Shown here: piece after piece, positions 1 to 32,000 of the stretch
Layout: every line of letters begins with the position of its first letter
How positions within the stretch are numbered: the first letter of the stretch is position 1
Assembly (NCBI RefSeq): GCF_000023965.1
Contig: NC_013202.1
Span: 900,001-932,000 of the forward strand
Length of the DNA stretch: 32,000 nt
Direction of reading: 5' to 3'
DNA from: Halomicrobium mukohataei DSM 12286
GTDB lineage: Archaea; Halobacteriota; Halobacteria; Halobacteriales; Haloarculaceae
Made by a program: the position numbers and the translations under genes
Notes under the pieces: model-generated
The model's database searches: none
What the model was told of the DNA's origin: nothing
The model's input: the letters and a program-made list of their open reading frames with translations, nothing else

Positions 1-68
1 TCCGAAACGCGATCGCAGCGCGTCGGTCTCGTGCCCACTCGTAAGTACCGGCCGTCCGTACGGAGCGT

Positions 69-1388
69 ATGGCCACCCGCTCGCGGCGTGGGCTCGCGAT
101 CGTCTTCGCCGTCGTCTTTCTGGACCTGCTGGGGTTCGGGATCATCATCCCGATCCTGCCCTACTACACGCGCACGTTCCCCGGCGGTACGGAGTTCGTC
201 ATCGGACTGCTGGCGGCCTCGTACTCGCTCATGCAGTTCGTCTTCGCTCCACTGCTGGGCTCGCTCTCGGACCGGATCGGCCGTCGCCCCGTCATCGTGG
301 TGTCGCTCGGCGGCTCGGTGATCGCCTGGACCGTCTTCGGGCTGGCCGACGCGCTGTGGCTGTTGTTCCTCTCACGCATGCTCGCAGGTGCGATGGGTGG
401 GAACCTCTCGACGGCACAGGCCTACGTCGCCGACGTGACCCCGCGAGAGGAGCGAGCGAAGTCACTGGGCCTGCTCGGGGCCGCGTTCGGACTGGGATTT
501 ATCTTCGGTCCCGGAATCGGTGCAGTGTTGAGTTTCGACGGCGTCGTCGCCGCCGTCGACGGCCTCGTCCCGGTCGTGGCCATCACCCGCTTCTCGCTGC
601 CGAGTTTCGCCGCCGCCGCGGCGAGTCTCTGCGGCGTCGTCGTCACGCTACTGTTCCTGCCGGAGTCGCTGCCGGCCCCCGCCCGCGGCGACGAGACCAC
701 GCGGCGGCCGTCCCAGATCGCGCAGTTGGTGACGGCCGTCCGGACGACCGGGTTGCGAGAGCTGCTCGCCGCGTTCTTCCTCGTCTCCTTCGCGTTCTCG
801 GGCGTCCAGATCATGTTCATTCCGTTCGTCGCCGACGTGTACGGCTACACGGCGAGTCAGAGCGCGCTCTTGCTCACCTATATCGGCGTGCTGTCGGTCG
901 TCGTCCAGGGCGTGTTGATCGGGCGACTGACGGCGCGATACGCCACAGTGTCGCTGACGGTCGGTGGGACCGCGGTGCTCGCAGTGGGCGTCGGGCTCTT
1001 GCCGTTCACGAACTGGCTGGGAGCGAGCGTCTTCGATCTGACCGGCGTCGCACCGTTTCTCACCGGCGAGTTGCTGGCACTGCTGGCGGTGCTGACGCTG
1101 CTGCCGCTCGGCAACGGCGTGTTGTCGGTGACGCTGACGACGATCGTCTCCCAGCGAGCCTCCGCCGCGACCCAGGGGAGCGCGTTCGGCCTGACACAGG
1201 GTGCCGGCAGCCTCGCGCGGACGGTCGGGCCGATCGTGATGGGCGGGCTCTACACCGTGGTGGGTTACTGGTCGCCGTTCGTCGTCGGCGCGGTGTTGCT
1301 CGTCCCCGTCGGAGTGTTGGTCCTCCGTCTCGGGAACGCTCCGGAGCCGCCCGAGCCGCGGCCTGTCGATCCGGGCCACGTTCGATGA
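69..1388 (+). CDS. MFS transporter (drug/H+ antiporter-like)
   Basis: 439 aa, about 12 hydrophobic segments. The N-terminus 'LAIVFAVVFLDLLGFGIIIPILP', the 'SDRIGRRPV' loop motif (MFS motif A-like) and Gly-rich helices fit the family. Other frames here give Arg-rich shadow ORFs. Confidence 0.85.
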   Translation: MATRSRRGLAIVFAVVFLDLLGFGIIIPILPYYTRTFPGGTEFVIGLLAASYSLMQFVFAPLLGSLSDRIGRRPVIVVSLGGSVIAWTVFGLADALWLLFLSRMLAGAMGGNLSTAQAYVADVTPREERAKSLGLLGAAFGLGFIFGPGIGAVLSFDGVVAAVDGLVPVVAITRFSLPSFAAAAASLCGVVVTLLFLPESLPAPARGDETTRRPSQIAQLVTAVRTTGLRELLAAFFLVSFAFSGVQIMFIPFVADVYGYTASQSALLLTYIGVLSVVVQGVLIGRLTARYATVSLTVGGTAVLAVGVGLLPFTNWLGASVFDLTGVAPFLTGELLALLAVLTLLPLGNGVLSVTLTTIVSQRASAATQGSAFGLTQGAGSLARTVGPIVMGGLYTVVGYWSPFVVGAVLLVPVGVLVLRLGNAPEPPEPRPVDPGHVR

Positions 1389-1684
1389 AGTGTGTACCCG
1401 TATTCGGGGAGATGTTCCCACCTTTCGCATATACGTCTCTTCTCTACACCAGACACACATATTATTCAGATATATGGACGTATACTCAACTTTCAGCAGC
1501 TAATTAGTCATCCCTGTCGTTACTTGCTCCCGGTTCTGATTCAAGAACGCCAGTATACAATCATAGAGGTAGCTTACTGGTCGGAAAAGCCAGTAGACGT
1601 AGCCAGGTTCGAAAATGCGGTCGTCAAAGCTACCGGCCGTTCCCGCCACAGCGGGCATCGCGGGGGACGGCCGAATGTCCCTCG

Positions 1685-2062
1685 CTACTCGCTGCGAGCG
1701 ACGAGTTCGATCTCGACGCCGATGTCGATGGGGAGGCGGGACACTTCCATGGCCGCGCGGGCCGGGTACGGCTCGGACATGTACTCGGCGTACACTTCGT
1801 TGACCGCGTCGTAGTTGTCCATGTTGGTGACGTAGACGTTCGTCTTCAGCACGTCGTCTAGCGACGCGTCGGCAGCCTCCAGGATCGTCTCCAGATTTTC
1901 GAGGGTCTGTGCGGTCTGCTCTTTGATGTCTTCGGAGACGATCTCGCCGCTCTCGGGATCGACCGGCCCCTGGCCGGAGACGTAGATGCGGTCGCCGTCC
2001 TGCATCGCCTGTGAGAACGGTCCGATCGCGCTCGGTGCGTCGTCCGTATGGATTTCTCGCAT
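1685..2062 (-). CDS. ridA: RidA/YjgF/L-PSP family enamine-imine deaminase
   Basis: 125 aa. 'APSAIGPFSQA...IYVSGQGPVDPESGEIV...QTAQTLENL..IL.AA...DV.KT.VY...M..Y..VNEVY..Y....PAR....V..LP....VEIE' matches the RidA family along its whole length. Confidence 0.9.
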   Translation of the reverse strand: MREIHTDDAPSAIGPFSQAMQDGDRIYVSGQGPVDPESGEIVSEDIKEQTAQTLENLETILEAADASLDDVLKTNVYVTNMDNYDAVNEVYAEYMSEPYPARAAMEVSRLPIDIGVEIELVARSE

Positions 2063-2093
2063 ACCAGAAGTCAGTCACAACGCGACATTGAAT

Positions 2094-2942
2094 CTATCGA
2101 TCTGGTCTGGTCGGGGGCTCGTCCGCGTGATAGATCTCGTTCTGGAAGGACATCGGCAGGCCACTCGTGAGCCCGCCGTCGACGACGATGTTCTCGCCCG
2201 TGATGAAGCCGGATCGCTCCGAGGCCAGGAAGAGCGCGGTGTCGGCGACCTCGTCGGGACGGCCGAACCGACCCAGCGGGTACTGATCGAGCCAGCGATC
2301 TCGGGCACTGGTCTCGTCGGCCCGCTCGTCGGTGTTTTCCATCTCCTTCTCGCGGCTCTCGGTCTCGATCGTGCCCGCCGAGAGGACGTTCGACCGGACG
2401 CCGTACTGGCCGTAGTGGCTCGCGATGTTGCGCGAGAGCGCCAACAGTCCGCTCTTGGCCTCGGAGTAGCCCGAGAGCCCGATGCCGAACAGCCCGTTGA
2501 CCGAGCCGACGTGGACCATCGAGCCGCCGCCGGCCGTGGTCATCGCCGGCAGGGCCTCCCGAGCCAGCAGGTAGGGTCCCTTCAGGTTGAGTTCGAGCAT
2601 CCACTCGAAGGTCTCCTCGTCACACTGGTGGAGCAGCTCCGCCGACTCGGCGGCTCCCCCGGCGTTGTTGACGAGCACGCGCAGATCGCCGAACTCCTCG
2701 ATCGCGACGTCGACGAGATCCCGCACTGCGTCGGGGTCGGTAACGTCACACTCGACGGGGACGACCCGACCGTCGTGTTCCGCCGTGAGCCGTTCGGCGA
2801 CCGGAGCCACGTCCTCGTAGGATCGCGAGCAGATCGCGACGTCGCCGCCGGCCTCGGCGAAGGTCTCGGCGATCTGCCGCCCGATGCCTCGTGACGCACC
2901 GGTCACTATCGCTGGTCGGTCCGCGAGGGACAACTCGATCAT
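2094..2942 (-). CDS. SDR-family oxidoreductase (short-chain dehydrogenase/reductase)
   Basis: Rossmann motif 'VTGASRGIG', 'NNAG', and catalytic 'YSEAK' (YxxxK). The start is placed at the internal ATG (MIELSLADRP, 2942) rather than the track's 2972, because it sits directly before the TGxxxGxG motif. Confidence 0.85.
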   Translation of the reverse strand: MIELSLADRPAIVTGASRGIGRQIAETFAEAGGDVAICSRSYEDVAPVAERLTAEHDGRVVPVECDVTDPDAVRDLVDVAIEEFGDLRVLVNNAGGAAESAELLHQCDEETFEWMLELNLKGPYLLAREALPAMTTAGGGSMVHVGSVNGLFGIGLSGYSEAKSGLLALSRNIASHYGQYGVRSNVLSAGTIETESREKEMENTDERADETSARDRWLDQYPLGRFGRPDEVADTALFLASERSGFITGENIVVDGGLTSGLPMSFQNEIYHADEPPTRPDR

Positions 2943-3024
2943 ATCGATCTGACACACGGTCGCGGGTCCCAAGAAGGTTCCCCCGGGCGGCGAGAACAGA
3001 GCGACGACCTGTCGACGACGACAG

Positions 3025-4194
3025 CTATCGGACGCGGTACTCCTCGACGGTGTCGAGGTCCACGTCGATTCCGAGGCCGGGTTCGTCCGGCACGGTCATC
3101 CGGCCCTCCTCGACCGTGAAGGGGTCCGCGATGACGTCGTCTTCCCAGCCGTAGTAGGTCGTGTCCGGCGGGAGGGAAAATCCGGGGATCCCGTGGACCG
3201 CGTGCAAGATTGCGGCCGTCCGGATCCCGAGATCGAACGCGCAGTGGTGGGTGAAGGGAACGCCGGCGTCCTCGACGATGGCCGCCTGCTGTCGCAGTCC
3301 CGCGATGCCGCCCGCTGGCGTCAGATCGAGGACCGCCACGTCCATCGCACCGGCCTCGACGAGCGAGCGGAGGTTGTTGGGGATGTACGTGTCCTCGTTG
3401 GGAGCGATCGGCTGGCGGAGACGCTGGCGCAGTGTCGCCAGCGAGTCGTGGGCGTTGACGCGGATGGGCTGTTCCATGTACTGCAGGAAGATGCCGGACT
3501 CTTCGAGGGCGGCCCCGACGCGAACCGCCTGATCGAGCGACCACCCCTGATTGGGGTCCAGCCGGAACTCCAGTTGCCCGTCGACCTCGTCGTGCATCGC
3601 CTGGATGCGGGCCACGTCCTGTTGCCAGTCACGGCCGGCCTTGGTCTTGAGGACGGAGAAGCCGGCGTCGAGGGCTTCCTGGGCCTTCACGCGGGACTCT
3701 TCCGGAGAGAGGATACCCAGACAGAAGGCGAACTCGACCGCGCGGTCGTCGGCGGCGTCGGCACCGCCAGCGGCGGCGTTCATCGCGGTCGTCTGGTACG
3801 GTGCGGTCGCCCCGCCGAGCAGTTCGAAGACCGGCTTGTCGAGCGCCTTGCCGGCGATGTCCCAGCAGGCAGTCTCGACGGCGGCGAAGAACAGTTCGAT
3901 GTTGGTGTACTCGATGAACACCTGTCGGCGGAGCCGTTCGACCTCGAAGGGCGACTGGCCTTCGATCAGCGGGCCGATTCCGTCTTCGATGATCGACTCC
4001 GTGGCCGCCGGTGAGAGGAAGGTCCGCATCTCGCCCCAGCCGGCGATGCCCTCGTCGGTGTCCACGCGGACGAGGACACGTTCCATCGATTCGACGCGTC
4101 CGTGGTTCGTCACGTACGGGCCGATGCCCAGACGTTCGTCGAGGTCCACCAGCGGTACGTCGACAGTCGTCGCTGTCACGTCGGTGATCTCCAT
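3025..4194 (-). CDS. Enolase-superfamily enzyme (mandelate racemase / muconate lactonizing enzyme family)
   Basis: 'GIAGWGE' capping region, 'LKTKAG' KxK motif, and putative metal ligands in 'RLDPNQGW', 'YMEQP' and 'APNEDTY'. The start is moved to MEITDVTATTVDVP (ATG at 4194). The 94-aa upstream extension in the track is Arg-rich and does not look like protein. Confidence 0.85.
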   Translation of the reverse strand: MEITDVTATTVDVPLVDLDERLGIGPYVTNHGRVESMERVLVRVDTDEGIAGWGEMRTFLSPAATESIIEDGIGPLIEGQSPFEVERLRRQVFIEYTNIELFFAAVETACWDIAGKALDKPVFELLGGATAPYQTTAMNAAAGGADAADDRAVEFAFCLGILSPEESRVKAQEALDAGFSVLKTKAGRDWQQDVARIQAMHDEVDGQLEFRLDPNQGWSLDQAVRVGAALEESGIFLQYMEQPIRVNAHDSLATLRQRLRQPIAPNEDTYIPNNLRSLVEAGAMDVAVLDLTPAGGIAGLRQQAAIVEDAGVPFTHHCAFDLGIRTAAILHAVHGIPGFSLPPDTTYYGWEDDVIADPFTVEEGRMTVPDEPGLGIDVDLDTVEEYRVR

Positions 4195-4262
4195 GCTCAC
4201 GTGTGCCAGCGGAGCCACAATGAACGTATCGGCTCTGGCCGACGAGAGAAGGGGTGGAGTCG

Positions 4263-5105
4263 TTACTCCTTGACCGCGCCGGCAGTCATGCCCGCGACGA
4301 TGTACTCTTCGAGGAAGGCAAACAGGACCAACAGCGGCAGGATGCCGATCACGGAGACGGTCAGCATCATCCGCCAGTCGGTCTGGAGTGCCCCGACCAT
4401 CGAGAACACCCCGCGTGGGATGTTGTACTTCCCCGCGTCGGTGAGGAAGGTGAGCACGAACAGCAGTCGGTTCCACGCGTAGAGGAACGTGTAAGTGATG
4501 CTCGCGACCAGCGCGGGCTTGGTCAGCGGGAGCACGATCTTGGTGAGGATCTGTCGCTGGCTGGCCCCGTCGATCCGGGCCGATTCCTCCAGTGATTCGG
4601 GAATCGTCTGGAAGTAGCCATACAGCATCCAGACGTTGAACGGCAGCGTGAACGCGGCCGCCGGGATGATCACCGCGAGGTACGTGTTGTAGATCCCGAA
4701 CTGGGTGATGACGTCGAACAGGCCGACGATCAGCACCACCGGCGCGAACATCTGCACGACGAGGACGGCAAGCAGGAACGACCGCTTGCCGACGAAGTCG
4801 TTTCGCGCACAGGAGTACGCCGCCGGGATCGCCAGCAGCAGCGTCAGCGCGACGGTCCCCAGCGAGATGAGGAAGCTGTTACCGACCCACAGCAACACGT
4901 CGGTCTGGCCCCAGACCTCGATGTAGGACTGGACGGACGCTTCCGAGGGGAACAGCGTCGCCGGACTGGAGAAGATCTCCGACTCCTGCTTGAACGTACT
5001 GGAGAACATCGCGTAGAAGGGGAACATCATGATCCCCAGCAGCGCGATCAACACGCCGTAGAGACGGACTTTGCGGAGCTGGCTGCGCTCCTGGCCGGCC
5101 ATCAT
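4263..5105 (-). CDS. Carbohydrate-type ABC transporter permease (MalG/UgpE-like)
   Basis: 280 aa, 6 TM segments. The EAA-loop region 'ESLEESARIDGASQRQILTKIVLPLTKPAL' is typical. The start overlaps the stop of the upstream permease (5102-5105). Confidence 0.9.
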   Translation of the reverse strand: MMAGQERSQLRKVRLYGVLIALLGIMMFPFYAMFSSTFKQESEIFSSPATLFPSEASVQSYIEVWGQTDVLLWVGNSFLISLGTVALTLLLAIPAAYSCARNDFVGKRSFLLAVLVVQMFAPVVLIVGLFDVITQFGIYNTYLAVIIPAAAFTLPFNVWMLYGYFQTIPESLEESARIDGASQRQILTKIVLPLTKPALVASITYTFLYAWNRLLFVLTFLTDAGKYNIPRGVFSMVGALQTDWRMMLTVSVIGILPLLVLFAFLEEYIVAGMTAGAVKE

Positions 5106-6040
5106 AGTTCGTCACCTCCGCGGGTGTAGATCCGCAGGTAGATCACGGCAAACACCAGCAGGAACAGGAACCCGACGACGCTGTAGGCCGCGCCCCGGCC
5201 GAGGTTCCCGTTTTGCAGCCCGACCTGGTAGATCCAGATCACGAGCGTGGACGTGGTGTTGATCGGCCCGCCGCCGGTCATCGTCCAGATGGTGTCGAAG
5301 CTGACGAACGTCCAGATCGTCGACAGCAGCGTCGCGATCAGGATGACGCTCTTGAGCTGTGGGAGCGTGATGTAGCGGAACTGCTCCCACTTCTCCGCGC
5401 CGTCGATGGCCGCGGCCTCGTACAGCTCCTCGGGGATCGACTGGAGTCCCGCGAGGAAGATGATCGCCATGAACGGCGTCCCGATCCAGATGTCGGCCAC
5501 GACGACGCCGAGCCAGGCGACTTCCGGGTTGCCGAGGATACCGATCCCCTGGTCGATCACGCCCAGCTTGATCAGGATCGCGTTGAGGTAGCCGTACTGG
5601 GGGTGCTCGATCCAGCGGAAGACGACCGCCGAGATCGCGTACGGGATCCCCCACGGGATGAGGAACGCGGTCCGGAAGAACTTCCGACCGCGGATGTCGC
5701 CCTTGAGGTGAATCGCGATCAGCAGGCCCAGCAGCGCCTTGCCGGCGACGCCGACCAGCACCCAGCGGCCGGTCTGCCAGAGCAACTGATAGAAGATGTC
5801 GCTCTGGAGGATCTCCACGTAGTGCTGGAAGCCGACGTACGTCTCGATCGTCGAGTCCGCCGGCGACTCGTAGAAGGACAGCCGGAACGTCTCCAGGATC
5901 GGCCACCCGACGACGCTCAGCAGGAAGATCGCGGCCGGCGCGATCAGGAGATACGCCTGACTGTGCTTCCGTAGGTACTGCAGTCCCCGTTCGAAACGGG
6001 AGCCGGCCGACGGCTCCGTGTACTCTTCTGCGATTCCCAT
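5102..6040 (-). CDS. Carbohydrate-type ABC transporter permease (MalF/UgpA-like)
   Basis: 312 aa, multiple TM segments. EAA motif 'EELYEAAAIDGAEKWEQFRYITLPQLK'. Lies 3 nt downstream of the binding-protein gene. Confidence 0.9.
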   Translation of the reverse strand: MGIAEEYTEPSAGSRFERGLQYLRKHSQAYLLIAPAAIFLLSVVGWPILETFRLSFYESPADSTIETYVGFQHYVEILQSDIFYQLLWQTGRWVLVGVAGKALLGLLIAIHLKGDIRGRKFFRTAFLIPWGIPYAISAVVFRWIEHPQYGYLNAILIKLGVIDQGIGILGNPEVAWLGVVVADIWIGTPFMAIIFLAGLQSIPEELYEAAAIDGAEKWEQFRYITLPQLKSVILIATLLSTIWTFVSFDTIWTMTGGGPINTTSTLVIWIYQVGLQNGNLGRGAAYSVVGFLFLLVFAVIYLRIYTRGGDEL

Positions 6041-6043
6041 CTG

Positions 6044-7399
6044 TTATTGCATCATCTCTTCGAGGTCCGCCTGTGCGTCGTCCAGGGCCTGCTGGGGGGA
6101 CTTCTGGTCGCCCAGCGCTTCCTGGATCGCCTGGACCATGCGGTTGTTGAACTCGTTGAAGTTCGACAGTTTCGGCCGAGCGCGGGCGTACTGACCGGCC
6201 TCGATGAACGGTGCCCAGTTCTCCGAGTCCTGGAAGTAGTCGCGCTCGCCGACCGCCTCGACCGTCGGCATGAATCCCTTGCTGCTCGCGTACTCGAAGT
6301 GGCGGTCCTCGTCGAAGTAGAACCGTAGCAGGTCCCGCGCGAGGTCCTCGACCTCGGTCTGGGCGAAGATCGAAACGCCGTCGATCGTGTTCAGGCTGTA
6401 GCGGCCAGCGGGCCCCTCCGGCACCTGTGCGATCCCGTAGTCGAAGTCGGCGTCGCTGTCGTCGATGTTGATGCCCGTGTAGACGTGGGCGATGACCATA
6501 CCCAGCGAGCCGGACTCGAACAGCTGACGGATGTCCTGGCGCGTCGAGGACAGCGGCGAGGACTGAGTGACGCCGTGTTCGAGGTGCAGGTCCGAGTAGA
6601 AGCTCAGCGCCTCGACGGCCCCATCGGAGTTGACGACCGGCTGACCCTCGTCGTCGATCAGGTCCGCGCCGTGTGACCAGTGGTAGTGGTAGTACTGCGA
6701 GCCGGTCTCGATGGCGTCGGCACCGGCCAGTCCCAGTGCGGGGGTGTCGGTCTCCTCGGTGATGGTCTGGGCCGCCGAGAGCATGTCGTCCCAGGTGTCG
6801 AGCTGGGGGTCCTCCGGATCGAGGCCCGCCGCCTCGAACACGTCCTTGTTGTAGTAGAAGCACTTGTTGGATGCGGCCCAGGGGGCAGCGTAGTACTCGC
6901 CCTGGTACATACAGCCGTCGGCCATGCCCTGGTAGAACTGGTCGCCGAACTCGCCTTCCATCATGTCGGTGATGGGGACGAGCGCTTCCTTGCCGACGAG
7001 CTGGGGGATCCAGCGGGCCGGCCAGCGACTTACGTCAGGTGCCTCGCCGCCGTCGACGCGGTTGTTGACCGTCTGCTGGGCGTTGTCCCAGGTGACGCTC
7101 GTGAAGTCAAGCGTGACGCCGAACTCCTCTTCGAAGGCCGCGTTGTTCTTCTCGAAGAACTCGGCGATGTTGTCGCCGACCCCCATCGTCAGGAACTGGA
7201 TGGTCTGCTGATCGCCACCGTCGCTGCCGTCGCTGCCACCGTCACCGCCGTCGCTGCCACCGTCACCGCCATCGCCGCCATCGCCACCGTCGCCCATACA
7301 GCCGGAGATGGCGATGAGGCCACCGGCACCGATGGCTTCGAGCATTCGTCGTCGGTCGATACGTCCGTCGGAAAGTGAGTCTGGTTGTTCGCTCGGCAT
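6044..7399 (-). CDS. ABC transporter extracellular solute-binding lipoprotein (Tat signal + lipobox)
   Basis: 'RRRMLEAIGAGGLIAISGC' is a twin-arginine signal plus lipobox Cys. It is followed by a (G/S)D-rich linker and a family-1 sugar-type SBP body. Start placed at MPSEQPD (ATG at 7399); the track start at 7444 would add 15 non-signal-like residues. Confidence 0.85.
   Translation of the reverse strand: MPSEQPDSLSDGRIDRRRMLEAIGAGGLIAISGCMGDGGDGGDGGDGGSDGGDGGSDGSDGGDQQTIQFLTMGVGDNIAEFFEKNNAAFEEEFGVTLDFTSVTWDNAQQTVNNRVDGGEAPDVSRWPARWIPQLVGKEALVPITDMMEGEFGDQFYQGMADGCMYQGEYYAAPWAASNKCFYYNKDVFEAAGLDPEDPQLDTWDDMLSAAQTITEETDTPALGLAGADAIETGSQYYHYHWSHGADLIDDEGQPVVNSDGAVEALSFYSDLHLEHGVTQSSPLSSTRQDIRQLFESGSLGMVIAHVYTGINIDDSDADFDYGIAQVPEGPAGRYSLNTIDGVSIFAQTEVEDLARDLLRFYFDEDRHFEYASSKGFMPTVEAVGERDYFQDSENWAPFIEAGQYARARPKLSNFNEFNNRMVQAIQEALGDQKSPQQALDDAQADLEEMMQ
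7229..7270. repeat. Exact 21-nt tandem duplication (gtcgctgccaccgtcaccgcc x2) inside the GGD/GSD linker-coding region
   Basis: Read directly: 7229-7249 equals 7250-7270. It sits in a wider degenerate GCC/GTC repeat (~7212-7296) encoding 'GDGGDGGDGGDGGSDGGDGGSDGSDGG' on the minus strand. Confidence 0.9.
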
Positions 7400-7480
7400 C
7401 TGACAGCATTGTTCACTCGATAGTATATAAATCCGCCGATTCATCAGGGTCGATTATTAAAAACAACAGCTAGCAAGCGG

Positions 7481-8284
7481 TCAAGCGTTGTGTTCGTGGA
7501 TCGCGACCAGCAAGGCAGCGAGTTCGCTCGTGACGGCGTCGTAGATTCGGGCCCCCTTCTCGGCGCTGGCGAGCTCCGGCGCGCCGATGGCACCCGACTC
7601 GGAGTACTCGTCGAAGGACCGATACACCGAGACGGGACCGCCATCCAGGAGGTCGCCGCCGCTCCACTCGTAGTGTTCGTCCCAGAGAGTGCCCTCGCGC
7701 TTCGCGGCGTCGGCGACGAGGTCGGGCCGCAGGTGGAGCATCAGCGAGGTCTCGTACTCGCCGCCGTGGGCCATCCCACCGTCCTCGCTGTCCCGCAGCG
7801 CTCCGACTTCGTCGGTGGCTAGCGTGAAGTACGTCGTCCCCAGGACCTCGGCGTCGGTCTCGGTGCCGACGGTGCTGACGACGGCGTCGACGAGCGCCGC
7901 GTTGCCGCCGTGGCCGTTGACGAAACAGACGGCGTCGAAGCCGTTCTGGATGCCAGTCAGCGCCACGTCTTCGAGCACCGCACGGAGGTGGTCGAGCTCC
8001 AGCGACAGCGTCCCACCGAACGAGAGGTGGTGGGGCGAGAAGCCCGTCCAGACCGTCGGCGTCACGAGGACGGGAACGTCAGCGCCCGCCTGTTCGGTGC
8101 CACCGTGGACGACCGCGTCGACGAGGATGGTGTCCGTCGCGACCGGGAGGTGGTGGCCGTGCTGTTCGATGCTGCCGACGGGGACGACGAGGACCGACCC
8201 GTCGCTGTCGGCGACCTCGCGAATCTCCGCGTACGGTTTACCGGCCCATTCGCTGTCGGTCGCGCCGATTGAATCGTAGAGCAT
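7481..8284 (-). CDS. Creatininase-family amidohydrolase
   Basis: 267 aa. 'VLVVPVGSIEQHGHHLPVATDT', 'VNGHGGN' and 'AHGGEYETS' match the metal-binding signature regions of the creatininase/FAPy deformylase family. Stop is 3 nt from the start... i.e. its start (8284) is 3 nt from the ABC ATPase stop (8287). Confidence 0.85.
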   Translation of the reverse strand: MLYDSIGATDSEWAGKPYAEIREVADSDGSVLVVPVGSIEQHGHHLPVATDTILVDAVVHGGTEQAGADVPVLVTPTVWTGFSPHHLSFGGTLSLELDHLRAVLEDVALTGIQNGFDAVCFVNGHGGNAALVDAVVSTVGTETDAEVLGTTYFTLATDEVGALRDSEDGGMAHGGEYETSLMLHLRPDLVADAAKREGTLWDEHYEWSGGDLLDGGPVSVYRSFDEYSESGAIGAPELASAEKGARIYDAVTSELAALLVAIHEHNA

Positions 8285-8286
8285 GC

Positions 8287-9387
8287 TCAGGCTGTCGGGA
8301 TCGCTTCGGGTTCGTCGTCGATCGGGACGCGGTCGCCCGTCTCGTCGAAGAAGTGGATGTCCTCGATATCGAAGCCCAGCGAAACCGTCTCACCGGGCTC
8401 GGGATGGTACTCGCTGTCGACGCGGGCGATGATCTCGCCGTCGCCCTCGGGCGGATGCAGATAGAGGAAGTTGTCCGAGCCCATCGGCTCGACCACGTCG
8501 ACGACGGCTTCGAGGTGGCCCTCGTCGGTGCCGACGGTCAGGTCCTCGGGGCGGACGCCGAGCGTGTAGGCACCGGCGTCGAGAGACACCCCGAGAGTCG
8601 TCTCGAACCCGTTGCCCGAGAGGTGGACGCCGTCGCCGCTTTCGGTCACGTCGACCTCGAAGAAGTTCATGCTCGGCGAGCCGATGAACCCCGCGACGAA
8701 CTTGTTGTTCGGGCGGTCGTAACACACCTCCGGCTCGGCGATCTGCTGGAGTTCGCCGTCGTTGAGGATGGCGATGCGGTCGCCCATCGTCATGGCCTCG
8801 GTCTGGTCGTGGGTGACGTAGATCGTCGTCACACCCAGTTCCTCCTGGATACGCTGGAGCTCGGTGCGCATCTGGGTCCGCAGCTTGGCGTCGAGATTCG
8901 AGAGCGGCTCGTCCATCAGGAACACGTCGGGGTCTCGGACGATGGAGCGTCCGAGCGCCACACGCTGTTGCTGGCCGCCAGAGAGCTGCTTGGGGAGCTG
9001 ATCGAGCAGCTCCGGAATTTCGAGGAGATCGGCGGCGTCGTTCACCCGCTCGTCGATCTCGGCGTCCTCGTACTCGTCGGAGAGACGCAGTCCGAAGGAC
9101 ATGTTCTCCCGAACGCTCATGTGGGGATACAGCGCGTAGTTCTGGAACACCATCGCGATATCGCGGTCCTGTGGTCGGACGTCGTTGACGATCTGGTCAC
9201 CGATTTCGATCTCGCCCGAGGTGATCGTTTCGAGCCCCGCGATCATCCGGAGCGTCGTCGACTTCCCACAGCCGGACGGACCGACCATCACGAGGAACTC
9301 CCCGTCCCGGACGGTGAAATCTATCTCCTTGACCGCCAGAAGATCGTCGTACACCTTTGTGACATCAGAGAGACGTACCTTGCTCAT
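8287..9387 (-). CDS. ABC transporter ATP-binding protein (MalK/UgpC-type, with C-terminal TOBE-like domain)
   Basis: Walker A 'GPSGCGKST', signature 'LSGGQQQRVALGR', Walker B 'FLMDEPLSNLD', H-loop 'YVTHDQ'. Start placed at MSKVRLSDV (ATG at 9387). Confidence 0.9.
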   Translation of the reverse strand: MSKVRLSDVTKVYDDLLAVKEIDFTVRDGEFLVMVGPSGCGKSTTLRMIAGLETITSGEIEIGDQIVNDVRPQDRDIAMVFQNYALYPHMSVRENMSFGLRLSDEYEDAEIDERVNDAADLLEIPELLDQLPKQLSGGQQQRVALGRSIVRDPDVFLMDEPLSNLDAKLRTQMRTELQRIQEELGVTTIYVTHDQTEAMTMGDRIAILNDGELQQIAEPEVCYDRPNNKFVAGFIGSPSMNFFEVDVTESGDGVHLSGNGFETTLGVSLDAGAYTLGVRPEDLTVGTDEGHLEAVVDVVEPMGSDNFLYLHPPEGDGEIIARVDSEYHPEPGETVSLGFDIEDIHFFDETGDRVPIDDEPEAIPTA

Positions 9388-9534
9388 GGCGACGTACACC
9401 ACCCTGCGTTACTATGGTTAAAAAATCTATCGGCGGTCCGGAGAGCGACGGCGAGCGTGCCGACACAGGATGAAGCACGGTACAGCGGAGGACAGCGCCG
9501 TCTGCCGTCGCGTGAGAACGGCCCACAAGATCTA

Positions 9535-9549
9535 TTTGACAATGGCAAA
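9535..9549. promoter_or_regulatory. Imperfect 15-nt palindrome TTTGACAATGGCAAA in the divergent iclR/ABC promoter region (possible IclR operator)
   Basis: 6 of 7 positions are self-complementary around a central base. It lies ~30 nt upstream of the IclR ATG (9580), overlapping an AT-rich 'aaactttaca' TATA-like stretch. No experimental support. Confidence 0.25.
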
Positions 9550-9579
9550 CTTTACAGCCGGTGAAGTGGTACGGAGTAC

Positions 9580-10356
9580 ATGACGAACGACCGAACGCCA
9601 CGACGAATTCAGTCGGTGGAGTTGGCGTTCGACATCCTCGAAGTGTTACGCGATTCGGGAGGGGCGACGGTGACGGAGGTCGCCGACCAGATCGATCGCT
9701 CACCGGGCACGACCCACACCTACCTCGCGACGATGGCAGACCGAGGGTACGTCCGAAACAGAGACGGAGAGTACCAGGTCGGACTGTTCGCAGTGCCACT
9801 CGGAGAGTACGTCAGAGGTCAGTCCCAGCTCTACCGGGTCGGCAAGTCGGAGGTCGACGAGCTAGCACAGGAGACCGGCGAGGCCAGCCACCTCGTGGTC
9901 GAGAGCCACGGCCGCGAAATCCCGCTGTACGAGCGGTTCGGCCCAGACGCCGTCGGCGAGACGCTGTACGAAGAGAACAAGGGCCACCCGCGGTGGAACC
10001 TCCACTGCTCTGCCGCCGGCAAAGCGATTCTGGCCCACACGCCGCCAGAGCGGCGCGACGAGATCCTCACGAACTACGAGTTCGCCGAACGGACGCCACA
10101 GACGACGACCGACGAGGCGTCGCTGCGCGAAGAGCTCGAAGCGGTCCGACAGCAGGGATTCGCACAGAACGACGAAGAGCAGATCACGGGGTTGCGCGCC
10201 GTCGGTGCGCCGATCCGATACGAGGGCCAGATTCGCGGAGCGATCAGTCTCTCGGCCCCGACGAGCAGGCTCCAAGGCCAACAGTTCGCCTCTGAGATTC
10301 CGGAGCGCGTCGTGCAGGCGGCAAACGTCGTCGAGATCAATCTCCAGTCCGCATGA
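9580..10356 (+). CDS. IclR-family transcriptional regulator
   Basis: 258 aa. N-terminal wHTH 'IQSVELAFDILEVLRDSGGATVTEVADQIDRSPGTTHTYLATMADRGYV', then a C-terminal IclR effector domain ('GLRAVGAPI...G.IRGAISLSAP'). Divergent from the ABC/catabolic cluster. Confidence 0.9.
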   Translation: MTNDRTPRRIQSVELAFDILEVLRDSGGATVTEVADQIDRSPGTTHTYLATMADRGYVRNRDGEYQVGLFAVPLGEYVRGQSQLYRVGKSEVDELAQETGEASHLVVESHGREIPLYERFGPDAVGETLYEENKGHPRWNLHCSAAGKAILAHTPPERRDEILTNYEFAERTPQTTTDEASLREELEAVRQQGFAQNDEEQITGLRAVGAPIRYEGQIRGAISLSAPTSRLQGQQFASEIPERVVQAANVVEINLQSA

Positions 10357-10995
10357 GTGACTCATATTCGACAATAGTAAACGGCCGTGGTGACAACGTA
10401 ATATAATTAACATCGGTACCGTCGTTAGATGAATTATTTATCGTCGTATTCATTTCGGAGAGCGATATCGACCTGTATTCGGGGTGAAATAAACACGGCG
10501 TTTTTTTGACGATGTCAAAGGACTGGGCACGGAACGACGATGCCATCTCGCGTTGGCGAGCAAACAGTCACACGCCGCCACAGTGCTCTGAGAGCGGTCC
10601 CGGTTCCGCCGAGGGATCAGTTCAGCGTTACACCGTCTGTCCGGCAGCAGATGCTACTACACCATCGAATTCGAGTCCATAGTTCACCAACCCCTAATCG
10701 TATTGGTTCTGGTTTTCTCTTTTGCCCCCATATTCTCAATGTTGGTTCCATATTTGGCATTTCTATCTATCTATAGACTGCCCTTCGCCACAAGTTCCGC
10801 ATCTCTTTCGGATGATAGCCACACGATCTACTGTTTGGCTCTTGGACCGACGAAACCGACACCCGTGCTTGCAGCATCGCCCTCTCGACAGCGCCCGATA
10901 CGGCGTACGTGTCTGACGCCGGAGACGACGACTACGGGCGGAGCGACGGCGGACGACAAAAGTGATTATACGGATCCCCCTCCTACTCCCGCTCG

Positions 10996-12063
10996 ATGCT
11001 GCTGATACTGTGTGTCGACCTCGACGACGACCTCGGCCGCAAGACGGACTGTGAGACGCCCGTCGTCGGCCGCGACGCCGTCGAGTCGGCCGCAGTCGAA
11101 CTGGCGACTGCCGACCCCGAAGACTCCGACGTGAACGTGCTGTTCGAGGGTGTTCACCTCTACGACTCCATCGACGACGAGGCCGTCGAGGTGGCAGCCG
11201 TCACCGGCGTCGACGGGAGCGACGTGGCAGCCAACCGCGCCGTCGGCGAGGAGGTCGACACGGTACTCGCGTCGCTGACCGCCAGCGAAGACGTGCGCGC
11301 ACTGCTCGTGACCGACGGTGCCCAGGACGAGTCGGTCGTGCCCGTGATCCGCTCACGAATCCACATCGACGGCGTCCATCGCGTGGTCGTCCGCCAGGCA
11401 CAGGACCTCGAATCGATGTACTACACGATCAAGCAGGTGCTCGACGACCCGGAGACCCGCGGGACGATCCTCGTGCCGCTGGGAATCTTGCTCCTGATTT
11501 ATCCGCTGGCGATCCTCGCGAACTTCCTCGAACTCCCGGGGTCCGCCATCGGGATCATCTCCGGTCTGCTGGGCCTGTACGTCCTCGCGCGCGGTCTCGG
11601 TGCCGAGGAGACGCTGGACCGGACCGTCGACCGCGTCCGCTCGGGACTGTACGCCGGGCGCGTGACGGTGATCACCTACGTCGTCGCCGCGGCACTGATG
11701 GTCATCGGCGGCGTCAGCGGCGTCCGGACCGTCGAGTCGATGGCCGTCGAATCGGTCGCCGAAGCCATCGCCGGCCTCGTCTTCGGCTCCGTCCGGTGGT
11801 TCGCCGCCGCCGGCATCACCAGTAGCTTCGGCCGCGTCACCGACAAGTACCTCTCGGACAGCTTCGAGTGGCGCTACCTCAACGCCCCGTTCTACGTGCT
11901 GTCGATCGCGGCCGTTCTCTACGGCGTCAGCTCCTACTTCCTCGGTACGGCCACGATCGAAGAACTGGCCGTGGCACTGACGGCCGGCACACTGCTCGGC
12001 CTGGGCAGCACGCTCGCGTTCGCCATCGCCGAGACCCGCTGGCAAGGAGCCGATCCGGTGTAG
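10996..12063 (+). CDS. DUF373-family archaeal membrane protein
   Basis: The N-terminal soluble domain 'LILCVDLDDDLGRKT...TPVVGRDAV...A..LATADPEDSDVNVLF' matches my recollection of the DUF373 family. It is followed by ~6 TM helices. Confidence 0.7.
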   Translation: MLLILCVDLDDDLGRKTDCETPVVGRDAVESAAVELATADPEDSDVNVLFEGVHLYDSIDDEAVEVAAVTGVDGSDVAANRAVGEEVDTVLASLTASEDVRALLVTDGAQDESVVPVIRSRIHIDGVHRVVVRQAQDLESMYYTIKQVLDDPETRGTILVPLGILLLIYPLAILANFLELPGSAIGIISGLLGLYVLARGLGAEETLDRTVDRVRSGLYAGRVTVITYVVAAALMVIGGVSGVRTVESMAVESVAEAIAGLVFGSVRWFAAAGITSSFGRVTDKYLSDSFEWRYLNAPFYVLSIAAVLYGVSSYFLGTATIEELAVALTAGTLLGLGSTLAFAIAETRWQGADPV

Positions 12064-12092
12064 TCAAGCGCCTGGCGTGCCAGGCCACCGCC

Positions 12093-12386
12093 ATGTACGT
12101 CTCCAGAGCCGTCCGGTCGATCCGGGACGACCCCATCGAGGGGGAATCGGTCGGGCTGGTCCTCGAACCCGACGACGAGACCGATCCCGACGCCGTCGCC
12201 GCGGCCGCTCGGGCCGCCGACGCGACCGTCGAGCGCCGCCTCCAGTTCGGCGAACTCGAAGTGCGCGTCCCACACCAGCAGGTCGGCGACGTCTGTGCCA
12301 TCGACGGACTGGCCGCCGTCGAGACCACCAACGCGATCGGAATCTACCCCGACGAAGCCGAAGAGGACATCGACCAGGAGGGGTGA
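12093..12386 (+). CDS. Small acidic hypothetical protein (97 aa)
   Basis: Internal ATG at 12093 of track ORF 11868..12386. Downstream of it the composition is haloarchaeal-like and acidic (MYVSRAVRSIRDDPIEGESVGLVLEPDDETDPD...). The upstream part overlaps the DUF373 gene and is Arg-rich. Confidence 0.5.
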   Translation: MYVSRAVRSIRDDPIEGESVGLVLEPDDETDPDAVAAAARAADATVERRLQFGELEVRVPHQQVGDVCAIDGLAAVETTNAIGIYPDEAEEDIDQEG

Positions 12387-12486
12387 GACGCCCGACCGCC
12401 CGTCGCTGGTCACCGCCCCGGACGACGCGACGGCCGCCAGTCCGAGTCGTACCGCTTTTGACTGCCCGGGGAGTACGCGGCGACGA

Positions 12487-12590
12487 GGGCACGTAGCTCA
12501 GTCCGGATAGAGCGTCGGACTTCTAACGCCGTCACGGCCGTGACGGTGGAAGCGATCCGACGGTCGTGGGTTCGAATCCCACCGTGCCCG
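12487..12590 (+). tRNA. tRNA-Arg (anticodon UCU) with a 29-nt intron at the canonical 37/38 position
   Basis: Folded by hand. Acceptor GGGCACG/CGTGCCC plus discriminator G. D arm GCTC-AGTCCGGATA-GAGC. Anticodon stem TCGGA/TCCGA with loop CTTCTA|A (anticodon tct at 12522-12524). T arm GTGGG-TTCGAAT-CCCAC. The intron (12526-12554) contains the hairpin ccgtcac-ggcc-gtgacgg. Confidence 0.85.
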
Positions 12591-12607
12591 TCCCGAAACC
12601 GTCGGTT
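12577..12607. repeat. attL: 31-nt direct repeat overlapping the 3' end of tRNA-Arg
   Basis: tcccaccgtgcccgtcccgaaacCgtcggtt recurs at 26066-26096 with one mismatch (C/T at 12600/26089). The first 14 nt are the tRNA 3' end. Confidence 0.85.
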
Positions 12608-12762
12608 CCGTACTTTTCCCGGATAACACGGTTATCAAGCCGTTCGTCATCCTCTCTCGACGGTTCTCGAATTCGATTTGAGAGCCAGAATTTGGTGCCC
12701 AACACAGGTGCGAACGCACCCCTCCGCCGTCTGGCATACTCTGTTACCGGGAGGTGGTCGGC

Positions 12763-12906
12763 GTGATCTCTCCCGATGGTTCTCCGTCTCGCGAGAGTTG
12801 GCCGTTCGATCCCAACGAGTTCGTCCGCGCGTCTCGCCTCCTGGAAGCGACTGACCGAGAAGTTCGCCAGGCGATCGAAGAGGTCAAGGACGGTGGTTCC
12901 CGATGA
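12763..12906 (+). CDS. Possible small ORF (47 aa, GTG start), translationally coupled to the next ORF
   Basis: Reads VISPDGSPSRESWPFDPNEFVRASRLLEATDREVRQAIEEVKDGGSR. Its stop overlaps the ATG at 12903 (ATGA). Too short for the track. The track's ORF 12776..12958 in another frame is Arg-rich and less plausible. Confidence 0.3.
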   Translation: MISPDGSPSRESWPFDPNEFVRASRLLEATDREVRQAIEEVKDGGSR

Positions 12907-13052
12907 ACGGGACCGCCTACGTCTGCGACGACTGCGGCGTCACGATCGTCGAGCGTGATCCCGACCAGACTGATCTCTGTCCAGTCTGTCGAACTGGGGG
13001 CGATCCCGAGCAGTATCCGCCGCTTAACCAGGAGCGAGGTGACTACCGATGA
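12903..13052 (+). CDS. Small zinc-ribbon protein (49 aa)
   Basis: MNGTAYVCDDCGVTIVERDPDQTDLCPVCRTGGDPEQYPPLNQERGDYR has CxxC-x16-CxxC. ATGA overlaps occur at both ends (12903-12906 and 13049-13052). Not in the track because it is under 60 aa. Confidence 0.5.
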   Translation: MNGTAYVCDDCGVTIVERDPDQTDLCPVCRTGGDPEQYPPLNQERGDYR

Positions 13053-13378
13053 CCTGCTGGTCCGAGTACGTTCACTACGACTGCGAGGACTGCGGCGAGA
13101 TCTGCATCAACCACGAGGAGAGTGATCCCGCCCAGCTGGGCAAATGTCGCGGCTGCCACATCGACGATCTCGTCGAGGACTACGAGCAGCGACTTCGTAG
13201 CCAACACTCGACGAACACCACGAGCGACCGGCCGGAGGGAGCGACCCCCTCACATGGGGGTCCGACCGACGCCGGGAGCGCACGCCCCCAAGCGAAGCGC
13301 AGGGGGCATTCGTCAGGCGGTCGCGGTCGCGGTAGCGGTCTCGTCTCCGAGGACTCTGCGAACTCTGACTCATTCTAA
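13049..13378 (+). CDS. Small zinc-ribbon protein with disordered basic/Gly-rich tail (109 aa)
   Basis: 'YDCEDCGEICINHEESDPAQLGKCRGCH' is a CxxC...CxxC motif, followed by a low-complexity tail. Coupled to the upstream ORF by an ATGA overlap. Confidence 0.55.
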   Translation: MTCWSEYVHYDCEDCGEICINHEESDPAQLGKCRGCHIDDLVEDYEQRLRSQHSTNTTSDRPEGATPSHGGPTDAGSARPQAKRRGHSSGGRGRGSGLVSEDSANSDSF

Positions 13379-13380
13379 CC

Positions 13381-15189
13381 TTGTCTACGGACGAACCCAC
13401 CACCGGCGGCTCTCGGCATACCAACTTGAACAACTCTGTAAACGACTCTGACGGGGGTAACTCACCGAAAATCGGTTCGGAGTTACCCACTCCGTACGAG
13501 CGCGTTTCAGAGTTCCACGAGGAATACTCCGACCGTGCTCACCTCCGCCTGTCGACAACCCATGGCGAACGACTCCGAGAGGAGTACACCCGAGAGTTCA
13601 CGGAGAGCTACGAATCATCCGCCCCACGAGAGTGGGACGACCCAGTGAAAGGCCAGGAGGTCGTCCGCCGGGAAGCCGTCACTTGGGGAACCGCCGTACT
13701 CCGAACGCTCGAAGACTACGCCGATACCCGCCGGACGACAGTGAATCTCGAGAAAGGTCGTCCGTCAGATCCGGAGTATCAGGAGTGGTCCGTACAGGCT
13801 GAAACGCGCTGGTTCGCCAGCTACCAGAAGCGCTACTACGCCCAGATGAAAGGCTGGCTCCGGGAACTTTGCGGTGGCAAACGACCATCCGGAGAGTACA
13901 CCGAACCCGACTTCGAGAATCCCCATGTGGCCCTCGTCACGCTATCGGCCTCGAGCGTCCCGAACGGTGATCGCGTCGGTCCGGTCGAACACGAACGGGT
14001 CCGTCGCGAGAGCTGGCAGGACGTGTATCACACTCTCCGGAACACCATGCGCTCGAAAGGCTACGAACTCGGTGACGACTGGCAGTACGACCGCCGTAGC
14101 GAGCCACACGCGGGCGAACGCGGCGGTGGCCTGAACCACTGCTATGGCCACGACCACATCGTGATCGTCGTCGACGGCGAGGTGGACGCGACAGACTTCC
14201 AGCCTGTCGTCGAAAAACACGTCGAGACGTGCGACTGGGCCGGTGAGACTGCACACGCCCTCGAGAAAGCCATCGAGGTGAAGGCCGCTGACGAGGTGGA
14301 ACACCTGGCTGAGTACTGTGCCAGCTACGCGGCCATCAAGCCCGTCGATCTCCTCGAGCGGCCGATAGAGTACGTCGCGTGGGCCAGCGCAGTCAACGCG
14401 GCCAACGTAAAGACGGTCTCACGCTCTGACGCTGCCAAACACGCCGCCACTGCTGACGCCTGCCGACAACGCGCTGAGTCCCCACAGTGCGACCAGGACC
14501 GCGATCACGCTGAAGAGATTATCCCCTCGACACGTCGTGGATATGAACTTGAGTGTGCTGAATGCGGCAGTCCCCACGGGATCGACCAGGACCAGACACT
14601 AACAGCTGCCCGATCTCCGAACGACGGCCCAGCGATCGCCGACGGCGGCCTCGTCGATCGCGTCGAACAGCTCAAGGAGCGGTGGCCGTCCGCTCGAGCA
14701 GGTGCGACAGTCGGTGAACGACCACAACGTCGACGCTGGCGACTGGCGATCGAGGAATACCTCAAACAGAACCCCGAAGCAGACCCACCCGAGATACTGG
14801 GCCAGCTGCAACTGCCACCGGACGCTCGCGAGGTCCTAGCCGAGATCGAGGCCGGGATCGATCGAAGTGTACCCGTCGGCTTCGAGCGGCCGCCCGAGTG
14901 GCAAGTCAAGTCGATCACCGTCGGTGAAGAGGAGTATCCCGCTTCCTCCGGTAACGGCGTGACGATGGTCGAGACGAAGTTGCCCGTCGAACGAGTGTAC
15001 GAAGAGTCGGTTCTATCGGAGCGCGACGACGTGACTCGCTGGCGTTGTGAGAAGACAAACGTCGCGATCGGCGGCCCTAATGCTGGTCGAAAGATGGCCG
15101 GCTATCTTGTGAAACAGGGGATCAAGCATCCATGGGTTATAGAAAGTTTAGTAGTTATTGAACACGTTCGAGGGTTAAATTCGATCTAG
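13381..15189 (+). CDS. Large provirus ORF; candidate HUH-type rolling-circle replication initiator (start codon uncertain, TTG in track)
   Basis: 602-aa open frame with acidic haloarchaeal composition. Candidate RCR motifs appear in the canonical order: I 'HVALVTLSASS', II 'HCYGHDHIVIVVD' (HxH followed by hydrophobics), III 'EYCASYAAIKP' (Tyr...K). A CxxC pair 'ECAECGSPHG' lies in the central region. A TCTCGGC motif sits at 13411, inside the 5' end. No in-frame ATG occurs until far downstream. Confidence 0.55.
   Translation: MSTDEPTTGGSRHTNLNNSVNDSDGGNSPKIGSELPTPYERVSEFHEEYSDRAHLRLSTTHGERLREEYTREFTESYESSAPREWDDPVKGQEVVRREAVTWGTAVLRTLEDYADTRRTTVNLEKGRPSDPEYQEWSVQAETRWFASYQKRYYAQMKGWLRELCGGKRPSGEYTEPDFENPHVALVTLSASSVPNGDRVGPVEHERVRRESWQDVYHTLRNTMRSKGYELGDDWQYDRRSEPHAGERGGGLNHCYGHDHIVIVVDGEVDATDFQPVVEKHVETCDWAGETAHALEKAIEVKAADEVEHLAEYCASYAAIKPVDLLERPIEYVAWASAVNAANVKTVSRSDAAKHAATADACRQRAESPQCDQDRDHAEEIIPSTRRGYELECAECGSPHGIDQDQTLTAARSPNDGPAIADGGLVDRVEQLKERWPSARAGATVGERPQRRRWRLAIEEYLKQNPEADPPEILGQLQLPPDAREVLAEIEAGIDRSVPVGFERPPEWQVKSITVGEEEYPASSGNGVTMVETKLPVERVYEESVLSERDDVTRWRCEKTNVAIGGPNAGRKMAGYLVKQGIKHPWVIESLVVIEHVRGLNSI
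13411..13513. repeat. 103-nt segment repeated beyond attR (copy 1), beginning with TCTCGGC and containing a 13-bp interrupted hairpin
   Basis: Hand alignment to 26106-26208 gives 97/103 identical. Hairpin in copy 1: ggtaactc-accga-aaa-tcggt-tcg-gagttacc (13456-13487). Confidence 0.85.
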
Positions 15190-15364
15190 AGAGGCTTCAC
15201 TCACTAGTTAAAATAGTAGTATACCTATATATAAAATATCATATATTAGTTATATATAAAACATTGTCTATTGGTTGTATTAAATATACTCATCTCGCAT
15301 ATATTATCCTGTTTCCCCATATTAATTACTTCACCATCATGTGTTCGAACTGGATAGCAATCCC

Positions 15365-16039
15365 ATGGCAACATTTGATGTAACGGTATACACGTCAAAA
15401 GAGGCGCATAGTAATGATGGGTTTGACGCCCGAGATATGGCAATAGAATTCATCGAGGGCGCATTCAACCGCTCGGATAATCACAGTGTGGACGCCACTG
15501 CTTCCGATTCTATTGTTGACGCTCCGGTTGAGTACGCAAATGATCCATTCAAGGGCCCAATGCCTTGCCATAGTTATAGAACATGGTATGATGATTTGCT
15601 ACACTGGTTCAGGGAATGGTTAGATTGTAATGAGCCATCGGAGATCGCAACAGACTGTAACCTACTGGTTACGTATGGTACCACCGGTGGACTTGGTGGA
15701 GGAGATGACGCCTATGCCTGTGTAGGAGAAAAATTGGTCCAATTCGATTCATATGAAGAATATGGATACGAAACAAAGCATGATTCAGTTGATACCCTCC
15801 TAGAAGAGCTTGGTCATGCGCTCGTATCCAATATGGAAAATGAGGATGATGATAAAGTAGCCCACGACTCTGGATATATATTCCATCATTCAGAGGGGAA
15901 TACTATAACCCCAATAGGTATTACCGGAGATACAGACTATAACAACTGCAATGTATACGTGAATAAAGACAGATGGGATGGAGAAGGTTGGGAAGCAAGG
16001 TATTCACAATGTACTGAAGATAATTTCGTGAAAAATTAA
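15365..16039 (+). CDS. Hypothetical cytoplasmic protein (224 aa) of AT-rich cargo cassette, gene 1
   Basis: ATG at 15365 (MATFDVTVY...); the track's GTG at 15341 is possible. No signal peptide. Cys/Trp/Tyr/Asn-rich, with AT-rich codon usage unlike its neighbours. Contains 'LLEELGHALV...AHDSG', which resembles a degenerate HExxH region. The stop is 1 nt before the next ATG. Confidence 0.6.
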   Translation: MATFDVTVYTSKEAHSNDGFDARDMAIEFIEGAFNRSDNHSVDATASDSIVDAPVEYANDPFKGPMPCHSYRTWYDDLLHWFREWLDCNEPSEIATDCNLLVTYGTTGGLGGGDDAYACVGEKLVQFDSYEEYGYETKHDSVDTLLEELGHALVSNMENEDDDKVAHDSGYIFHHSEGNTITPIGITGDTDYNNCNVYVNKDRWDGEGWEARYSQCTEDNFVKN

Positions 16040-16040
16040 A

Positions 16041-16505
16041 ATGAGTCAAGAGCACAACCGAAGACGGTTTATGAAGTTTGTTGGAACTGGCGCATTGTCC
16101 GCTGGCTATGTTAGTACTGGATCTGCTCAGACAGATTCAGAGAGAGATGATAATAAACAAGAGATAGGCATATACAACCATTCTGATAAAGTTGCAAATA
16201 TCGGAATAGAAATAGGAACGAGTGACAAAGTTATTTATAATAACAAGCATTCACTTCATGGGGCACGACTAGATCAGATACCAGATCATGCAGAAACAAA
16301 CAAGCGATATTCTGTTTCTGAGCAATTGTCGAACTCAGCGAGGCTTGCAACATCTGATCACGCAATAATCCGAGTGCGGAGTGATAGTGGTGAAATGGAA
16401 AAGTTGTCAGTACCAGTGGACAGTGGACAAATCTCAGAAAGAGTTTCTGTCACCGCATATATTAGCTCTGATGGAGAATTAAAGTTAGAATATAGTGTTG
16501 ATTAG
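16041..16505 (+). CDS. Tat-exported small protein (154 aa), cassette gene 2
   Basis: 'NRRRFMKFVGTGALSAGYVSTGSAQ' is a twin-arginine signal with an A-x-A-like cleavage site. The remainder looks like a small beta-rich domain. Confidence 0.65.
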   Translation: MSQEHNRRRFMKFVGTGALSAGYVSTGSAQTDSERDDNKQEIGIYNHSDKVANIGIEIGTSDKVIYNNKHSLHGARLDQIPDHAETNKRYSVSEQLSNSARLATSDHAIIRVRSDSGEMEKLSVPVDSGQISERVSVTAYISSDGELKLEYSVD

Positions 16506-16568
16506 AATAGACCATAAATAGAAGAATAGGTCCTAAAGTTTTTCTTTCTTTCGCACATCATAGCAATC

Positions 16569-17063
16569 ATGGCAAGTCGAAGACTCCTGCTTAAAAAAGT
16601 AGGGCTCCTATCCATAGTTTCTCTTTCAGGGTGTATTAATAAAATTGGAGGAAGTACAGACGGCAGAAATGTGCCAACAGTAACCCAAGATTGTGACGCT
16701 TCTGCTCGACCTGATGGGAAATATCCTAGCTTTCCTAGAGAAATAACAAGAAATAATGTAGAGGGTTTTGTATTGAAGTTTGAGAAGGCTTGGGTTCAAG
16801 CAGAGATTAATGATAGTGGAGATAACTTCTCTGGTTTTGATGGCTGGGATAGTAGTGTATATCAAGAATTGGATAACGGATTTTTTGTTACCACCCGTAT
16901 ATCTGCTGATTACTCATCTGGAAAAAACGAGGAAGGTGGAACAGATCTTGGTAGTGAAGTATTCTCTGCTTGGTACTATATCAATTCAGATTTTGCCTTT
17001 CGCTCCCAGAGGGACACCGACGAACCGCCCAACAATGGTTGGCAGACGGTCGCTTGTGCCTGA
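16569..17063 (+). CDS. Predicted lipoprotein (164 aa), cassette gene 3
   Basis: 'MASRRLLLKKVGLLSIVSLSGC' has an RR n-region, an h-region and a lipobox Cys. C-terminal 'TVACA'. AT-rich codon usage. Confidence 0.65.
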   Translation: MASRRLLLKKVGLLSIVSLSGCINKIGGSTDGRNVPTVTQDCDASARPDGKYPSFPREITRNNVEGFVLKFEKAWVQAEINDSGDNFSGFDGWDSSVYQELDNGFFVTTRISADYSSGKNEEGGTDLGSEVFSAWYYINSDFAFRSQRDTDEPPNNGWQTVACA

Positions 17064-17180
17064 TTATTCTATTTTCTGTGCGACTATACAGCCATACCCA
17101 TAACCCACTTTATAAAACTTAGCCATACTTCTATTTGTACTCAAGGGTTTTTGGGCGGATCTTGAAGATACAGTGTAGCA

Positions 17181-17507
17181 ATGCCCAGTAAACCCGACTC
17201 CTTCGACGATCTCGAACCGACCGAAACCACCACGGACGACGGCGGAACCGATCGGATCGATCTCGATCCCGGCCAAGAGGTGGTCGGCACGATCACCGGC
17301 CTGAACCTGAACGCTGGGTACAACGGTGTGGTCGAGCTGGACGGCCGCCCGATGTACCTGAACAACCAGCTCAAGAACCAGATCATCGCGGCGCTCGTCG
17401 AAGGCAGTACGATGGGCGTTCGGATGTCCGAGGACACCGAGACCTTCGAGAACGACGACGGCGAGGAACAAGAGTACCACCCCAAGGAAGCGAGGTTCGA
17501 CCGATGA
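17181..17507 (+). CDS. Provirus hypothetical protein (108 aa, acidic)
   Basis: Clean ATG ORF at the start of the high-GC structural module. Its stop overlaps the next ATG (17504). A TTTATAAA-like TATA element ('ctttataaaac', ~17109-17119) lies upstream. Confidence 0.6.
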   Translation: MPSKPDSFDDLEPTETTTDDGGTDRIDLDPGQEVVGTITGLNLNAGYNGVVELDGRPMYLNNQLKNQIIAALVEGSTMGVRMSEDTETFENDDGEEQEYHPKEARFDR

Positions 17508-17920
17508 GCAGCCAGTACAAGAACCGCGTGTCGGACATGGCGAGCGACTACATGAACATCCGGAGCCTTCCGGCGATGCTGTCGGTCGGCTTCATCCTCG
17601 CCAGTCTCTACCAGTTCGGCGGCATCTCCGACGTGACGCTCACCTGGCTCGCTGACTCTGGTGGCTACACCCTCACCAACCAGCACGCAATCATGGTATC
17701 GCTCGGAGCCTTCGCTGCGGCGTTCGCCTCCAGCGAGACCAAGCGCTTCGAACACTACGAGCGCTGGGAGCAGGTCGCGATCGCCGCCGGCCCGGGTGTG
17801 ATCCTCGGCCAGCAGTACGTCACCGAAGTGAACGACTTCCTCCTCAGTCTGGGCGACCCGCTCGGGATGCAGCTGGCGTTCGGTGCGACGATCCTCTCCT
17901 GGGGAGTCGCGGTCCAGTAG
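17504..17920 (+). CDS. Multi-pass membrane protein (pleolipovirus VP3-like internal membrane protein candidate)
   Basis: 138 aa with 3-4 hydrophobic helices (LPAMLSVGFILASLY; AIMVSLGAFAAAFA; VAIAAGPGVILG; LAFGATILSWGVAV). It sits immediately upstream of the spike-like ORF, as in pleolipovirus genomes. Confidence 0.6.
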   Translation: MSSQYKNRVSDMASDYMNIRSLPAMLSVGFILASLYQFGGISDVTLTWLADSGGYTLTNQHAIMVSLGAFAAAFASSETKRFEHYERWEQVAIAAGPGVILGQQYVTEVNDFLLSLGDPLGMQLAFGATILSWGVAVQ

Positions 17921-17924
17921 ATCC

Positions 17925-19769
17925 ATGATCGGACACAAGAACGCGCTCCGACTGCTCGTGGCGCTGCTCGTCGTCGGGTCCGTTATCCCGGCCCCGGCAG
18001 TTGCCCAGTCGGATAACGAGTATTCCCACCAGTTCACTGGTGGGCCGCAAGGGGTCGTAGTCGACCAGAGTAACATCTCTGGCGACTTCACGGTCACAGT
18101 CTCCTCGACCGAGGTGACTGGTCGGTCTGGCCAAAAGACGCTGCTCGCGCAGAAACGGCTAGGTCCCGGTACCGAGGAGAAGATCGTCTTCATGAACGAA
18201 GGTGCCTACGACAACATCACCGTCGAGGTGACGATCCACGACAGTGGTGAGCCTGAGTTCATGGCTGAGTCCGATGTTGGGATCGACGTTCCGTACATCA
18301 TCGGCCACACTGGTGGTGACGCTGATCTCCAGTGCAACAAAGACGAAAAGCTGTTCTCGATGACCAACCCGATGGTCGAGGTCGTGGACTGCACTCCGCC
18401 GGTGGATAATGGCGTTGACACCAGTCAGACTGATGCTGAACAGTTGAAGATCGATCTGTACCAGTCTGGTCAGAATGCAAAAGCCTCGAGCGACGTCTAC
18501 CAGACCACGCTCGACAACTACCTTCAGGACACCGAGACGCAGGCTCGGATCATCGGCAAGAACGCTTACGTCCGGGCGCTGAACAATGGCAGCAGCAAGG
18601 CTGCTGCCAAGACTGAGGCCAAAAACGCCGTCGCTGATTACTACTCCACTCACGAGCGGAACCTCATCGCCAAGTGGAATCTGCAGGTGTCTAACTACGA
18701 GTATAACCGCGGTGTCGCTGTGAACGAATCACTCGATCAAAACGAGGAAGCCGTCTACCAGCGAACCGCCCCGACGTACCTCAATGGTACGATGGGTGCC
18801 AACGGTGATTACGAGCAGTTCCCCTACTTCGCCAACGTTGGCAGTAATTCGCTGACGCTGTCGAATGGTACTACGGTCTCTGCGAGTACGATCGTCTTCG
18901 ATGAGGTGCAGCGAGACAGTACCGACGCCACCCACAACAACAAGGGAGAGGCTGGTACTCTGACGATGACTTCTGGTTACGTTGACTGGGAGGACTCCGT
19001 GGGCGATATCAACACTGTGTACGGTGTAACGTTCACTGGCCCCACGTCTGACTACGAAGATGTTGAGGCCATCGACTTGGCTGAGTACGAGGCCAAGTGG
19101 TCCGAAATCCAGTCCCAGAACACGCAGGTCCAGAACGACATGGACACTGTTGTCGAGAACACGTACGACGAGTACCAGTCGGGCGAGATCAACAACACCG
19201 ATCTCGTCGATCCGTACGTGCTGTCCAACGACTTCAGTGCTGGTAACGAATACCAGTCGTGGTCTGCTGCCCAGCTGACGCTGCTCGGCACCAACAGCCC
19301 CGAAGCCATGGACACGATGGGCGAGTTCAACGTCACGACCGCTGACGGCACCACGCACACTGGTGTGCTCATGTCCCAGTCGAACCCGGCGAGTGGCCAG
19401 TTCGAGGTCAACACGACCTACGACACGGCCAATATCACCGGCCCGCAATTCGTGGTCACCGCTGATCGACTCGTCGAACTCGACGGCGAGTTCACGGTCG
19501 ACTCGATCGAGACGACTGACGGCGAAAGCCGAGAGAACGTGACGATCGAGAAGACGACCTACGACACTGCGGACATCAACGTGACGCAGCTGGTCGAGTT
19601 GTACGAACAACTCAACAAGGAGCGCGCCGAGTGGGAAGCTCGCGAGCAGAACTTGCGTGGCGGCGCTGGCGGGTTCGCGTTCGGCAACAGTACGAGTCTC
19701 GGGATCATCGCCGCCCTCGCTGGCGGGATGCTACTCCTTCGAAACCGCGACGACGGAGGTCGGTACTGA
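17925..19769 (+). CDS. Spike/fusion-like envelope glycoprotein (pleolipovirus VP4-like candidate)
   Basis: Start placed at MIGHKNALRLLVALLVVGSVIPAPAVAQS (signal peptide). C-terminal TM anchor 'LGIIAALAGGMLLL' followed by 'RNRDDGGRY'. About 13 N-x-S/T sequons (NIS, NIT, NGS, NES, NGT x2, NNT, NVT x3, NTT, NIT, NST). 614 aa. Confidence 0.7.
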   Translation: MIGHKNALRLLVALLVVGSVIPAPAVAQSDNEYSHQFTGGPQGVVVDQSNISGDFTVTVSSTEVTGRSGQKTLLAQKRLGPGTEEKIVFMNEGAYDNITVEVTIHDSGEPEFMAESDVGIDVPYIIGHTGGDADLQCNKDEKLFSMTNPMVEVVDCTPPVDNGVDTSQTDAEQLKIDLYQSGQNAKASSDVYQTTLDNYLQDTETQARIIGKNAYVRALNNGSSKAAAKTEAKNAVADYYSTHERNLIAKWNLQVSNYEYNRGVAVNESLDQNEEAVYQRTAPTYLNGTMGANGDYEQFPYFANVGSNSLTLSNGTTVSASTIVFDEVQRDSTDATHNNKGEAGTLTMTSGYVDWEDSVGDINTVYGVTFTGPTSDYEDVEAIDLAEYEAKWSEIQSQNTQVQNDMDTVVENTYDEYQSGEINNTDLVDPYVLSNDFSAGNEYQSWSAAQLTLLGTNSPEAMDTMGEFNVTTADGTTHTGVLMSQSNPASGQFEVNTTYDTANITGPQFVVTADRLVELDGEFTVDSIETTDGESRENVTIEKTTYDTADINVTQLVELYEQLNKERAEWEAREQNLRGGAGGFAFGNSTSLGIIAALAGGMLLLRNRDDGGRY

Positions 19770-19957
19770 TGGTCTACTGGCTGGTGCTGAAAGCGATCCC
19801 GATGAAACCCGTCTCCGCGATCGCACTGCTCGGGTTCGGCCTCGAGGCGATGGGCGTCCCCGTGATCGGCCCAGCCGTAGATCTCGTTTCGCCACTCGTC
19901 GACGATGCGATCGGCTGGATAGAGTCACAACTAACTGCCTCGTGGCAGTTCTGGTAA
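19769..19957 (+). CDS. Small membrane protein (62 aa)
   Basis: MVYWLVLKAIPMKPVSAIALLGFGLEAMGVPVIG... The ATG overlaps the spike stop (TGATG at 19767-19771). Internal start within track ORF 19631..19957. Confidence 0.5.
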   Translation: MVYWLVLKAIPMKPVSAIALLGFGLEAMGVPVIGPAVDLVSPLVDDAIGWIESQLTASWQFW

Positions 19958-19983
19958 CACCATTCCCCTACCCGGTTTCAGAC

Positions 19984-20541
19984 ATGAATCACAACGTCGT
20001 TAGCATCGCGTTCGTCCTGCTCGTCTGTAGTACAGTCCTAGCTGGCGTCTCGATCGGTCAACAGACCGCCGGCAACACAGCAACTCCAGCGGATCCGTCA
20101 GGTCCTGATGGCGGTCCCTCGAACTACGAACTCGTGATCGACGAGAACGTCGGTGTCGTCGACTACAGCGTCGAGGACGGCGTGTTCGTCATCGAGTTCT
20201 ATTCGGACGAGTTCAAATCCGTCACCCTCTCCGCAGCTCCGGATACAAGCAGTCAGTCCGGCTCGATCTCGTTCCGGTCCGTCGTCGTCGAGGCCGATAC
20301 CAGGACGACCGTGCGTATTACTGCCTCGTCCGCCGTCTCGATGTGGACTGACGACAGTCTCGAACGAGAGCAAGCGTACTACATCCGCAAGCAGTCGGGC
20401 TTCATCGTCGACGGCCCGTGGACCGCTTCGGACGTTCGTGACGCCGCACTCGGCGGCGCTCTCGGCGTCGTGGTCGCCGTCCTGTACGAAGCAGTCGCCG
20501 CCAAGGTCGGTACGACCGAACGAGGTGAGCGCGTCGCATGA
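19984..20541 (+). CDS. Secreted/membrane-anchored provirus protein (185 aa)
   Basis: Internal ATG of track ORF 19657..20541: 'MNHNVVSIAFVLLVCSTVLAGVSIGQQ' is a signal peptide. A C-terminal hydrophobic segment is 'AALGGALGVVVAVLYEAVAA'. ATGA overlap with the next ORF. Confidence 0.6.
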   Translation: MNHNVVSIAFVLLVCSTVLAGVSIGQQTAGNTATPADPSGPDGGPSNYELVIDENVGVVDYSVEDGVFVIEFYSDEFKSVTLSAAPDTSSQSGSISFRSVVVEADTRTTVRITASSAVSMWTDDSLEREQAYYIRKQSGFIVDGPWTASDVRDAALGGALGVVVAVLYEAVAAKVGTTERGERVA

Positions 20542-21353
20542 GCGACCCTGAAGCCGGACAGGAACAGCCCGCCGAACTGGACCAGGAGCCGAGTCGATCC
20601 CGGTGGTTCCGTGCGTTCCGATGGCTGACCGAGAACCTGACGCTTCTGGCGTCGGGTGTCGGTCTCGGCCTGTTCATTCTCGCGTCGGTCATCGGCTACG
20701 AACTCCCGCGCAATCTCAAGATCATCGGCCTCACAGCTATCATCATCGTCCCGATCGTCGGGCGACCGACCGGCAAGAAGGTCCGGTCGCTGTTGTGGGA
20801 ACCGACGTACGTCTGGCTCGTCGACGTCGACGCTCGCTACACCAAGGGCGGCATCTTCCGCGTTCCTGGCCAGCGATTTAGCGAGTGGACGATCACCGAG
20901 GGCCAACTCGACTGGGTGAGTCCCGATCTCGCCTTTGGAAAGCAGGTCGATCTCGACGAGCAGACCGTCGAGGGCACCTGGCGCGGTACCATGTCCGACC
21001 GAGAGCTGATGAAAACGCTCCAGGCCGTCGAGGAGTGTCGCGGCCAACTCGAAGAGGACGCGAAGCGTGGCTTCGCCATCGAAGCCCAGGCGTTCACGAT
21101 CATCCGCAATGCCACCCGGAAGGCCGTGCTGCGGATCGTCTCGATGTTCGAACGTGGGACCCTTCCAGACGAAGGAGAGGGGTTGACCGACGAGATCGAC
21201 AACGCGATCGAGCAGTTCGGTCTCGAGCGGAAGATTCGCGAGACTGAAGAGGACTCGCAGGAGTCCGAAACCCCTGGCGTTCGTATCGACTTCGACCAAG
21301 ACCTTGCTGATCTCGCCGGAGCTGGGAACGGAGGTGCGCCCGCCGATGACTGA
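20538..21353 (+). CDS. Provirus membrane protein (271 aa, two N-terminal TM helices)
   Basis: TM helices 'NLTLLASGVGLGLFILASVIGY' and 'IIGLTAIIIVPIVG', followed by a soluble acidic domain. Coupled on both sides. This position corresponds to the conserved ORF upstream of the NTPase in pleolipoviruses. Confidence 0.6.
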   Translation: MSDPEAGQEQPAELDQEPSRSRWFRAFRWLTENLTLLASGVGLGLFILASVIGYELPRNLKIIGLTAIIIVPIVGRPTGKKVRSLLWEPTYVWLVDVDARYTKGGIFRVPGQRFSEWTITEGQLDWVSPDLAFGKQVDLDEQTVEGTWRGTMSDRELMKTLQAVEECRGQLEEDAKRGFAIEAQAFTIIRNATRKAVLRIVSMFERGTLPDEGEGLTDEIDNAIEQFGLERKIRETEEDSQESETPGVRIDFDQDLADLAGAGNGGAPADD

Positions 21354-22251
21354 TGGCGTCGACGAACACTTGCTCACTGCGGCGAAGCTCTACGAGCAGG
21401 TCCGTGGCGATCTCGACGGCGACGATCGTCTCCTTCCGCATACCGGGATCGTCGACGATACCCAGGACCGAGCGGCGCTGTCGTTCCTCGAGACTGCGTT
21501 CCGAGAAGCCGACGAACTTCCCACTTCGTCAAGGACGTTCGAAGGTACGTCGCTCGGCCAAGTGCTTGCCTCGAAGCAAATCACCGGGACTGCAACCGAA
21601 GCCGTCGCCCAGGGCAACGGCTCGATCATGTCCCACATCGTCGGCGTCACCGAACAGGATCTCGATGCCTCCGCGCTACGGCTCCCTATGATGCTGCTCG
21701 AGGAAATAGAGAACAACGGCGCTCCGGCGTTCATCACTGCTGCCGGGAACCCGAACACCGGCAAAACGAACACGGCGATCCTGCTAATTCAGCTGCGTGC
21801 GCTCGATCGCGACGATCTCCTCGTACTGTCGAATGTTCGCACCTGGAATGAGACAGATATCGTCGTCACGTCGGCCCACGATCTCGCCGTGCAACTCCTC
21901 GAGCATCGCGACCGACCGAAAGCAATCCTGATCGACGAAGGATCGACCCACTTCGATGCTCGGACGAACCGGCGAGAAGTGGCCGAGCAGTACACTCCGC
22001 TGGCGAAGCGGTACGCAAAGCTCAACGTCGACCTAGAGGCTGTCGTCGTCCATACCGGTAAGGACCTTCATCCAGAGCGTAAGCGACTCTCCACGCTGGC
22101 AATATACAAGACTTCGAAGAAATCTGCTAATTTCTTCGAACACTGGCCTGCTGATGCCGACACACCCACAGATCAGTTGTTTGGTGGGAGTCTAGAGGAA
22201 ATCGAAAAAGCCACCGGCTACGATCCCGATGACGCGGCTCCTTGGACCTAG
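21346..22251 (+). CDS. P-loop NTPase (pleolipovirus VP8-like candidate)
   Basis: Walker A 'AAGNPNTGKTN' and Walker B 'AILIDEGS'. Start placed at MTDGVDEHLL (ATG at 21346), overlapping the previous ORF by 8 nt. Confidence 0.7.
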   Translation: MTDGVDEHLLTAAKLYEQVRGDLDGDDRLLPHTGIVDDTQDRAALSFLETAFREADELPTSSRTFEGTSLGQVLASKQITGTATEAVAQGNGSIMSHIVGVTEQDLDASALRLPMMLLEEIENNGAPAFITAAGNPNTGKTNTAILLIQLRALDRDDLLVLSNVRTWNETDIVVTSAHDLAVQLLEHRDRPKAILIDEGSTHFDARTNRREVAEQYTPLAKRYAKLNVDLEAVVVHTGKDLHPERKRLSTLAIYKTSKKSANFFEHWPADADTPTDQLFGGSLEEIEKATGYDPDDAAPWT

Positions 22252-22400
22252 AATCTTCAAGCTGGGCTTTTCGAAAAGGATATCGATTGGTCTGAATTAC
22301 TCAGTAAGTTAAAAGAAGGCGGGCCTGAATATAGGAATGAGTAAAATACCAACCTGCTTTAGCGGTGATAGATATAAATATGAATCTTGTTAAACATTAG

Positions 22401-23246
22401 ATGGGGATGAAGAATCAACTATCCGAATGGTATGATCCATCAGCAAATCCAGTTTACCAGACTATTACTAAAATCCGGTTTCCTCGGCAACAGGGACACG
22501 CTACTGGGTTTTTTTATAATAGTGATGATAAAACATATCTAGTGACTAACAGACACGTGGTTTCACCTGACGATGATGAGGTACAAGATCCAGATTCTAT
22601 TCGAATATTTACACGTCCTGTTGACTCCTTAGGAGATCGAGAATATCACGATATCTCACTAAATGAAGGGGAAGGAAAGAGTTGGTTCACGCATCCAATT
22701 CACGATGCAGACATAGCTGTACTGCCTCTAGATTTTGAATTAGATTGTGTCAATCATAGGATTGGAATTGATGAAGAGCGTCCCGTTGAAACCGGAAGTC
22801 TGGCCTACAACGAGGATTCGATTCTTTCAGAAAAAGATAGGGTTCTCCCAGGTAATAGAGCACAAGTAGTCGGTTATCCAGGAGACTATGTAGATCAACA
22901 ATATGGGTTCCCTGTGACAAGAAACGCCGTCGTTTCTACTCAATACGGTTTTCCGTTCGATGGGAATCCTATTTTTTTAACTGATGCCCGGATGCATCCT
23001 GGAACAAGTGGAAGCCCTGTGGTGGCTGGCCCGGAAACTCTCATTATACATGGTGGTCTTGATCTTTGGGGACCAGCGTATAAATTGCTCGGAGTGCATT
23101 CTGCTACCTTACAACAATCTACAGTCGATAAAGATGATGAGAGGATGTTAGAATTAAATACCACCTGGTATGCAGAACTGATAGAAGAGATTCTATTCTT
23201 AAAAGATACAGATATTGAAGAACTAGATGATCAAGAAAATAATTGA
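22401..23246 (+). CDS. Cytoplasmic trypsin/chymotrypsin-fold serine protease (S1-like, Trypsin_2-type)
   Basis: Catalytic triad in canonical order and context: 'YLVTNRHVV' (His52), 'HDADIAVLPL' (Asp104), 'HPGTSGSPVV' (Ser203). No signal peptide and no PDZ domain. AT-rich codon usage. A TATA-like 'gatagatataaatatg' ends ~20 nt before the ATG, suggesting a leaderless mRNA. Confidence 0.8.
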   Translation: MGMKNQLSEWYDPSANPVYQTITKIRFPRQQGHATGFFYNSDDKTYLVTNRHVVSPDDDEVQDPDSIRIFTRPVDSLGDREYHDISLNEGEGKSWFTHPIHDADIAVLPLDFELDCVNHRIGIDEERPVETGSLAYNEDSILSEKDRVLPGNRAQVVGYPGDYVDQQYGFPVTRNAVVSTQYGFPFDGNPIFLTDARMHPGTSGSPVVAGPETLIIHGGLDLWGPAYKLLGVHSATLQQSTVDKDDERMLELNTTWYAELIEEILFLKDTDIEELDDQENN

Positions 23247-23259
23247 ATATTATCCCCGC

Positions 23260-23265
23260 TTTTTT
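23260..23265 (+). terminator. Oligo-T tract (T6) downstream of the protease gene
   Basis: 'ccccgcTTTTTTgtgg' lies 14 nt after the stop. Archaeal terminators are typically oligo-T runs. Confidence 0.4.
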
Positions 23266-23341
23266 GTGGCCCAGATTAGTTTCACTTTCACTCCGGCGTT
23301 GGCCCTCACTTTTACCACTCCATATCCTTGGTCCATATCCG

Positions 23342-23506
23342 ATGTCCCTGAATGAATGGCTATGTTGCCCCGCTGGGTGTGATGCGACGATCGAGGCGGT
23401 TACGCTCCCCGGCAGTCGGATCGGACTCCAGTGTGTGGCGTGCGGACGCAAAATCGAAGAACCAGTGGAACAGGTCGAAGAGAATTATCGGACGATAGAG
23501 GTCTAA
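23342..23506 (+). CDS. Small zinc-ribbon protein (54 aa)
   Basis: Internal ATG of track ORF 23243..23506: MSLNEWLCCPAGCDATIEAVTLPGSRIGLQCVACGRKIEEPVEQVEENYRTIEV (CxxxC...CxxC). The stop overlaps the stop of the convergent nuclease-like gene. Confidence 0.45.
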   Translation: MSLNEWLCCPAGCDATIEAVTLPGSRIGLQCVACGRKIEEPVEQVEENYRTIEV

Positions 23507-24525
23507 TCCTCGCCGTGCTCCTCGAGCGTGGTGAACTCCAACTCGTCAGGTGAGTACTGATACTGTTTCAGGTCTTCGTCGTCACAGTGATCAGAAAGAT
23601 TGGCCGGTGCAACTTCCTCTCCGGTCGGACCTTCGTAGACGACGCTCACTTCGTCGCCGTCGATCCCGACAACCACCGCGGGGTTCGGGTCGTCGTGTGA
23701 CGACTTGACGACGTAATCACCGACAGTGTACGGATTCTCTGCGAAATTCAGGTTCTCGTGCTTGTACGTGTAGAGGCTAACGTCCTGGTCGTCGCAGTAC
23801 GAGGACAACAGTGCTGGCTCGATGTCTCGCCAATCGCCCGGTCCCTCGTCGAGCGAGCTGGGGAAGGCTACCCGGACAGCTTCGCCGTCCATTTTCTGCC
23901 CGAATAGTTCGATCTGTGTCTCCGGCGGTAGCACCTCGACGACGACCCCGACCGATGCATCTTCGTCCTCCCGCTTCTCGACACGATCGCCCGGCTGAAA
24001 CGGATTCTCCGGTTTCTGGTTCATGTTCGCCGTGTTCGGCCCCAGGTCCTGGAGGTCGTTCATCGGCCGAGCAGCGAGGTGGTCGAGCTTCGCTGGCGTG
24101 TCGCCCGAGAACTGTTCCTCAGTCTCGACTTTCGACTCGAGCGTGGCGACGTGCTCCCAGCCGAGCAGAATCAGGCTATCCTCGTTGTCCCGGTGCCAGA
24201 CCATGACGATGATGTCGTCAGCTGAATCCATCTCGATCAGATTCTTCGGGAGAAACGCCGACACGTCGCGAGAGGTCTTCACGTCGACTTCGTAGTCGAA
24301 TACCTCGAAATCGTGTCCTGCGAAACTCTCCGCGTTACATCGTCTGATCGCATCCTCGTTCTGCCACTCCCACATCTCTGCTGGCAGGTACTCGCGACAA
24401 AACTGCTCGAACGCGATCTCCCCGAGGTTCCCGATCCGCTTCGCATCGATATTGTCTGCATCCTGAATGACAGCCTGGTGATTGGCTCGACTGCTATCGA
24501 TTTCGTCCGGAGTAAACTGATACAC
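23503..24525 (-). CDS. PD-(D/E)xK-like nuclease N-domain fused to two tandem copies of a ~70-90 aa C-terminal domain
   Basis: N-terminus: 'GNLGEIAFEQF', 'AGHDFEVFDYEVDVKTS' (D...E-x-D-x-K) and 'IIVMVW' fit a restriction-endonuclease-like core. C-terminus: residues 174-263 and 264-332 align (NPFQPGDRVEK...VVV...SSYCDDQDVSLYTYKHENLNF versus NPYTVGDYVVK...VVV...SDHCDDEDLKQYQYSPDELEF). Confidence 0.6.
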   Translation of the reverse strand: MYQFTPDEIDSSRANHQAVIQDADNIDAKRIGNLGEIAFEQFCREYLPAEMWEWQNEDAIRRCNAESFAGHDFEVFDYEVDVKTSRDVSAFLPKNLIEMDSADDIIVMVWHRDNEDSLILLGWEHVATLESKVETEEQFSGDTPAKLDHLAARPMNDLQDLGPNTANMNQKPENPFQPGDRVEKREDEDASVGVVVEVLPPETQIELFGQKMDGEAVRVAFPSSLDEGPGDWRDIEPALLSSYCDDQDVSLYTYKHENLNFAENPYTVGDYVVKSSHDDPNPAVVVGIDGDEVSVVYEGPTGEEVAPANLSDHCDDEDLKQYQYSPDELEFTTLEEHGED

Positions 24526-24641
24526 ACTGATACCATTTTATTTAACCACTATGAGTTTTCGTGTACCAGAAAGCACTCAGGAATTTCAACGACTCAACCC
24601 ACCCACCGACCCACCCCCAAGTGGGTACTGGAAAATACCGT

Positions 24642-24857
24642 TTATTCCTCGTCGACGGCTTGCCGAACGGCCTCGACGACGAACTCCCGCCGTTCCTCGT
24701 CAGTCATCTCTTCGTCCAGCTCGTCGATCTCCTCCAGGACTTCGAGCTTCATCTTGATCGCGTCCCTGACCCAGCCAGATCGAGAATCACCGTAGGAGAG
24801 TGTACTATCGAGTTCGTCGAGTAGCTCCTGCTCCATATTGAAACTCGGCTGTACCAT
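24642..24857 (-). CDS. Ribbon-helix-helix (CopG/Arc-like) DNA-binding protein
   Basis: Start placed at MVQPSFNMEQELLDELDSTL...SRSGWVRDAIKMKLEV. This gives a beta-strand plus two helices in the RHH pattern, with an acidic tail. Divergent from the integrase gene. Confidence 0.7.
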   Translation of the reverse strand: MVQPSFNMEQELLDELDSTLSYGDSRSGWVRDAIKMKLEVLEEIDELDEEMTDEERREFVVEAVRQAVDEE

Positions 24858-24858
24858 C

Positions 24859-24958
24859 TTGCTAACGTAGTGGATAGCCAATTGCTTAATTCCTGACTTG
24901 CCCAGTTGCTAACTTGCTTAGTTGCCAAAAGCTTATTACCAAGTAGCTAAATTAGCAA
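24859..24958. promoter_or_regulatory. Array of TTGCTAA/TTGCTTA heptamers between the RHH gene and the integrase gene (putative operator or arm-type sites)
   Basis: Read directly: ttgctaa 24859, ttgctta 24882, ttgctaa 24906, ttgctta 24914, ttgccaa 24922, tagctaa 24944, and inverted ttagcaa 24952. 'agttgctaa' (24904-24912) and 'ttagcaact' (24952-24960) form an inverted pair. Confidence 0.5.
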
Positions 24959-24963
24959 CTCAT

Positions 24964-26019
24964 ATGCCCGACCCGGATCTCGAACCCATCTCGCCGGTCG
25001 AAGCCGTTGAGATGTACCACGATGCGATGGTCGACGAACTGGCGGAGTCGACCAGGAAGAGCAACAAACACCGGCTTCGTGCCTTCATCCAGTTCTGCGA
25101 CGAAGAGGAGATCGAGAACCTGAACGATCTCACCGGGCGCGATCTCTACAAATATCGGATCTGGCGGCGAGAGGGCAACGGCGACGGTCGAGAGCCTATC
25201 AAGAAGGTCACCCTGAAAGGACAACTCGCCACGCTTCGGAGTTTCCTCAAGTTCGCTGGCGAGATTGATTCCGTGAAGCCAGATCTCTACGAACAGTTGT
25301 CGCTCCCGGCGATGAAAGGCGGTGAAGACGTATCGGAATCGACCCTCGACCCCGAACGAGCGCTCGATATTCTGGAGTATCTCGAGAAGTCCCAGCCCGG
25401 AAGCCGCGACCACATCATCATCGCCCTGCTCTGGGAAACGGGTGGCCGAACGGGCGCAATCCGTGGCCTCGACCTACAGGATCTCGATCTCGATGGCGAC
25501 CATCCCCGATTCTCCGGCCCGGCAGTTCACTTCGTCCACCGACCGGAAACCGGTACTCCACTCAAGAACCAGAAAAGCGGCACTCGCTGGAACCGGATCA
25601 GTGAGAAGACGGCTGCGTTCATCGAGGACTACATCGAGTTCCACCGTCCCGACGTGACGGACGATCACGGCCGGGACCCTCTGCTGACCAGCGAGTACGG
25701 TCGTGTCGCCGGGAACACCTACCGGAGAACACTCTATCGGGTCACTCGCCCGTGCTGGCGCGGCGAGGAATGTCCCCACGATCGAGATCTCGACGAGTGC
25801 GAGGCAACGCATCTCGATCACGCGAGCAAGTGTCCGTCAGCTCGGTCACCCCACGACGTTCGGAGTGGCCGGGTCACCTACTACCGTCGAGAAGACGTCC
25901 CCCGGAAGATCGTCCAGGAGCGACTGAACGCGAGCGAGGACATTCTCGACCGACACTACGACCGTCGATCGAACCGCGAACAGGCCGAACAGCGCAGCGA
26001 CTTCCTCCCGGACGTGTGA
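24964..26019 (+). CDS. int: Tyrosine recombinase / phage-type integrase
   Basis: N-terminal SAM-like core-binding domain. Catalytic residues sit in typical contexts: 'GGRTGAIRGLDL' (Arg), 'SPHDVRSGRVTY' (HxxR), 'ILDRHYDRR' (Tyr). Start placed at ATG 24964 (MPDPDLEPISPVEAV); the track's 24922 is a TTG. The gene ends 46 nt before attR. Confidence 0.85.
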   Translation: MPDPDLEPISPVEAVEMYHDAMVDELAESTRKSNKHRLRAFIQFCDEEEIENLNDLTGRDLYKYRIWRREGNGDGREPIKKVTLKGQLATLRSFLKFAGEIDSVKPDLYEQLSLPAMKGGEDVSESTLDPERALDILEYLEKSQPGSRDHIIIALLWETGGRTGAIRGLDLQDLDLDGDHPRFSGPAVHFVHRPETGTPLKNQKSGTRWNRISEKTAAFIEDYIEFHRPDVTDDHGRDPLLTSEYGRVAGNTYRRTLYRVTRPCWRGEECPHDRDLDECEATHLDHASKCPSARSPHDVRSGRVTYYRREDVPRKIVQERLNASEDILDRHYDRRSNREQAEQRSDFLPDV

Positions 26020-26065
26020 TACCCATGTTACTACAATCCACATCGCGAACTGTCGGAAAGCAGGT

Positions 26066-26096
26066 TCCCACCGTGCCCGTCCCGAAACTGTCGGTT
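26066..26096. repeat. attR: second copy of the 31-nt att repeat
   Basis: tcccaccgtgcccgtcccgaaacTgtcggtt gives 30/31 identity to 12577-12607. Confidence 0.85.
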
Positions 26097-26105
26097 GCTT
26101 ACTCT

Positions 26106-26210
26106 TCTCGGCATACCAACTCGAACAACTCTGTAAACGACTCTGACGGGGATAACCCACCGAAAATCGGTTCGGAGTTACCGACTCGCTACGAGCGCGT
26201 TTCAGAGTGA
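26106..26210 (+). pseudogene. Truncated ghost of the Rep-like ORF 5' region (copy 2 of the 103-nt repeat)
   Basis: Translates as SRHTNSNNSVNDSDGDNPPKIGSELPTRYERVSE*, versus SRHTNLNNSVNDSDGGNSPKIGSELPTPYERVSEF... in the intact ORF. Homology starts exactly at TCTCGGC, 10 nt after attR, and ends at a TGA. Confidence 0.7.
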
Positions 26211-26422
26211 TTGCTTTCGTGAGGATGCTCAGTAGCTTTTTATTGCCGTACTTGAGAAAGTGTGCGAGTCGCTCTCTGTATTCAGCACAACTGTTGGCTC
26301 CTGTTATCGTTTGAAGAATCCAATAAGGCCGCTACTACTGAATTTTGATCCTGGAATCCAAGCTAGCTTGTTTTAATCCAAAAAGCAGCGCTAGAATTTG
26401 AGATGCCGCTTCGACCGCGATG

Positions 26423-26608
26423 TCACGAGACGTAGTTCAAATACGACACCACGAGTGTCGGCACTCCCACAGCGACTGCTGTCGAGATGGCGACTCTGAT
26501 GTTGCTTGGGACCGTCGTGAACCTGTTCATGACGTATAGGAGTGCAAGTGCTATCAATACGAAGATCAAATACACTCCGACCGTTCGGCCGAGGGACGCG
26601 CTATTCAT
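26423..26608 (-). CDS. Small two-TM membrane protein (61 aa) downstream of the halocin-like gene
   Basis: MNSASLGRTVGVYLIFVLIALALLYVMNRF...AISTAVAVGVPTLVVSYLNY has two hydrophobic helices. Same strand as the upstream gene, starting 19 nt after its stop. An oligo-T run on the minus strand (26380-26384) follows. Confidence 0.5.
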   Translation of the reverse strand: MNSASLGRTVGVYLIFVLIALALLYVMNRFTTVPSNIRVAISTAVAVGVPTLVVSYLNYVS

Positions 26609-26626
26609 AGGACGTAATTTATATTT

Positions 26627-27556
26627 TCAACATATGTTTATACGCCGGTCGGAACATATCTTTTTGTCTACTCCTCTGGTGGTGCATCCATAGACTGCGA
26701 TCAGCGTACAGACCACAGCAATGAACGCCCCACAGGCGAATCCACCGATGCCTGCAGAACCGACGCCGATCAGACCGCACAAGAACCAGACCGGCGCCCC
26801 ACACGTAGCGAAGCAGATCGCGTTAACAGCGGTCTTGCAGAGATCACAGGTGTAGCCTTGAGTTGAGACGCCACTGTCGGACGAGTCAACTCCAGCATTG
26901 ATTCTGTCGAAATCCTCGTTCGTGACCGTGGCGGTTGTAACTTCTTCGCCGGTCGCGTCAACTAACTTGATCTCCTTAGAGACGGTAGCGGTTTTTCCTT
27001 CGACTTCGTCGAACTGGATCGGATACTCTTCGGGGGTGGTCATTCCCCTATCGACTACTTCGGCACCGGCGACGATGACTTCCTCGGTTTCTGCGTCGAT
27101 ACCGATTGTCGCATAGGCCTCATCACCCGACGTACCCTTGATTGGCGAATACGCGAAGTGCTTGGTTGTTTTCCGACCCGCTGCATCTTCCCCGCTGACT
27201 TCGAGGACTGTCGCATGTGCAACGCTAAATCGAACTTTTCCATCCAACTCGTCAGTTACATGCTTACGCAGGCTTCGAAACTCGTCGGTCCGTTTGAGTC
27301 TACCGAGGACTTTCGCGGATTTCGGTGGTTCGAGCGTCGTCTTTTCAAATCCGGCCGGATTTGCCTGAGCGGCTCCGGTACCGGTGAGCATCCCCAAACT
27401 AGCAGCGCTACAGGCGATACCGCTCAGAACCTTACGACGATTTATACTTCCAGAACTAGAATTCTGGCCGGTGGACTCGGACTTCGCCGGGCCGTCTCTC
27501 CTCTTTCGGTCGTTCATCGTTTCGGGACCAAAACTGTCCTGGTTGGAGTTTCTCAT
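26627..27556 (-). CDS. Halocin C8-like precursor (Tat signal + N-terminal domain + C-terminal 10-Cys hydrophobic peptide)
   Basis: 'INRRKVLSGIACSAASLGMLTGTGAAQA' is a twin-arginine signal. The last 75 aa, 'YTCDLCKTAVNAICFATCGAPVWFLCGLIGVGSAGIGGFACGAFIAVVCTLIAVYGCTTRGVDKKICSDRRINIC', carry 10 Cys in a Gly/Ala-rich hydrophobic peptide. This matches my recollection of HalC8 architecture. The start is ambiguous: ATGs at 27577, 27556 and 27517. 27556 is chosen because a TATA-like tract at ~27576-27593 would give a leaderless mRNA. Confidence 0.7.
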   Translation of the reverse strand: MRNSNQDSFGPETMNDRKRRDGPAKSESTGQNSSSGSINRRKVLSGIACSAASLGMLTGTGAAQANPAGFEKTTLEPPKSAKVLGRLKRTDEFRSLRKHVTDELDGKVRFSVAHATVLEVSGEDAAGRKTTKHFAYSPIKGTSGDEAYATIGIDAETEEVIVAGAEVVDRGMTTPEEYPIQFDEVEGKTATVSKEIKLVDATGEEVTTATVTNEDFDRINAGVDSSDSGVSTQGYTCDLCKTAVNAICFATCGAPVWFLCGLIGVGSAGIGGFACGAFIAVVCTLIAVYGCTTRGVDKKICSDRRINIC

Positions 27557-27575
27557 CCGCAATATTACTTTTAGC

Positions 27576-27593
27576 ATATATATAAAAATTTTT
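27576..27593 (-). promoter_or_regulatory. TATA-like tract upstream of the halocin-like gene
   Basis: The minus strand reads 'aaaaatttttatatatatgc', ~25-30 nt upstream of the ATG at 27556. Confidence 0.35.
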
Positions 27594-27643
27594 GTCCTTG
27601 AGCAACGGTAGTGTTCTGATAAGAGAGAGTAACGTCATTCAGG

Positions 27644-27823
27644 CACGGAAAGCCCTGGCCCGCTATAGTAACAATTGAAATGATTTACACAGTGATCGCA
27701 CTGCCGTCGTGCGGTCGGGTGTGCATTGATTTTCAATGGCTACTATAGCCCGATCTGTGGCGGATATTCTCTCTCCGCTCGAATAGTGCCGCCACAAATC
27801 GAGCGACGCGAGGGCTTTCGGTG
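27644..27823. other. ~180-nt nested inverted-repeat element (candidate structured RNA or MITE-like remnant)
   Basis: Three complementary pairs were read by hand. Outer: cacggaaagccctgg (27644-27658) with cgagggctttcggtg (27809-27823), 13/15. Inner B: gctatagtaacaattgaaa (27662-27680) with tttcaatggctactatagc (27731-27749), 17/19. Inner C: gatctgtggcgg (27752-27763) with ccgccacaaatc (27789-27800), 11/12. Confidence 0.4.
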
Positions 27824-27913
27824 TCTGTAACTCAGCAAGCGCGGTCGCTTATCTGAACACTACCCTCGGTGCAGGGAGAACCGTTTTTACCGAGGTCGAT
27901 AAGACTGGAGTAG

Positions 27914-29548
27914 ATGGACTCCTGGAAGCGACGGACTGCGCTGTACGTCGTCGGGCTGATCGGCGTCATGCTGGGCTTTACGCTCGTCTACGACTACGGC
28001 ATGAGCGCGTTCGACGGTCGGCCACGGACGTTTCTGGAGGCTCTCCAGGTCGTCGTCGAGACGTTCACGACGACGGGGTACGGGTCAGACGCCAAGTGGG
28101 AGAGCCCCGAGATGCTCCTGCTCGTGACGGTGATGGACCTCACCGGCGTCGTCCTGATCTTTCTGGCGCTCCCGGCGCTGCTCTTTCCGCTGTTCGAGGA
28201 GGCCATCTCGACGAACGTCCCGACGACCGTCAAGAACGACATCGAGGACCACGTCGTCATCTGTCGCTACACGCCCCGCGGGGAGACGCTCGTCGGCGAA
28301 CTCGACGCCTGGGGAGTCGATCACGTCGTCGTCGAGTCCGACCGCGAGCGGGCGACGGACCTCTACGAGGACGGCCACCGCGTCATCCACGCGGACCCAC
28401 AGTCGGTCGAGGGGCTACGGAACGCGGGGCTGGCAGACGCCCGCGCGCTGGTCGCCGACGCCGCGGACGAAGTGAACACGAGTATCGTCCTCACCGCCCG
28501 CGAGGTCGACGACAGCGTCTCGACGGTCAGCGTCGTCGAGGAGCCAGACCGGGAGCGCTACCACGACCTCGCCGGGGCAGACCACGTCGTGTCGCCGCGT
28601 CGGCTGCTGGGCGAGAGCCTCGCCGGGAAGGTGACGACGAGCGTCTCGACGGCCGTCGGCGACACGATCGAGATCGGGCAGGACTTCGACATCGCGGAGC
28701 TGCCGATCCACCGCGGCAGCGATCTCGTCGGCCGCACGCTGGCCGACAGCAAGATCCGCGAGGAGTCCGGCGTCAACGTCATCGGGGCGTGGTTCCAGGG
28801 CGAGTTCGAGAGCCCGCCCTCGCCGGAGGCGATCCTCGACAACGGCACGGTGTTGCTCGTGGCCGGCCGCGAGGAACAGCTCCAGCGACTCAAGGACATG
28901 ACGCTGTCGAGCGTCCGCCAGTTCGGCCACGGCGAGACCGTCGTCGTCGGCTACGGCGAAGTCGGACGGACCACGGCACGGGCCCTCGACCGGGCGGGGA
29001 TCGACTACACCGTCCTCGACCACGAAGACAAGCCCGGCGTCGACGTGGTCGGGGACGCGACCGAACCGGACGAACTCCGGGCCGCCGGCATCGCGGACGC
29101 TCGCACCGTCGTGCTCGCGCTGTCCGACGACACCGACACCGAGTTCGCCACGCTCGTGGTCGGCGACCTCAACCCGGACGTGGAGATCATCGCCCGTGCC
29201 GAACAGACCGAGAACGTCCAGAAGATGTACCGCGCGGGTGCGGACTACGTCCTCTCGCTGGCGACGATCAGCGGCCGGATGCTCGCCTCGACGATCCTGG
29301 CCGACGAACAGGTGATCTCGATGGACGAGCAAGTCGAGATCGTCCGCACCGCGGCCGACAAACTCGCCGGACAGACGCTCGGACAGGCGCGCGTCCGGGC
29401 TCGGACGGGCTGTACTGTCGTCGCGGTCGAACGCAACGGCGACGTGATCACCGACGTTGGCCCGGACGTACACGTGGCGGAGGGCGACGACCTCGTCGTC
29501 GCCGGTACCGACGACAGCGTCGACCGGTTCCGCGCCATCTTCGACTGA
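27914..29548 (+). CDS. Potassium channel protein with tandem RCK (TrkA-N/TrkA-C) domains
   Basis: Two TM helices flank the pore 'VVETFTTTGYGSD' (TxGYG selectivity filter). Two Rossmann-type RCK-N domains follow ('HVVICRYTPRGE', 'VVVGYGEVGRTTA'), each followed by a TrkA-C-like domain ('IAELPIHRGSDLVGRTLAD', 'AADKLAGQTLGQ'). Confidence 0.9.
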   Translation: MDSWKRRTALYVVGLIGVMLGFTLVYDYGMSAFDGRPRTFLEALQVVVETFTTTGYGSDAKWESPEMLLLVTVMDLTGVVLIFLALPALLFPLFEEAISTNVPTTVKNDIEDHVVICRYTPRGETLVGELDAWGVDHVVVESDRERATDLYEDGHRVIHADPQSVEGLRNAGLADARALVADAADEVNTSIVLTAREVDDSVSTVSVVEEPDRERYHDLAGADHVVSPRRLLGESLAGKVTTSVSTAVGDTIEIGQDFDIAELPIHRGSDLVGRTLADSKIREESGVNVIGAWFQGEFESPPSPEAILDNGTVLLVAGREEQLQRLKDMTLSSVRQFGHGETVVVGYGEVGRTTARALDRAGIDYTVLDHEDKPGVDVVGDATEPDELRAAGIADARTVVLALSDDTDTEFATLVVGDLNPDVEIIARAEQTENVQKMYRAGADYVLSLATISGRMLASTILADEQVISMDEQVEIVRTAADKLAGQTLGQARVRARTGCTVVAVERNGDVITDVGPDVHVAEGDDLVVAGTDDSVDRFRAIFD

Positions 29549-29627
29549 TACTGCCGGCTGTAACTGTTTCAAGGTATTCGCGACAAGGGGGTCGCGAAAT
29601 TCTATACAGACTTACAGCCGGCAGTAT
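29548..29627 (+). terminator. 80-nt extended hairpin starting at the K+ channel stop codon (perfect 16-bp outer stem + 8-bp inner stem)
   Basis: atactgccggctgtaa (29548-29563) is the exact reverse complement of ttacagccggcagtat (29612-29627). The inner pair is ttcgcgac (29577-29584) with gtcgcgaa (29591-29598), loop aagggg. Function (terminator, RNA or protein-binding palindrome) is not established. Confidence 0.35.
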
Positions 29628-29750
29628 GATACGGAGCGTGCGGTGTCCCGGTGAGCTGACGGCTGCAACCTCCGAGGCAGGGAGATTTCACCACTTCGAG
29701 GGCGGTCGTTTCACAGCCCTTTCGGTCCCTGGTCGCGTGTCTGCCGACAG

Positions 29751-30029
29751 ATGCATCCCTCCCGTGTCGTCGCCCTGTGTTTCCTGGGGGTCAGTCTCCT
29801 CCTGGTCGCACAGCTCGGCCTCGTCTCCCCGTTCACGCTGACGTTGCCAACCGTCGTCCAGTTGCTCGGTGCCGCCATGCTCGTGCTGGGGAGCCTCTAC
29901 GGACTGGTGCGCTACGAGGAGAACCCGATCGTCACCGAGTACGGCCCGGAAGCGTACCTCCTGATCGGTGCGAGCCTGTTCCTGTTCGTGGCGCTGGCGC
30001 TGTCGATCGCGCTCTCGATCGGTGTGTGA
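29751..30029 (+). CDS. Small membrane protein (92 aa, 3 TM helices)
   Basis: MHPSRVVALCFLGVSLLLVAQLG..., LLGAAMLVLGSLYGLV, LLIGASLFLFVALALSIALSI. The antisense 326-aa ORF is Arg-rich and rejected. Confidence 0.55.
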   Translation: MHPSRVVALCFLGVSLLLVAQLGLVSPFTLTLPTVVQLLGAAMLVLGSLYGLVRYEENPIVTEYGPEAYLLIGASLFLFVALALSIALSIGV

Positions 30030-30113
30030 CCGGTCCAGACGCGCCCTCGGAGATCTCGTGAGCAGCGGCGAGTGGCCCCGACAGCTAAGGGCACGCCGGG
30101 CGAGGGATCGACC

Positions 30114-30506
30114 ATGACCGACTACCGCGCGAACTACGCGATGGTGTCCTTGCAGGAACAGCTGGGGCCGGACCCGAACGCGCTCGACGTACCGTGGGCG
30201 ACGTTCTCGGCCGACGAGAGCGACGTACACACCTTCGACGTGCCGACGGCCGATCCCGTCGAGCCGTACGTCCAGATGCAGGTCTACGACGTGGGCAGCT
30301 ACGACCACGAGCTGTTGATCAACGGCCAGGCGCTGTCTGGCTTCGACCTCCCGACGGGACAGGGCTGGCAGTACTGGATGGACACCGTCACGTCGGCACG
30401 CCTGCGCGAGGGCGAGAACACACTCCAGTTCCAGCGCGATACGACGACCGACGACAGCTTCGTCGTCGGGACGCTCACGGTCAACTGGAAGGAACCGGTC
30501 GATTAG
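30114..30506 (+). CDS. Hypothetical soluble protein (130 aa)
   Basis: Start placed at ATG 30114 (MTDYRANYAMVSLQEQ...); the track's 30072 is a GTG. Acidic, beta-rich-looking sequence ('ELLINGQALSGFDLP...ENTLQFQRD'). No family recognised. Confidence 0.55.
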   Translation: MTDYRANYAMVSLQEQLGPDPNALDVPWATFSADESDVHTFDVPTADPVEPYVQMQVYDVGSYDHELLINGQALSGFDLPTGQGWQYWMDTVTSARLREGENTLQFQRDTTTDDSFVVGTLTVNWKEPVD

Positions 30507-30646
30507 AGCATATAAAAGATGGGGGAGCTGGGGGCCTCCCCGTGGCAACACTTCCCACGATATTCGTGTCGTTCGGGCGTCGTCCCCCGGTTTCTGCTCT
30601 CCTGGTCGTCGATTCGGCAATCCCGCCGACGGGGCAAATCCCGTAC

Positions 30647-30655
30647 TTTTATATA
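30647..30655 (+). promoter_or_regulatory. TATA box (TTTTATATA) upstream of the thermosome gene
   Basis: Located ~28-36 nt upstream of the ATG at 30683. This is consistent with the short or absent leaders of haloarchaeal mRNAs. Confidence 0.45.
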
Positions 30656-30682
30656 GAAGCACATTCAATCAATCGAACGATT

Positions 30683-32000
30683 ATGAGCCAGCGACAAATG
30701 CAGGGTCAGCCGATGATCATTCTGGGAGAGGACTCCCAGCGGATGAAGGACAAGGACGCACAGAGCCACAACATCTCGGCGGCCCGCGCGGTCGCGGAGT
30801 CGGTCCGATCGACACTCGGCCCGAAGGGGATGGACAAGATGCTCGTCTCCTCGCTCGGTGACGTGACCGTCACGAACGACGGCGTCACTATCCTCACGGA
30901 GATGGACATCGACAACCCGACCGCCGAGATGATCGTGGAGGTCGCCGAGGCCCAGGAAGACGAGGCCGGCGACGGCACGACGACCGCCGTCTCCATCGCG
31001 GGCGAACTGCTGAAAAACGCCGAGGAGCTCCTCGAACAGGACATTCACCCGACGGCGATCATCAAGGGCTTCGACCTCGCGTCGACGGAAGCCAAGAACC
31101 AGATCGGCGAGATCGCCACGTCCGTCGATCCCGACGACGAGGAACTGCTCAAGAAGCTCGCCGAGACCTCGATGACGGGGAAGGGCGCGGAGCTCAACAA
31201 GGAGCTGCTCGCCCAGCTCATCGTCGACGCGGTCAACGCCGTCACCGTCGAGGCCGCGGACGGCTCGGTCATCGCCGACCTGGAGTTCCTCAACATCGAG
31301 ACCCAGACCGGTCGCGCGGTCTCGGACTCGGAGCTCATCGAGGGCGCGGTCGTCGACAAGGACCCGGTCCACGAGGAGATGCCGACCACCGTCGACGACG
31401 CCGACGTGCTCCTGCTCGACACGCCGATCGAGCTCGACGAGACCGAAGTCGACGCACAGCTCTCCGTCGACGACCCGAGCCAGCTCCAGAACTTCCTCGA
31501 CAAGGAAGAACAGCAGCTCGAAGAGATGGTCGACGCCATCGCCGCGACCGGCGCGAACGTCGTCTTCTGCCAGAAGGGCATCGACGACATGGCCCAGCAC
31601 TACCTCGCCAAGGAGGGCATCCTCGCCGTCCGACGGGCCAAGAAGTCCGACATCGAGTTCCTCCGAGAGGTGCTCGGCGCGAACATCGTCTCCGACGTAC
31701 ACAACGCCACCGCCGACGACCTCGGCCACGGCTCCGTCCGCCGGGACACCGAGGAAGAGCTCTTCTACGTCGAAGGCGCGGGCGAGGACGCACACGGCGT
31801 CACGCTCCTCCTGCGTGCCTCCACCGACCACGTCGTCGACGAACTCGAACGCGGCGTCCAGGACGCGCTCGACGTGGTCGCCTCGACCGTCGCGGACGGC
31901 CAGATCCTCGCCGGTGGCGGCGCACCCGAGGTCGAACTCGCCAGCCGCCTGCGAGACTACGCGGACGGCGTCGAAGGCCGCGAACAGCTGGCCGTCGAGG
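30683..32000 (+). CDS. ths: Thermosome (group II chaperonin) subunit, 3'-truncated by the window end
   Basis: Translated by hand from ATG 30683: [110 protein letters not shown]... It contains the TCP-1/thermosome signatures ([25 protein letters not shown]). It is absent from the ORF track because there is no stop before 32000. The antisense track ORFs 30665..31831 and others are shadows. Confidence 0.9.

Follow-up and report, generated by a model that had tools for sequence, protein, structure and literature searches.

A probable alphapleolipovirus-type provirus at the tRNA-Arg(UCU) gene of Halomicrobium mukohataei, with cargo insertions, a truncated NTPase and the remnant of an earlier occupant

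What kind of element follows the tRNA-Arg(UCU) gene of Halomicrobium mukohataei DSM 12286, and is it, as the original prediction suggested, a mosaic worth classifying? In the 32,000-nucleotide stretch of chromosome analyzed here (the window), positions 12577-26079 (13,489 bp from core to core) very probably represent a temperate virus of the alphapleolipovirus type in its integrated form, identical to the published "proviral region 2" (Hmuk_0952-0965). This region was first reported by Roine & Oksanen (2011) and later tabulated by Sencilo et al. 2012 (PMC3384331, Table 3) as 912,487-926,019 in subgroup I, the group of pleomorphic viruses with an RCR Rep that is now Alphapleolipovirus-type. Subtracting 900,000 gives exactly 12487-26019, from the start of the tRNA to the stop of the integrase. 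The sequence is the same, but the limits differ, with the att cores now placed at 12577-12590 and 26066-26079. A 13.5-kb pleolipovirus-like provirus at an intron-containing tRNA-Arg(UCU) gene had thus been correctly recognized, as the tRNA-end repeat, the integrase and the full gene set are all present. The suggestion of a mosaic in need of classification was mistaken, since both the subgroup assignment and the architecture were already published, with the combination of Rep and SNJ2-type integrase described for Humcor2, Halfgib1 and Halfvol3. As temperate archaeal viruses of this well-described group go, the provirus is ordinary, and only small details are new here: the att core, the stop codon in the NTPase gene, the cargo insertions and the right-hand remnant. 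Halomicrobium sp. ZPS1 (CP045142) and Logan contigs of runs SRR017869/70 match the window at 100% identity, and the proviral proteins carry DSM 12286 accessions ACV47081-ACV47094.

The integration target is the tRNA-Arg(UCU) gene (12487-12590; Rfam tRNA, 62 bits; like all oriented features below, on the forward strand unless stated otherwise), which is complete after integration. Its anticodon, TCT, was read from the sequence at 12522-12524, and ARAGORN calls intron-less orthologues as Arg(tct). The 29-nt intron (12526-12554) occupies the canonical 37/38 position, directly after anticodon-loop position 37, and is predicted to fold into a stem with two 3-nt bulges. In alignment, these columns are missing from the tRNA-Arg(TCT) orthologues of Haloarcula onubensis and Salinibaculum, and MAG QS_4_62_28 carries an intron of other sequence at the same columns. 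The attL core (12577-12590), TCCCACCGTGCCCG, is made up of the final 14 nt of the tRNA, and repeat analysis finds an exact copy as the attR core (26066-26079) at the right end of the provirus. Around these cores, 12577-12622 and 26066-26111 are 89% identical over 46 nt, the first 23 nt exactly so, with 0 chance matches expected in 100 shuffles. The 31-nt repeat (30/31 identical) originally described is therefore real but overstates the att core: in the sibling provirus of Halomicrobium sp. LC1Hm, attL and attR have just the 14-nt tRNA end in common (plus 2 nt), so that we confine the recombination core to 12577-12590 and 26066-26079, 14 (to 16) nt. Nucleotide homology to the LC1Hm and metagenome siblings likewise ends at 26081. 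As predicted, the repeat lies 46 nt past the integrase, whose stop codon ends at 26019. The virus-side arm of attL (12591-12766) includes the 3' portion of an ORF that is whole only in the circular form, running at the in-silico circular junction from an ATG at 26025 through att to a stop at 12764-12766 (76 aa). A corresponding open frame, conserved at its C-terminus, exists in LC1Hm, and attP-bridging ORFs of pleolipoproviruses have been described (PMC7911831).

Reading rightward from attL, the provirus begins with a small gene (12754-12906; 50 aa, GTG start, product 79% identical in LC1Hm) whose stop overlaps the next ATG; an overlapping 60-aa ORF at 12776-12958 is probably spurious. There follow a 49-aa CxxC...CxxC zinc-ribbon protein (12903-13052; weak Pfam zinc-ribbon matches, 82% identical in LC1Hm), at a position where Humcor2 and Halfgib1 also encode CxxC proteins, and a 109-aa CxxC protein (13049-13378; phrog_34929, 85% identical in LC1Hm). 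The ATGA-type overlaps said to link the genes occur at 13049, 17504 and 20538, and additionally at 12903. The candidate HUH/RCR Rep proved to be a DUF1424 rolling-circle replication initiator (13381-15189; 602 aa; Pfam 3.9e-15; phrog_10542 "replication protein") with 32% identity to HHPV-1 ORF1 and likewise to the Humcor2 Rep. Both HUH histidines, H257 and H259, are invariant in the alignment, in which motif 1 "ALVTLSAS" and the Y-x3-Y motif "EYCASY" are visible by eye.

The structural module is full and collinear with the conserved pleolipovirus core in order and type, as had been claimed. It opens with an ORF2/ORF3-like small protein (17181-17507; 108 aa; phrog_6009; 47% identical to HHPV-1 ORF2) and a VP3-like internal membrane protein (17504-17920; 138 aa; phrog_5900; precomputed Pfam PF26064 VP3) with 59% identity to its Humcor2 counterpart and 51% to the VP3-type protein of HHPV-1. 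The 614-aa spike, or membrane-fusion glycoprotein (17925-19769), was identified by tblastn against pleolipovirus spikes and by precomputed PF26255 Viral_env_HRPV; it is 43-45% identical to the spikes of Harhisp1/HHPV3/HHPV4 and 29% to HRPV-1 VP4 (tblastn), and matches the VP5 fusion-protein chains 6qgi, 6j7v and 6qgl in the PDB. Where about 13 N-glycosylation sequons had been estimated, there are exactly 13 N-x-S/T sites; the N-terminus is signal-like, and a hydrophobic anchor lies at the C-terminus. Three small proteins come next: one of 62 aa, hydrophobic by eye (19769-19957; phrog_15969; 87% identical in LC1Hm), an ORF5/6-like protein of 185 aa with N- and C-terminal hydrophobic stretches, also by eye (19984-20541; phrog_1938; precomputed PF26259; 30% to Halfgib1 HfxHg1_040), and an ORF6/7-like membrane protein of 271 aa (20538-21353; phrog_5952; 47% to HHPV-1 ORF6, 44% to the Humcor2 homologue). 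The module closes with a VP8-like NTPase (21346-22344), 57% identical to HHPV-1 ORF7 and 51% to HRPV-1 VP8, whose alignment displays Walker A "GNPNTGKT" and Walker B "LIDEGS". Compared with pleolipovirus VP3, VP4 and VP8, both the spike and the NTPase, as well as the VP3-like protein, match pleolipovirus proteins.

At the integrase end, a 54-aa zinc-ribbon-like protein (23342-23506) shares 98% identity with the product of a 54-aa gene called in LC1Hm. On the reverse strand lies a 340-aa DUF7961 protein (23503-24525; phrog_18072; precomputed PF25902/PF25903; 72% to Halfgib1 HfxHg1_080), whose gene is present in all sibling proviruses. Also on the reverse strand, and divergent from the integrase gene, is a 71-aa protein (24642-24857; phrog_30270; 90-94% identical in siblings) that has no Pfam match; its ribbon-helix-helix look by eye and a position like that of the SNJ2 orf4 repressor make it a candidate repressor. 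A 9-bp inverted repeat read from the sequence, AGTTGCTAA / TTAGCAACT (24904-24960), lies directly upstream of the integrase start and is a possible operator. The integrase itself (24964-26019; 351 aa; Pfam Phage_integrase and Phage_int_SAM_1), predicted to be an intact tyrosine integrase, is of SNJ2 type, with 57-59% identity to SNJ2 Int and 60% to HHPV4 Int (tblastn). Every signature residue is present: R162, K201, H297, R300, A323 and Y332 align with SNJ2 R165, K199, H295, R298, A321 and Y330. For the SNJ2 accessory proteins Orf2 and Orf3, no homologue turned up in the provirus; these proteins occur in only 5 of 38 elements of the IntSNJ2 family (Wang et al. 2018, PMC5861418).

Three peculiarities distinguish this copy: two low-GC cargo insertions, a nonsense codon in the NTPase gene and the stump of an earlier occupant at its right. 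Both cargo islets are, as anticipated, real insertions relative to the LC1Hm sibling provirus. The first (15138-17173; GC 0.40-0.43), in whose place LC1Hm has 142 nt, is a three-gene cassette comprising a first gene (start 15341 or 15365, end 16039; 232 or 224 aa), a second (16041-16505; 154 aa) with a twin-arginine signal by eye and a third (16569-17063; 164 aa) with a lipobox, LSGC, by eye. The products are putatively secreted, and the three genes recur together in metagenome contigs, adjoining a transposase. The second islet (22291-23275; GC 0.33-0.50 in 150-nt windows), replaced by 62 nt in LC1Hm, encodes a 281-aa trypsin-like serine peptidase (22401-23246; Pfam Trypsin_2 1.3e-13; phrog_7688) that matches the PADLOC candidate defence family PDC-S45 (1.1e-25).

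By analogy with the family, the integrase would excise a 13.5-kb circle, rebuilding the ORF that spans attP, and Rep would then replicate this circle by the rolling-circle route. Progeny would exit without lysis as membrane vesicles carrying VP3 and spike. In lysogeny, the divergent 71-aa protein may repress the integrase promoter, as its position and inspection by eye suggest. The Walker A/B ORF was rightly identified as an NTPase, with both motifs visible, but it ends at a premature TAG (22249-22251; 301 aa), while the ancestral frame runs to a TAA at 22342-22344. The TGG-to-TAG change removes the last 30 residues, which are conserved, and replaces a Trp shared by HHPV-1, Humcor2, Halfgib1, the metagenome sibling and LC1Hm, where the codon is TGG.

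With its NTPase truncated, the provirus may be unable to form virions. It could accordingly be a cryptic, decaying element that may excise yet makes no particles and is kept by the host mainly for its cargo (the peptidase and secreted proteins), a reading that we take seriously but somewhat doubt. The mutation is seen in two independent assemblies, the same-site provirus of H. katesii is visibly decaying, and the Logan contigs of the sequencing runs hold integrated junctions only, with neither an excised circle nor an empty site among them. Against this, the remaining ~17 genes are all intact and tightly coupled through ATGA overlaps, Walker A and B both precede the stop codon, and clear homology persists past the TAG, which makes the mutation a recent one. 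Excision also has some backing, as PMC7911831 credits Liu et al. 2015 with PCR evidence of excision among Hmc. mukohataei proviruses.

To the right of attR, outside the present provirus, lies a remnant of an earlier related element (26080-26208; repeat families D1 and D5). Here an att arm (to 26111) adjoins a 103-nt fragment (26106-26208), overlooked in the original prediction, that is 94% identical to the 5' region of rep (13411-13513), without the ~790 nt that separate att arm and rep piece in the resident copy. The extension of the repeat beyond its core (31-46 nt) and this fragment are what is left of a related element that occupied the same site earlier; the attR flank of LC1Hm has no sequence like it. 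An alternative is that the island is larger, a single composite or two tandem elements extending from the tRNA to ~27,900, just before the TrkA gene. Besides the att arm and rep fragment, this would accommodate the 1.7 kb at 26209-27900, where GC is 0.51-0.56 against 0.69 in windows at 28001-29500 and where two orphan genes are without a virus or plasmid match or a Pfam hit above threshold, and also the differences among DSM 12286, LC1Hm and H. katesii in the DNA downstream of the tRNA. We nonetheless think it unlikely, as the window contains no third att copy, homology to both sibling proviruses stops at 26081, and no pleolipovirus relationship is detectable for the 1.7 kb.

Less probable still is a pHK2-type integrative plasmid, with the same gene set and no extracellular stage. 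The Haloferax plasmid pHK2 does have the whole set of HRPV-1/HHPV-1 homologues, Pfam describes DUF1424 as a family of "putative rep proteins", and virus and plasmid are not separable here by sequence alone. However, the structural module (VP3-like protein, fusion spike, NTPase) is conserved at 62-91% identity in sibling copies, which argues for continued selection on particle formation, and the same-layout relatives Humcor2 and Halfgib1 came, as circles, from cell-free virus stocks. Finally, the notion of ancestral chromosome with a chance repeat or duplicated tRNA fragment is effectively refuted: although no truly empty tRNA-Arg site was found among the related loci retrieved and H. katesii shares the left junction with DSM 12286, it conflicts with the 23-nt exact repeat, the family-typical distance from integrase to att, the existence of free viruses with the same genes, whole-cassette content differences between strains, and provirus DNA more diverged than flanking host DNA (94% versus 97.7% identical in the H. 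katesii comparison; ~78-86% versus 90.5-95.6% for LC1Hm).

A temperate alphapleolipovirus-type provirus is thus the reading we prefer, and its nearest relatives are sibling proviruses. That of LC1Hm (CP044129, locus L102) occupies the same tRNA-Arg(UCU) locus, adjoining the same DUF373 and peptidase-inhibitor genes, with the same 14-nt core and gene order (Rep 91%, NTPase 89% and Int 89% identical). It differs in size (11,134 bp), in lacking both low-GC islets, in its full-length NTPase (332 aa, TGG) and in its attR flank, which is clean host DNA with no rep stump. Metagenome contigs ERZ508600 and Ga0207771 carry another sibling. The spike is only 62% identical in LC1Hm and 31% in the metagenome sibling. 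In H. katesii, IS-shattered pieces of a related provirus persist, with rep cut by an IS and a second fragment ~95 kb away.

Among viruses, the layout is that of the Alphapleolipovirus Humcor2 (MW344764, Halorubrum coriense), which a virus stock yielded in circular form: CxxC proteins, Rep, variable genes, ORF3-like, VP3-like, spike, ORF6/7-like, ATPase, variable genes, integrase and attP, the last likewise matching the 3' end of a tRNA over a short stretch (13 bp). Humcor2 differs in its tRNA-Pro target, length (11.8 kb) and cargo, and its Int, Rep and NTPase are 35%, 32% and 55% identical. The closest isolated viruses for the NTPase (57%), VP3-like protein (51%), ORF2 (47%), ORF6 (47%) and Rep (32%) are the alphapleolipoviruses HHPV-1 and HHPV-2 of Haloarcula hispanica, which are collinear with the provirus but shorter (8.1 kb), without integrase or cargo, and with a spike only ~23% identical; the proviral spike is instead closest to those of the betapleolipoviruses HHPV3, HHPV4 and Harhisp1. 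The IntSNJ2 family, named for SNJ2 (Natrinema; Betapleolipovirus), shares the non-canonical integrase signature and a short (14 bp) tRNA-3'-end core, with att 46 nt past int here compared to 48 in subgroup I (Wang et al. 2018, PMC5861418), but SNJ2 has Orc1/Cdc6, another putative Rep, a tRNA-Met target and Orf2 and Orf3, none of which were found in the provirus. Lastly, Halfgib1 and Halfvol3 (Haloferax) and plasmid pHK2 share the pleolipovirus layout with Rep and integrase, and Halfgib1 also sits at a tRNA-Arg gene. This group further has the DUF7961 cargo gene in common with the provirus (72%), and its NTPase and Int are 55% and 54% identical; their Rep, however, belongs to another RCR endonuclease family (~20% identity), and their att core sequence differs.

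The six ORFs at 17181-22251 match PHROGs families at 3e-34 to 3e-181, and comparison with pleolipoviruses bears out the original prediction in that all of its proposed core genes, including those for the spike and the NTPase, match pleolipovirus families. The VP3-like internal membrane protein (17504-17920; phrog_5900, 1.6e-62; precomputed PF26064) is 51-59% identical to its counterparts in HHPV-1 and Humcor2. Directly downstream lies the gene for a VP4/VP5-like spike (17925-19769), assigned by tblastn against 30 pleolipovirus records and by a match to the PDB model of VP5 (6qgi, 1.9e-10). Solved VP5 structures of the HRPV-2 and HRPV-6 fusion proteins are also among its matches; identity is 43-45% with the Harhisp1, HHPV3, and HHPV4 spikes and 29% with HRPV-1 VP4. 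The ORF reads as a 614-aa protein with a signal-like N terminus, a C-terminal anchor, and exactly 13 N-x-S/T sequons, where about 13 had been predicted. ORF6/ORF7-like membrane proteins and a VP8-like NTPase follow at 19984-22251, collinear with pleolipoviruses; the NTPase, which is cut by a nonsense codon, is 57% identical to ORF7 of HHPV-1 and HHPV-2 and 51% identical to VP8 of HRPV-1. Several genes are joined by ATGA start/stop overlaps, also as predicted. The conserved core of the Pleolipoviridae (VP3-like protein, spike, ORF6/ORF7-like proteins, and NTPase) is present in full.

The integration target is a single, complete tRNA gene at 12487-12590 (Rfam, 62 bits) with a TCT anticodon at 12522-12524. 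Alignment to tRNA-Arg(TCT) of Haloarcula onubensis and Salinibaculum, both of which lack the insert, places a 29-nt insert at 12526-12554, directly after anticodon-loop position 37, the canonical archaeal intron site; the gene is thus the intron-containing tRNA-Arg(UCU) originally proposed. ARAGORN called this tRNA wrongly owing to the insert, and the call was settled by Rfam and the alignment to intron-less orthologues. The 31-nt direct repeat noted at the tRNA 3' end was confirmed: 12577-12622 and 26066-26111 align over 46 nt with 89% identity, and the initial 23 nt are exact, where chance alone would be expected to give no match. The integrase-to-att gap of 46 nt likewise holds, with the integrase stop at 26019 and the att start at 26066. 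At the junctions of the sibling provirus in the same tRNA of Halomicrobium sp. LC1Hm, common sequence is limited to TCCCACCGTGCCCG plus two bases, and nucleotide homology between LC1Hm and the window ends at 26081; both observations set the recombination core at the final 14 (to 16) nt of the tRNA. The right flank in LC1Hm is unrelated to the virus arm. A 14-nt core agrees with the 13-14 bp reported for att cores of the SNJ2-type integrase family, and its location at the tRNA 3' end, 46 nt past the stop of an intact integrase gene, fits the IntSNJ2-type module, in which a short core lies at a set distance of a few tens of base pairs past an int gene that integration leaves intact. No third att copy, which would bound the remnant of an older element to the right, was found in the window. 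Logan assemblies of the sequencing runs show only attL and attR, with no circular-junction or empty-site contigs, although such contigs are insensitive to rare circles. The contigs from runs SRR017869 and SRR017870 both end at 20541, the ATGA junction of the 185-aa and 271-aa genes, which may reflect a repeat common with the other pleolipovirus-like region of the genome.

Replication and integration functions are both recognizable. A predicted HUH endonuclease of 602 aa (13381-15189), in the ORF1 position and carrying Pfam DUF1424 ("putative rep protein"), is the putative rolling-circle Rep. It is 32% identical to HHPV-1 ORF1 and to the Humcor2 Rep, and the alignment keeps the invariant H257 and H259 of the HUH motif; a Y-x3-Y motif can be seen by eye. 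A rolling-circle initiator encoded as ORF1 places the element in subgroup I (Alphapleolipovirus type). The integrase, with Phage_integrase and SAM-like domains, is 57-60% identical to those of SNJ2 and HHPV4, with 57-59% for SNJ2 itself. Its residues R162, A165, K201, H297, R300, A323, and Y332 align with R165, G168, K199, H295, R298, A321, and Y330 of SNJ2, whose signature residues were defined experimentally (Wang et al. 2018, PMC5861418). The IntSNJ2-type signature R...K...HxxR...A...Y is therefore present, with Gly/Ala replacing Glu/Asp-I and Ala replacing His/Trp-III. In SNJ2, the accessory genes for Orf2 (coiled coil) and Orf3 (MarR-like) are cotranscribed with int, whereas this provirus, like most members of the integrase family, has no homologues of either (tblastn, E ≤ 0.01) and no codirectional ORF upstream of int. 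Homologues of Orf2/Orf3 occur in just 5 of 38 elements (Wang et al. 2018, PMC5861418), so their absence does not bar membership in the IntSNJ2 family.

In the circular form, a predicted 76-aa ORF would run from an ATG at 26025 across att to a stop at 12764-12766, preceding a 50-aa gene (12754-12906) and two CxxC genes. LC1Hm has an equivalent attP-spanning ORF with a conserved C terminus. Pleolipoproviruses carry an "attP-bridging CDS" between int and the CxxC gene that is split on integration (Dyall-Smith et al. 2021, PMC7911831), and the predicted 76-aa ORF is the split attP-bridging CDS of that layout. The 50-aa GTG ORF is conserved in LC1Hm, and a 60-aa ATG ORF overlapping it in another frame (12776-12958) is probably spurious. 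Divergent from the integrase on the minus strand is a 71-aa gene (24642-24857), 90-94% conserved in the siblings, whose product has a ribbon-helix-helix look by eye and no match in Pfam. By position, it would correspond to orf4 of SNJ2, the repressor of the integrase promoter, and a 9-bp inverted repeat within the promoter region separating the two genes is a candidate functional site. The promoter and terminator scan was bacterial and is not meaningful for an archaeon.

The DNA to the right of the provirus probably preserves traces of an earlier occupant. In DSM 12286, att similarity runs on to 26111 and straight into a copy of rep: 26106-26208 matches 13411-13513 at 94% over 103 nt (rep codons ~11-45) and ends abruptly at 26208. 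Compared with the resident left end, some 790 nt are missing from this stump, and two short similar strings, CCCGG and CTCGG, flank the deletion. On the simplest reading, an earlier related element in the tRNA shrank to its first ~140 nt, and the present virus then entered the regenerated tRNA end. An ORF that crosses attR in the integrated state (25752-26210) continues in frame into the stump to give a 152-aa chimera, which is probably insignificant. From the stump to the TrkA gene runs a 1.7-kb stretch of low-GC DNA (26209-27900; GC, 0.51-0.56) with two orphan genes on the minus strand, a 316-aa ORF (26627-27577) and a 61-aa membrane ORF (26423-26608; precomputed DUF7987); it gave no match in Pfam, PHROGs, or phage or plasmid collections. 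Within it lies a 90-nt MITE-like element (27663-27752) with terminal inverted repeats of ~19 nt (CTATAGTAACAATTGAAA ... TTTTCAATGGCTACTATAG). A 92% identical copy occurs in LC1Hm (positions 5767-5856 of that locus) in opposite orientation, between ABC transporter and IclR genes, and the window lacks the element at the corresponding position (9438/9441); the MITE-like element is an insertion polymorphism.

Relatives at the same tRNA-Arg(UCU) gene place the DSM 12286 provirus within a series. Over 24.5 kb, the window shows 100% identity to Halomicrobium sp. ZPS1 (CP045142) and to the sequencing-run contigs. The DUF373 and peptidase-inhibitor genes recur at the LC1Hm locus, as does the tRNA with its intron; the host flank there is 90.5-95.6% identical to the window, versus 78-86% for the provirus. 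For Halomicrobium katesii, identity to the window is 99% in the upstream host gene, 97.7% in the host flank, and 91-94% in the provirus DNA. There, the provirus lies in two pieces. The first (12379-14760 of its locus, KB905378) comprises the same tRNA, the att arm, the small genes, and Rep residues 1-164, followed by an IS630-like gene, an IS1595 fragment, and unrelated host genes; the second, ~95 kb away on the far side of another IS fragment (7225-10567 of its own locus), runs from the spike C terminus to NTPase residue 188. Either piece abuts an IS630-like HTH gene, which indicates that this provirus was split by an IS-mediated rearrangement. In the metagenome-assembled genome Halobacteriales QS_4_62_28, where the tRNA-Arg(UCU) intron differs in sequence, a second tRNA 3' end with a virus-type att arm lies 106 nt past the tRNA (11345-11503 of the locus), and no provirus genes are detectable downstream of this second att copy. 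Taken together, the copies in LC1Hm, H. katesii, and QS_4_62_28 and the divergence of the siblings show that the site was occupied repeatedly by one virus lineage.

Related genomes were compared in a search for empty sites anchored on the upstream DUF373 gene, with one genome per species; none of the loci examined has a truly empty tRNA site. Across 80 loci, no protein of the window provirus or TrkA was found within 10 kb, H. katesii excepted, and outside the genus the gene order past the tRNA is not conserved. A megablast search with the complete element gave no hit among PLSDB plasmids. No gene varies more among the siblings than that of the spike, with identities of 62% and 31% versus ~89-91% for Rep, NTPase, and integrase; the spike is closest to betapleolipovirus spikes from Haloarcula. 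This agrees with a 2023 survey that ties spike type to host family.

The provirus measures 13,489 bp in DSM 12286 versus 11,134 bp in LC1Hm, with two insertions in DSM 12286 that coincide exactly with its low-GC islets: 15138-17173 takes the place of 142 nt in LC1Hm, and 22291-23275 takes the place of 62 nt. Convincing terminal repeats were not found at the islet boundaries. The first islet carries a cassette of three genes (15341-17063) for proteins of 224/232, 154, and 164 aa, of which, by eye, the 154-aa protein has a twin-arginine signal and the 164-aa protein a lipobox. The 224/232-aa protein, in which five Cys residues and the motif EExGH...HDS are invariant, has just six homologues among 5.8 billion clustered proteins; it has no match in Pfam, PHROG, PADLOC, or PDB, and its AlphaFold model (pLDDT, 51) is too poor for structure search. 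No PDB relative was found for the DUF7961 protein, which is encoded outside the islets at 23503-24525. The same three genes recur in the same order in hypersaline metagenome contigs (65%, 31%, and 38% amino acid identity), outside any virus and adjoining a 668-aa DDE_Tnp_1 transposase, with a GC content of 0.40 in surroundings of 59% GC (0.55-0.60 in the DNA beyond). Shared order, low GC, and the neighboring transposase argue that the cassette moves as a unit. The cassette, which encodes a cytoplasmic Cys-rich protein and two others that are putatively secreted or anchored by lipid, could be a mobile module for host-surface or exclusion functions. The second islet encodes a serine peptidase of the trypsin-like type (Pfam Trypsin_2), in which His, Asp, and Ser motifs can be seen by eye. 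The peptidase has no counterpart in sequenced haloviruses and matches the PADLOC candidate defense family PDC-S45 (~1e-25); it could be an antiviral gene. We consider it unlikely that the two islets are functional "moron" cargo of a kind new for archaeal viruses, for which an NTPase-crippled provirus has been kept.

The NTPase ORF stops at an in-frame TAG (22249-22251) near the 3' end of the gene. The position is Trp in HHPV-1, Humcor2, Halfgib1, LC1Hm (codon TGG), and a metagenome sibling, and the 30 codons past the TAG are still clearly homologous, up to a TAA at 22342-22344. Sibling NTPases are 328-332 aa long. Two independent assemblies carry the TAG, which therefore does not stem from a sequencing error. 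The Walker A and B motifs are unaffected, and a defect of the DSM 12286 copy in particle formation is conceivable, if on balance somewhat doubtful.

The provirus, whose proteins are accessions ACV47081-ACV47094, is already known. It is listed by Sencilo et al. 2012 (PMC3384331), with the first report credited to Roine and Oksanen 2011; the coordinates in that listing, minus 900,000, give 12487 (tRNA start) and 26019 (integrase stop), so the element has already been published. It is a member of a well-characterized kind in the literature since 2011-2012. The new points refine this picture and do not amount to a new system: an att core of 14 nt, the stump left by a predecessor, the nonsense codon in the NTPase gene, and the limits and mobility of the cargo cassettes. 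Its modest value lies in the clean natural series of states that a single genus presents at one tRNA-Arg(UCU) gene: the 11.1-kb, apparently intact LC1Hm provirus; the cargo-laden copy of DSM 12286 and ZPS1, with a fresh nonsense mutation beside a predecessor stump; the IS-shattered copy of H. katesii; and the bare att arm in the related metagenome-assembled genome. As a whole, the series shows that temperate pleolipoviruses occupied the site repeatedly, gained cargo, and decayed, and it fixes the functional att core at 14-16 nt. As a discovery, the element carries little weight, since the integrase family, the att logic, and the Rep-plus-integrase layout have all been described previously. The original reading of a pleolipovirus-like provirus in tRNA-Arg stands on the gene matches and the att repeat, and its suggestion of an unusual mosaic of Rep and integrase falls, because that layout is published. 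In the count of Wang et al. 2018 (PMC5861418), SNJ2-type integrases occur in 4 alpha- and 29 betapleolipoproviruses, with five such elements in DSM 12286 alone (nos. 10, 15, 22, 24, and 36), and a provirus combining a rolling-circle replication initiator with an integrase at tRNA-Trp was shown in the 2023 survey. Humcor2 and Halfgib1, which were recovered as circles from virus stocks, share the order of the provirus: CxxC genes, Rep, core, variable genes, integrase, and attP.

Follow-up and report, generated by a model that had tools for sequence, protein, structure and literature searches.

What is an AT-rich block of three genes doing inside a haloarchaeal provirus? In the window analysed here, a 32,000-nt stretch of DNA from Halomicrobium mukohataei, GC content falls from ~0.63 to ~0.39 across positions 15190-17140. 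A sequence-only reading had described this block as a cargo cassette of three unrecognised genes, with superinfection exclusion among its possible roles. Here we examine the composition of the block, its recurrence in other genomes, and the predicted structures and export signals of its products.

An AT-rich block in a pleolipovirus provirus

The block lies within a provirus that is integrated at a tRNA gene (the only feature returned by an Rfam scan) and recognisable by its integrase and att direct repeats. The layout is as follows.

12487-12590: tRNA gene at the left provirus border
12577-26096, unstranded: provirus, ~13.5 kb, bounded by a 31-nt direct repeat (96.8% identical)
12577-12607: attL, overlapping the tRNA 3' end
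13381-15189, plus strand: rolling-circle Rep of pleolipovirus type (phrog_10542, 2.9e-261; Pfam DUF1424, PF07232, 3.9e-15)
15190-15364, plus strand: AT-rich leader with TATA-like tracts and a 25-nt imperfect tandem repeat (15226-15275)
15365-16039, plus strand: g1, 224 aa from ATG, acidic (pI 4.2), without signal peptide
16041-16505, plus strand: g2, 154 aa, Tat signal NRRRFMKFVGTGALSAG...GSA|QT, mature domain of ~125 aa predicted to be all-beta
16569-17063, plus strand: g3, 164 aa, SRRLLLKK...LSG|C lipobox
17064-17180, plus strand: trailer, AT-rich to ~17140; T-tracts and a TTTATAAA box precede the ORF2-like gene
17181-19769, plus strand: structural module (phrog_6009, phrog_5900, phrog_2231)
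17181-17507, plus strand: ORF2-like gene of the structural module
17504-17920, plus strand: VP3 (phrog_5900; PF26064 on an identical contig)
within 17883-19769, plus strand: spike VP4 (phrog_2231; PF26255 Viral_env_HRPV on an identical contig)
24922-26019: tyrosine integrase, inside the provirus
26066-26096: attR, the other copy of the 31-nt direct repeat

The Rep (31-32% identical to those of Humcor2 and HHPV-1/2) and an ORF2-VP3-spike-ATPase core, which keeps the conserved gene order and is collinear with HHPV-1 and Humcor2, are of alphapleolipovirus type. Both size and type agree with 'Halomicrobium mukohataei region 2', a subgroup I element of 13,533 bp (PMC3384331), and megablast of the provirus against phage records returned no match. 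The phrog and Pfam matches on either side bear out the earlier placement of the cassette between Rep and the structural module. This arrangement supports reading the block as a discrete piece of AT-rich cargo inserted at the Rep|ORF2 junction, which holds only 83 nt in HHPV-1 and two different accessory genes in Humcor2. The cassette thus resembles moron-like alphapleolipovirus cargo in its position, shared with the two extra genes of Humcor2, and in the accompanying integrase and tRNA att site, but g1-g3 are unrelated to the Humcor2 cargo, and the cassette is found in no phage or virus record searched.

Base composition follows the course that had been read by eye, with a sharp drop at 15190 and a recovery near 17140: in 400-nt windows, GC content is 0.60-0.64 up to 14999, 0.39-0.46 at 15000-17199 and 0.61-0.65 past 17200. 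The remainder of the 32,000-nt stretch stays at 0.51-0.69, save for a second dip at ~22000-23300. Equally as described, the ORF list and third-position GC content (0.38, 0.30 and 0.32 for g1, g2 and g3, vs. 0.68 in Rep and 0.75 in the spike gene) reveal three same-strand open frames with AT-rich codons, the first two separated by a single nucleotide (g1 stop, 1 nt, g2 ATG). The longest open frame in the segment, at 237 codons, compares with a mean of 93 and a maximum of 164 across 500 shuffles. For g1, the mechanical ORF begins at a GTG (15341), and the ATG start (MATFD) used here follows the homologues and the gene call. With pI values of 4.2-5.0, the cassette proteins are acidic and thus halophile-adapted, despite their AT-rich codons.

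From its sequence, the leader is a putative g1 promoter region, and the trailer, which forms the right edge of the insert, is probably the promoter of the structural module; a T-rich tract also separates g2 and g3. Flanking terminal inverted or direct repeats were sought as signs of a transposon, and only short, chance-level ones were seen. Elsewhere in the provirus, a second AT-rich island includes PDC-S45, a candidate defence gene (PADLOC), which would make the element a carrier of host-benefit cargo. A halocin-C8-like gene lies a few kb off, in the same 32,000-nt stretch.

Recurrence of the module and its genomic surroundings

Gene neighbourhoods were looked up for 12 proteins of the g1 family. 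All three genes stand together at loci L001-3, L004, and L015, g1 and g2 are accompanied by g3 on the opposite strand at L016 and L022, and g1 and g2 occur at L010, L011, L013/14, and L017. With the window itself, g3 adjoins g1-g2 in six independent arrangements; since it is missing from L013 and L017, it is not obligatory. A g3 homologue also stands alone at L009, in a related genome, adjoining the same tRNA hot spot. The association of g1 with g2 is stricter: g2 lies immediately 3' of g1 at all eight independent related loci with clearly readable downstream sequence, and this adjacency is kept over very divergent pairs (g1 at 26% identity). The two genes are consistently spaced by -4 to +25 nt, an arrangement suggestive of translational coupling. 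Overall, homologues at 24-66% identity retain gene order, signals, and motifs. The block is therefore confirmed as a real, recurring three-gene module: the trio is found elsewhere as a unit, so that the lack of co-occurrence named by the sequence-only reading as its refutation is not seen, and the earlier impression that none of its products could be recognised has given way to three proteins with homologues in other genomes.

The unusual base composition recurs as well. Of the seven loci whose flanks are usable, six have an AT-rich cassette within GC-rich DNA (0.41-0.49 vs. 0.56-0.69 in the flanks), and very distant members share this low GC content. Neighbours at other loci include a DDE transposase, TrmB and AMP-binding genes, and an ABC permease, with some cassettes at contig ends. 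The cassette usually lies outside recognisable viruses, and no pleolipovirus genes adjoin it at any other locus. Searches of viral and mobile sequences were likewise negative, with no match for any of g1-g3 by tblastn against 50,697 phage records, no cassette relatives in pattern scans of IMG/VR, and no match for g1 or a Tat-type relative among 72,556 plasmids. Since no other locus shows pleolipovirus genes beside the cassette and neither phage records nor IMG/VR scans yielded relatives, the function of the module does not depend on a virus, and the notion of a virus-specific cassette is not upheld.

Pattern scans for the EExxH clade of g1 (see below) across 185,579 GTDB species genomes found nothing, and the combined pattern scans of GTDB species genomes, IMG/VR, and JGI metagenomes added one locus, L010. 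Pfam, NCBIfam, and PHROG scans of g1-g3 gave nothing usable, bar sub-threshold Tat-signal matches for g2, and PADLOC defence models matched none of the three at E-values up to 0.1.

A predicted metzincin-like fold for g1

The g1 protein contains 6 Cys and 5 Trp and is a member of an uncharacterised family with ~195 cluster representatives (50% identity clusters). Its 'EELGH...HD' stretch, initially noted as a degenerate metalloprotease-like patch, proved to be a true motif on the strength of both the family alignment and the predicted fold. In g1 it reads E147-E148-L-G-H151, followed after an acidic DxDxDG-like loop by H167-D168, and the family consensus is LHExGHxL...DxDxDG...HDxG (84 members). 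Of these 84 members, 51 have H as the first zinc ligand, 27 have E, and 6 have Q; the E- and Q-type members likewise retain the catalytic Glu, H151, and H167. Four Cys positions (C68, C88, C195, and C216 in g1) are kept in at least 90% of the 84. M157 is invariant in the close clade, where it precedes the HD pair rather than following it, in a part of the model with confidence <50.

Structure comparison, suggested by the sequence-only reading, linked g1 to the ADAM/adamalysin fold. An AF2 model (pTM 0.76, pLDDT 69.5) matched TACE, adamalysin II, ADAM33, and ADAMTS-4 in a Foldseek search of the PDB (E 3e-4, probability 0.97-1.0, TM 0.41-0.48), and the best 50 PDB matches were all TACE, ADAM, ADAMTS, or snake-venom metalloproteinases (E 3e-4 to 2e-2, TM 0.33-0.48). 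These matches assign to the model the metzincin catalytic-domain fold (typically a five-stranded sheet, active-site helix, and lower subdomain), with moderate confidence because pLDDT is only ~45-60 in its C-terminal half, motif region included. At the sequence level, the family profile places HExxH in register with the HEIGH of ADAMTS-5 (E 0.026), and only 2-3 of 84 relatives match Reprolysin_3/4/5 (1e-6 to 1e-7). The g1 sequence itself matched no Pfam family at E-values up to 1, and so passes no gathering threshold for Reprolysin or Peptidase_M10/M12, and a PDB sequence-profile search with its small alignment gave nothing significant.

Based on the model, g1 would be a metzincin-like (adamalysin/ADAM-like) protein of a metallopeptidase family, with predicted zinc peptidase activity. 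Compared to the adamalysin/reprolysin-ADAM metzincins (MEROPS M12B; Pfam Reprolysin_3/4/5), it shares the predicted fold and active-site helix, a downstream His/Asp, and conserved Cys pairs. However, HExxH is replaced by EExxH, with the catalytic Glu and second His retained, and the HD pair lies 16 residues past H151, whereas in HExxHxxGxxH/D the third ligand comes 6 residues past the second His. These two departures leave room for g1 to be a pseudo-enzyme or to bind a metal other than zinc. It also differs from ADAM-type enzymes in lacking a prodomain, disintegrin domain, and signal peptide, and in being archaeal, halophilic, and paired with what would be an obligate trans partner. Membership in the archaemetzincins (M54) was considered and rejected, with no Peptidase_M54 match in Pfam scans or among the listed fold matches. 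A literature search returned nothing on haloarchaeal metzincins or on the putative locus tags.

Export signals and a proposed escort mechanism

The Tat signal previously read in g2 is borne out: its N-terminus is N-R-R-R-F-M-K-FVGTGALSAGYVSTGSA|Q, scoring 16.0 bits against TIGR01409, just below the cutoff of 16.7, and the twin arginines are kept in 7/7 homologues with an intact N-terminus. RR-signal g2 homologues directly follow g1 at L001-3, L004/5, L010, L011, L013/14, L016, and L017. A single-sequence AF2 model of g2 has 8 strands (pLDDT 51), and no Pfam or PDB match was found for the protein; Foldseek matches of this low-confidence model to the DnaK substrate-binding domain and lipocalins, with E-values above 0.1, were discarded as uninformative.

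The lipobox of g3 likewise held up, in a sequence (S-R-R-L-L-L-K-K...S-L-S-G-C22) that is predicted to be lipidated and corresponds to the archaeal pattern of [LVI][ASTVI][GAS]C after an RR motif (PMC12462473, PMC2945643). Because the twin-arginine motif is also present, the earlier reading is corrected here to a Tat-type lipoprotein. All of 6 homologues retain R4, R5, G21, the lipobox C22, C42, and C163. Neither Pfam nor the PDB yielded a match for g3, which could serve as an anchor, a receptor, or an immunity partner. Almost the entire haloarchaeal secretome, lipoproteins included, uses the Tat route (PMC6525301, PMC2945643).

Export signals are distributed across the g1-g2 pair in a complementary manner. 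Where the gene downstream of a signal-less g1 can be read clearly, in eight independent cases, it is always an RR-signal g2. A signal of its own is found in 12 of ~160 g1-family representatives, and in P0054 and P0077 a Tat signal and catalytic domain are combined with PPC/PKD domains. At L022, the arrangement is reversed: g1 carries its own Tat signal, KRRRLLQLAFASG, and the overlapping g2 homologue, a 103-aa ORF that cannot be extended upstream, has none. This ORF aligns with mature g2 only (hhalign columns 45-157, E 7e-5) and reaches 23.1 bits by hmmsearch, compared to a maximum of 15.8 in 2000 shuffles. At L023, g1 again has its own signal, and no g2 ORF lies downstream. The signal swap is thus documented by one clear locus (L022) and one negative (L023). 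This swap, together with the Tat signals and secreted-protease domains seen in relatives, makes it improbable that g1 resides in the cytoplasm, where the sequence-only reading had placed it. Two further leads were rejected: the long relatives P0054, P0077, and P0157 are not g1-g2 'Rosetta-stone' fusions, since they extend into PPC/PKD or a membrane segment, and P0134, of 2,999 aa with 14 short stretches, gives the impression of a spurious repeat match.

We propose from these arrangements that g2 is an obligate downstream partner and Tat escort of g1. Our preferred reading, held with evenly balanced confidence, is that of a mobile AT-rich module carried as provirus cargo, in which g1 is co-exported on the Tat signal of g2 and g3 is a surface partner. 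In this scheme, a pleolipovirus provirus would have picked up a horizontally mobile, persistently AT-rich module at its Rep|structural-gene junction. g1 would fold and take up metal in the cytoplasm and bind co-translated g2, and the Tat translocon would export the g1:g2 complex via the g2 twin-arginine signal ('hitchhiking'), with g2 possibly also keeping the protease latent up to that point. A third partner, g3 (anchor, receptor, or self-protection), would be located at the outer surface of the membrane, and proteolysis at the cell surface or beyond it would result. The cassette and its recurrence, the fold and motif of g1, the signals, and the swap at L022 are observed here, and we infer the g1:g2 complex, its co-export, the catalytic activity, and the biological target.

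A broader claim, made more tentatively, is that the pair represents a new two-component route of archaeal protease export, in which a metzincin, folded and loaded with metal but lacking signal and propeptide, would be joined by a small beta-protein as Tat escort (perhaps also keeping it latent) and a lipoprotein as anchor or immunity factor. The signal could lie on either partner, and the mobile AT-rich module would be spread among chromosomes, transposon neighbourhoods, and a virus. Such a pair would be without precedent, to our knowledge, both in exporting a protease by hitchhiking and as a Tat hitchhiker pair in Archaea. Tat hitchhiking is so far known for redox enzymes and Streptomyces tyrosinase, and an exit of g1 on the g2 signal would extend the principle to a hydrolase and to Archaea, and would explain how an active protease folds in the cytoplasm without a propeptide. 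More generally, these results provide function-level leads for three unannotated protein families, and suggest that a minimal haloarchaeal membrane virus can carry a surface-active enzyme module (by predicted activity) as lysogenic cargo. The cassette is small and would be easily tested in Haloferax volcanii.

Relation to known systems

The closest mechanistic parallel is found in Streptomyces, in which the signal-less MelC2 is secreted by hitchhiking on MelC1 and its Tat signal, and MelD2 remains intracellular alongside MelD1, which has no Tat motif (PMC2758597). Like melC, the cassette holds a tightly linked bicistronic pair of a signal-less metalloenzyme and a small Tat-signal protein with one signal per pair, and a helper without Tat motif, as in MelD1/MelD2, parallels the signal swap at L022. 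By this analogy, we infer that g1 would be exported folded, riding on g2 as MelC2 does on MelC1. The two systems nevertheless have no sequence or detectable fold relation, and the helper gene is upstream in melC, whereas g2 is downstream of g1. The melC enzyme is also a copper oxidase rather than a protease-like zincin, the lipoprotein gene g3 is an addition of the cassette, and the complex of g1 and g2 and its co-export are proposed.

A second parallel concerns what g2 may do once bound. In serralysin-inhibitor pairs (AprA/AprI, PrtA/Inh) and TIMP-type systems, a signal-less metzincin is accompanied by an adjacent small, all-beta, signal-bearing protein that binds the protease outside the cytoplasm. 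g2 is similarly small, predicted to be all-beta, exported, and encoded beside the metzincin-like g1, and one might speculate from this likeness that it is a protease inhibitor. Unlike in these pairs, type I export of serralysin has no counterpart in the cassette, and no homology was detected.

Unlike the haloarchaeal halolysins, which are serine proteases of the subtilisin type and have both a signal and a propeptide of their own, g1 is a zincin with neither. Export route and signal layout, with an RR motif and a lipobox placed behind the RR signal, are common to the cassette and to halolysins and Tat lipoproteins (PMC6525301, PMC2945643), and the Tat signal-catalytic-PPC/PKD layout found in P0054 and P0077 is typical of secreted archaeal proteases.

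Candidate roles and alternative explanations

Candidate roles for the cassette include surface remodelling, competition with immunity, and exclusion. Competition, a possible but unlikely explanation, would cast g1, alone or with g2, as a diffusible or contact weapon against neighbouring haloarchaea (e.g., by degradation of the S-layer or envelope), with g3 as producer immunity and a bacteriocin- or halocin-like spread. The lone g3 homologue at the same tRNA hot spot (L009) resembles orphan immunity genes in this respect, the contexts are mobile (provirus, DDE transposase neighbour, contig ends), the distribution is patchy, as reflected in the empty EExxH-clade scans of 185,579 species genomes, and the nearby halocin-C8-like gene shows that the region collects such cargo. 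Yet g3 resembles no known inhibitor or immunity protein, and L013 and L017 have g1 and g2 without it. A competition module would be compatible with the proposed export mechanism.

The absence of pleolipovirus genes beside the cassette at all other loci, and the lack of relatives in 50,697 phage records and IMG/VR scans, speak against a virus-specific lysogenic conversion, in which surface products would block superinfection or aid budding, either by masking or cleaving the receptor of pleolipoviruses or by remodelling the envelope. We consider this quite unlikely, even though the cassette sits in an apparently intact provirus, at the accessory-gene junction of related temperate pleolipoviruses, with two or three products predicted to be surface-bound and the PDC-S45 candidate of the second island as a sign of host-benefit cargo. 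Superinfection exclusion, raised by the sequence-only reading, is accordingly a possible dedicated role that we do not favour, since the cassette is not virus-specific.

It is more improbable still that g1 is a cytoplasmic protease or an inactive pseudo-protease, with g2 and g3 as independent surface proteins that share its operon. Cytoplasmic archaeal metzincins do exist (the archaemetzincins), g1 has no signal peptide, and the first zinc ligand is replaced by E or Q in 27 and 6 of the 84 family members, respectively. Against this explanation stand the strict g1-g2 adjacency across divergent pairs, the signal swap at L022, the Tat-signal/PPC/PKD architectures of relatives, the catalytic Glu, H151, and H167 retained by E- and Q-type members as well, and fold matches of ADAM type without a Peptidase_M54 match in Pfam scans or among the listed fold matches.

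Finally, the strong compositional contrast and the T-rich tract between g2 and g3 would fit recent, functionless junk from a low-GC donor, but this is highly improbable for three intact frames, far above chance length, that encode acidic, halophile-adapted proteins and whose homologues at 24-66% identity conserve order, signals, and motifs. Low GC content typifies six of the seven cassettes whose flanks are usable, distant members included, which argues against a single recent transfer. The persistent AT-richness across hosts and divergent members may be the mark of a low-GC pool of mobile genes shared within hypersaline communities.

An AT-rich cargo cassette within an integrated pleolipovirus

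The cassette lies within an integrated pleolipovirus of Halomicrobium mukohataei, probably the provirus previously listed as 13,533 bp long and assigned to subgroup I (Table 3, PMC3384331). A tRNA gene, for which ARAGORN named no anticodon and which scores 62 bits against Rfam, runs at its 3' end into a direct repeat of 31 nt (12577-12607 and 26066-26096, 96.8% identical). Inside the repeats, two small CxxC-type ORFs and then Rep precede the cassette; beyond the spike follow further conserved ORFs, an ATPase-like gene and, after a second AT-rich island, the tyrosine integrase.

Main features of the provirus.
12487-12590: tRNA gene with intron, attachment site
13381-15189: Rep (phrog_10542 at 3e-261; PF07232)
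15365-16039: g1, putative metzincin-like protein, 224 aa, same strand as g2 and g3
16041-16505: g2, Tat-signal protein, 154 aa, same strand as g1 and g3
16569-17063: g3, Tat-type lipoprotein, 164 aa, same strand as g1 and g2
Next after the cassette: ORF2-like gene (phrog_6009)
After the ORF2-like gene: VP3 (phrog_5900)
After VP3: spike (phrog_2231)
24922-26019: tyrosine integrase

This order, with Rep on the left and phrog_6009, phrog_5900, and phrog_2231 on the right, agrees with the sequence-only reading, which had placed an AT-rich block of three same-strand ORFs, the first two one nucleotide apart, between Rep and the structural module. The block itself was equally clear: measured over 400-nt windows, GC stays at 0.60-0.64 as far as 14999, lies at 0.39-0.46 across 15000-17199, and is back at 0.61-0.65 from 17200, and similar AT-richness occurs elsewhere in the 32-kb window only at about 22000-23300. 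GC3 is 0.38, 0.30, and 0.32 for g1, g2, and g3, against 0.68 for the flanking Rep and 0.75 for the spike, and the longest open frame of the segment (237 codons) exceeds the longest in any of 500 shuffles (164). One nucleotide separates the g1 stop (16039) from the g2 start (16041). The mechanical ORF of g1 begins at GTG 15341, and a start at ATG 15365 agrees with the N-termini of all homologues and with the database gene call. The three proteins (g1 and the mature forms of g2 and g3) are acidic, with pI values of 4.2, 5.0, and 4.3 respectively, and so are adapted to a salt-in halophile.

The Rep-ORF2 junction spans only 83 nt in HHPV-1 and holds two unrelated accessory genes in the temperate Humcor2; this is thus a site of known flexibility, at which the cassette sits as cargo. 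Ahead of g1, the AT-rich leader contains two imperfect tandem copies of a 25-nt repeat (15226-15275, TATATATAAAATATCATATATTAGT followed by TATATATAAAACATTGTCTATTGGT, 80% identical), which may represent a promoter or regulator site.

The trio recurs as a mobile, non-viral module

Homologues of g1 were found at 36-66% identity on contigs that keep the cassette arrangement. The closest relatives (L001-L003) encode a trio of 225, 161, and 172 aa; some 280 nt beyond their g3 sits a gene of normal GC for a DDE transposase of 668 aa (L001 2588-4594; L002 2434-4440; L003 2449-4455). Upstream of g1, all three contigs stop after 430-580 nt, a hint that a repeat or mobile element may have its boundary there. 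Further trios occur at L004 (244, 149, and 190 aa) and L015, and further g1-g2 pairs at L010, L016, and L017, so that the co-occurrence of the three genes as a unit was confirmed by the neighbourhood check. All three proteins are alignable across loci, with RR (twin-arginine) motifs, lipobox, and C-terminal Cys kept.

An exhaustive profile search expanded the g1 family to 195 representatives at E≤1e-3 (134 at E≤1e-10), and the neighbourhoods of 12 proteins were looked up. At independent loci where the downstream gene was clearly readable, an RR-signal g2 followed all signal-less g1 genes (8/8); at L015 the g2 N-terminus is frameshifted, and at L018 (Halobiforma nitratireducens) a truncated ORF starts with RIDRRTVL. 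Even at L011 and L013/14, g1 is only about 26% identical, yet an RR-signal protein of 148-175 aa lies 3-9 nt downstream. A g3-type lipoprotein adjoins g1-g2 in six independent arrangements, four with g3 on the same strand (window, L001-3, L004, and L015) and two with it on the opposite one (L016 and L022); it is absent from L013 and L017. In a related genome (L009 1693-2566), a lone g3 homologue (179 aa, 45% identity by BLASTP, GC 0.56) lies 226 nt away from that genome's copy of the attachment-site tRNA gene, with a 14-nt att-like duplicate (1895-1908) between the two and without g1, g2, or provirus; its host flank matches window 10954-12591 at 84% identity.

Cassette relatives were not found in phage records or IMG/VR, and pleolipovirus genes were present at none of the other cassette loci; thus the module is mobile but not viral in essence. 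Of seven loci whose flanks could be used, six have a cassette that is AT-rich relative to its flanks.

GC content of cassettes and flanks.
Window: cassette 0.42, flank 0.61
L001: cassette 0.41, flank 0.59
L004: cassette 0.49, flank 0.56
L011: cassette 0.42, flank 0.69
L013: cassette 0.49, flank 0.60
L017: cassette 0.49, flank 0.59

The exception is L016, where the flanks are low-GC too (0.42 against 0.47), and little contrast is seen at L018 (0.47 against 0.49) and L022 (0.42 against 0.44), which have short flanks only. A single recent transfer from a low-GC donor does not account for this AT-richness, because the contrast holds across very divergent members.

g1 is predicted to adopt an adamalysin-type metzincin fold

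An AF2 model of g1 built from 10 sequences (pTM 0.76, mean pLDDT 69.5) was good for residues 1-130, poor in the C-terminal third, and only moderately confident around the active site. Its best 50 Foldseek matches in the PDB were all adamalysin-type metzincin catalytic domains, including TACE/ADAM17, adamalysin II, BmooMP-I, ADAM33, ADAM22, and ADAMTS-4 (E from 3e-4, probability up to 1.0, TM 0.33-0.48); best matches in a viral structure library were also metalloproteases, at non-significant scores. The "EELGH...HD" patch noticed from the sequence proved to be a family motif, with the consensus T-x-L-H-E-x-G-H-x-L … D-x-D-x-D-G … H-D-x-G across an 84-member alignment. In that alignment H151 is invariant, E148 and H167 are found in at least 90% of sequences, and Cys positions 68, 88, 195, and 216 are likewise kept in at least 90%; D168 is invariant in closer 10- and 21-member alignments. 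Two to three family members reach Reprolysin_3/4/5 at 1e-6 to 1e-7, and in the family profile HExxH lines up with the HExxH of ADAMTS-5 (E 0.026). By predicted fold and motif, g1 is thus metzincin-like, with putative activity.

Formal metzincin features that g1 misses are HExxH, the HExxHxxGxxH spacing, and any Pfam threshold; retention of the catalytic Glu and the other ligands argues against a decayed, pseudogene-like protein. The first zinc-ligand position (E147 in the window) is H in 51, E in 27, and Q in 6 of the 84 sequences, with EExxH throughout the window clade. For a zincin motif, such a lineage-wide substitution is unusual; it leaves the catalytic Glu and second His in place and may reflect a different metal or different coordination.

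A single Tat signal per g1-g2 pair

Several members of the family point to g1 acting outside the cell. Twelve of about 160 representatives bear their own haloarchaeal-type Tat signal, and two (P0054 and P0077) add PPC and PKD domains, a standard secreted-protease architecture. At L022, g1 bears its own signal (KRRRLLQLAFASG), and the next ORF, overlapping by 4 nt and 103 aa long, begins directly with mature-domain sequence; no upstream extension of it is possible. Aligned with the g2 profile, this ORF covers columns 45-157 (hhalign E 7e-5); its score of 23.1 bits compares with at most 15.8 among 2000 shuffles. At L023, where g1 also has its own signal, no downstream g2 ORF was found. These loci give one Tat signal per pair, on either partner, with one clear locus, L022, behind the key comparison. 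Together with the tight g1-g2 spacing (-4 to +25 nt), this pattern is as expected of a complex exported as a unit: on this comparative-genomic reading, g1 would leave the cell with g2, on the pair's single Tat signal.

The closest documented analogue is Streptomyces tyrosinase, in which MelC2, without a signal, is secreted by hitchhiking on Tat-signal MelC1; in the MelD paralogues, whose helper has no Tat motif, the enzyme remains in the cell (PMC2758597). Since nearly the entire haloarchaeal secretome, lipoproteins included, uses Tat (PMC6525301, PMC2945643), a Tat-based solution is natural here. More speculatively, g2 would also mask the g1 active site, replacing the propeptide that g1 is without, in parallel with serralysin inhibitors or the MelC1 caddie. 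Relatives of g2 were not detected in Pfam or PDB, its single-sequence model (8 strands, pLDDT 51) was too weak to use, and the g2 and g3 alignments are shallow.

The third protein, read from sequence as a lipobox protein, does carry the lipobox LSGC, to which we add a preceding twin-arginine motif (SRRLLLKK) and two invariant Cys beyond the lipobox; it resembles nothing in Pfam or PDB searches. The g3-like lipoprotein beside the signal-swapped pair (L022 552-1337, minus strand) is longer, at 261 aa, with its similarity to g3 confined to the N-terminal half (hhalign probability 90%, E 2e-6).

Possible roles and novelty

Generic surface or extracellular proteolysis is the most likely, if unspecific, role. 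Competition plus immunity is unlikely. The g3 protein fits either a self-protection (immunity) protein or a surface anchor/receptor for the complex, as its frequent but non-obligatory linkage and its lone survival at L009 suit both alike. Superinfection exclusion, proposed when the cassette was read as surface-exporting, keeps the export signals of g2 and g3 in its favour, but the non-viral contexts of the other loci weaken a virus-specific role, which we regard as quite improbable. A purely cytoplasmic g1, the original reading of this signal-less protein, is less likely still, given the Tat-signal relatives, the PPC/PKD members, and the L022 signal swap. That the cassette is non-functional DNA is hardly credible.

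None of the three proteins was recognised from the sequence alone, and no Pfam, NCBIfam, PHROG, or PADLOC model covers the g1, g2, or g3 families, and the literature searched made no mention of haloarchaeal metzincins or the putative locus tags. Metzincin folds, Tat signals, lipoboxes, and provirus cargo are already known kinds; what appears undescribed is their combination, in which a metzincin-like enzyme that has no signal itself is paired with an obligate Tat-signal partner, the placement of the signal is swappable, a lipoprotein gene comes third, and AT-richness persists.

Other features in and around the provirus

In the second AT-rich island (22000-23300; GC 0.41, GC3 0.29), the product of an ORF at 22401-23246 (plus strand) is a trypsin-like peptidase without a signal (phrog_7688 at 1e-81; Pfam Trypsin_2 at 1e-13; PADLOC candidate defence gene PDC-S45 at 1e-25), with weaker matches to LmuA and RT-protease models and a match to a Shigella phage SfII hypothetical protein. 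With g1, both AT-rich cargo islands thus hold a peptidase-family gene. Directly after attR, a 103-nt copy (26106-26208) of the Rep gene 5' end (13411-13513, 94% identical) probably survives from a second, related element that had integrated in tandem at this tRNA. Just outside attR (26627-27577, minus strand), where GC is reduced (0.51-0.54), a 316-aa protein resembles a halocin C8-type precursor: it has an RRKVL Tat-like signal, a hydrophobic, very Cys-rich C-terminal region of about 75 residues, and a match below threshold to PF22862, the Halocin 8-like N-terminal domain (E 0.0015).

What the first reader, a model, noticed from the sequence alone, without database searches (positions are those of the whole stretch)
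26423..27593. Halocin C8-like precursor gene plus small membrane protein on an AT-rich islet just outside the provirus
The 310-316-aa minus-strand ORF has a twin-arginine signal and a ~170-aa soluble region. Its C-terminal 75 residues (DNA ~26630-26854) carry exactly 10 cysteines embedded in Gly/Ala-rich hydrophobic sequence. This is the architecture I recall for halocin C8. There, a ~76-aa, 10-Cys peptide is cleaved from the C-terminus of a Tat-exported precursor whose N-terminal part serves as the immunity protein. A 61-aa two-TM protein follows 19 nt downstream and could be an additional immunity or export factor. The islet sits between attR plus the Rep ghost and the host K+ channel gene, which suggests the antimicrobial locus arrived with, or replaced, an older mobile element.
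Basis: partly seen in the sequence, partly recalled or inferred. Interest (0 to 1): 0.7.

Follow-up and report, generated by a model that had tools for sequence, protein, structure and literature searches.

The report
Halocin C8-type toxin gene pair
This is a correctly spotted but already database-annotated gene for a halocin C8-type antimicrobial peptide precursor in Halomicrobium mukohataei; the one new point is that a tiny membrane-protein gene behind it recurs in related loci.

Summary
The minus-strand ORF has a twin-arginine signal, a ~170-aa acidic domain and a hydrophobic C-terminal domain with exactly 10 Cys in its last 75 residues. A 61-aa two-TM ORF follows 18 nt downstream. Both lie on a 51% GC islet between attR plus a Rep-gene fragment and a TrkA-domain K+ transporter gene.

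The C-domain matches NCBIfam TIGR04449 (halocin_C8_dom) at 58.8 bits against a cut-off of 24. The Cys framework matches the family. The N-domain is homologous to the HalI-type region (hhalign 97.4%). The whole protein is collinear with a ProC8-like 283-aa protein at 25% identity.

The window is H. mukohataei DSM 12286, CP001688 900,001-932,000. The genes are Hmuk_0967 and Hmuk_0966. RefSeq already names WP_164731977.1 a "halocin C8-like domain-containing protein", so the main finding is not new.

What I did not find described: the small ORF (Pfam DUF7987) evolves under purifying selection. A small membrane-protein gene follows the halocin-like gene in 9 of 10 loci with readable downstream DNA, and it is DUF7987 in 4 of them. 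The locus lacks halR/halU/halT-type neighbours. Activity, processing and immunity are untested.

The parts
27577..27588 (-). TATA-like run TTTTTATATATA (core TTTATA at 27581-27586). It is centred about 27-28 nt upstream of the ATG at 27556, which predicts a leaderless transcript.
   Evidence: Sequence read directly. The promoter role is inferred from the usual position of haloarchaeal TATA boxes.
26627..27556 (-). Halocin C8-like precursor gene (Hmuk_0967; 309 aa from the second ATG, stop included). The mechanical ORF extends to 27577 (316 aa).
   Evidence: It is 100% identical to WP_164731977.1 'halocin C8-like domain-containing protein [Halomicrobium]'. dN/dS is 0.26 against its 64-67% identical metagenomic relative.
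27359..27556 (-). Predicted Tat signal peptide (residues 1-66 of the 309-aa form). RR is at residues 40-41 (27434-27439). The predicted signal-peptidase site is after A-Q-A.
   Evidence: Motif SINRRKVL plus a hydrophobic region plus AQA. RR is conserved in the family. The weak PDB profile hits to this segment include several Tat-exported precursors, such as the NapA signal peptide and the hydrogenase small subunit. The cleavage site is inferred.
26858..27358 (-). Acidic soluble N-domain (residues 67-233, pI about 4.7), homologous to the HalI immunity region of ProC8. It includes a helix-loop-helix at its N-terminus.
   Evidence: hhalign gives 97.4% probability, E = 1.4e-11, against the N-domains of the HalC8 clade. 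Pfam PF22862 scores 19.6 bits, below its cut-off of 27. In the AF2 model, block-mean pLDDT is 96-98 for residues ~71-170 and 83-94 up to ~210, with helices 79-88 and 91-103 followed by a beta sheet.
26630..26857 (-). Predicted mature halocin domain (residues 234-309, 76 aa, 10 Cys, GRAVY +0.99, pI 8.4, 7.77 kDa).
   Evidence: TIGR04449 scores 58.8 bits against a cut-off of 24. The AF2 model is helical with pLDDT about 76-91. The exact N-terminus is inferred.
26423..26608 (-). 61-aa two-TM protein gene (Hmuk_0966), Pfam DUF7987, 18 nt downstream of the halocin stop codon. Probably co-transcribed.
   Evidence: A precomputed PF25949 hit is listed. A homologue sits in the same position in L003, L009 and L012. 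dN/dS is 0.24.
26380..26384 (-). T5 run 39-43 nt after the small ORF's stop codon, preceded by AGCGCT. Candidate archaeal terminator of the two-gene unit.
   Evidence: Sequence read directly. The function is inferred.
26066..26111 (+). attR of the pleolipovirus-like provirus, a direct repeat of the tRNA 3' end and attL at 12577-12622.
   Evidence: The provirus limits are published in PMC3384331.
26106..26208 (+). 'Rep ghost': a 103-nt, 94% identical copy of the 5' end of the provirus rep-like gene (13411-13513). It breaks off at 26208, where the low-GC islet begins.
   Evidence: The rep-like gene carries DUF1424.

Best explanation
Hmuk_0967 and Hmuk_0966 form a two-gene archaeocin cassette of the halocin C8 family.

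Proposed sequence of events:
1. A leaderless, probably bicistronic mRNA encodes a 309-aa pre-pro-protein.
2. The Tat pathway exports it (RR at residues 40-41), and the signal peptide is removed after AQA.
3. An unidentified protease cuts near ..GVSTQ|GYTC. This releases a roughly 76-aa, hydrophobic, mildly cationic peptide with 10 Cys, presumably forming five disulfides. The peptide attacks the envelope of competing haloarchaea.
4. The acidic N-terminal HalI-like domain stays with the producer and neutralises the peptide, giving self-immunity.
5. The 61-aa DUF7987 two-TM protein is an accessory membrane partner. It most likely adds to immunity, or anchors or handles the hydrophobic peptide at the producer's membrane.

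The cassette is foreign DNA. It lies in the remains of an older integrative element next to a pleolipovirus-type provirus.

Shown here: the gene structure, membership of both domains in the family, conservation and selection of both genes, and the genomic setting. Inferred: export route, cleavage sites, disulfides, killing, immunity, and the role of DUF7987.
For: - C-domain: TIGR04449 scores 58.8 bits against a cut-off of 24, E = 7.7e-16.
- Cys framework: C-x2-C-x7-C-x3-C-x7-C... is shared with 92 of 134 family cluster representatives, and the first five spacings equal those of the ProC8-like P0028.
- Whole protein: collinear BLASTP alignment to P0028 over the full length, 25% identity, E = 2e-11.
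- N-domain: hhalign 97.4% against HalC8-clade N-domains. The match covers the helix-loop-helix segment, which AF2 predicts as helices 79-88 and 91-103.
- Tat motif is conserved in the family.
- Purifying selection acts on the N part (dN/dS 0.28), the C-domain (0.21) and the small gene (0.24).
- A small membrane ORF lies directly downstream (-7 to +98 nt) in 9 of 10 loci with readable downstream DNA. It is DUF7987 in the window, L003, L009 and L012.
- The biology of HalC8, HalI and Tat export is as summarised in bioRxiv 10.64898/2026.07.27.741052.
- Foreign origin: GC3 is 0.58 against about 0.9 for host genes, with attR and the Rep ghost adjacent.
Against: - There are no experimental data for this gene. 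No paper mentions Hmuk_0967, Hmuk_0966 or DUF7987.
- Identity to the characterised HalC8 type is only 25%. The tail Cys spacing differs (7/9/7 against 8/8/5).
- Pfam's HalI-type model PF22862 is below its gathering score (19.6 against 27).
- The cleavage site is not conserved with HalC8 (..TPS|DIEITGC in P0028). The xxQ motif occurs in only 35 of 92 representatives.
- No maturation protease, regulator or ABC transporter lies next to the gene.
- A DUF7987-like protein also occurs on a Halorussus plasmid without an adjacent halocin gene, so the link is not obligatory.
- Five of the nine downstream membrane ORFs show no detectable homology to DUF7987.
Confidence: 0.75

Rival explanations
1. The cassette is, or was, cargo of a mobile element. 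It would act mainly for that element, for example as a killer/immunity (addiction-like) module that favours carriers of the island, rather than as a host weapon acquired independently.
For: - It lies directly after attR and a 103-nt fragment of a second rep-like gene, which indicates a decayed second integrative element at the same tRNA site.
- Its GC3 of 0.58 resembles provirus genes (0.68-0.75) more than host genes (about 0.9).
- Relatives sit next to an IS240-type transposase gene (L007).
- The DUF7987-like gene on the Halorussus plasmid lies near an integrase.
Against: - There is no third att copy to close an older element.
- tblastn of the halocin protein found nothing in 50,697 phage records, and a scan of IMG/VR contigs found nothing.
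- The published provirus ends at the integrase gene.
- Other relatives lie in ordinary chromosomal contexts.
Confidence: 0.2
2. The protein is secreted or membrane-inserted but is not an antimicrobial. The Cys-rich hydrophobic C-domain would act as a membrane-embedded or signalling module, together with the small two-TM protein. Family membership would then not imply killing.
For: - Only one member of this diverse family (133 clusters at 50% identity) has been characterised.
- The C-domain is as hydrophobic as a membrane domain (GRAVY +0.99) and is predicted helical.
- No processing protease or exporter is encoded nearby.
Against: - The domain architecture is the same as ProC8 across both domains.
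- The extracellular 10-Cys framework is strictly conserved, which is typical of disulfide-stabilised secreted peptides.
- A conserved in-cis HalI-like domain makes most sense as an antidote.
Confidence: 0.12
3. The locus is retained only for immunity (a 'cheater' locus). The HalI-like domain and/or DUF7987 would protect against halocins made by neighbours, and the peptide itself would be inactive.
For: - Orphan immunity genes are common in bacteriocin systems (general knowledge).
- A DUF7987-like gene occurs without a halocin gene on a Halorussus plasmid.
Against: - The C-domain is under at least as strong purifying selection (dN/dS 0.21) as the N part (0.28).
- All 10 Cys are intact.
Confidence: 0.05
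4. It is a chance ORF or a decaying pseudogene on junk DNA of a degraded island.
For: Low-GC DNA beside a truncated rep fragment. Three different start codons appear in public annotations, giving 254, 309 and 316 aa.
Against: - HMM E = 7.7e-16.
- The frame is intact and the protein is identical in three Halomicrobium genomes.
- dN/dS is 0.26 against a 64-67% identical relative.
- The AF2 model is confident.
Confidence: 0.01

Closest known systems
Halocin C8 precursor ProC8 (HalI + HalC8) of Natrinema sp. AS7092, UniProt P83716. It is represented here by the 283-aa cluster representative P0028.
   Same: - Tat-type RR signal.
- HalI-type N-domain (hhalign 97.4%).
- C-terminal domain with 10 Cys, with identical C-x2-C-x7-C-x3-C-x7-C spacing.
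- Collinear over the whole length.
- The predicted mature peptide has the same length, 76 aa.
- One gene encodes both the toxin and its putative antidote.
   Different: - Only 25% identity.
- It belongs to a rare subclade marked by C-G-x-P-x-W-x-[LI]-C (9 of 134 representatives; 10 if the close relative P0002, which has L instead of W, is added).
- The tail Cys spacing is 7/9/7 instead of 8/8/5.
- The sequence around the presumed cleavage site differs.
- The flanks here are a provirus integrase/attR on one side and a K+ transporter gene on the other, with no regulator or ABC transporter gene. So there are no halR, halU or halT1-3 neighbours like those described for Natrinema.
- Instead, a DUF7987 two-TM gene follows 18 nt downstream.
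- It sits beside a provirus, on a low-GC islet.
NCBIfam NF040679 'halocin C8 precursor-like protein' (halocin_of_epi, the Staphylococcus-type equivalog)
   Same: Weak similarity over the C-terminal part (27.9 bits).
   Different: Far below the equivalog cut-off of 200 bits. This protein is not a member.
Bacterial class II bacteriocin operons, with a structural gene followed by a small membrane immunity gene
   Same: Layout only: a secreted hydrophobic peptide gene is followed within a few nucleotides by a gene for a tiny integral-membrane protein. The layout recurs in related loci.
   Different: - No sequence relationship.
- The precursor here is large and Tat-exported.
- It already carries an in-cis immunity-type domain.
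- The peptide is released from the C-terminus rather than by removal of an N-terminal leader.
- The comparison rests on general knowledge, not on a test.
Pfam PF25949 (DUF7987)
   Same: The 61-aa protein and the small proteins after P0007 and P0008 carry precomputed PF25949 hits. They align with one another at BLASTP E = 1e-5 to 1e-11 in a small set.
   Different: The family has no assigned function. No paper in the searched library mentions it. The model is absent from the local Pfam copy, so I could not re-score it.

Membership tests
Halocin C8 family (ProC8-type precursors) | C-terminal halocin C8 domain that passes the curated model (NCBIfam TIGR04449, cut-off 24 bits) | tested here: met
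   58.8 bits, E = 7.7e-16, residues 244-316 of the 316-aa form, covering the full model 1-69.
Halocin C8 family (ProC8-type precursors) | Ten-cysteine framework C-x2-C-x7-C-x3-C-x7-C-x(11-14)-C-x7-C-x(7-8)-C-x(7-9)-C-x(5-7)-C in the last ~75 residues | tested here: met
   Spacing is 2,7,3,7,14,7,7,9,7. 92 of 134 representatives share the C-x2-C-x7-C-x3-C core, and 8 Cys columns are invariant in a 43-sequence alignment.
Halocin C8 family (ProC8-type precursors) | N-terminal HalI-type domain: Pfam PF22862 (Hac8_like_N) at its gathering score | tested here: not met
   19.6 bits, E = 0.0015, against a cut-off of 27.
Halocin C8 family (ProC8-type precursors) | N-terminal domain homologous to the HalI region, by a more sensitive profile-profile comparison | tested here: met
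   hhalign of 7 N-domains of this subclade against 4 HalC8-clade N-domains gives probability 97.4%, E = 1.4e-11, over 94 columns that include the helix-loop-helix segment. Relatives P0003 and P0007 carry weak PF22862 hits, and P0028 and P0054 carry unmarked hits.
Halocin C8 family (ProC8-type precursors) | Twin-arginine (Tat) signal peptide | tested here: met
   SINRRKVL plus a hydrophobic region plus AQA. RR is at least 90% conserved in alignment A2. The motif is present in 72 of 92 representatives. No dedicated Tat predictor was available.
Halocin C8 family (ProC8-type precursors) | Proteolytic release of a ~76-aa C-terminal peptide | not testable with these tools
   Only a prediction can be made: a cut after Q233 would give 76 aa and 7.77 kDa. 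The protease for HalC8 itself is unknown (PMC12893001; preprint).
Halocin C8 family (ProC8-type precursors) | Antagonistic activity against other haloarchaea, and HalI-mediated self-immunity | not testable with these tools
   No literature exists on this gene.
Natrinema-type halC8 gene cluster (halU-halR-halC8-halT1-3) | Adjacent HTH regulator and ABC transporter genes | tested here: not met
   The neighbours here are attR and the integrase on one side and a TrkA-domain K+ transporter gene on the other. HVO_A0261_N/FilR1-type regulators flank other clades (L014-L018).
Pfam DUF7987 (PF25949), for the 61-aa protein | Match to the family model | tested here: inconclusive
   A precomputed PF25949 hit is listed for this exact product. 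The local Pfam copy lacks the model, so it could not be re-scored. Homology to two other PF25949-labelled proteins is supported by BLASTP at E = 2e-5 to 5e-5 and by a three-sequence alignment.

The most novel reading that the evidence does not exclude
A distinct, rare subclade of halocin C8-type precursors (motif C-G-x-P-x-W-x-L-C) travels as a self-contained two-gene cassette with a dedicated tiny two-TM partner, DUF7987. DUF7987 would be a previously unrecognised archaeocin accessory protein. It could be a second, membrane-level immunity factor, or a chaperone or anchor for the hydrophobic peptide. More generally, most halocin C8-like genes outside the Natrinema clade would be paired with a small membrane protein. 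Orphan DUF7987 copies, such as the one on the Halorussus plasmid, would then be stand-alone immunity genes.
Probability: 0.35. Interest if true: 0.45.

Novelty: already known. Interest (0 to 1): 0.3.

Why it matters
Halocin C8 is one of very few archaeal antimicrobial peptides with a known gene, and only one member of its family has been studied. This locus adds no new kind of system, and public databases already label it.

It is still a compact and experimentally convenient case. It has two genes, no regulator or transporter genes, a cultivated type strain, and a clear mass prediction for the peptide.

If the small DUF7987 protein proves to be an immunity or handling factor, two things would follow. 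It would give a function to a protein family that has none. It would also show that self-protection in this family is not carried by the precursor's N-terminal domain alone.

The position beside a provirus remnant also bears on how such weapons move between haloarchaea.

Tried and rejected
1. A word-indexed protein search with the 86-aa C-domain alone found no candidates. The same tool with a 43-sequence profile returned only 3 proteins, because of its candidate cap.
2. The search for related loci with the 4-sequence alignment found nothing that tblastn confirmed, in genome contigs, viral contigs or metagenome contigs.
3. A hand-made degenerate DNA pattern for the subclade motif found one genome contig, the same MAG as L007, and no metagenome contig. 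The source genome itself was not hit, so these collections do not hold this locus. The negative results say little about true rarity.
4. tblastn of the precursor and of the 76-aa domain against PLSDB plasmids and INPHARED phages found no match. The low-complexity filter may contribute to this.
5. Foldseek of the AF2 model against the PDB found nothing below E = 0.001. The best hit was p32/gC1qR at probability 0.10. A PDB sequence profile search hit only signal-peptide-like N-termini. No solved relative exists.
6. I considered a lipobox at Cys49 of the signal peptide and rejected it. The -3 residue is Gly, the Cys lies only 8 residues after RR, and it is not conserved in P0002-P0004.
7. I considered the first ATG (316 aa) and the GenBank start at M63 (254 aa). 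M63 would delete the RR motif. The first ATG lies inside the TATA-like run.
8. I tried to read Makarova et al. 2019 (mBio 10:e00715-19, PMC6509191) to see whether small membrane partners were already noted. The paper is not held. My statement that the partner is undescribed therefore rests only on the searchable library.
9. An Rfam scan of the palindromic region upstream found nothing meaningful.
Full report
**What is there**

The minus strand carries an ORF at 26627..27577 (316 aa) and, 18 nt after its stop codon, a 61-aa ORF at 26423..26608.

- The large protein begins with a long polar segment. This is followed by S-I-N-R-R-K-V-L, a hydrophobic stretch and A-Q-A.
- Next comes a ~170-residue acidic region (pI 4.7).
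- The protein ends in a very hydrophobic segment (GRAVY +0.99, pI 8.4).
- Exactly ten cysteines lie in the last 75 residues (26630-26854), spaced 2,7,3,7,14,7,7,9,7.
- The interval 26209-27913 has 51% GC. The neighbouring host genes have 64-68% GC. GC3 of the large gene is 0.58, against 0.85-0.91 for host genes.

The gap is 18 nt, not 19. The first ATG lies inside a TATA-like run (TTTTTATATATA, 27577-27588). The second ATG (27556) lies 27-28 nt downstream of the TTTATA core, as expected for a leaderless haloarchaeal mRNA. I therefore take the 309-aa form as the product. That promoter reading is an inference.

**Where the window comes from**

The 309-aa product is identical to WP_164731977.1, [quoted passage not shown].

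Exact look-ups give these records:
- ACV47096.1 (Hmuk_0967), annotated with a 254-aa start
- QCD65580.1 and QFR20386.1 (316 aa), from strains JP60 and ZPS1
- UniRef100_C7P188, "Halocin C8-like bacteriocin domain-containing protein"
- ACV47095.1 (Hmuk_0966), a "hypothetical protein", for the 61-aa product

Sencilo et al. 2012 (PMC3384331) list [quoted passage not shown] as a pleolipovirus-related provirus. Those numbers equal the window's tRNA start (12487) and integrase end (26019) plus 900,000. The window is therefore CP001688 900,001-932,000. The two genes lie immediately outside the published provirus.

**Family membership**

- The C-terminal domain matches NCBIfam TIGR04449 (halocin_C8_dom) end to end, at 58.8 bits against a cut-off of 24, E = 7.7e-16.
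- A profile search of 1.84 billion cluster representatives found 133 relatives at E <= 0.001. Most are 250-310 aa long.
- 92 of the 134 sequences (the window protein plus those 133 relatives) carry the C-x2-C-x7-C-x3-C core, and 72 of those have an RR motif near the N-terminus.
- One representative, P0028 (283 aa), ends in ..DIEITGCSACKYAAGQVCTIGCSAAGGFICG... From memory, it matches the published ProC8/HalC8 sequence closely. The window protein aligns with it over its whole length at 25% identity, E = 2e-11. The first five Cys spacings are the same.
- Pfam's HalI-type model PF22862 hits the N-domain only below threshold (19.6 against 27 bits).
- A profile-profile comparison restricted to N-domains, with signal and C-domain removed, gives 97.4% probability and E = 1.4e-11 between this subclade and the HalC8 clade. 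The match covers the N-terminal helix-loop-helix segment. AlphaFold2 predicts that segment as helices 79-88 and 91-103.
- The AF2 model has mean pLDDT 78.9. Block means are 96-98 over residues ~71-170 and 83-94 up to ~210 of the N-domain. The C-domain is helical at about 76-91.
- No solved structure resembles the model.

Both halves of the ProC8 architecture are therefore present. According to the literature summarised in bioRxiv 10.64898/2026.07.27.741052, ProC8 is exported by Tat. [quoted passage not shown] The protease is unknown (also PMC12893001).

**Is it a live gene?**

I compared it with its closest relative, P0002, from a JGI metagenome contig (67% identity by BLASTP, 64% over a global alignment).
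- dN/dS is 0.26 overall.
- It is 0.28 for the signal plus N-domain and 0.21 for the C-domain.
- The protein is identical in three Halomicrobium genomes.

A chance ORF or pseudogene is excluded.

**The small ORF**

The gene caller's precomputed Pfam hits assign the 61-aa product to PF25949 (DUF7987). The local Pfam copy lacks that model, so I could not re-score it.

The downstream ORF in each related locus is as follows:

| Locus (upstream halocin-like gene) | ORF directly downstream |
|---|---|
| L003 (P0002) | Clear homologue of the 61-aa protein, starting 4 nt after the stop; 37 of 51 comparable residues identical; dN/dS 0.24 |
| L009 (P0007, 28% identical to the window protein) | 54-aa PF25949 protein, 40 nt downstream |
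| L012 (P0008) | 68-aa PF25949 protein, 86 nt downstream |
| L007 (P0005) | 57 aa, two TM, not detectably homologous to DUF7987 |
| L008 (P0014) | 47 aa, one TM, not detectably homologous |
| L013 (P0009) | 159 aa, overlapping start, not detectably homologous |
| L014/L016 (P0011) | 71 aa, overlapping start, not detectably homologous |
| L018, Halorhabdus-type chromosome (P0012) | 125 aa, four TM, 98 nt downstream, no Pfam family on record; its homology to DUF7987 was not tested |
| L017 (P0054, HalC8 clade) | None; a convergent regulator gene follows |
| L010 (P0028) | Contig ends after 136 nt |

The window, L009 and L012 proteins align with each other, sharing ..LALLLY..FTT.P....AV.VG..P.. 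(BLASTP E = 1e-5 to 1e-11 within the small set).

So a small membrane-protein gene follows the halocin-like gene in 9 of 10 loci with readable downstream DNA. It is DUF7987 in 4 of them.

A DUF7987-like unit also forms the C-terminal half of a 126-aa protein on a Halorussus lipolyticus plasmid. No halocin gene is adjacent there. It lies among CPBP-type intramembrane protease genes and near an integrase.

No paper in the searchable library mentions DUF7987, Hmuk_0966 or Hmuk_0967. The recent census preprint states that none of the genes near halC8 have been characterised. I could not read Makarova et al. 2019, so prior notice of such partners cannot be ruled out.

**Setting**

- The provirus has attL at the 3' end of an intron-containing tRNA (tRNA 12487-12590; att 12577-12622) and attR at 26066-26111.
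- It carries a tyrosine integrase gene (24922..26019) and a DUF1424 'putative rep' gene (13381..15189).
- Directly after attR, positions 26106-26208 repeat the first ~100 nt of that rep gene at 94% identity. About 790 bp that separate att from rep in the intact element are missing here. The copy stops abruptly at 26208, where the low-GC islet starts.
- This is best read as the stump of a second, related integrative element at the same tRNA site.
- Whether the halocin cassette was that element's cargo or replaced it cannot be decided. There is no third att copy. No halocin homologue turned up in phage records or IMG/VR contigs.
- On the other side lies a gene with two TrkA_N and two TrkA_C domains.
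- No halR, halU or halT-like gene is present. In contrast, HVO_A0261_N/FilR1-type regulators sit next to halocin-like genes of other clades.

**How it most likely works**

1. A leaderless, probably bicistronic transcript runs from about 27556 to a T5 run at 26380-26384.
2. The pre-pro-protein is exported by Tat, and the signal is removed after AQA (residue 66 of the 309-aa form).
3. The pro-protein is cut shortly before the first Cys. If the cut falls after ..GVSTQ, the peptide is 76 aa and 7.77 kDa, like HalC8. The xxQ motif upstream of Cys1 occurs in 35 of 92 family members.
4. The disulfide-rich hydrophobic peptide acts on the envelope of competitors.
5. The acidic HalI-like domain neutralises it at the producer's surface.
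6. The DUF7987 hairpin protein is proposed as a membrane-level accessory for immunity or for handling the peptide.

Gene structure, homology, selection and synteny are shown. Everything about export, cleavage, disulfides, killing and immunity is inferred from the family.

**Verdict**

However, the gene is already labelled as halocin C8-like in RefSeq and UniRef, and it belongs to a family surveyed in the literature. The main finding is therefore not new.

It is a divergent member: 25% identity to the ProC8 type, in a subclade of 9-10 of 134 representatives. Its gene context is minimal.

The recurrent small membrane partner, DUF7987 here, is the only element I could not find described. It deserves a proper census and a simple immunity experiment.

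Noticed in passing
window 27663-27749 (within 27596-27875): An 87-bp palindromic element with ~18-nt terminal inverted repeats (CTATAGTAACAATTGAAA ... TTTCAATGGCTACTATAG) lies between the halocin promoter and the K+ transporter gene. The same ~90-110 nt sequence occurs at 155 places on 44 haloarchaeal plasmids (Haloarcula, Natrinema, Natronorubrum, Natrialba, Halomicrobium) at 75-94% identity, mostly in unannotated intergenic DNA. In the window it is nested inside two further inverted-repeat pairs, forming a ~280-nt imperfect palindrome that folds far better than shuffles (z = -7 to -8 on both strands). There is no Rfam match. It may be a MITE-like repeat or a structured RNA. I did not establish target-site duplications, a parent transposon or transcription.
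   Followed up: partly
window 22401-23246 (+), inside the provirus: A 281-aa Trypsin_2-like serine peptidase gene (Pfam E = 1.3e-13) sits on a very AT-rich patch of the provirus (GC 0.41, GC3 0.29), much lower than the rest of the element. It looks like separately acquired cargo. Whether it is secreted, and whether it could process the neighbouring halocin precursor, was not examined.
   Followed up: no
window 27391-27577 (start region of the halocin gene): Public records use three different starts for the same gene: 254 aa (ACV47096.1, starting at M63 of the 316-aa ORF), 309 aa (WP_164731977.1) and 316 aa (QCD65580.1, QFR20386.1). The 254-aa start removes the twin-arginine motif and would hide the secretion signal.
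   Followed up: yes
L022 3767-4147 (Halorussus lipolyticus plasmid NZ_CP119808.1): A 126-aa four-TM protein has a C-terminal half that resembles the 61-aa DUF7987 protein (49% identity over 47 aa, E = 2e-3). It lies with no halocin gene nearby, between two CPBP/CAAX-type intramembrane protease genes, fragments of an ABC ATPase gene and an integrase gene. It may be an orphan or duplicated form of the small partner.
   Followed up: partly
L014 4685-5131, L017 2983-3786, L018 3974-4744: Halocin C8-like genes of other clades are flanked by regulators with HVO_A0261_N plus FilR1_middle/MarR-type domains. These may be the halR type described for Natrinema. No such gene is near the window's halocin gene.
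   Followed up: no
window 12487-12590: The tRNA that provides the att site scores 62 bits in Rfam, but ARAGORN cannot name its anticodon and reports a 90-nt gene. That is consistent with an intron-containing archaeal tRNA.
   Followed up: no
public collections (no window coordinates): The species-representative genome collection returned only one contig for a degenerate pattern that the window itself matches. The JGI metagenome collection returned none, although P0002 comes from a JGI sample. The source locus and its closest relative are evidently not in the scanned copies. Absence in those scans is weak evidence of rarity.
   Followed up: partly
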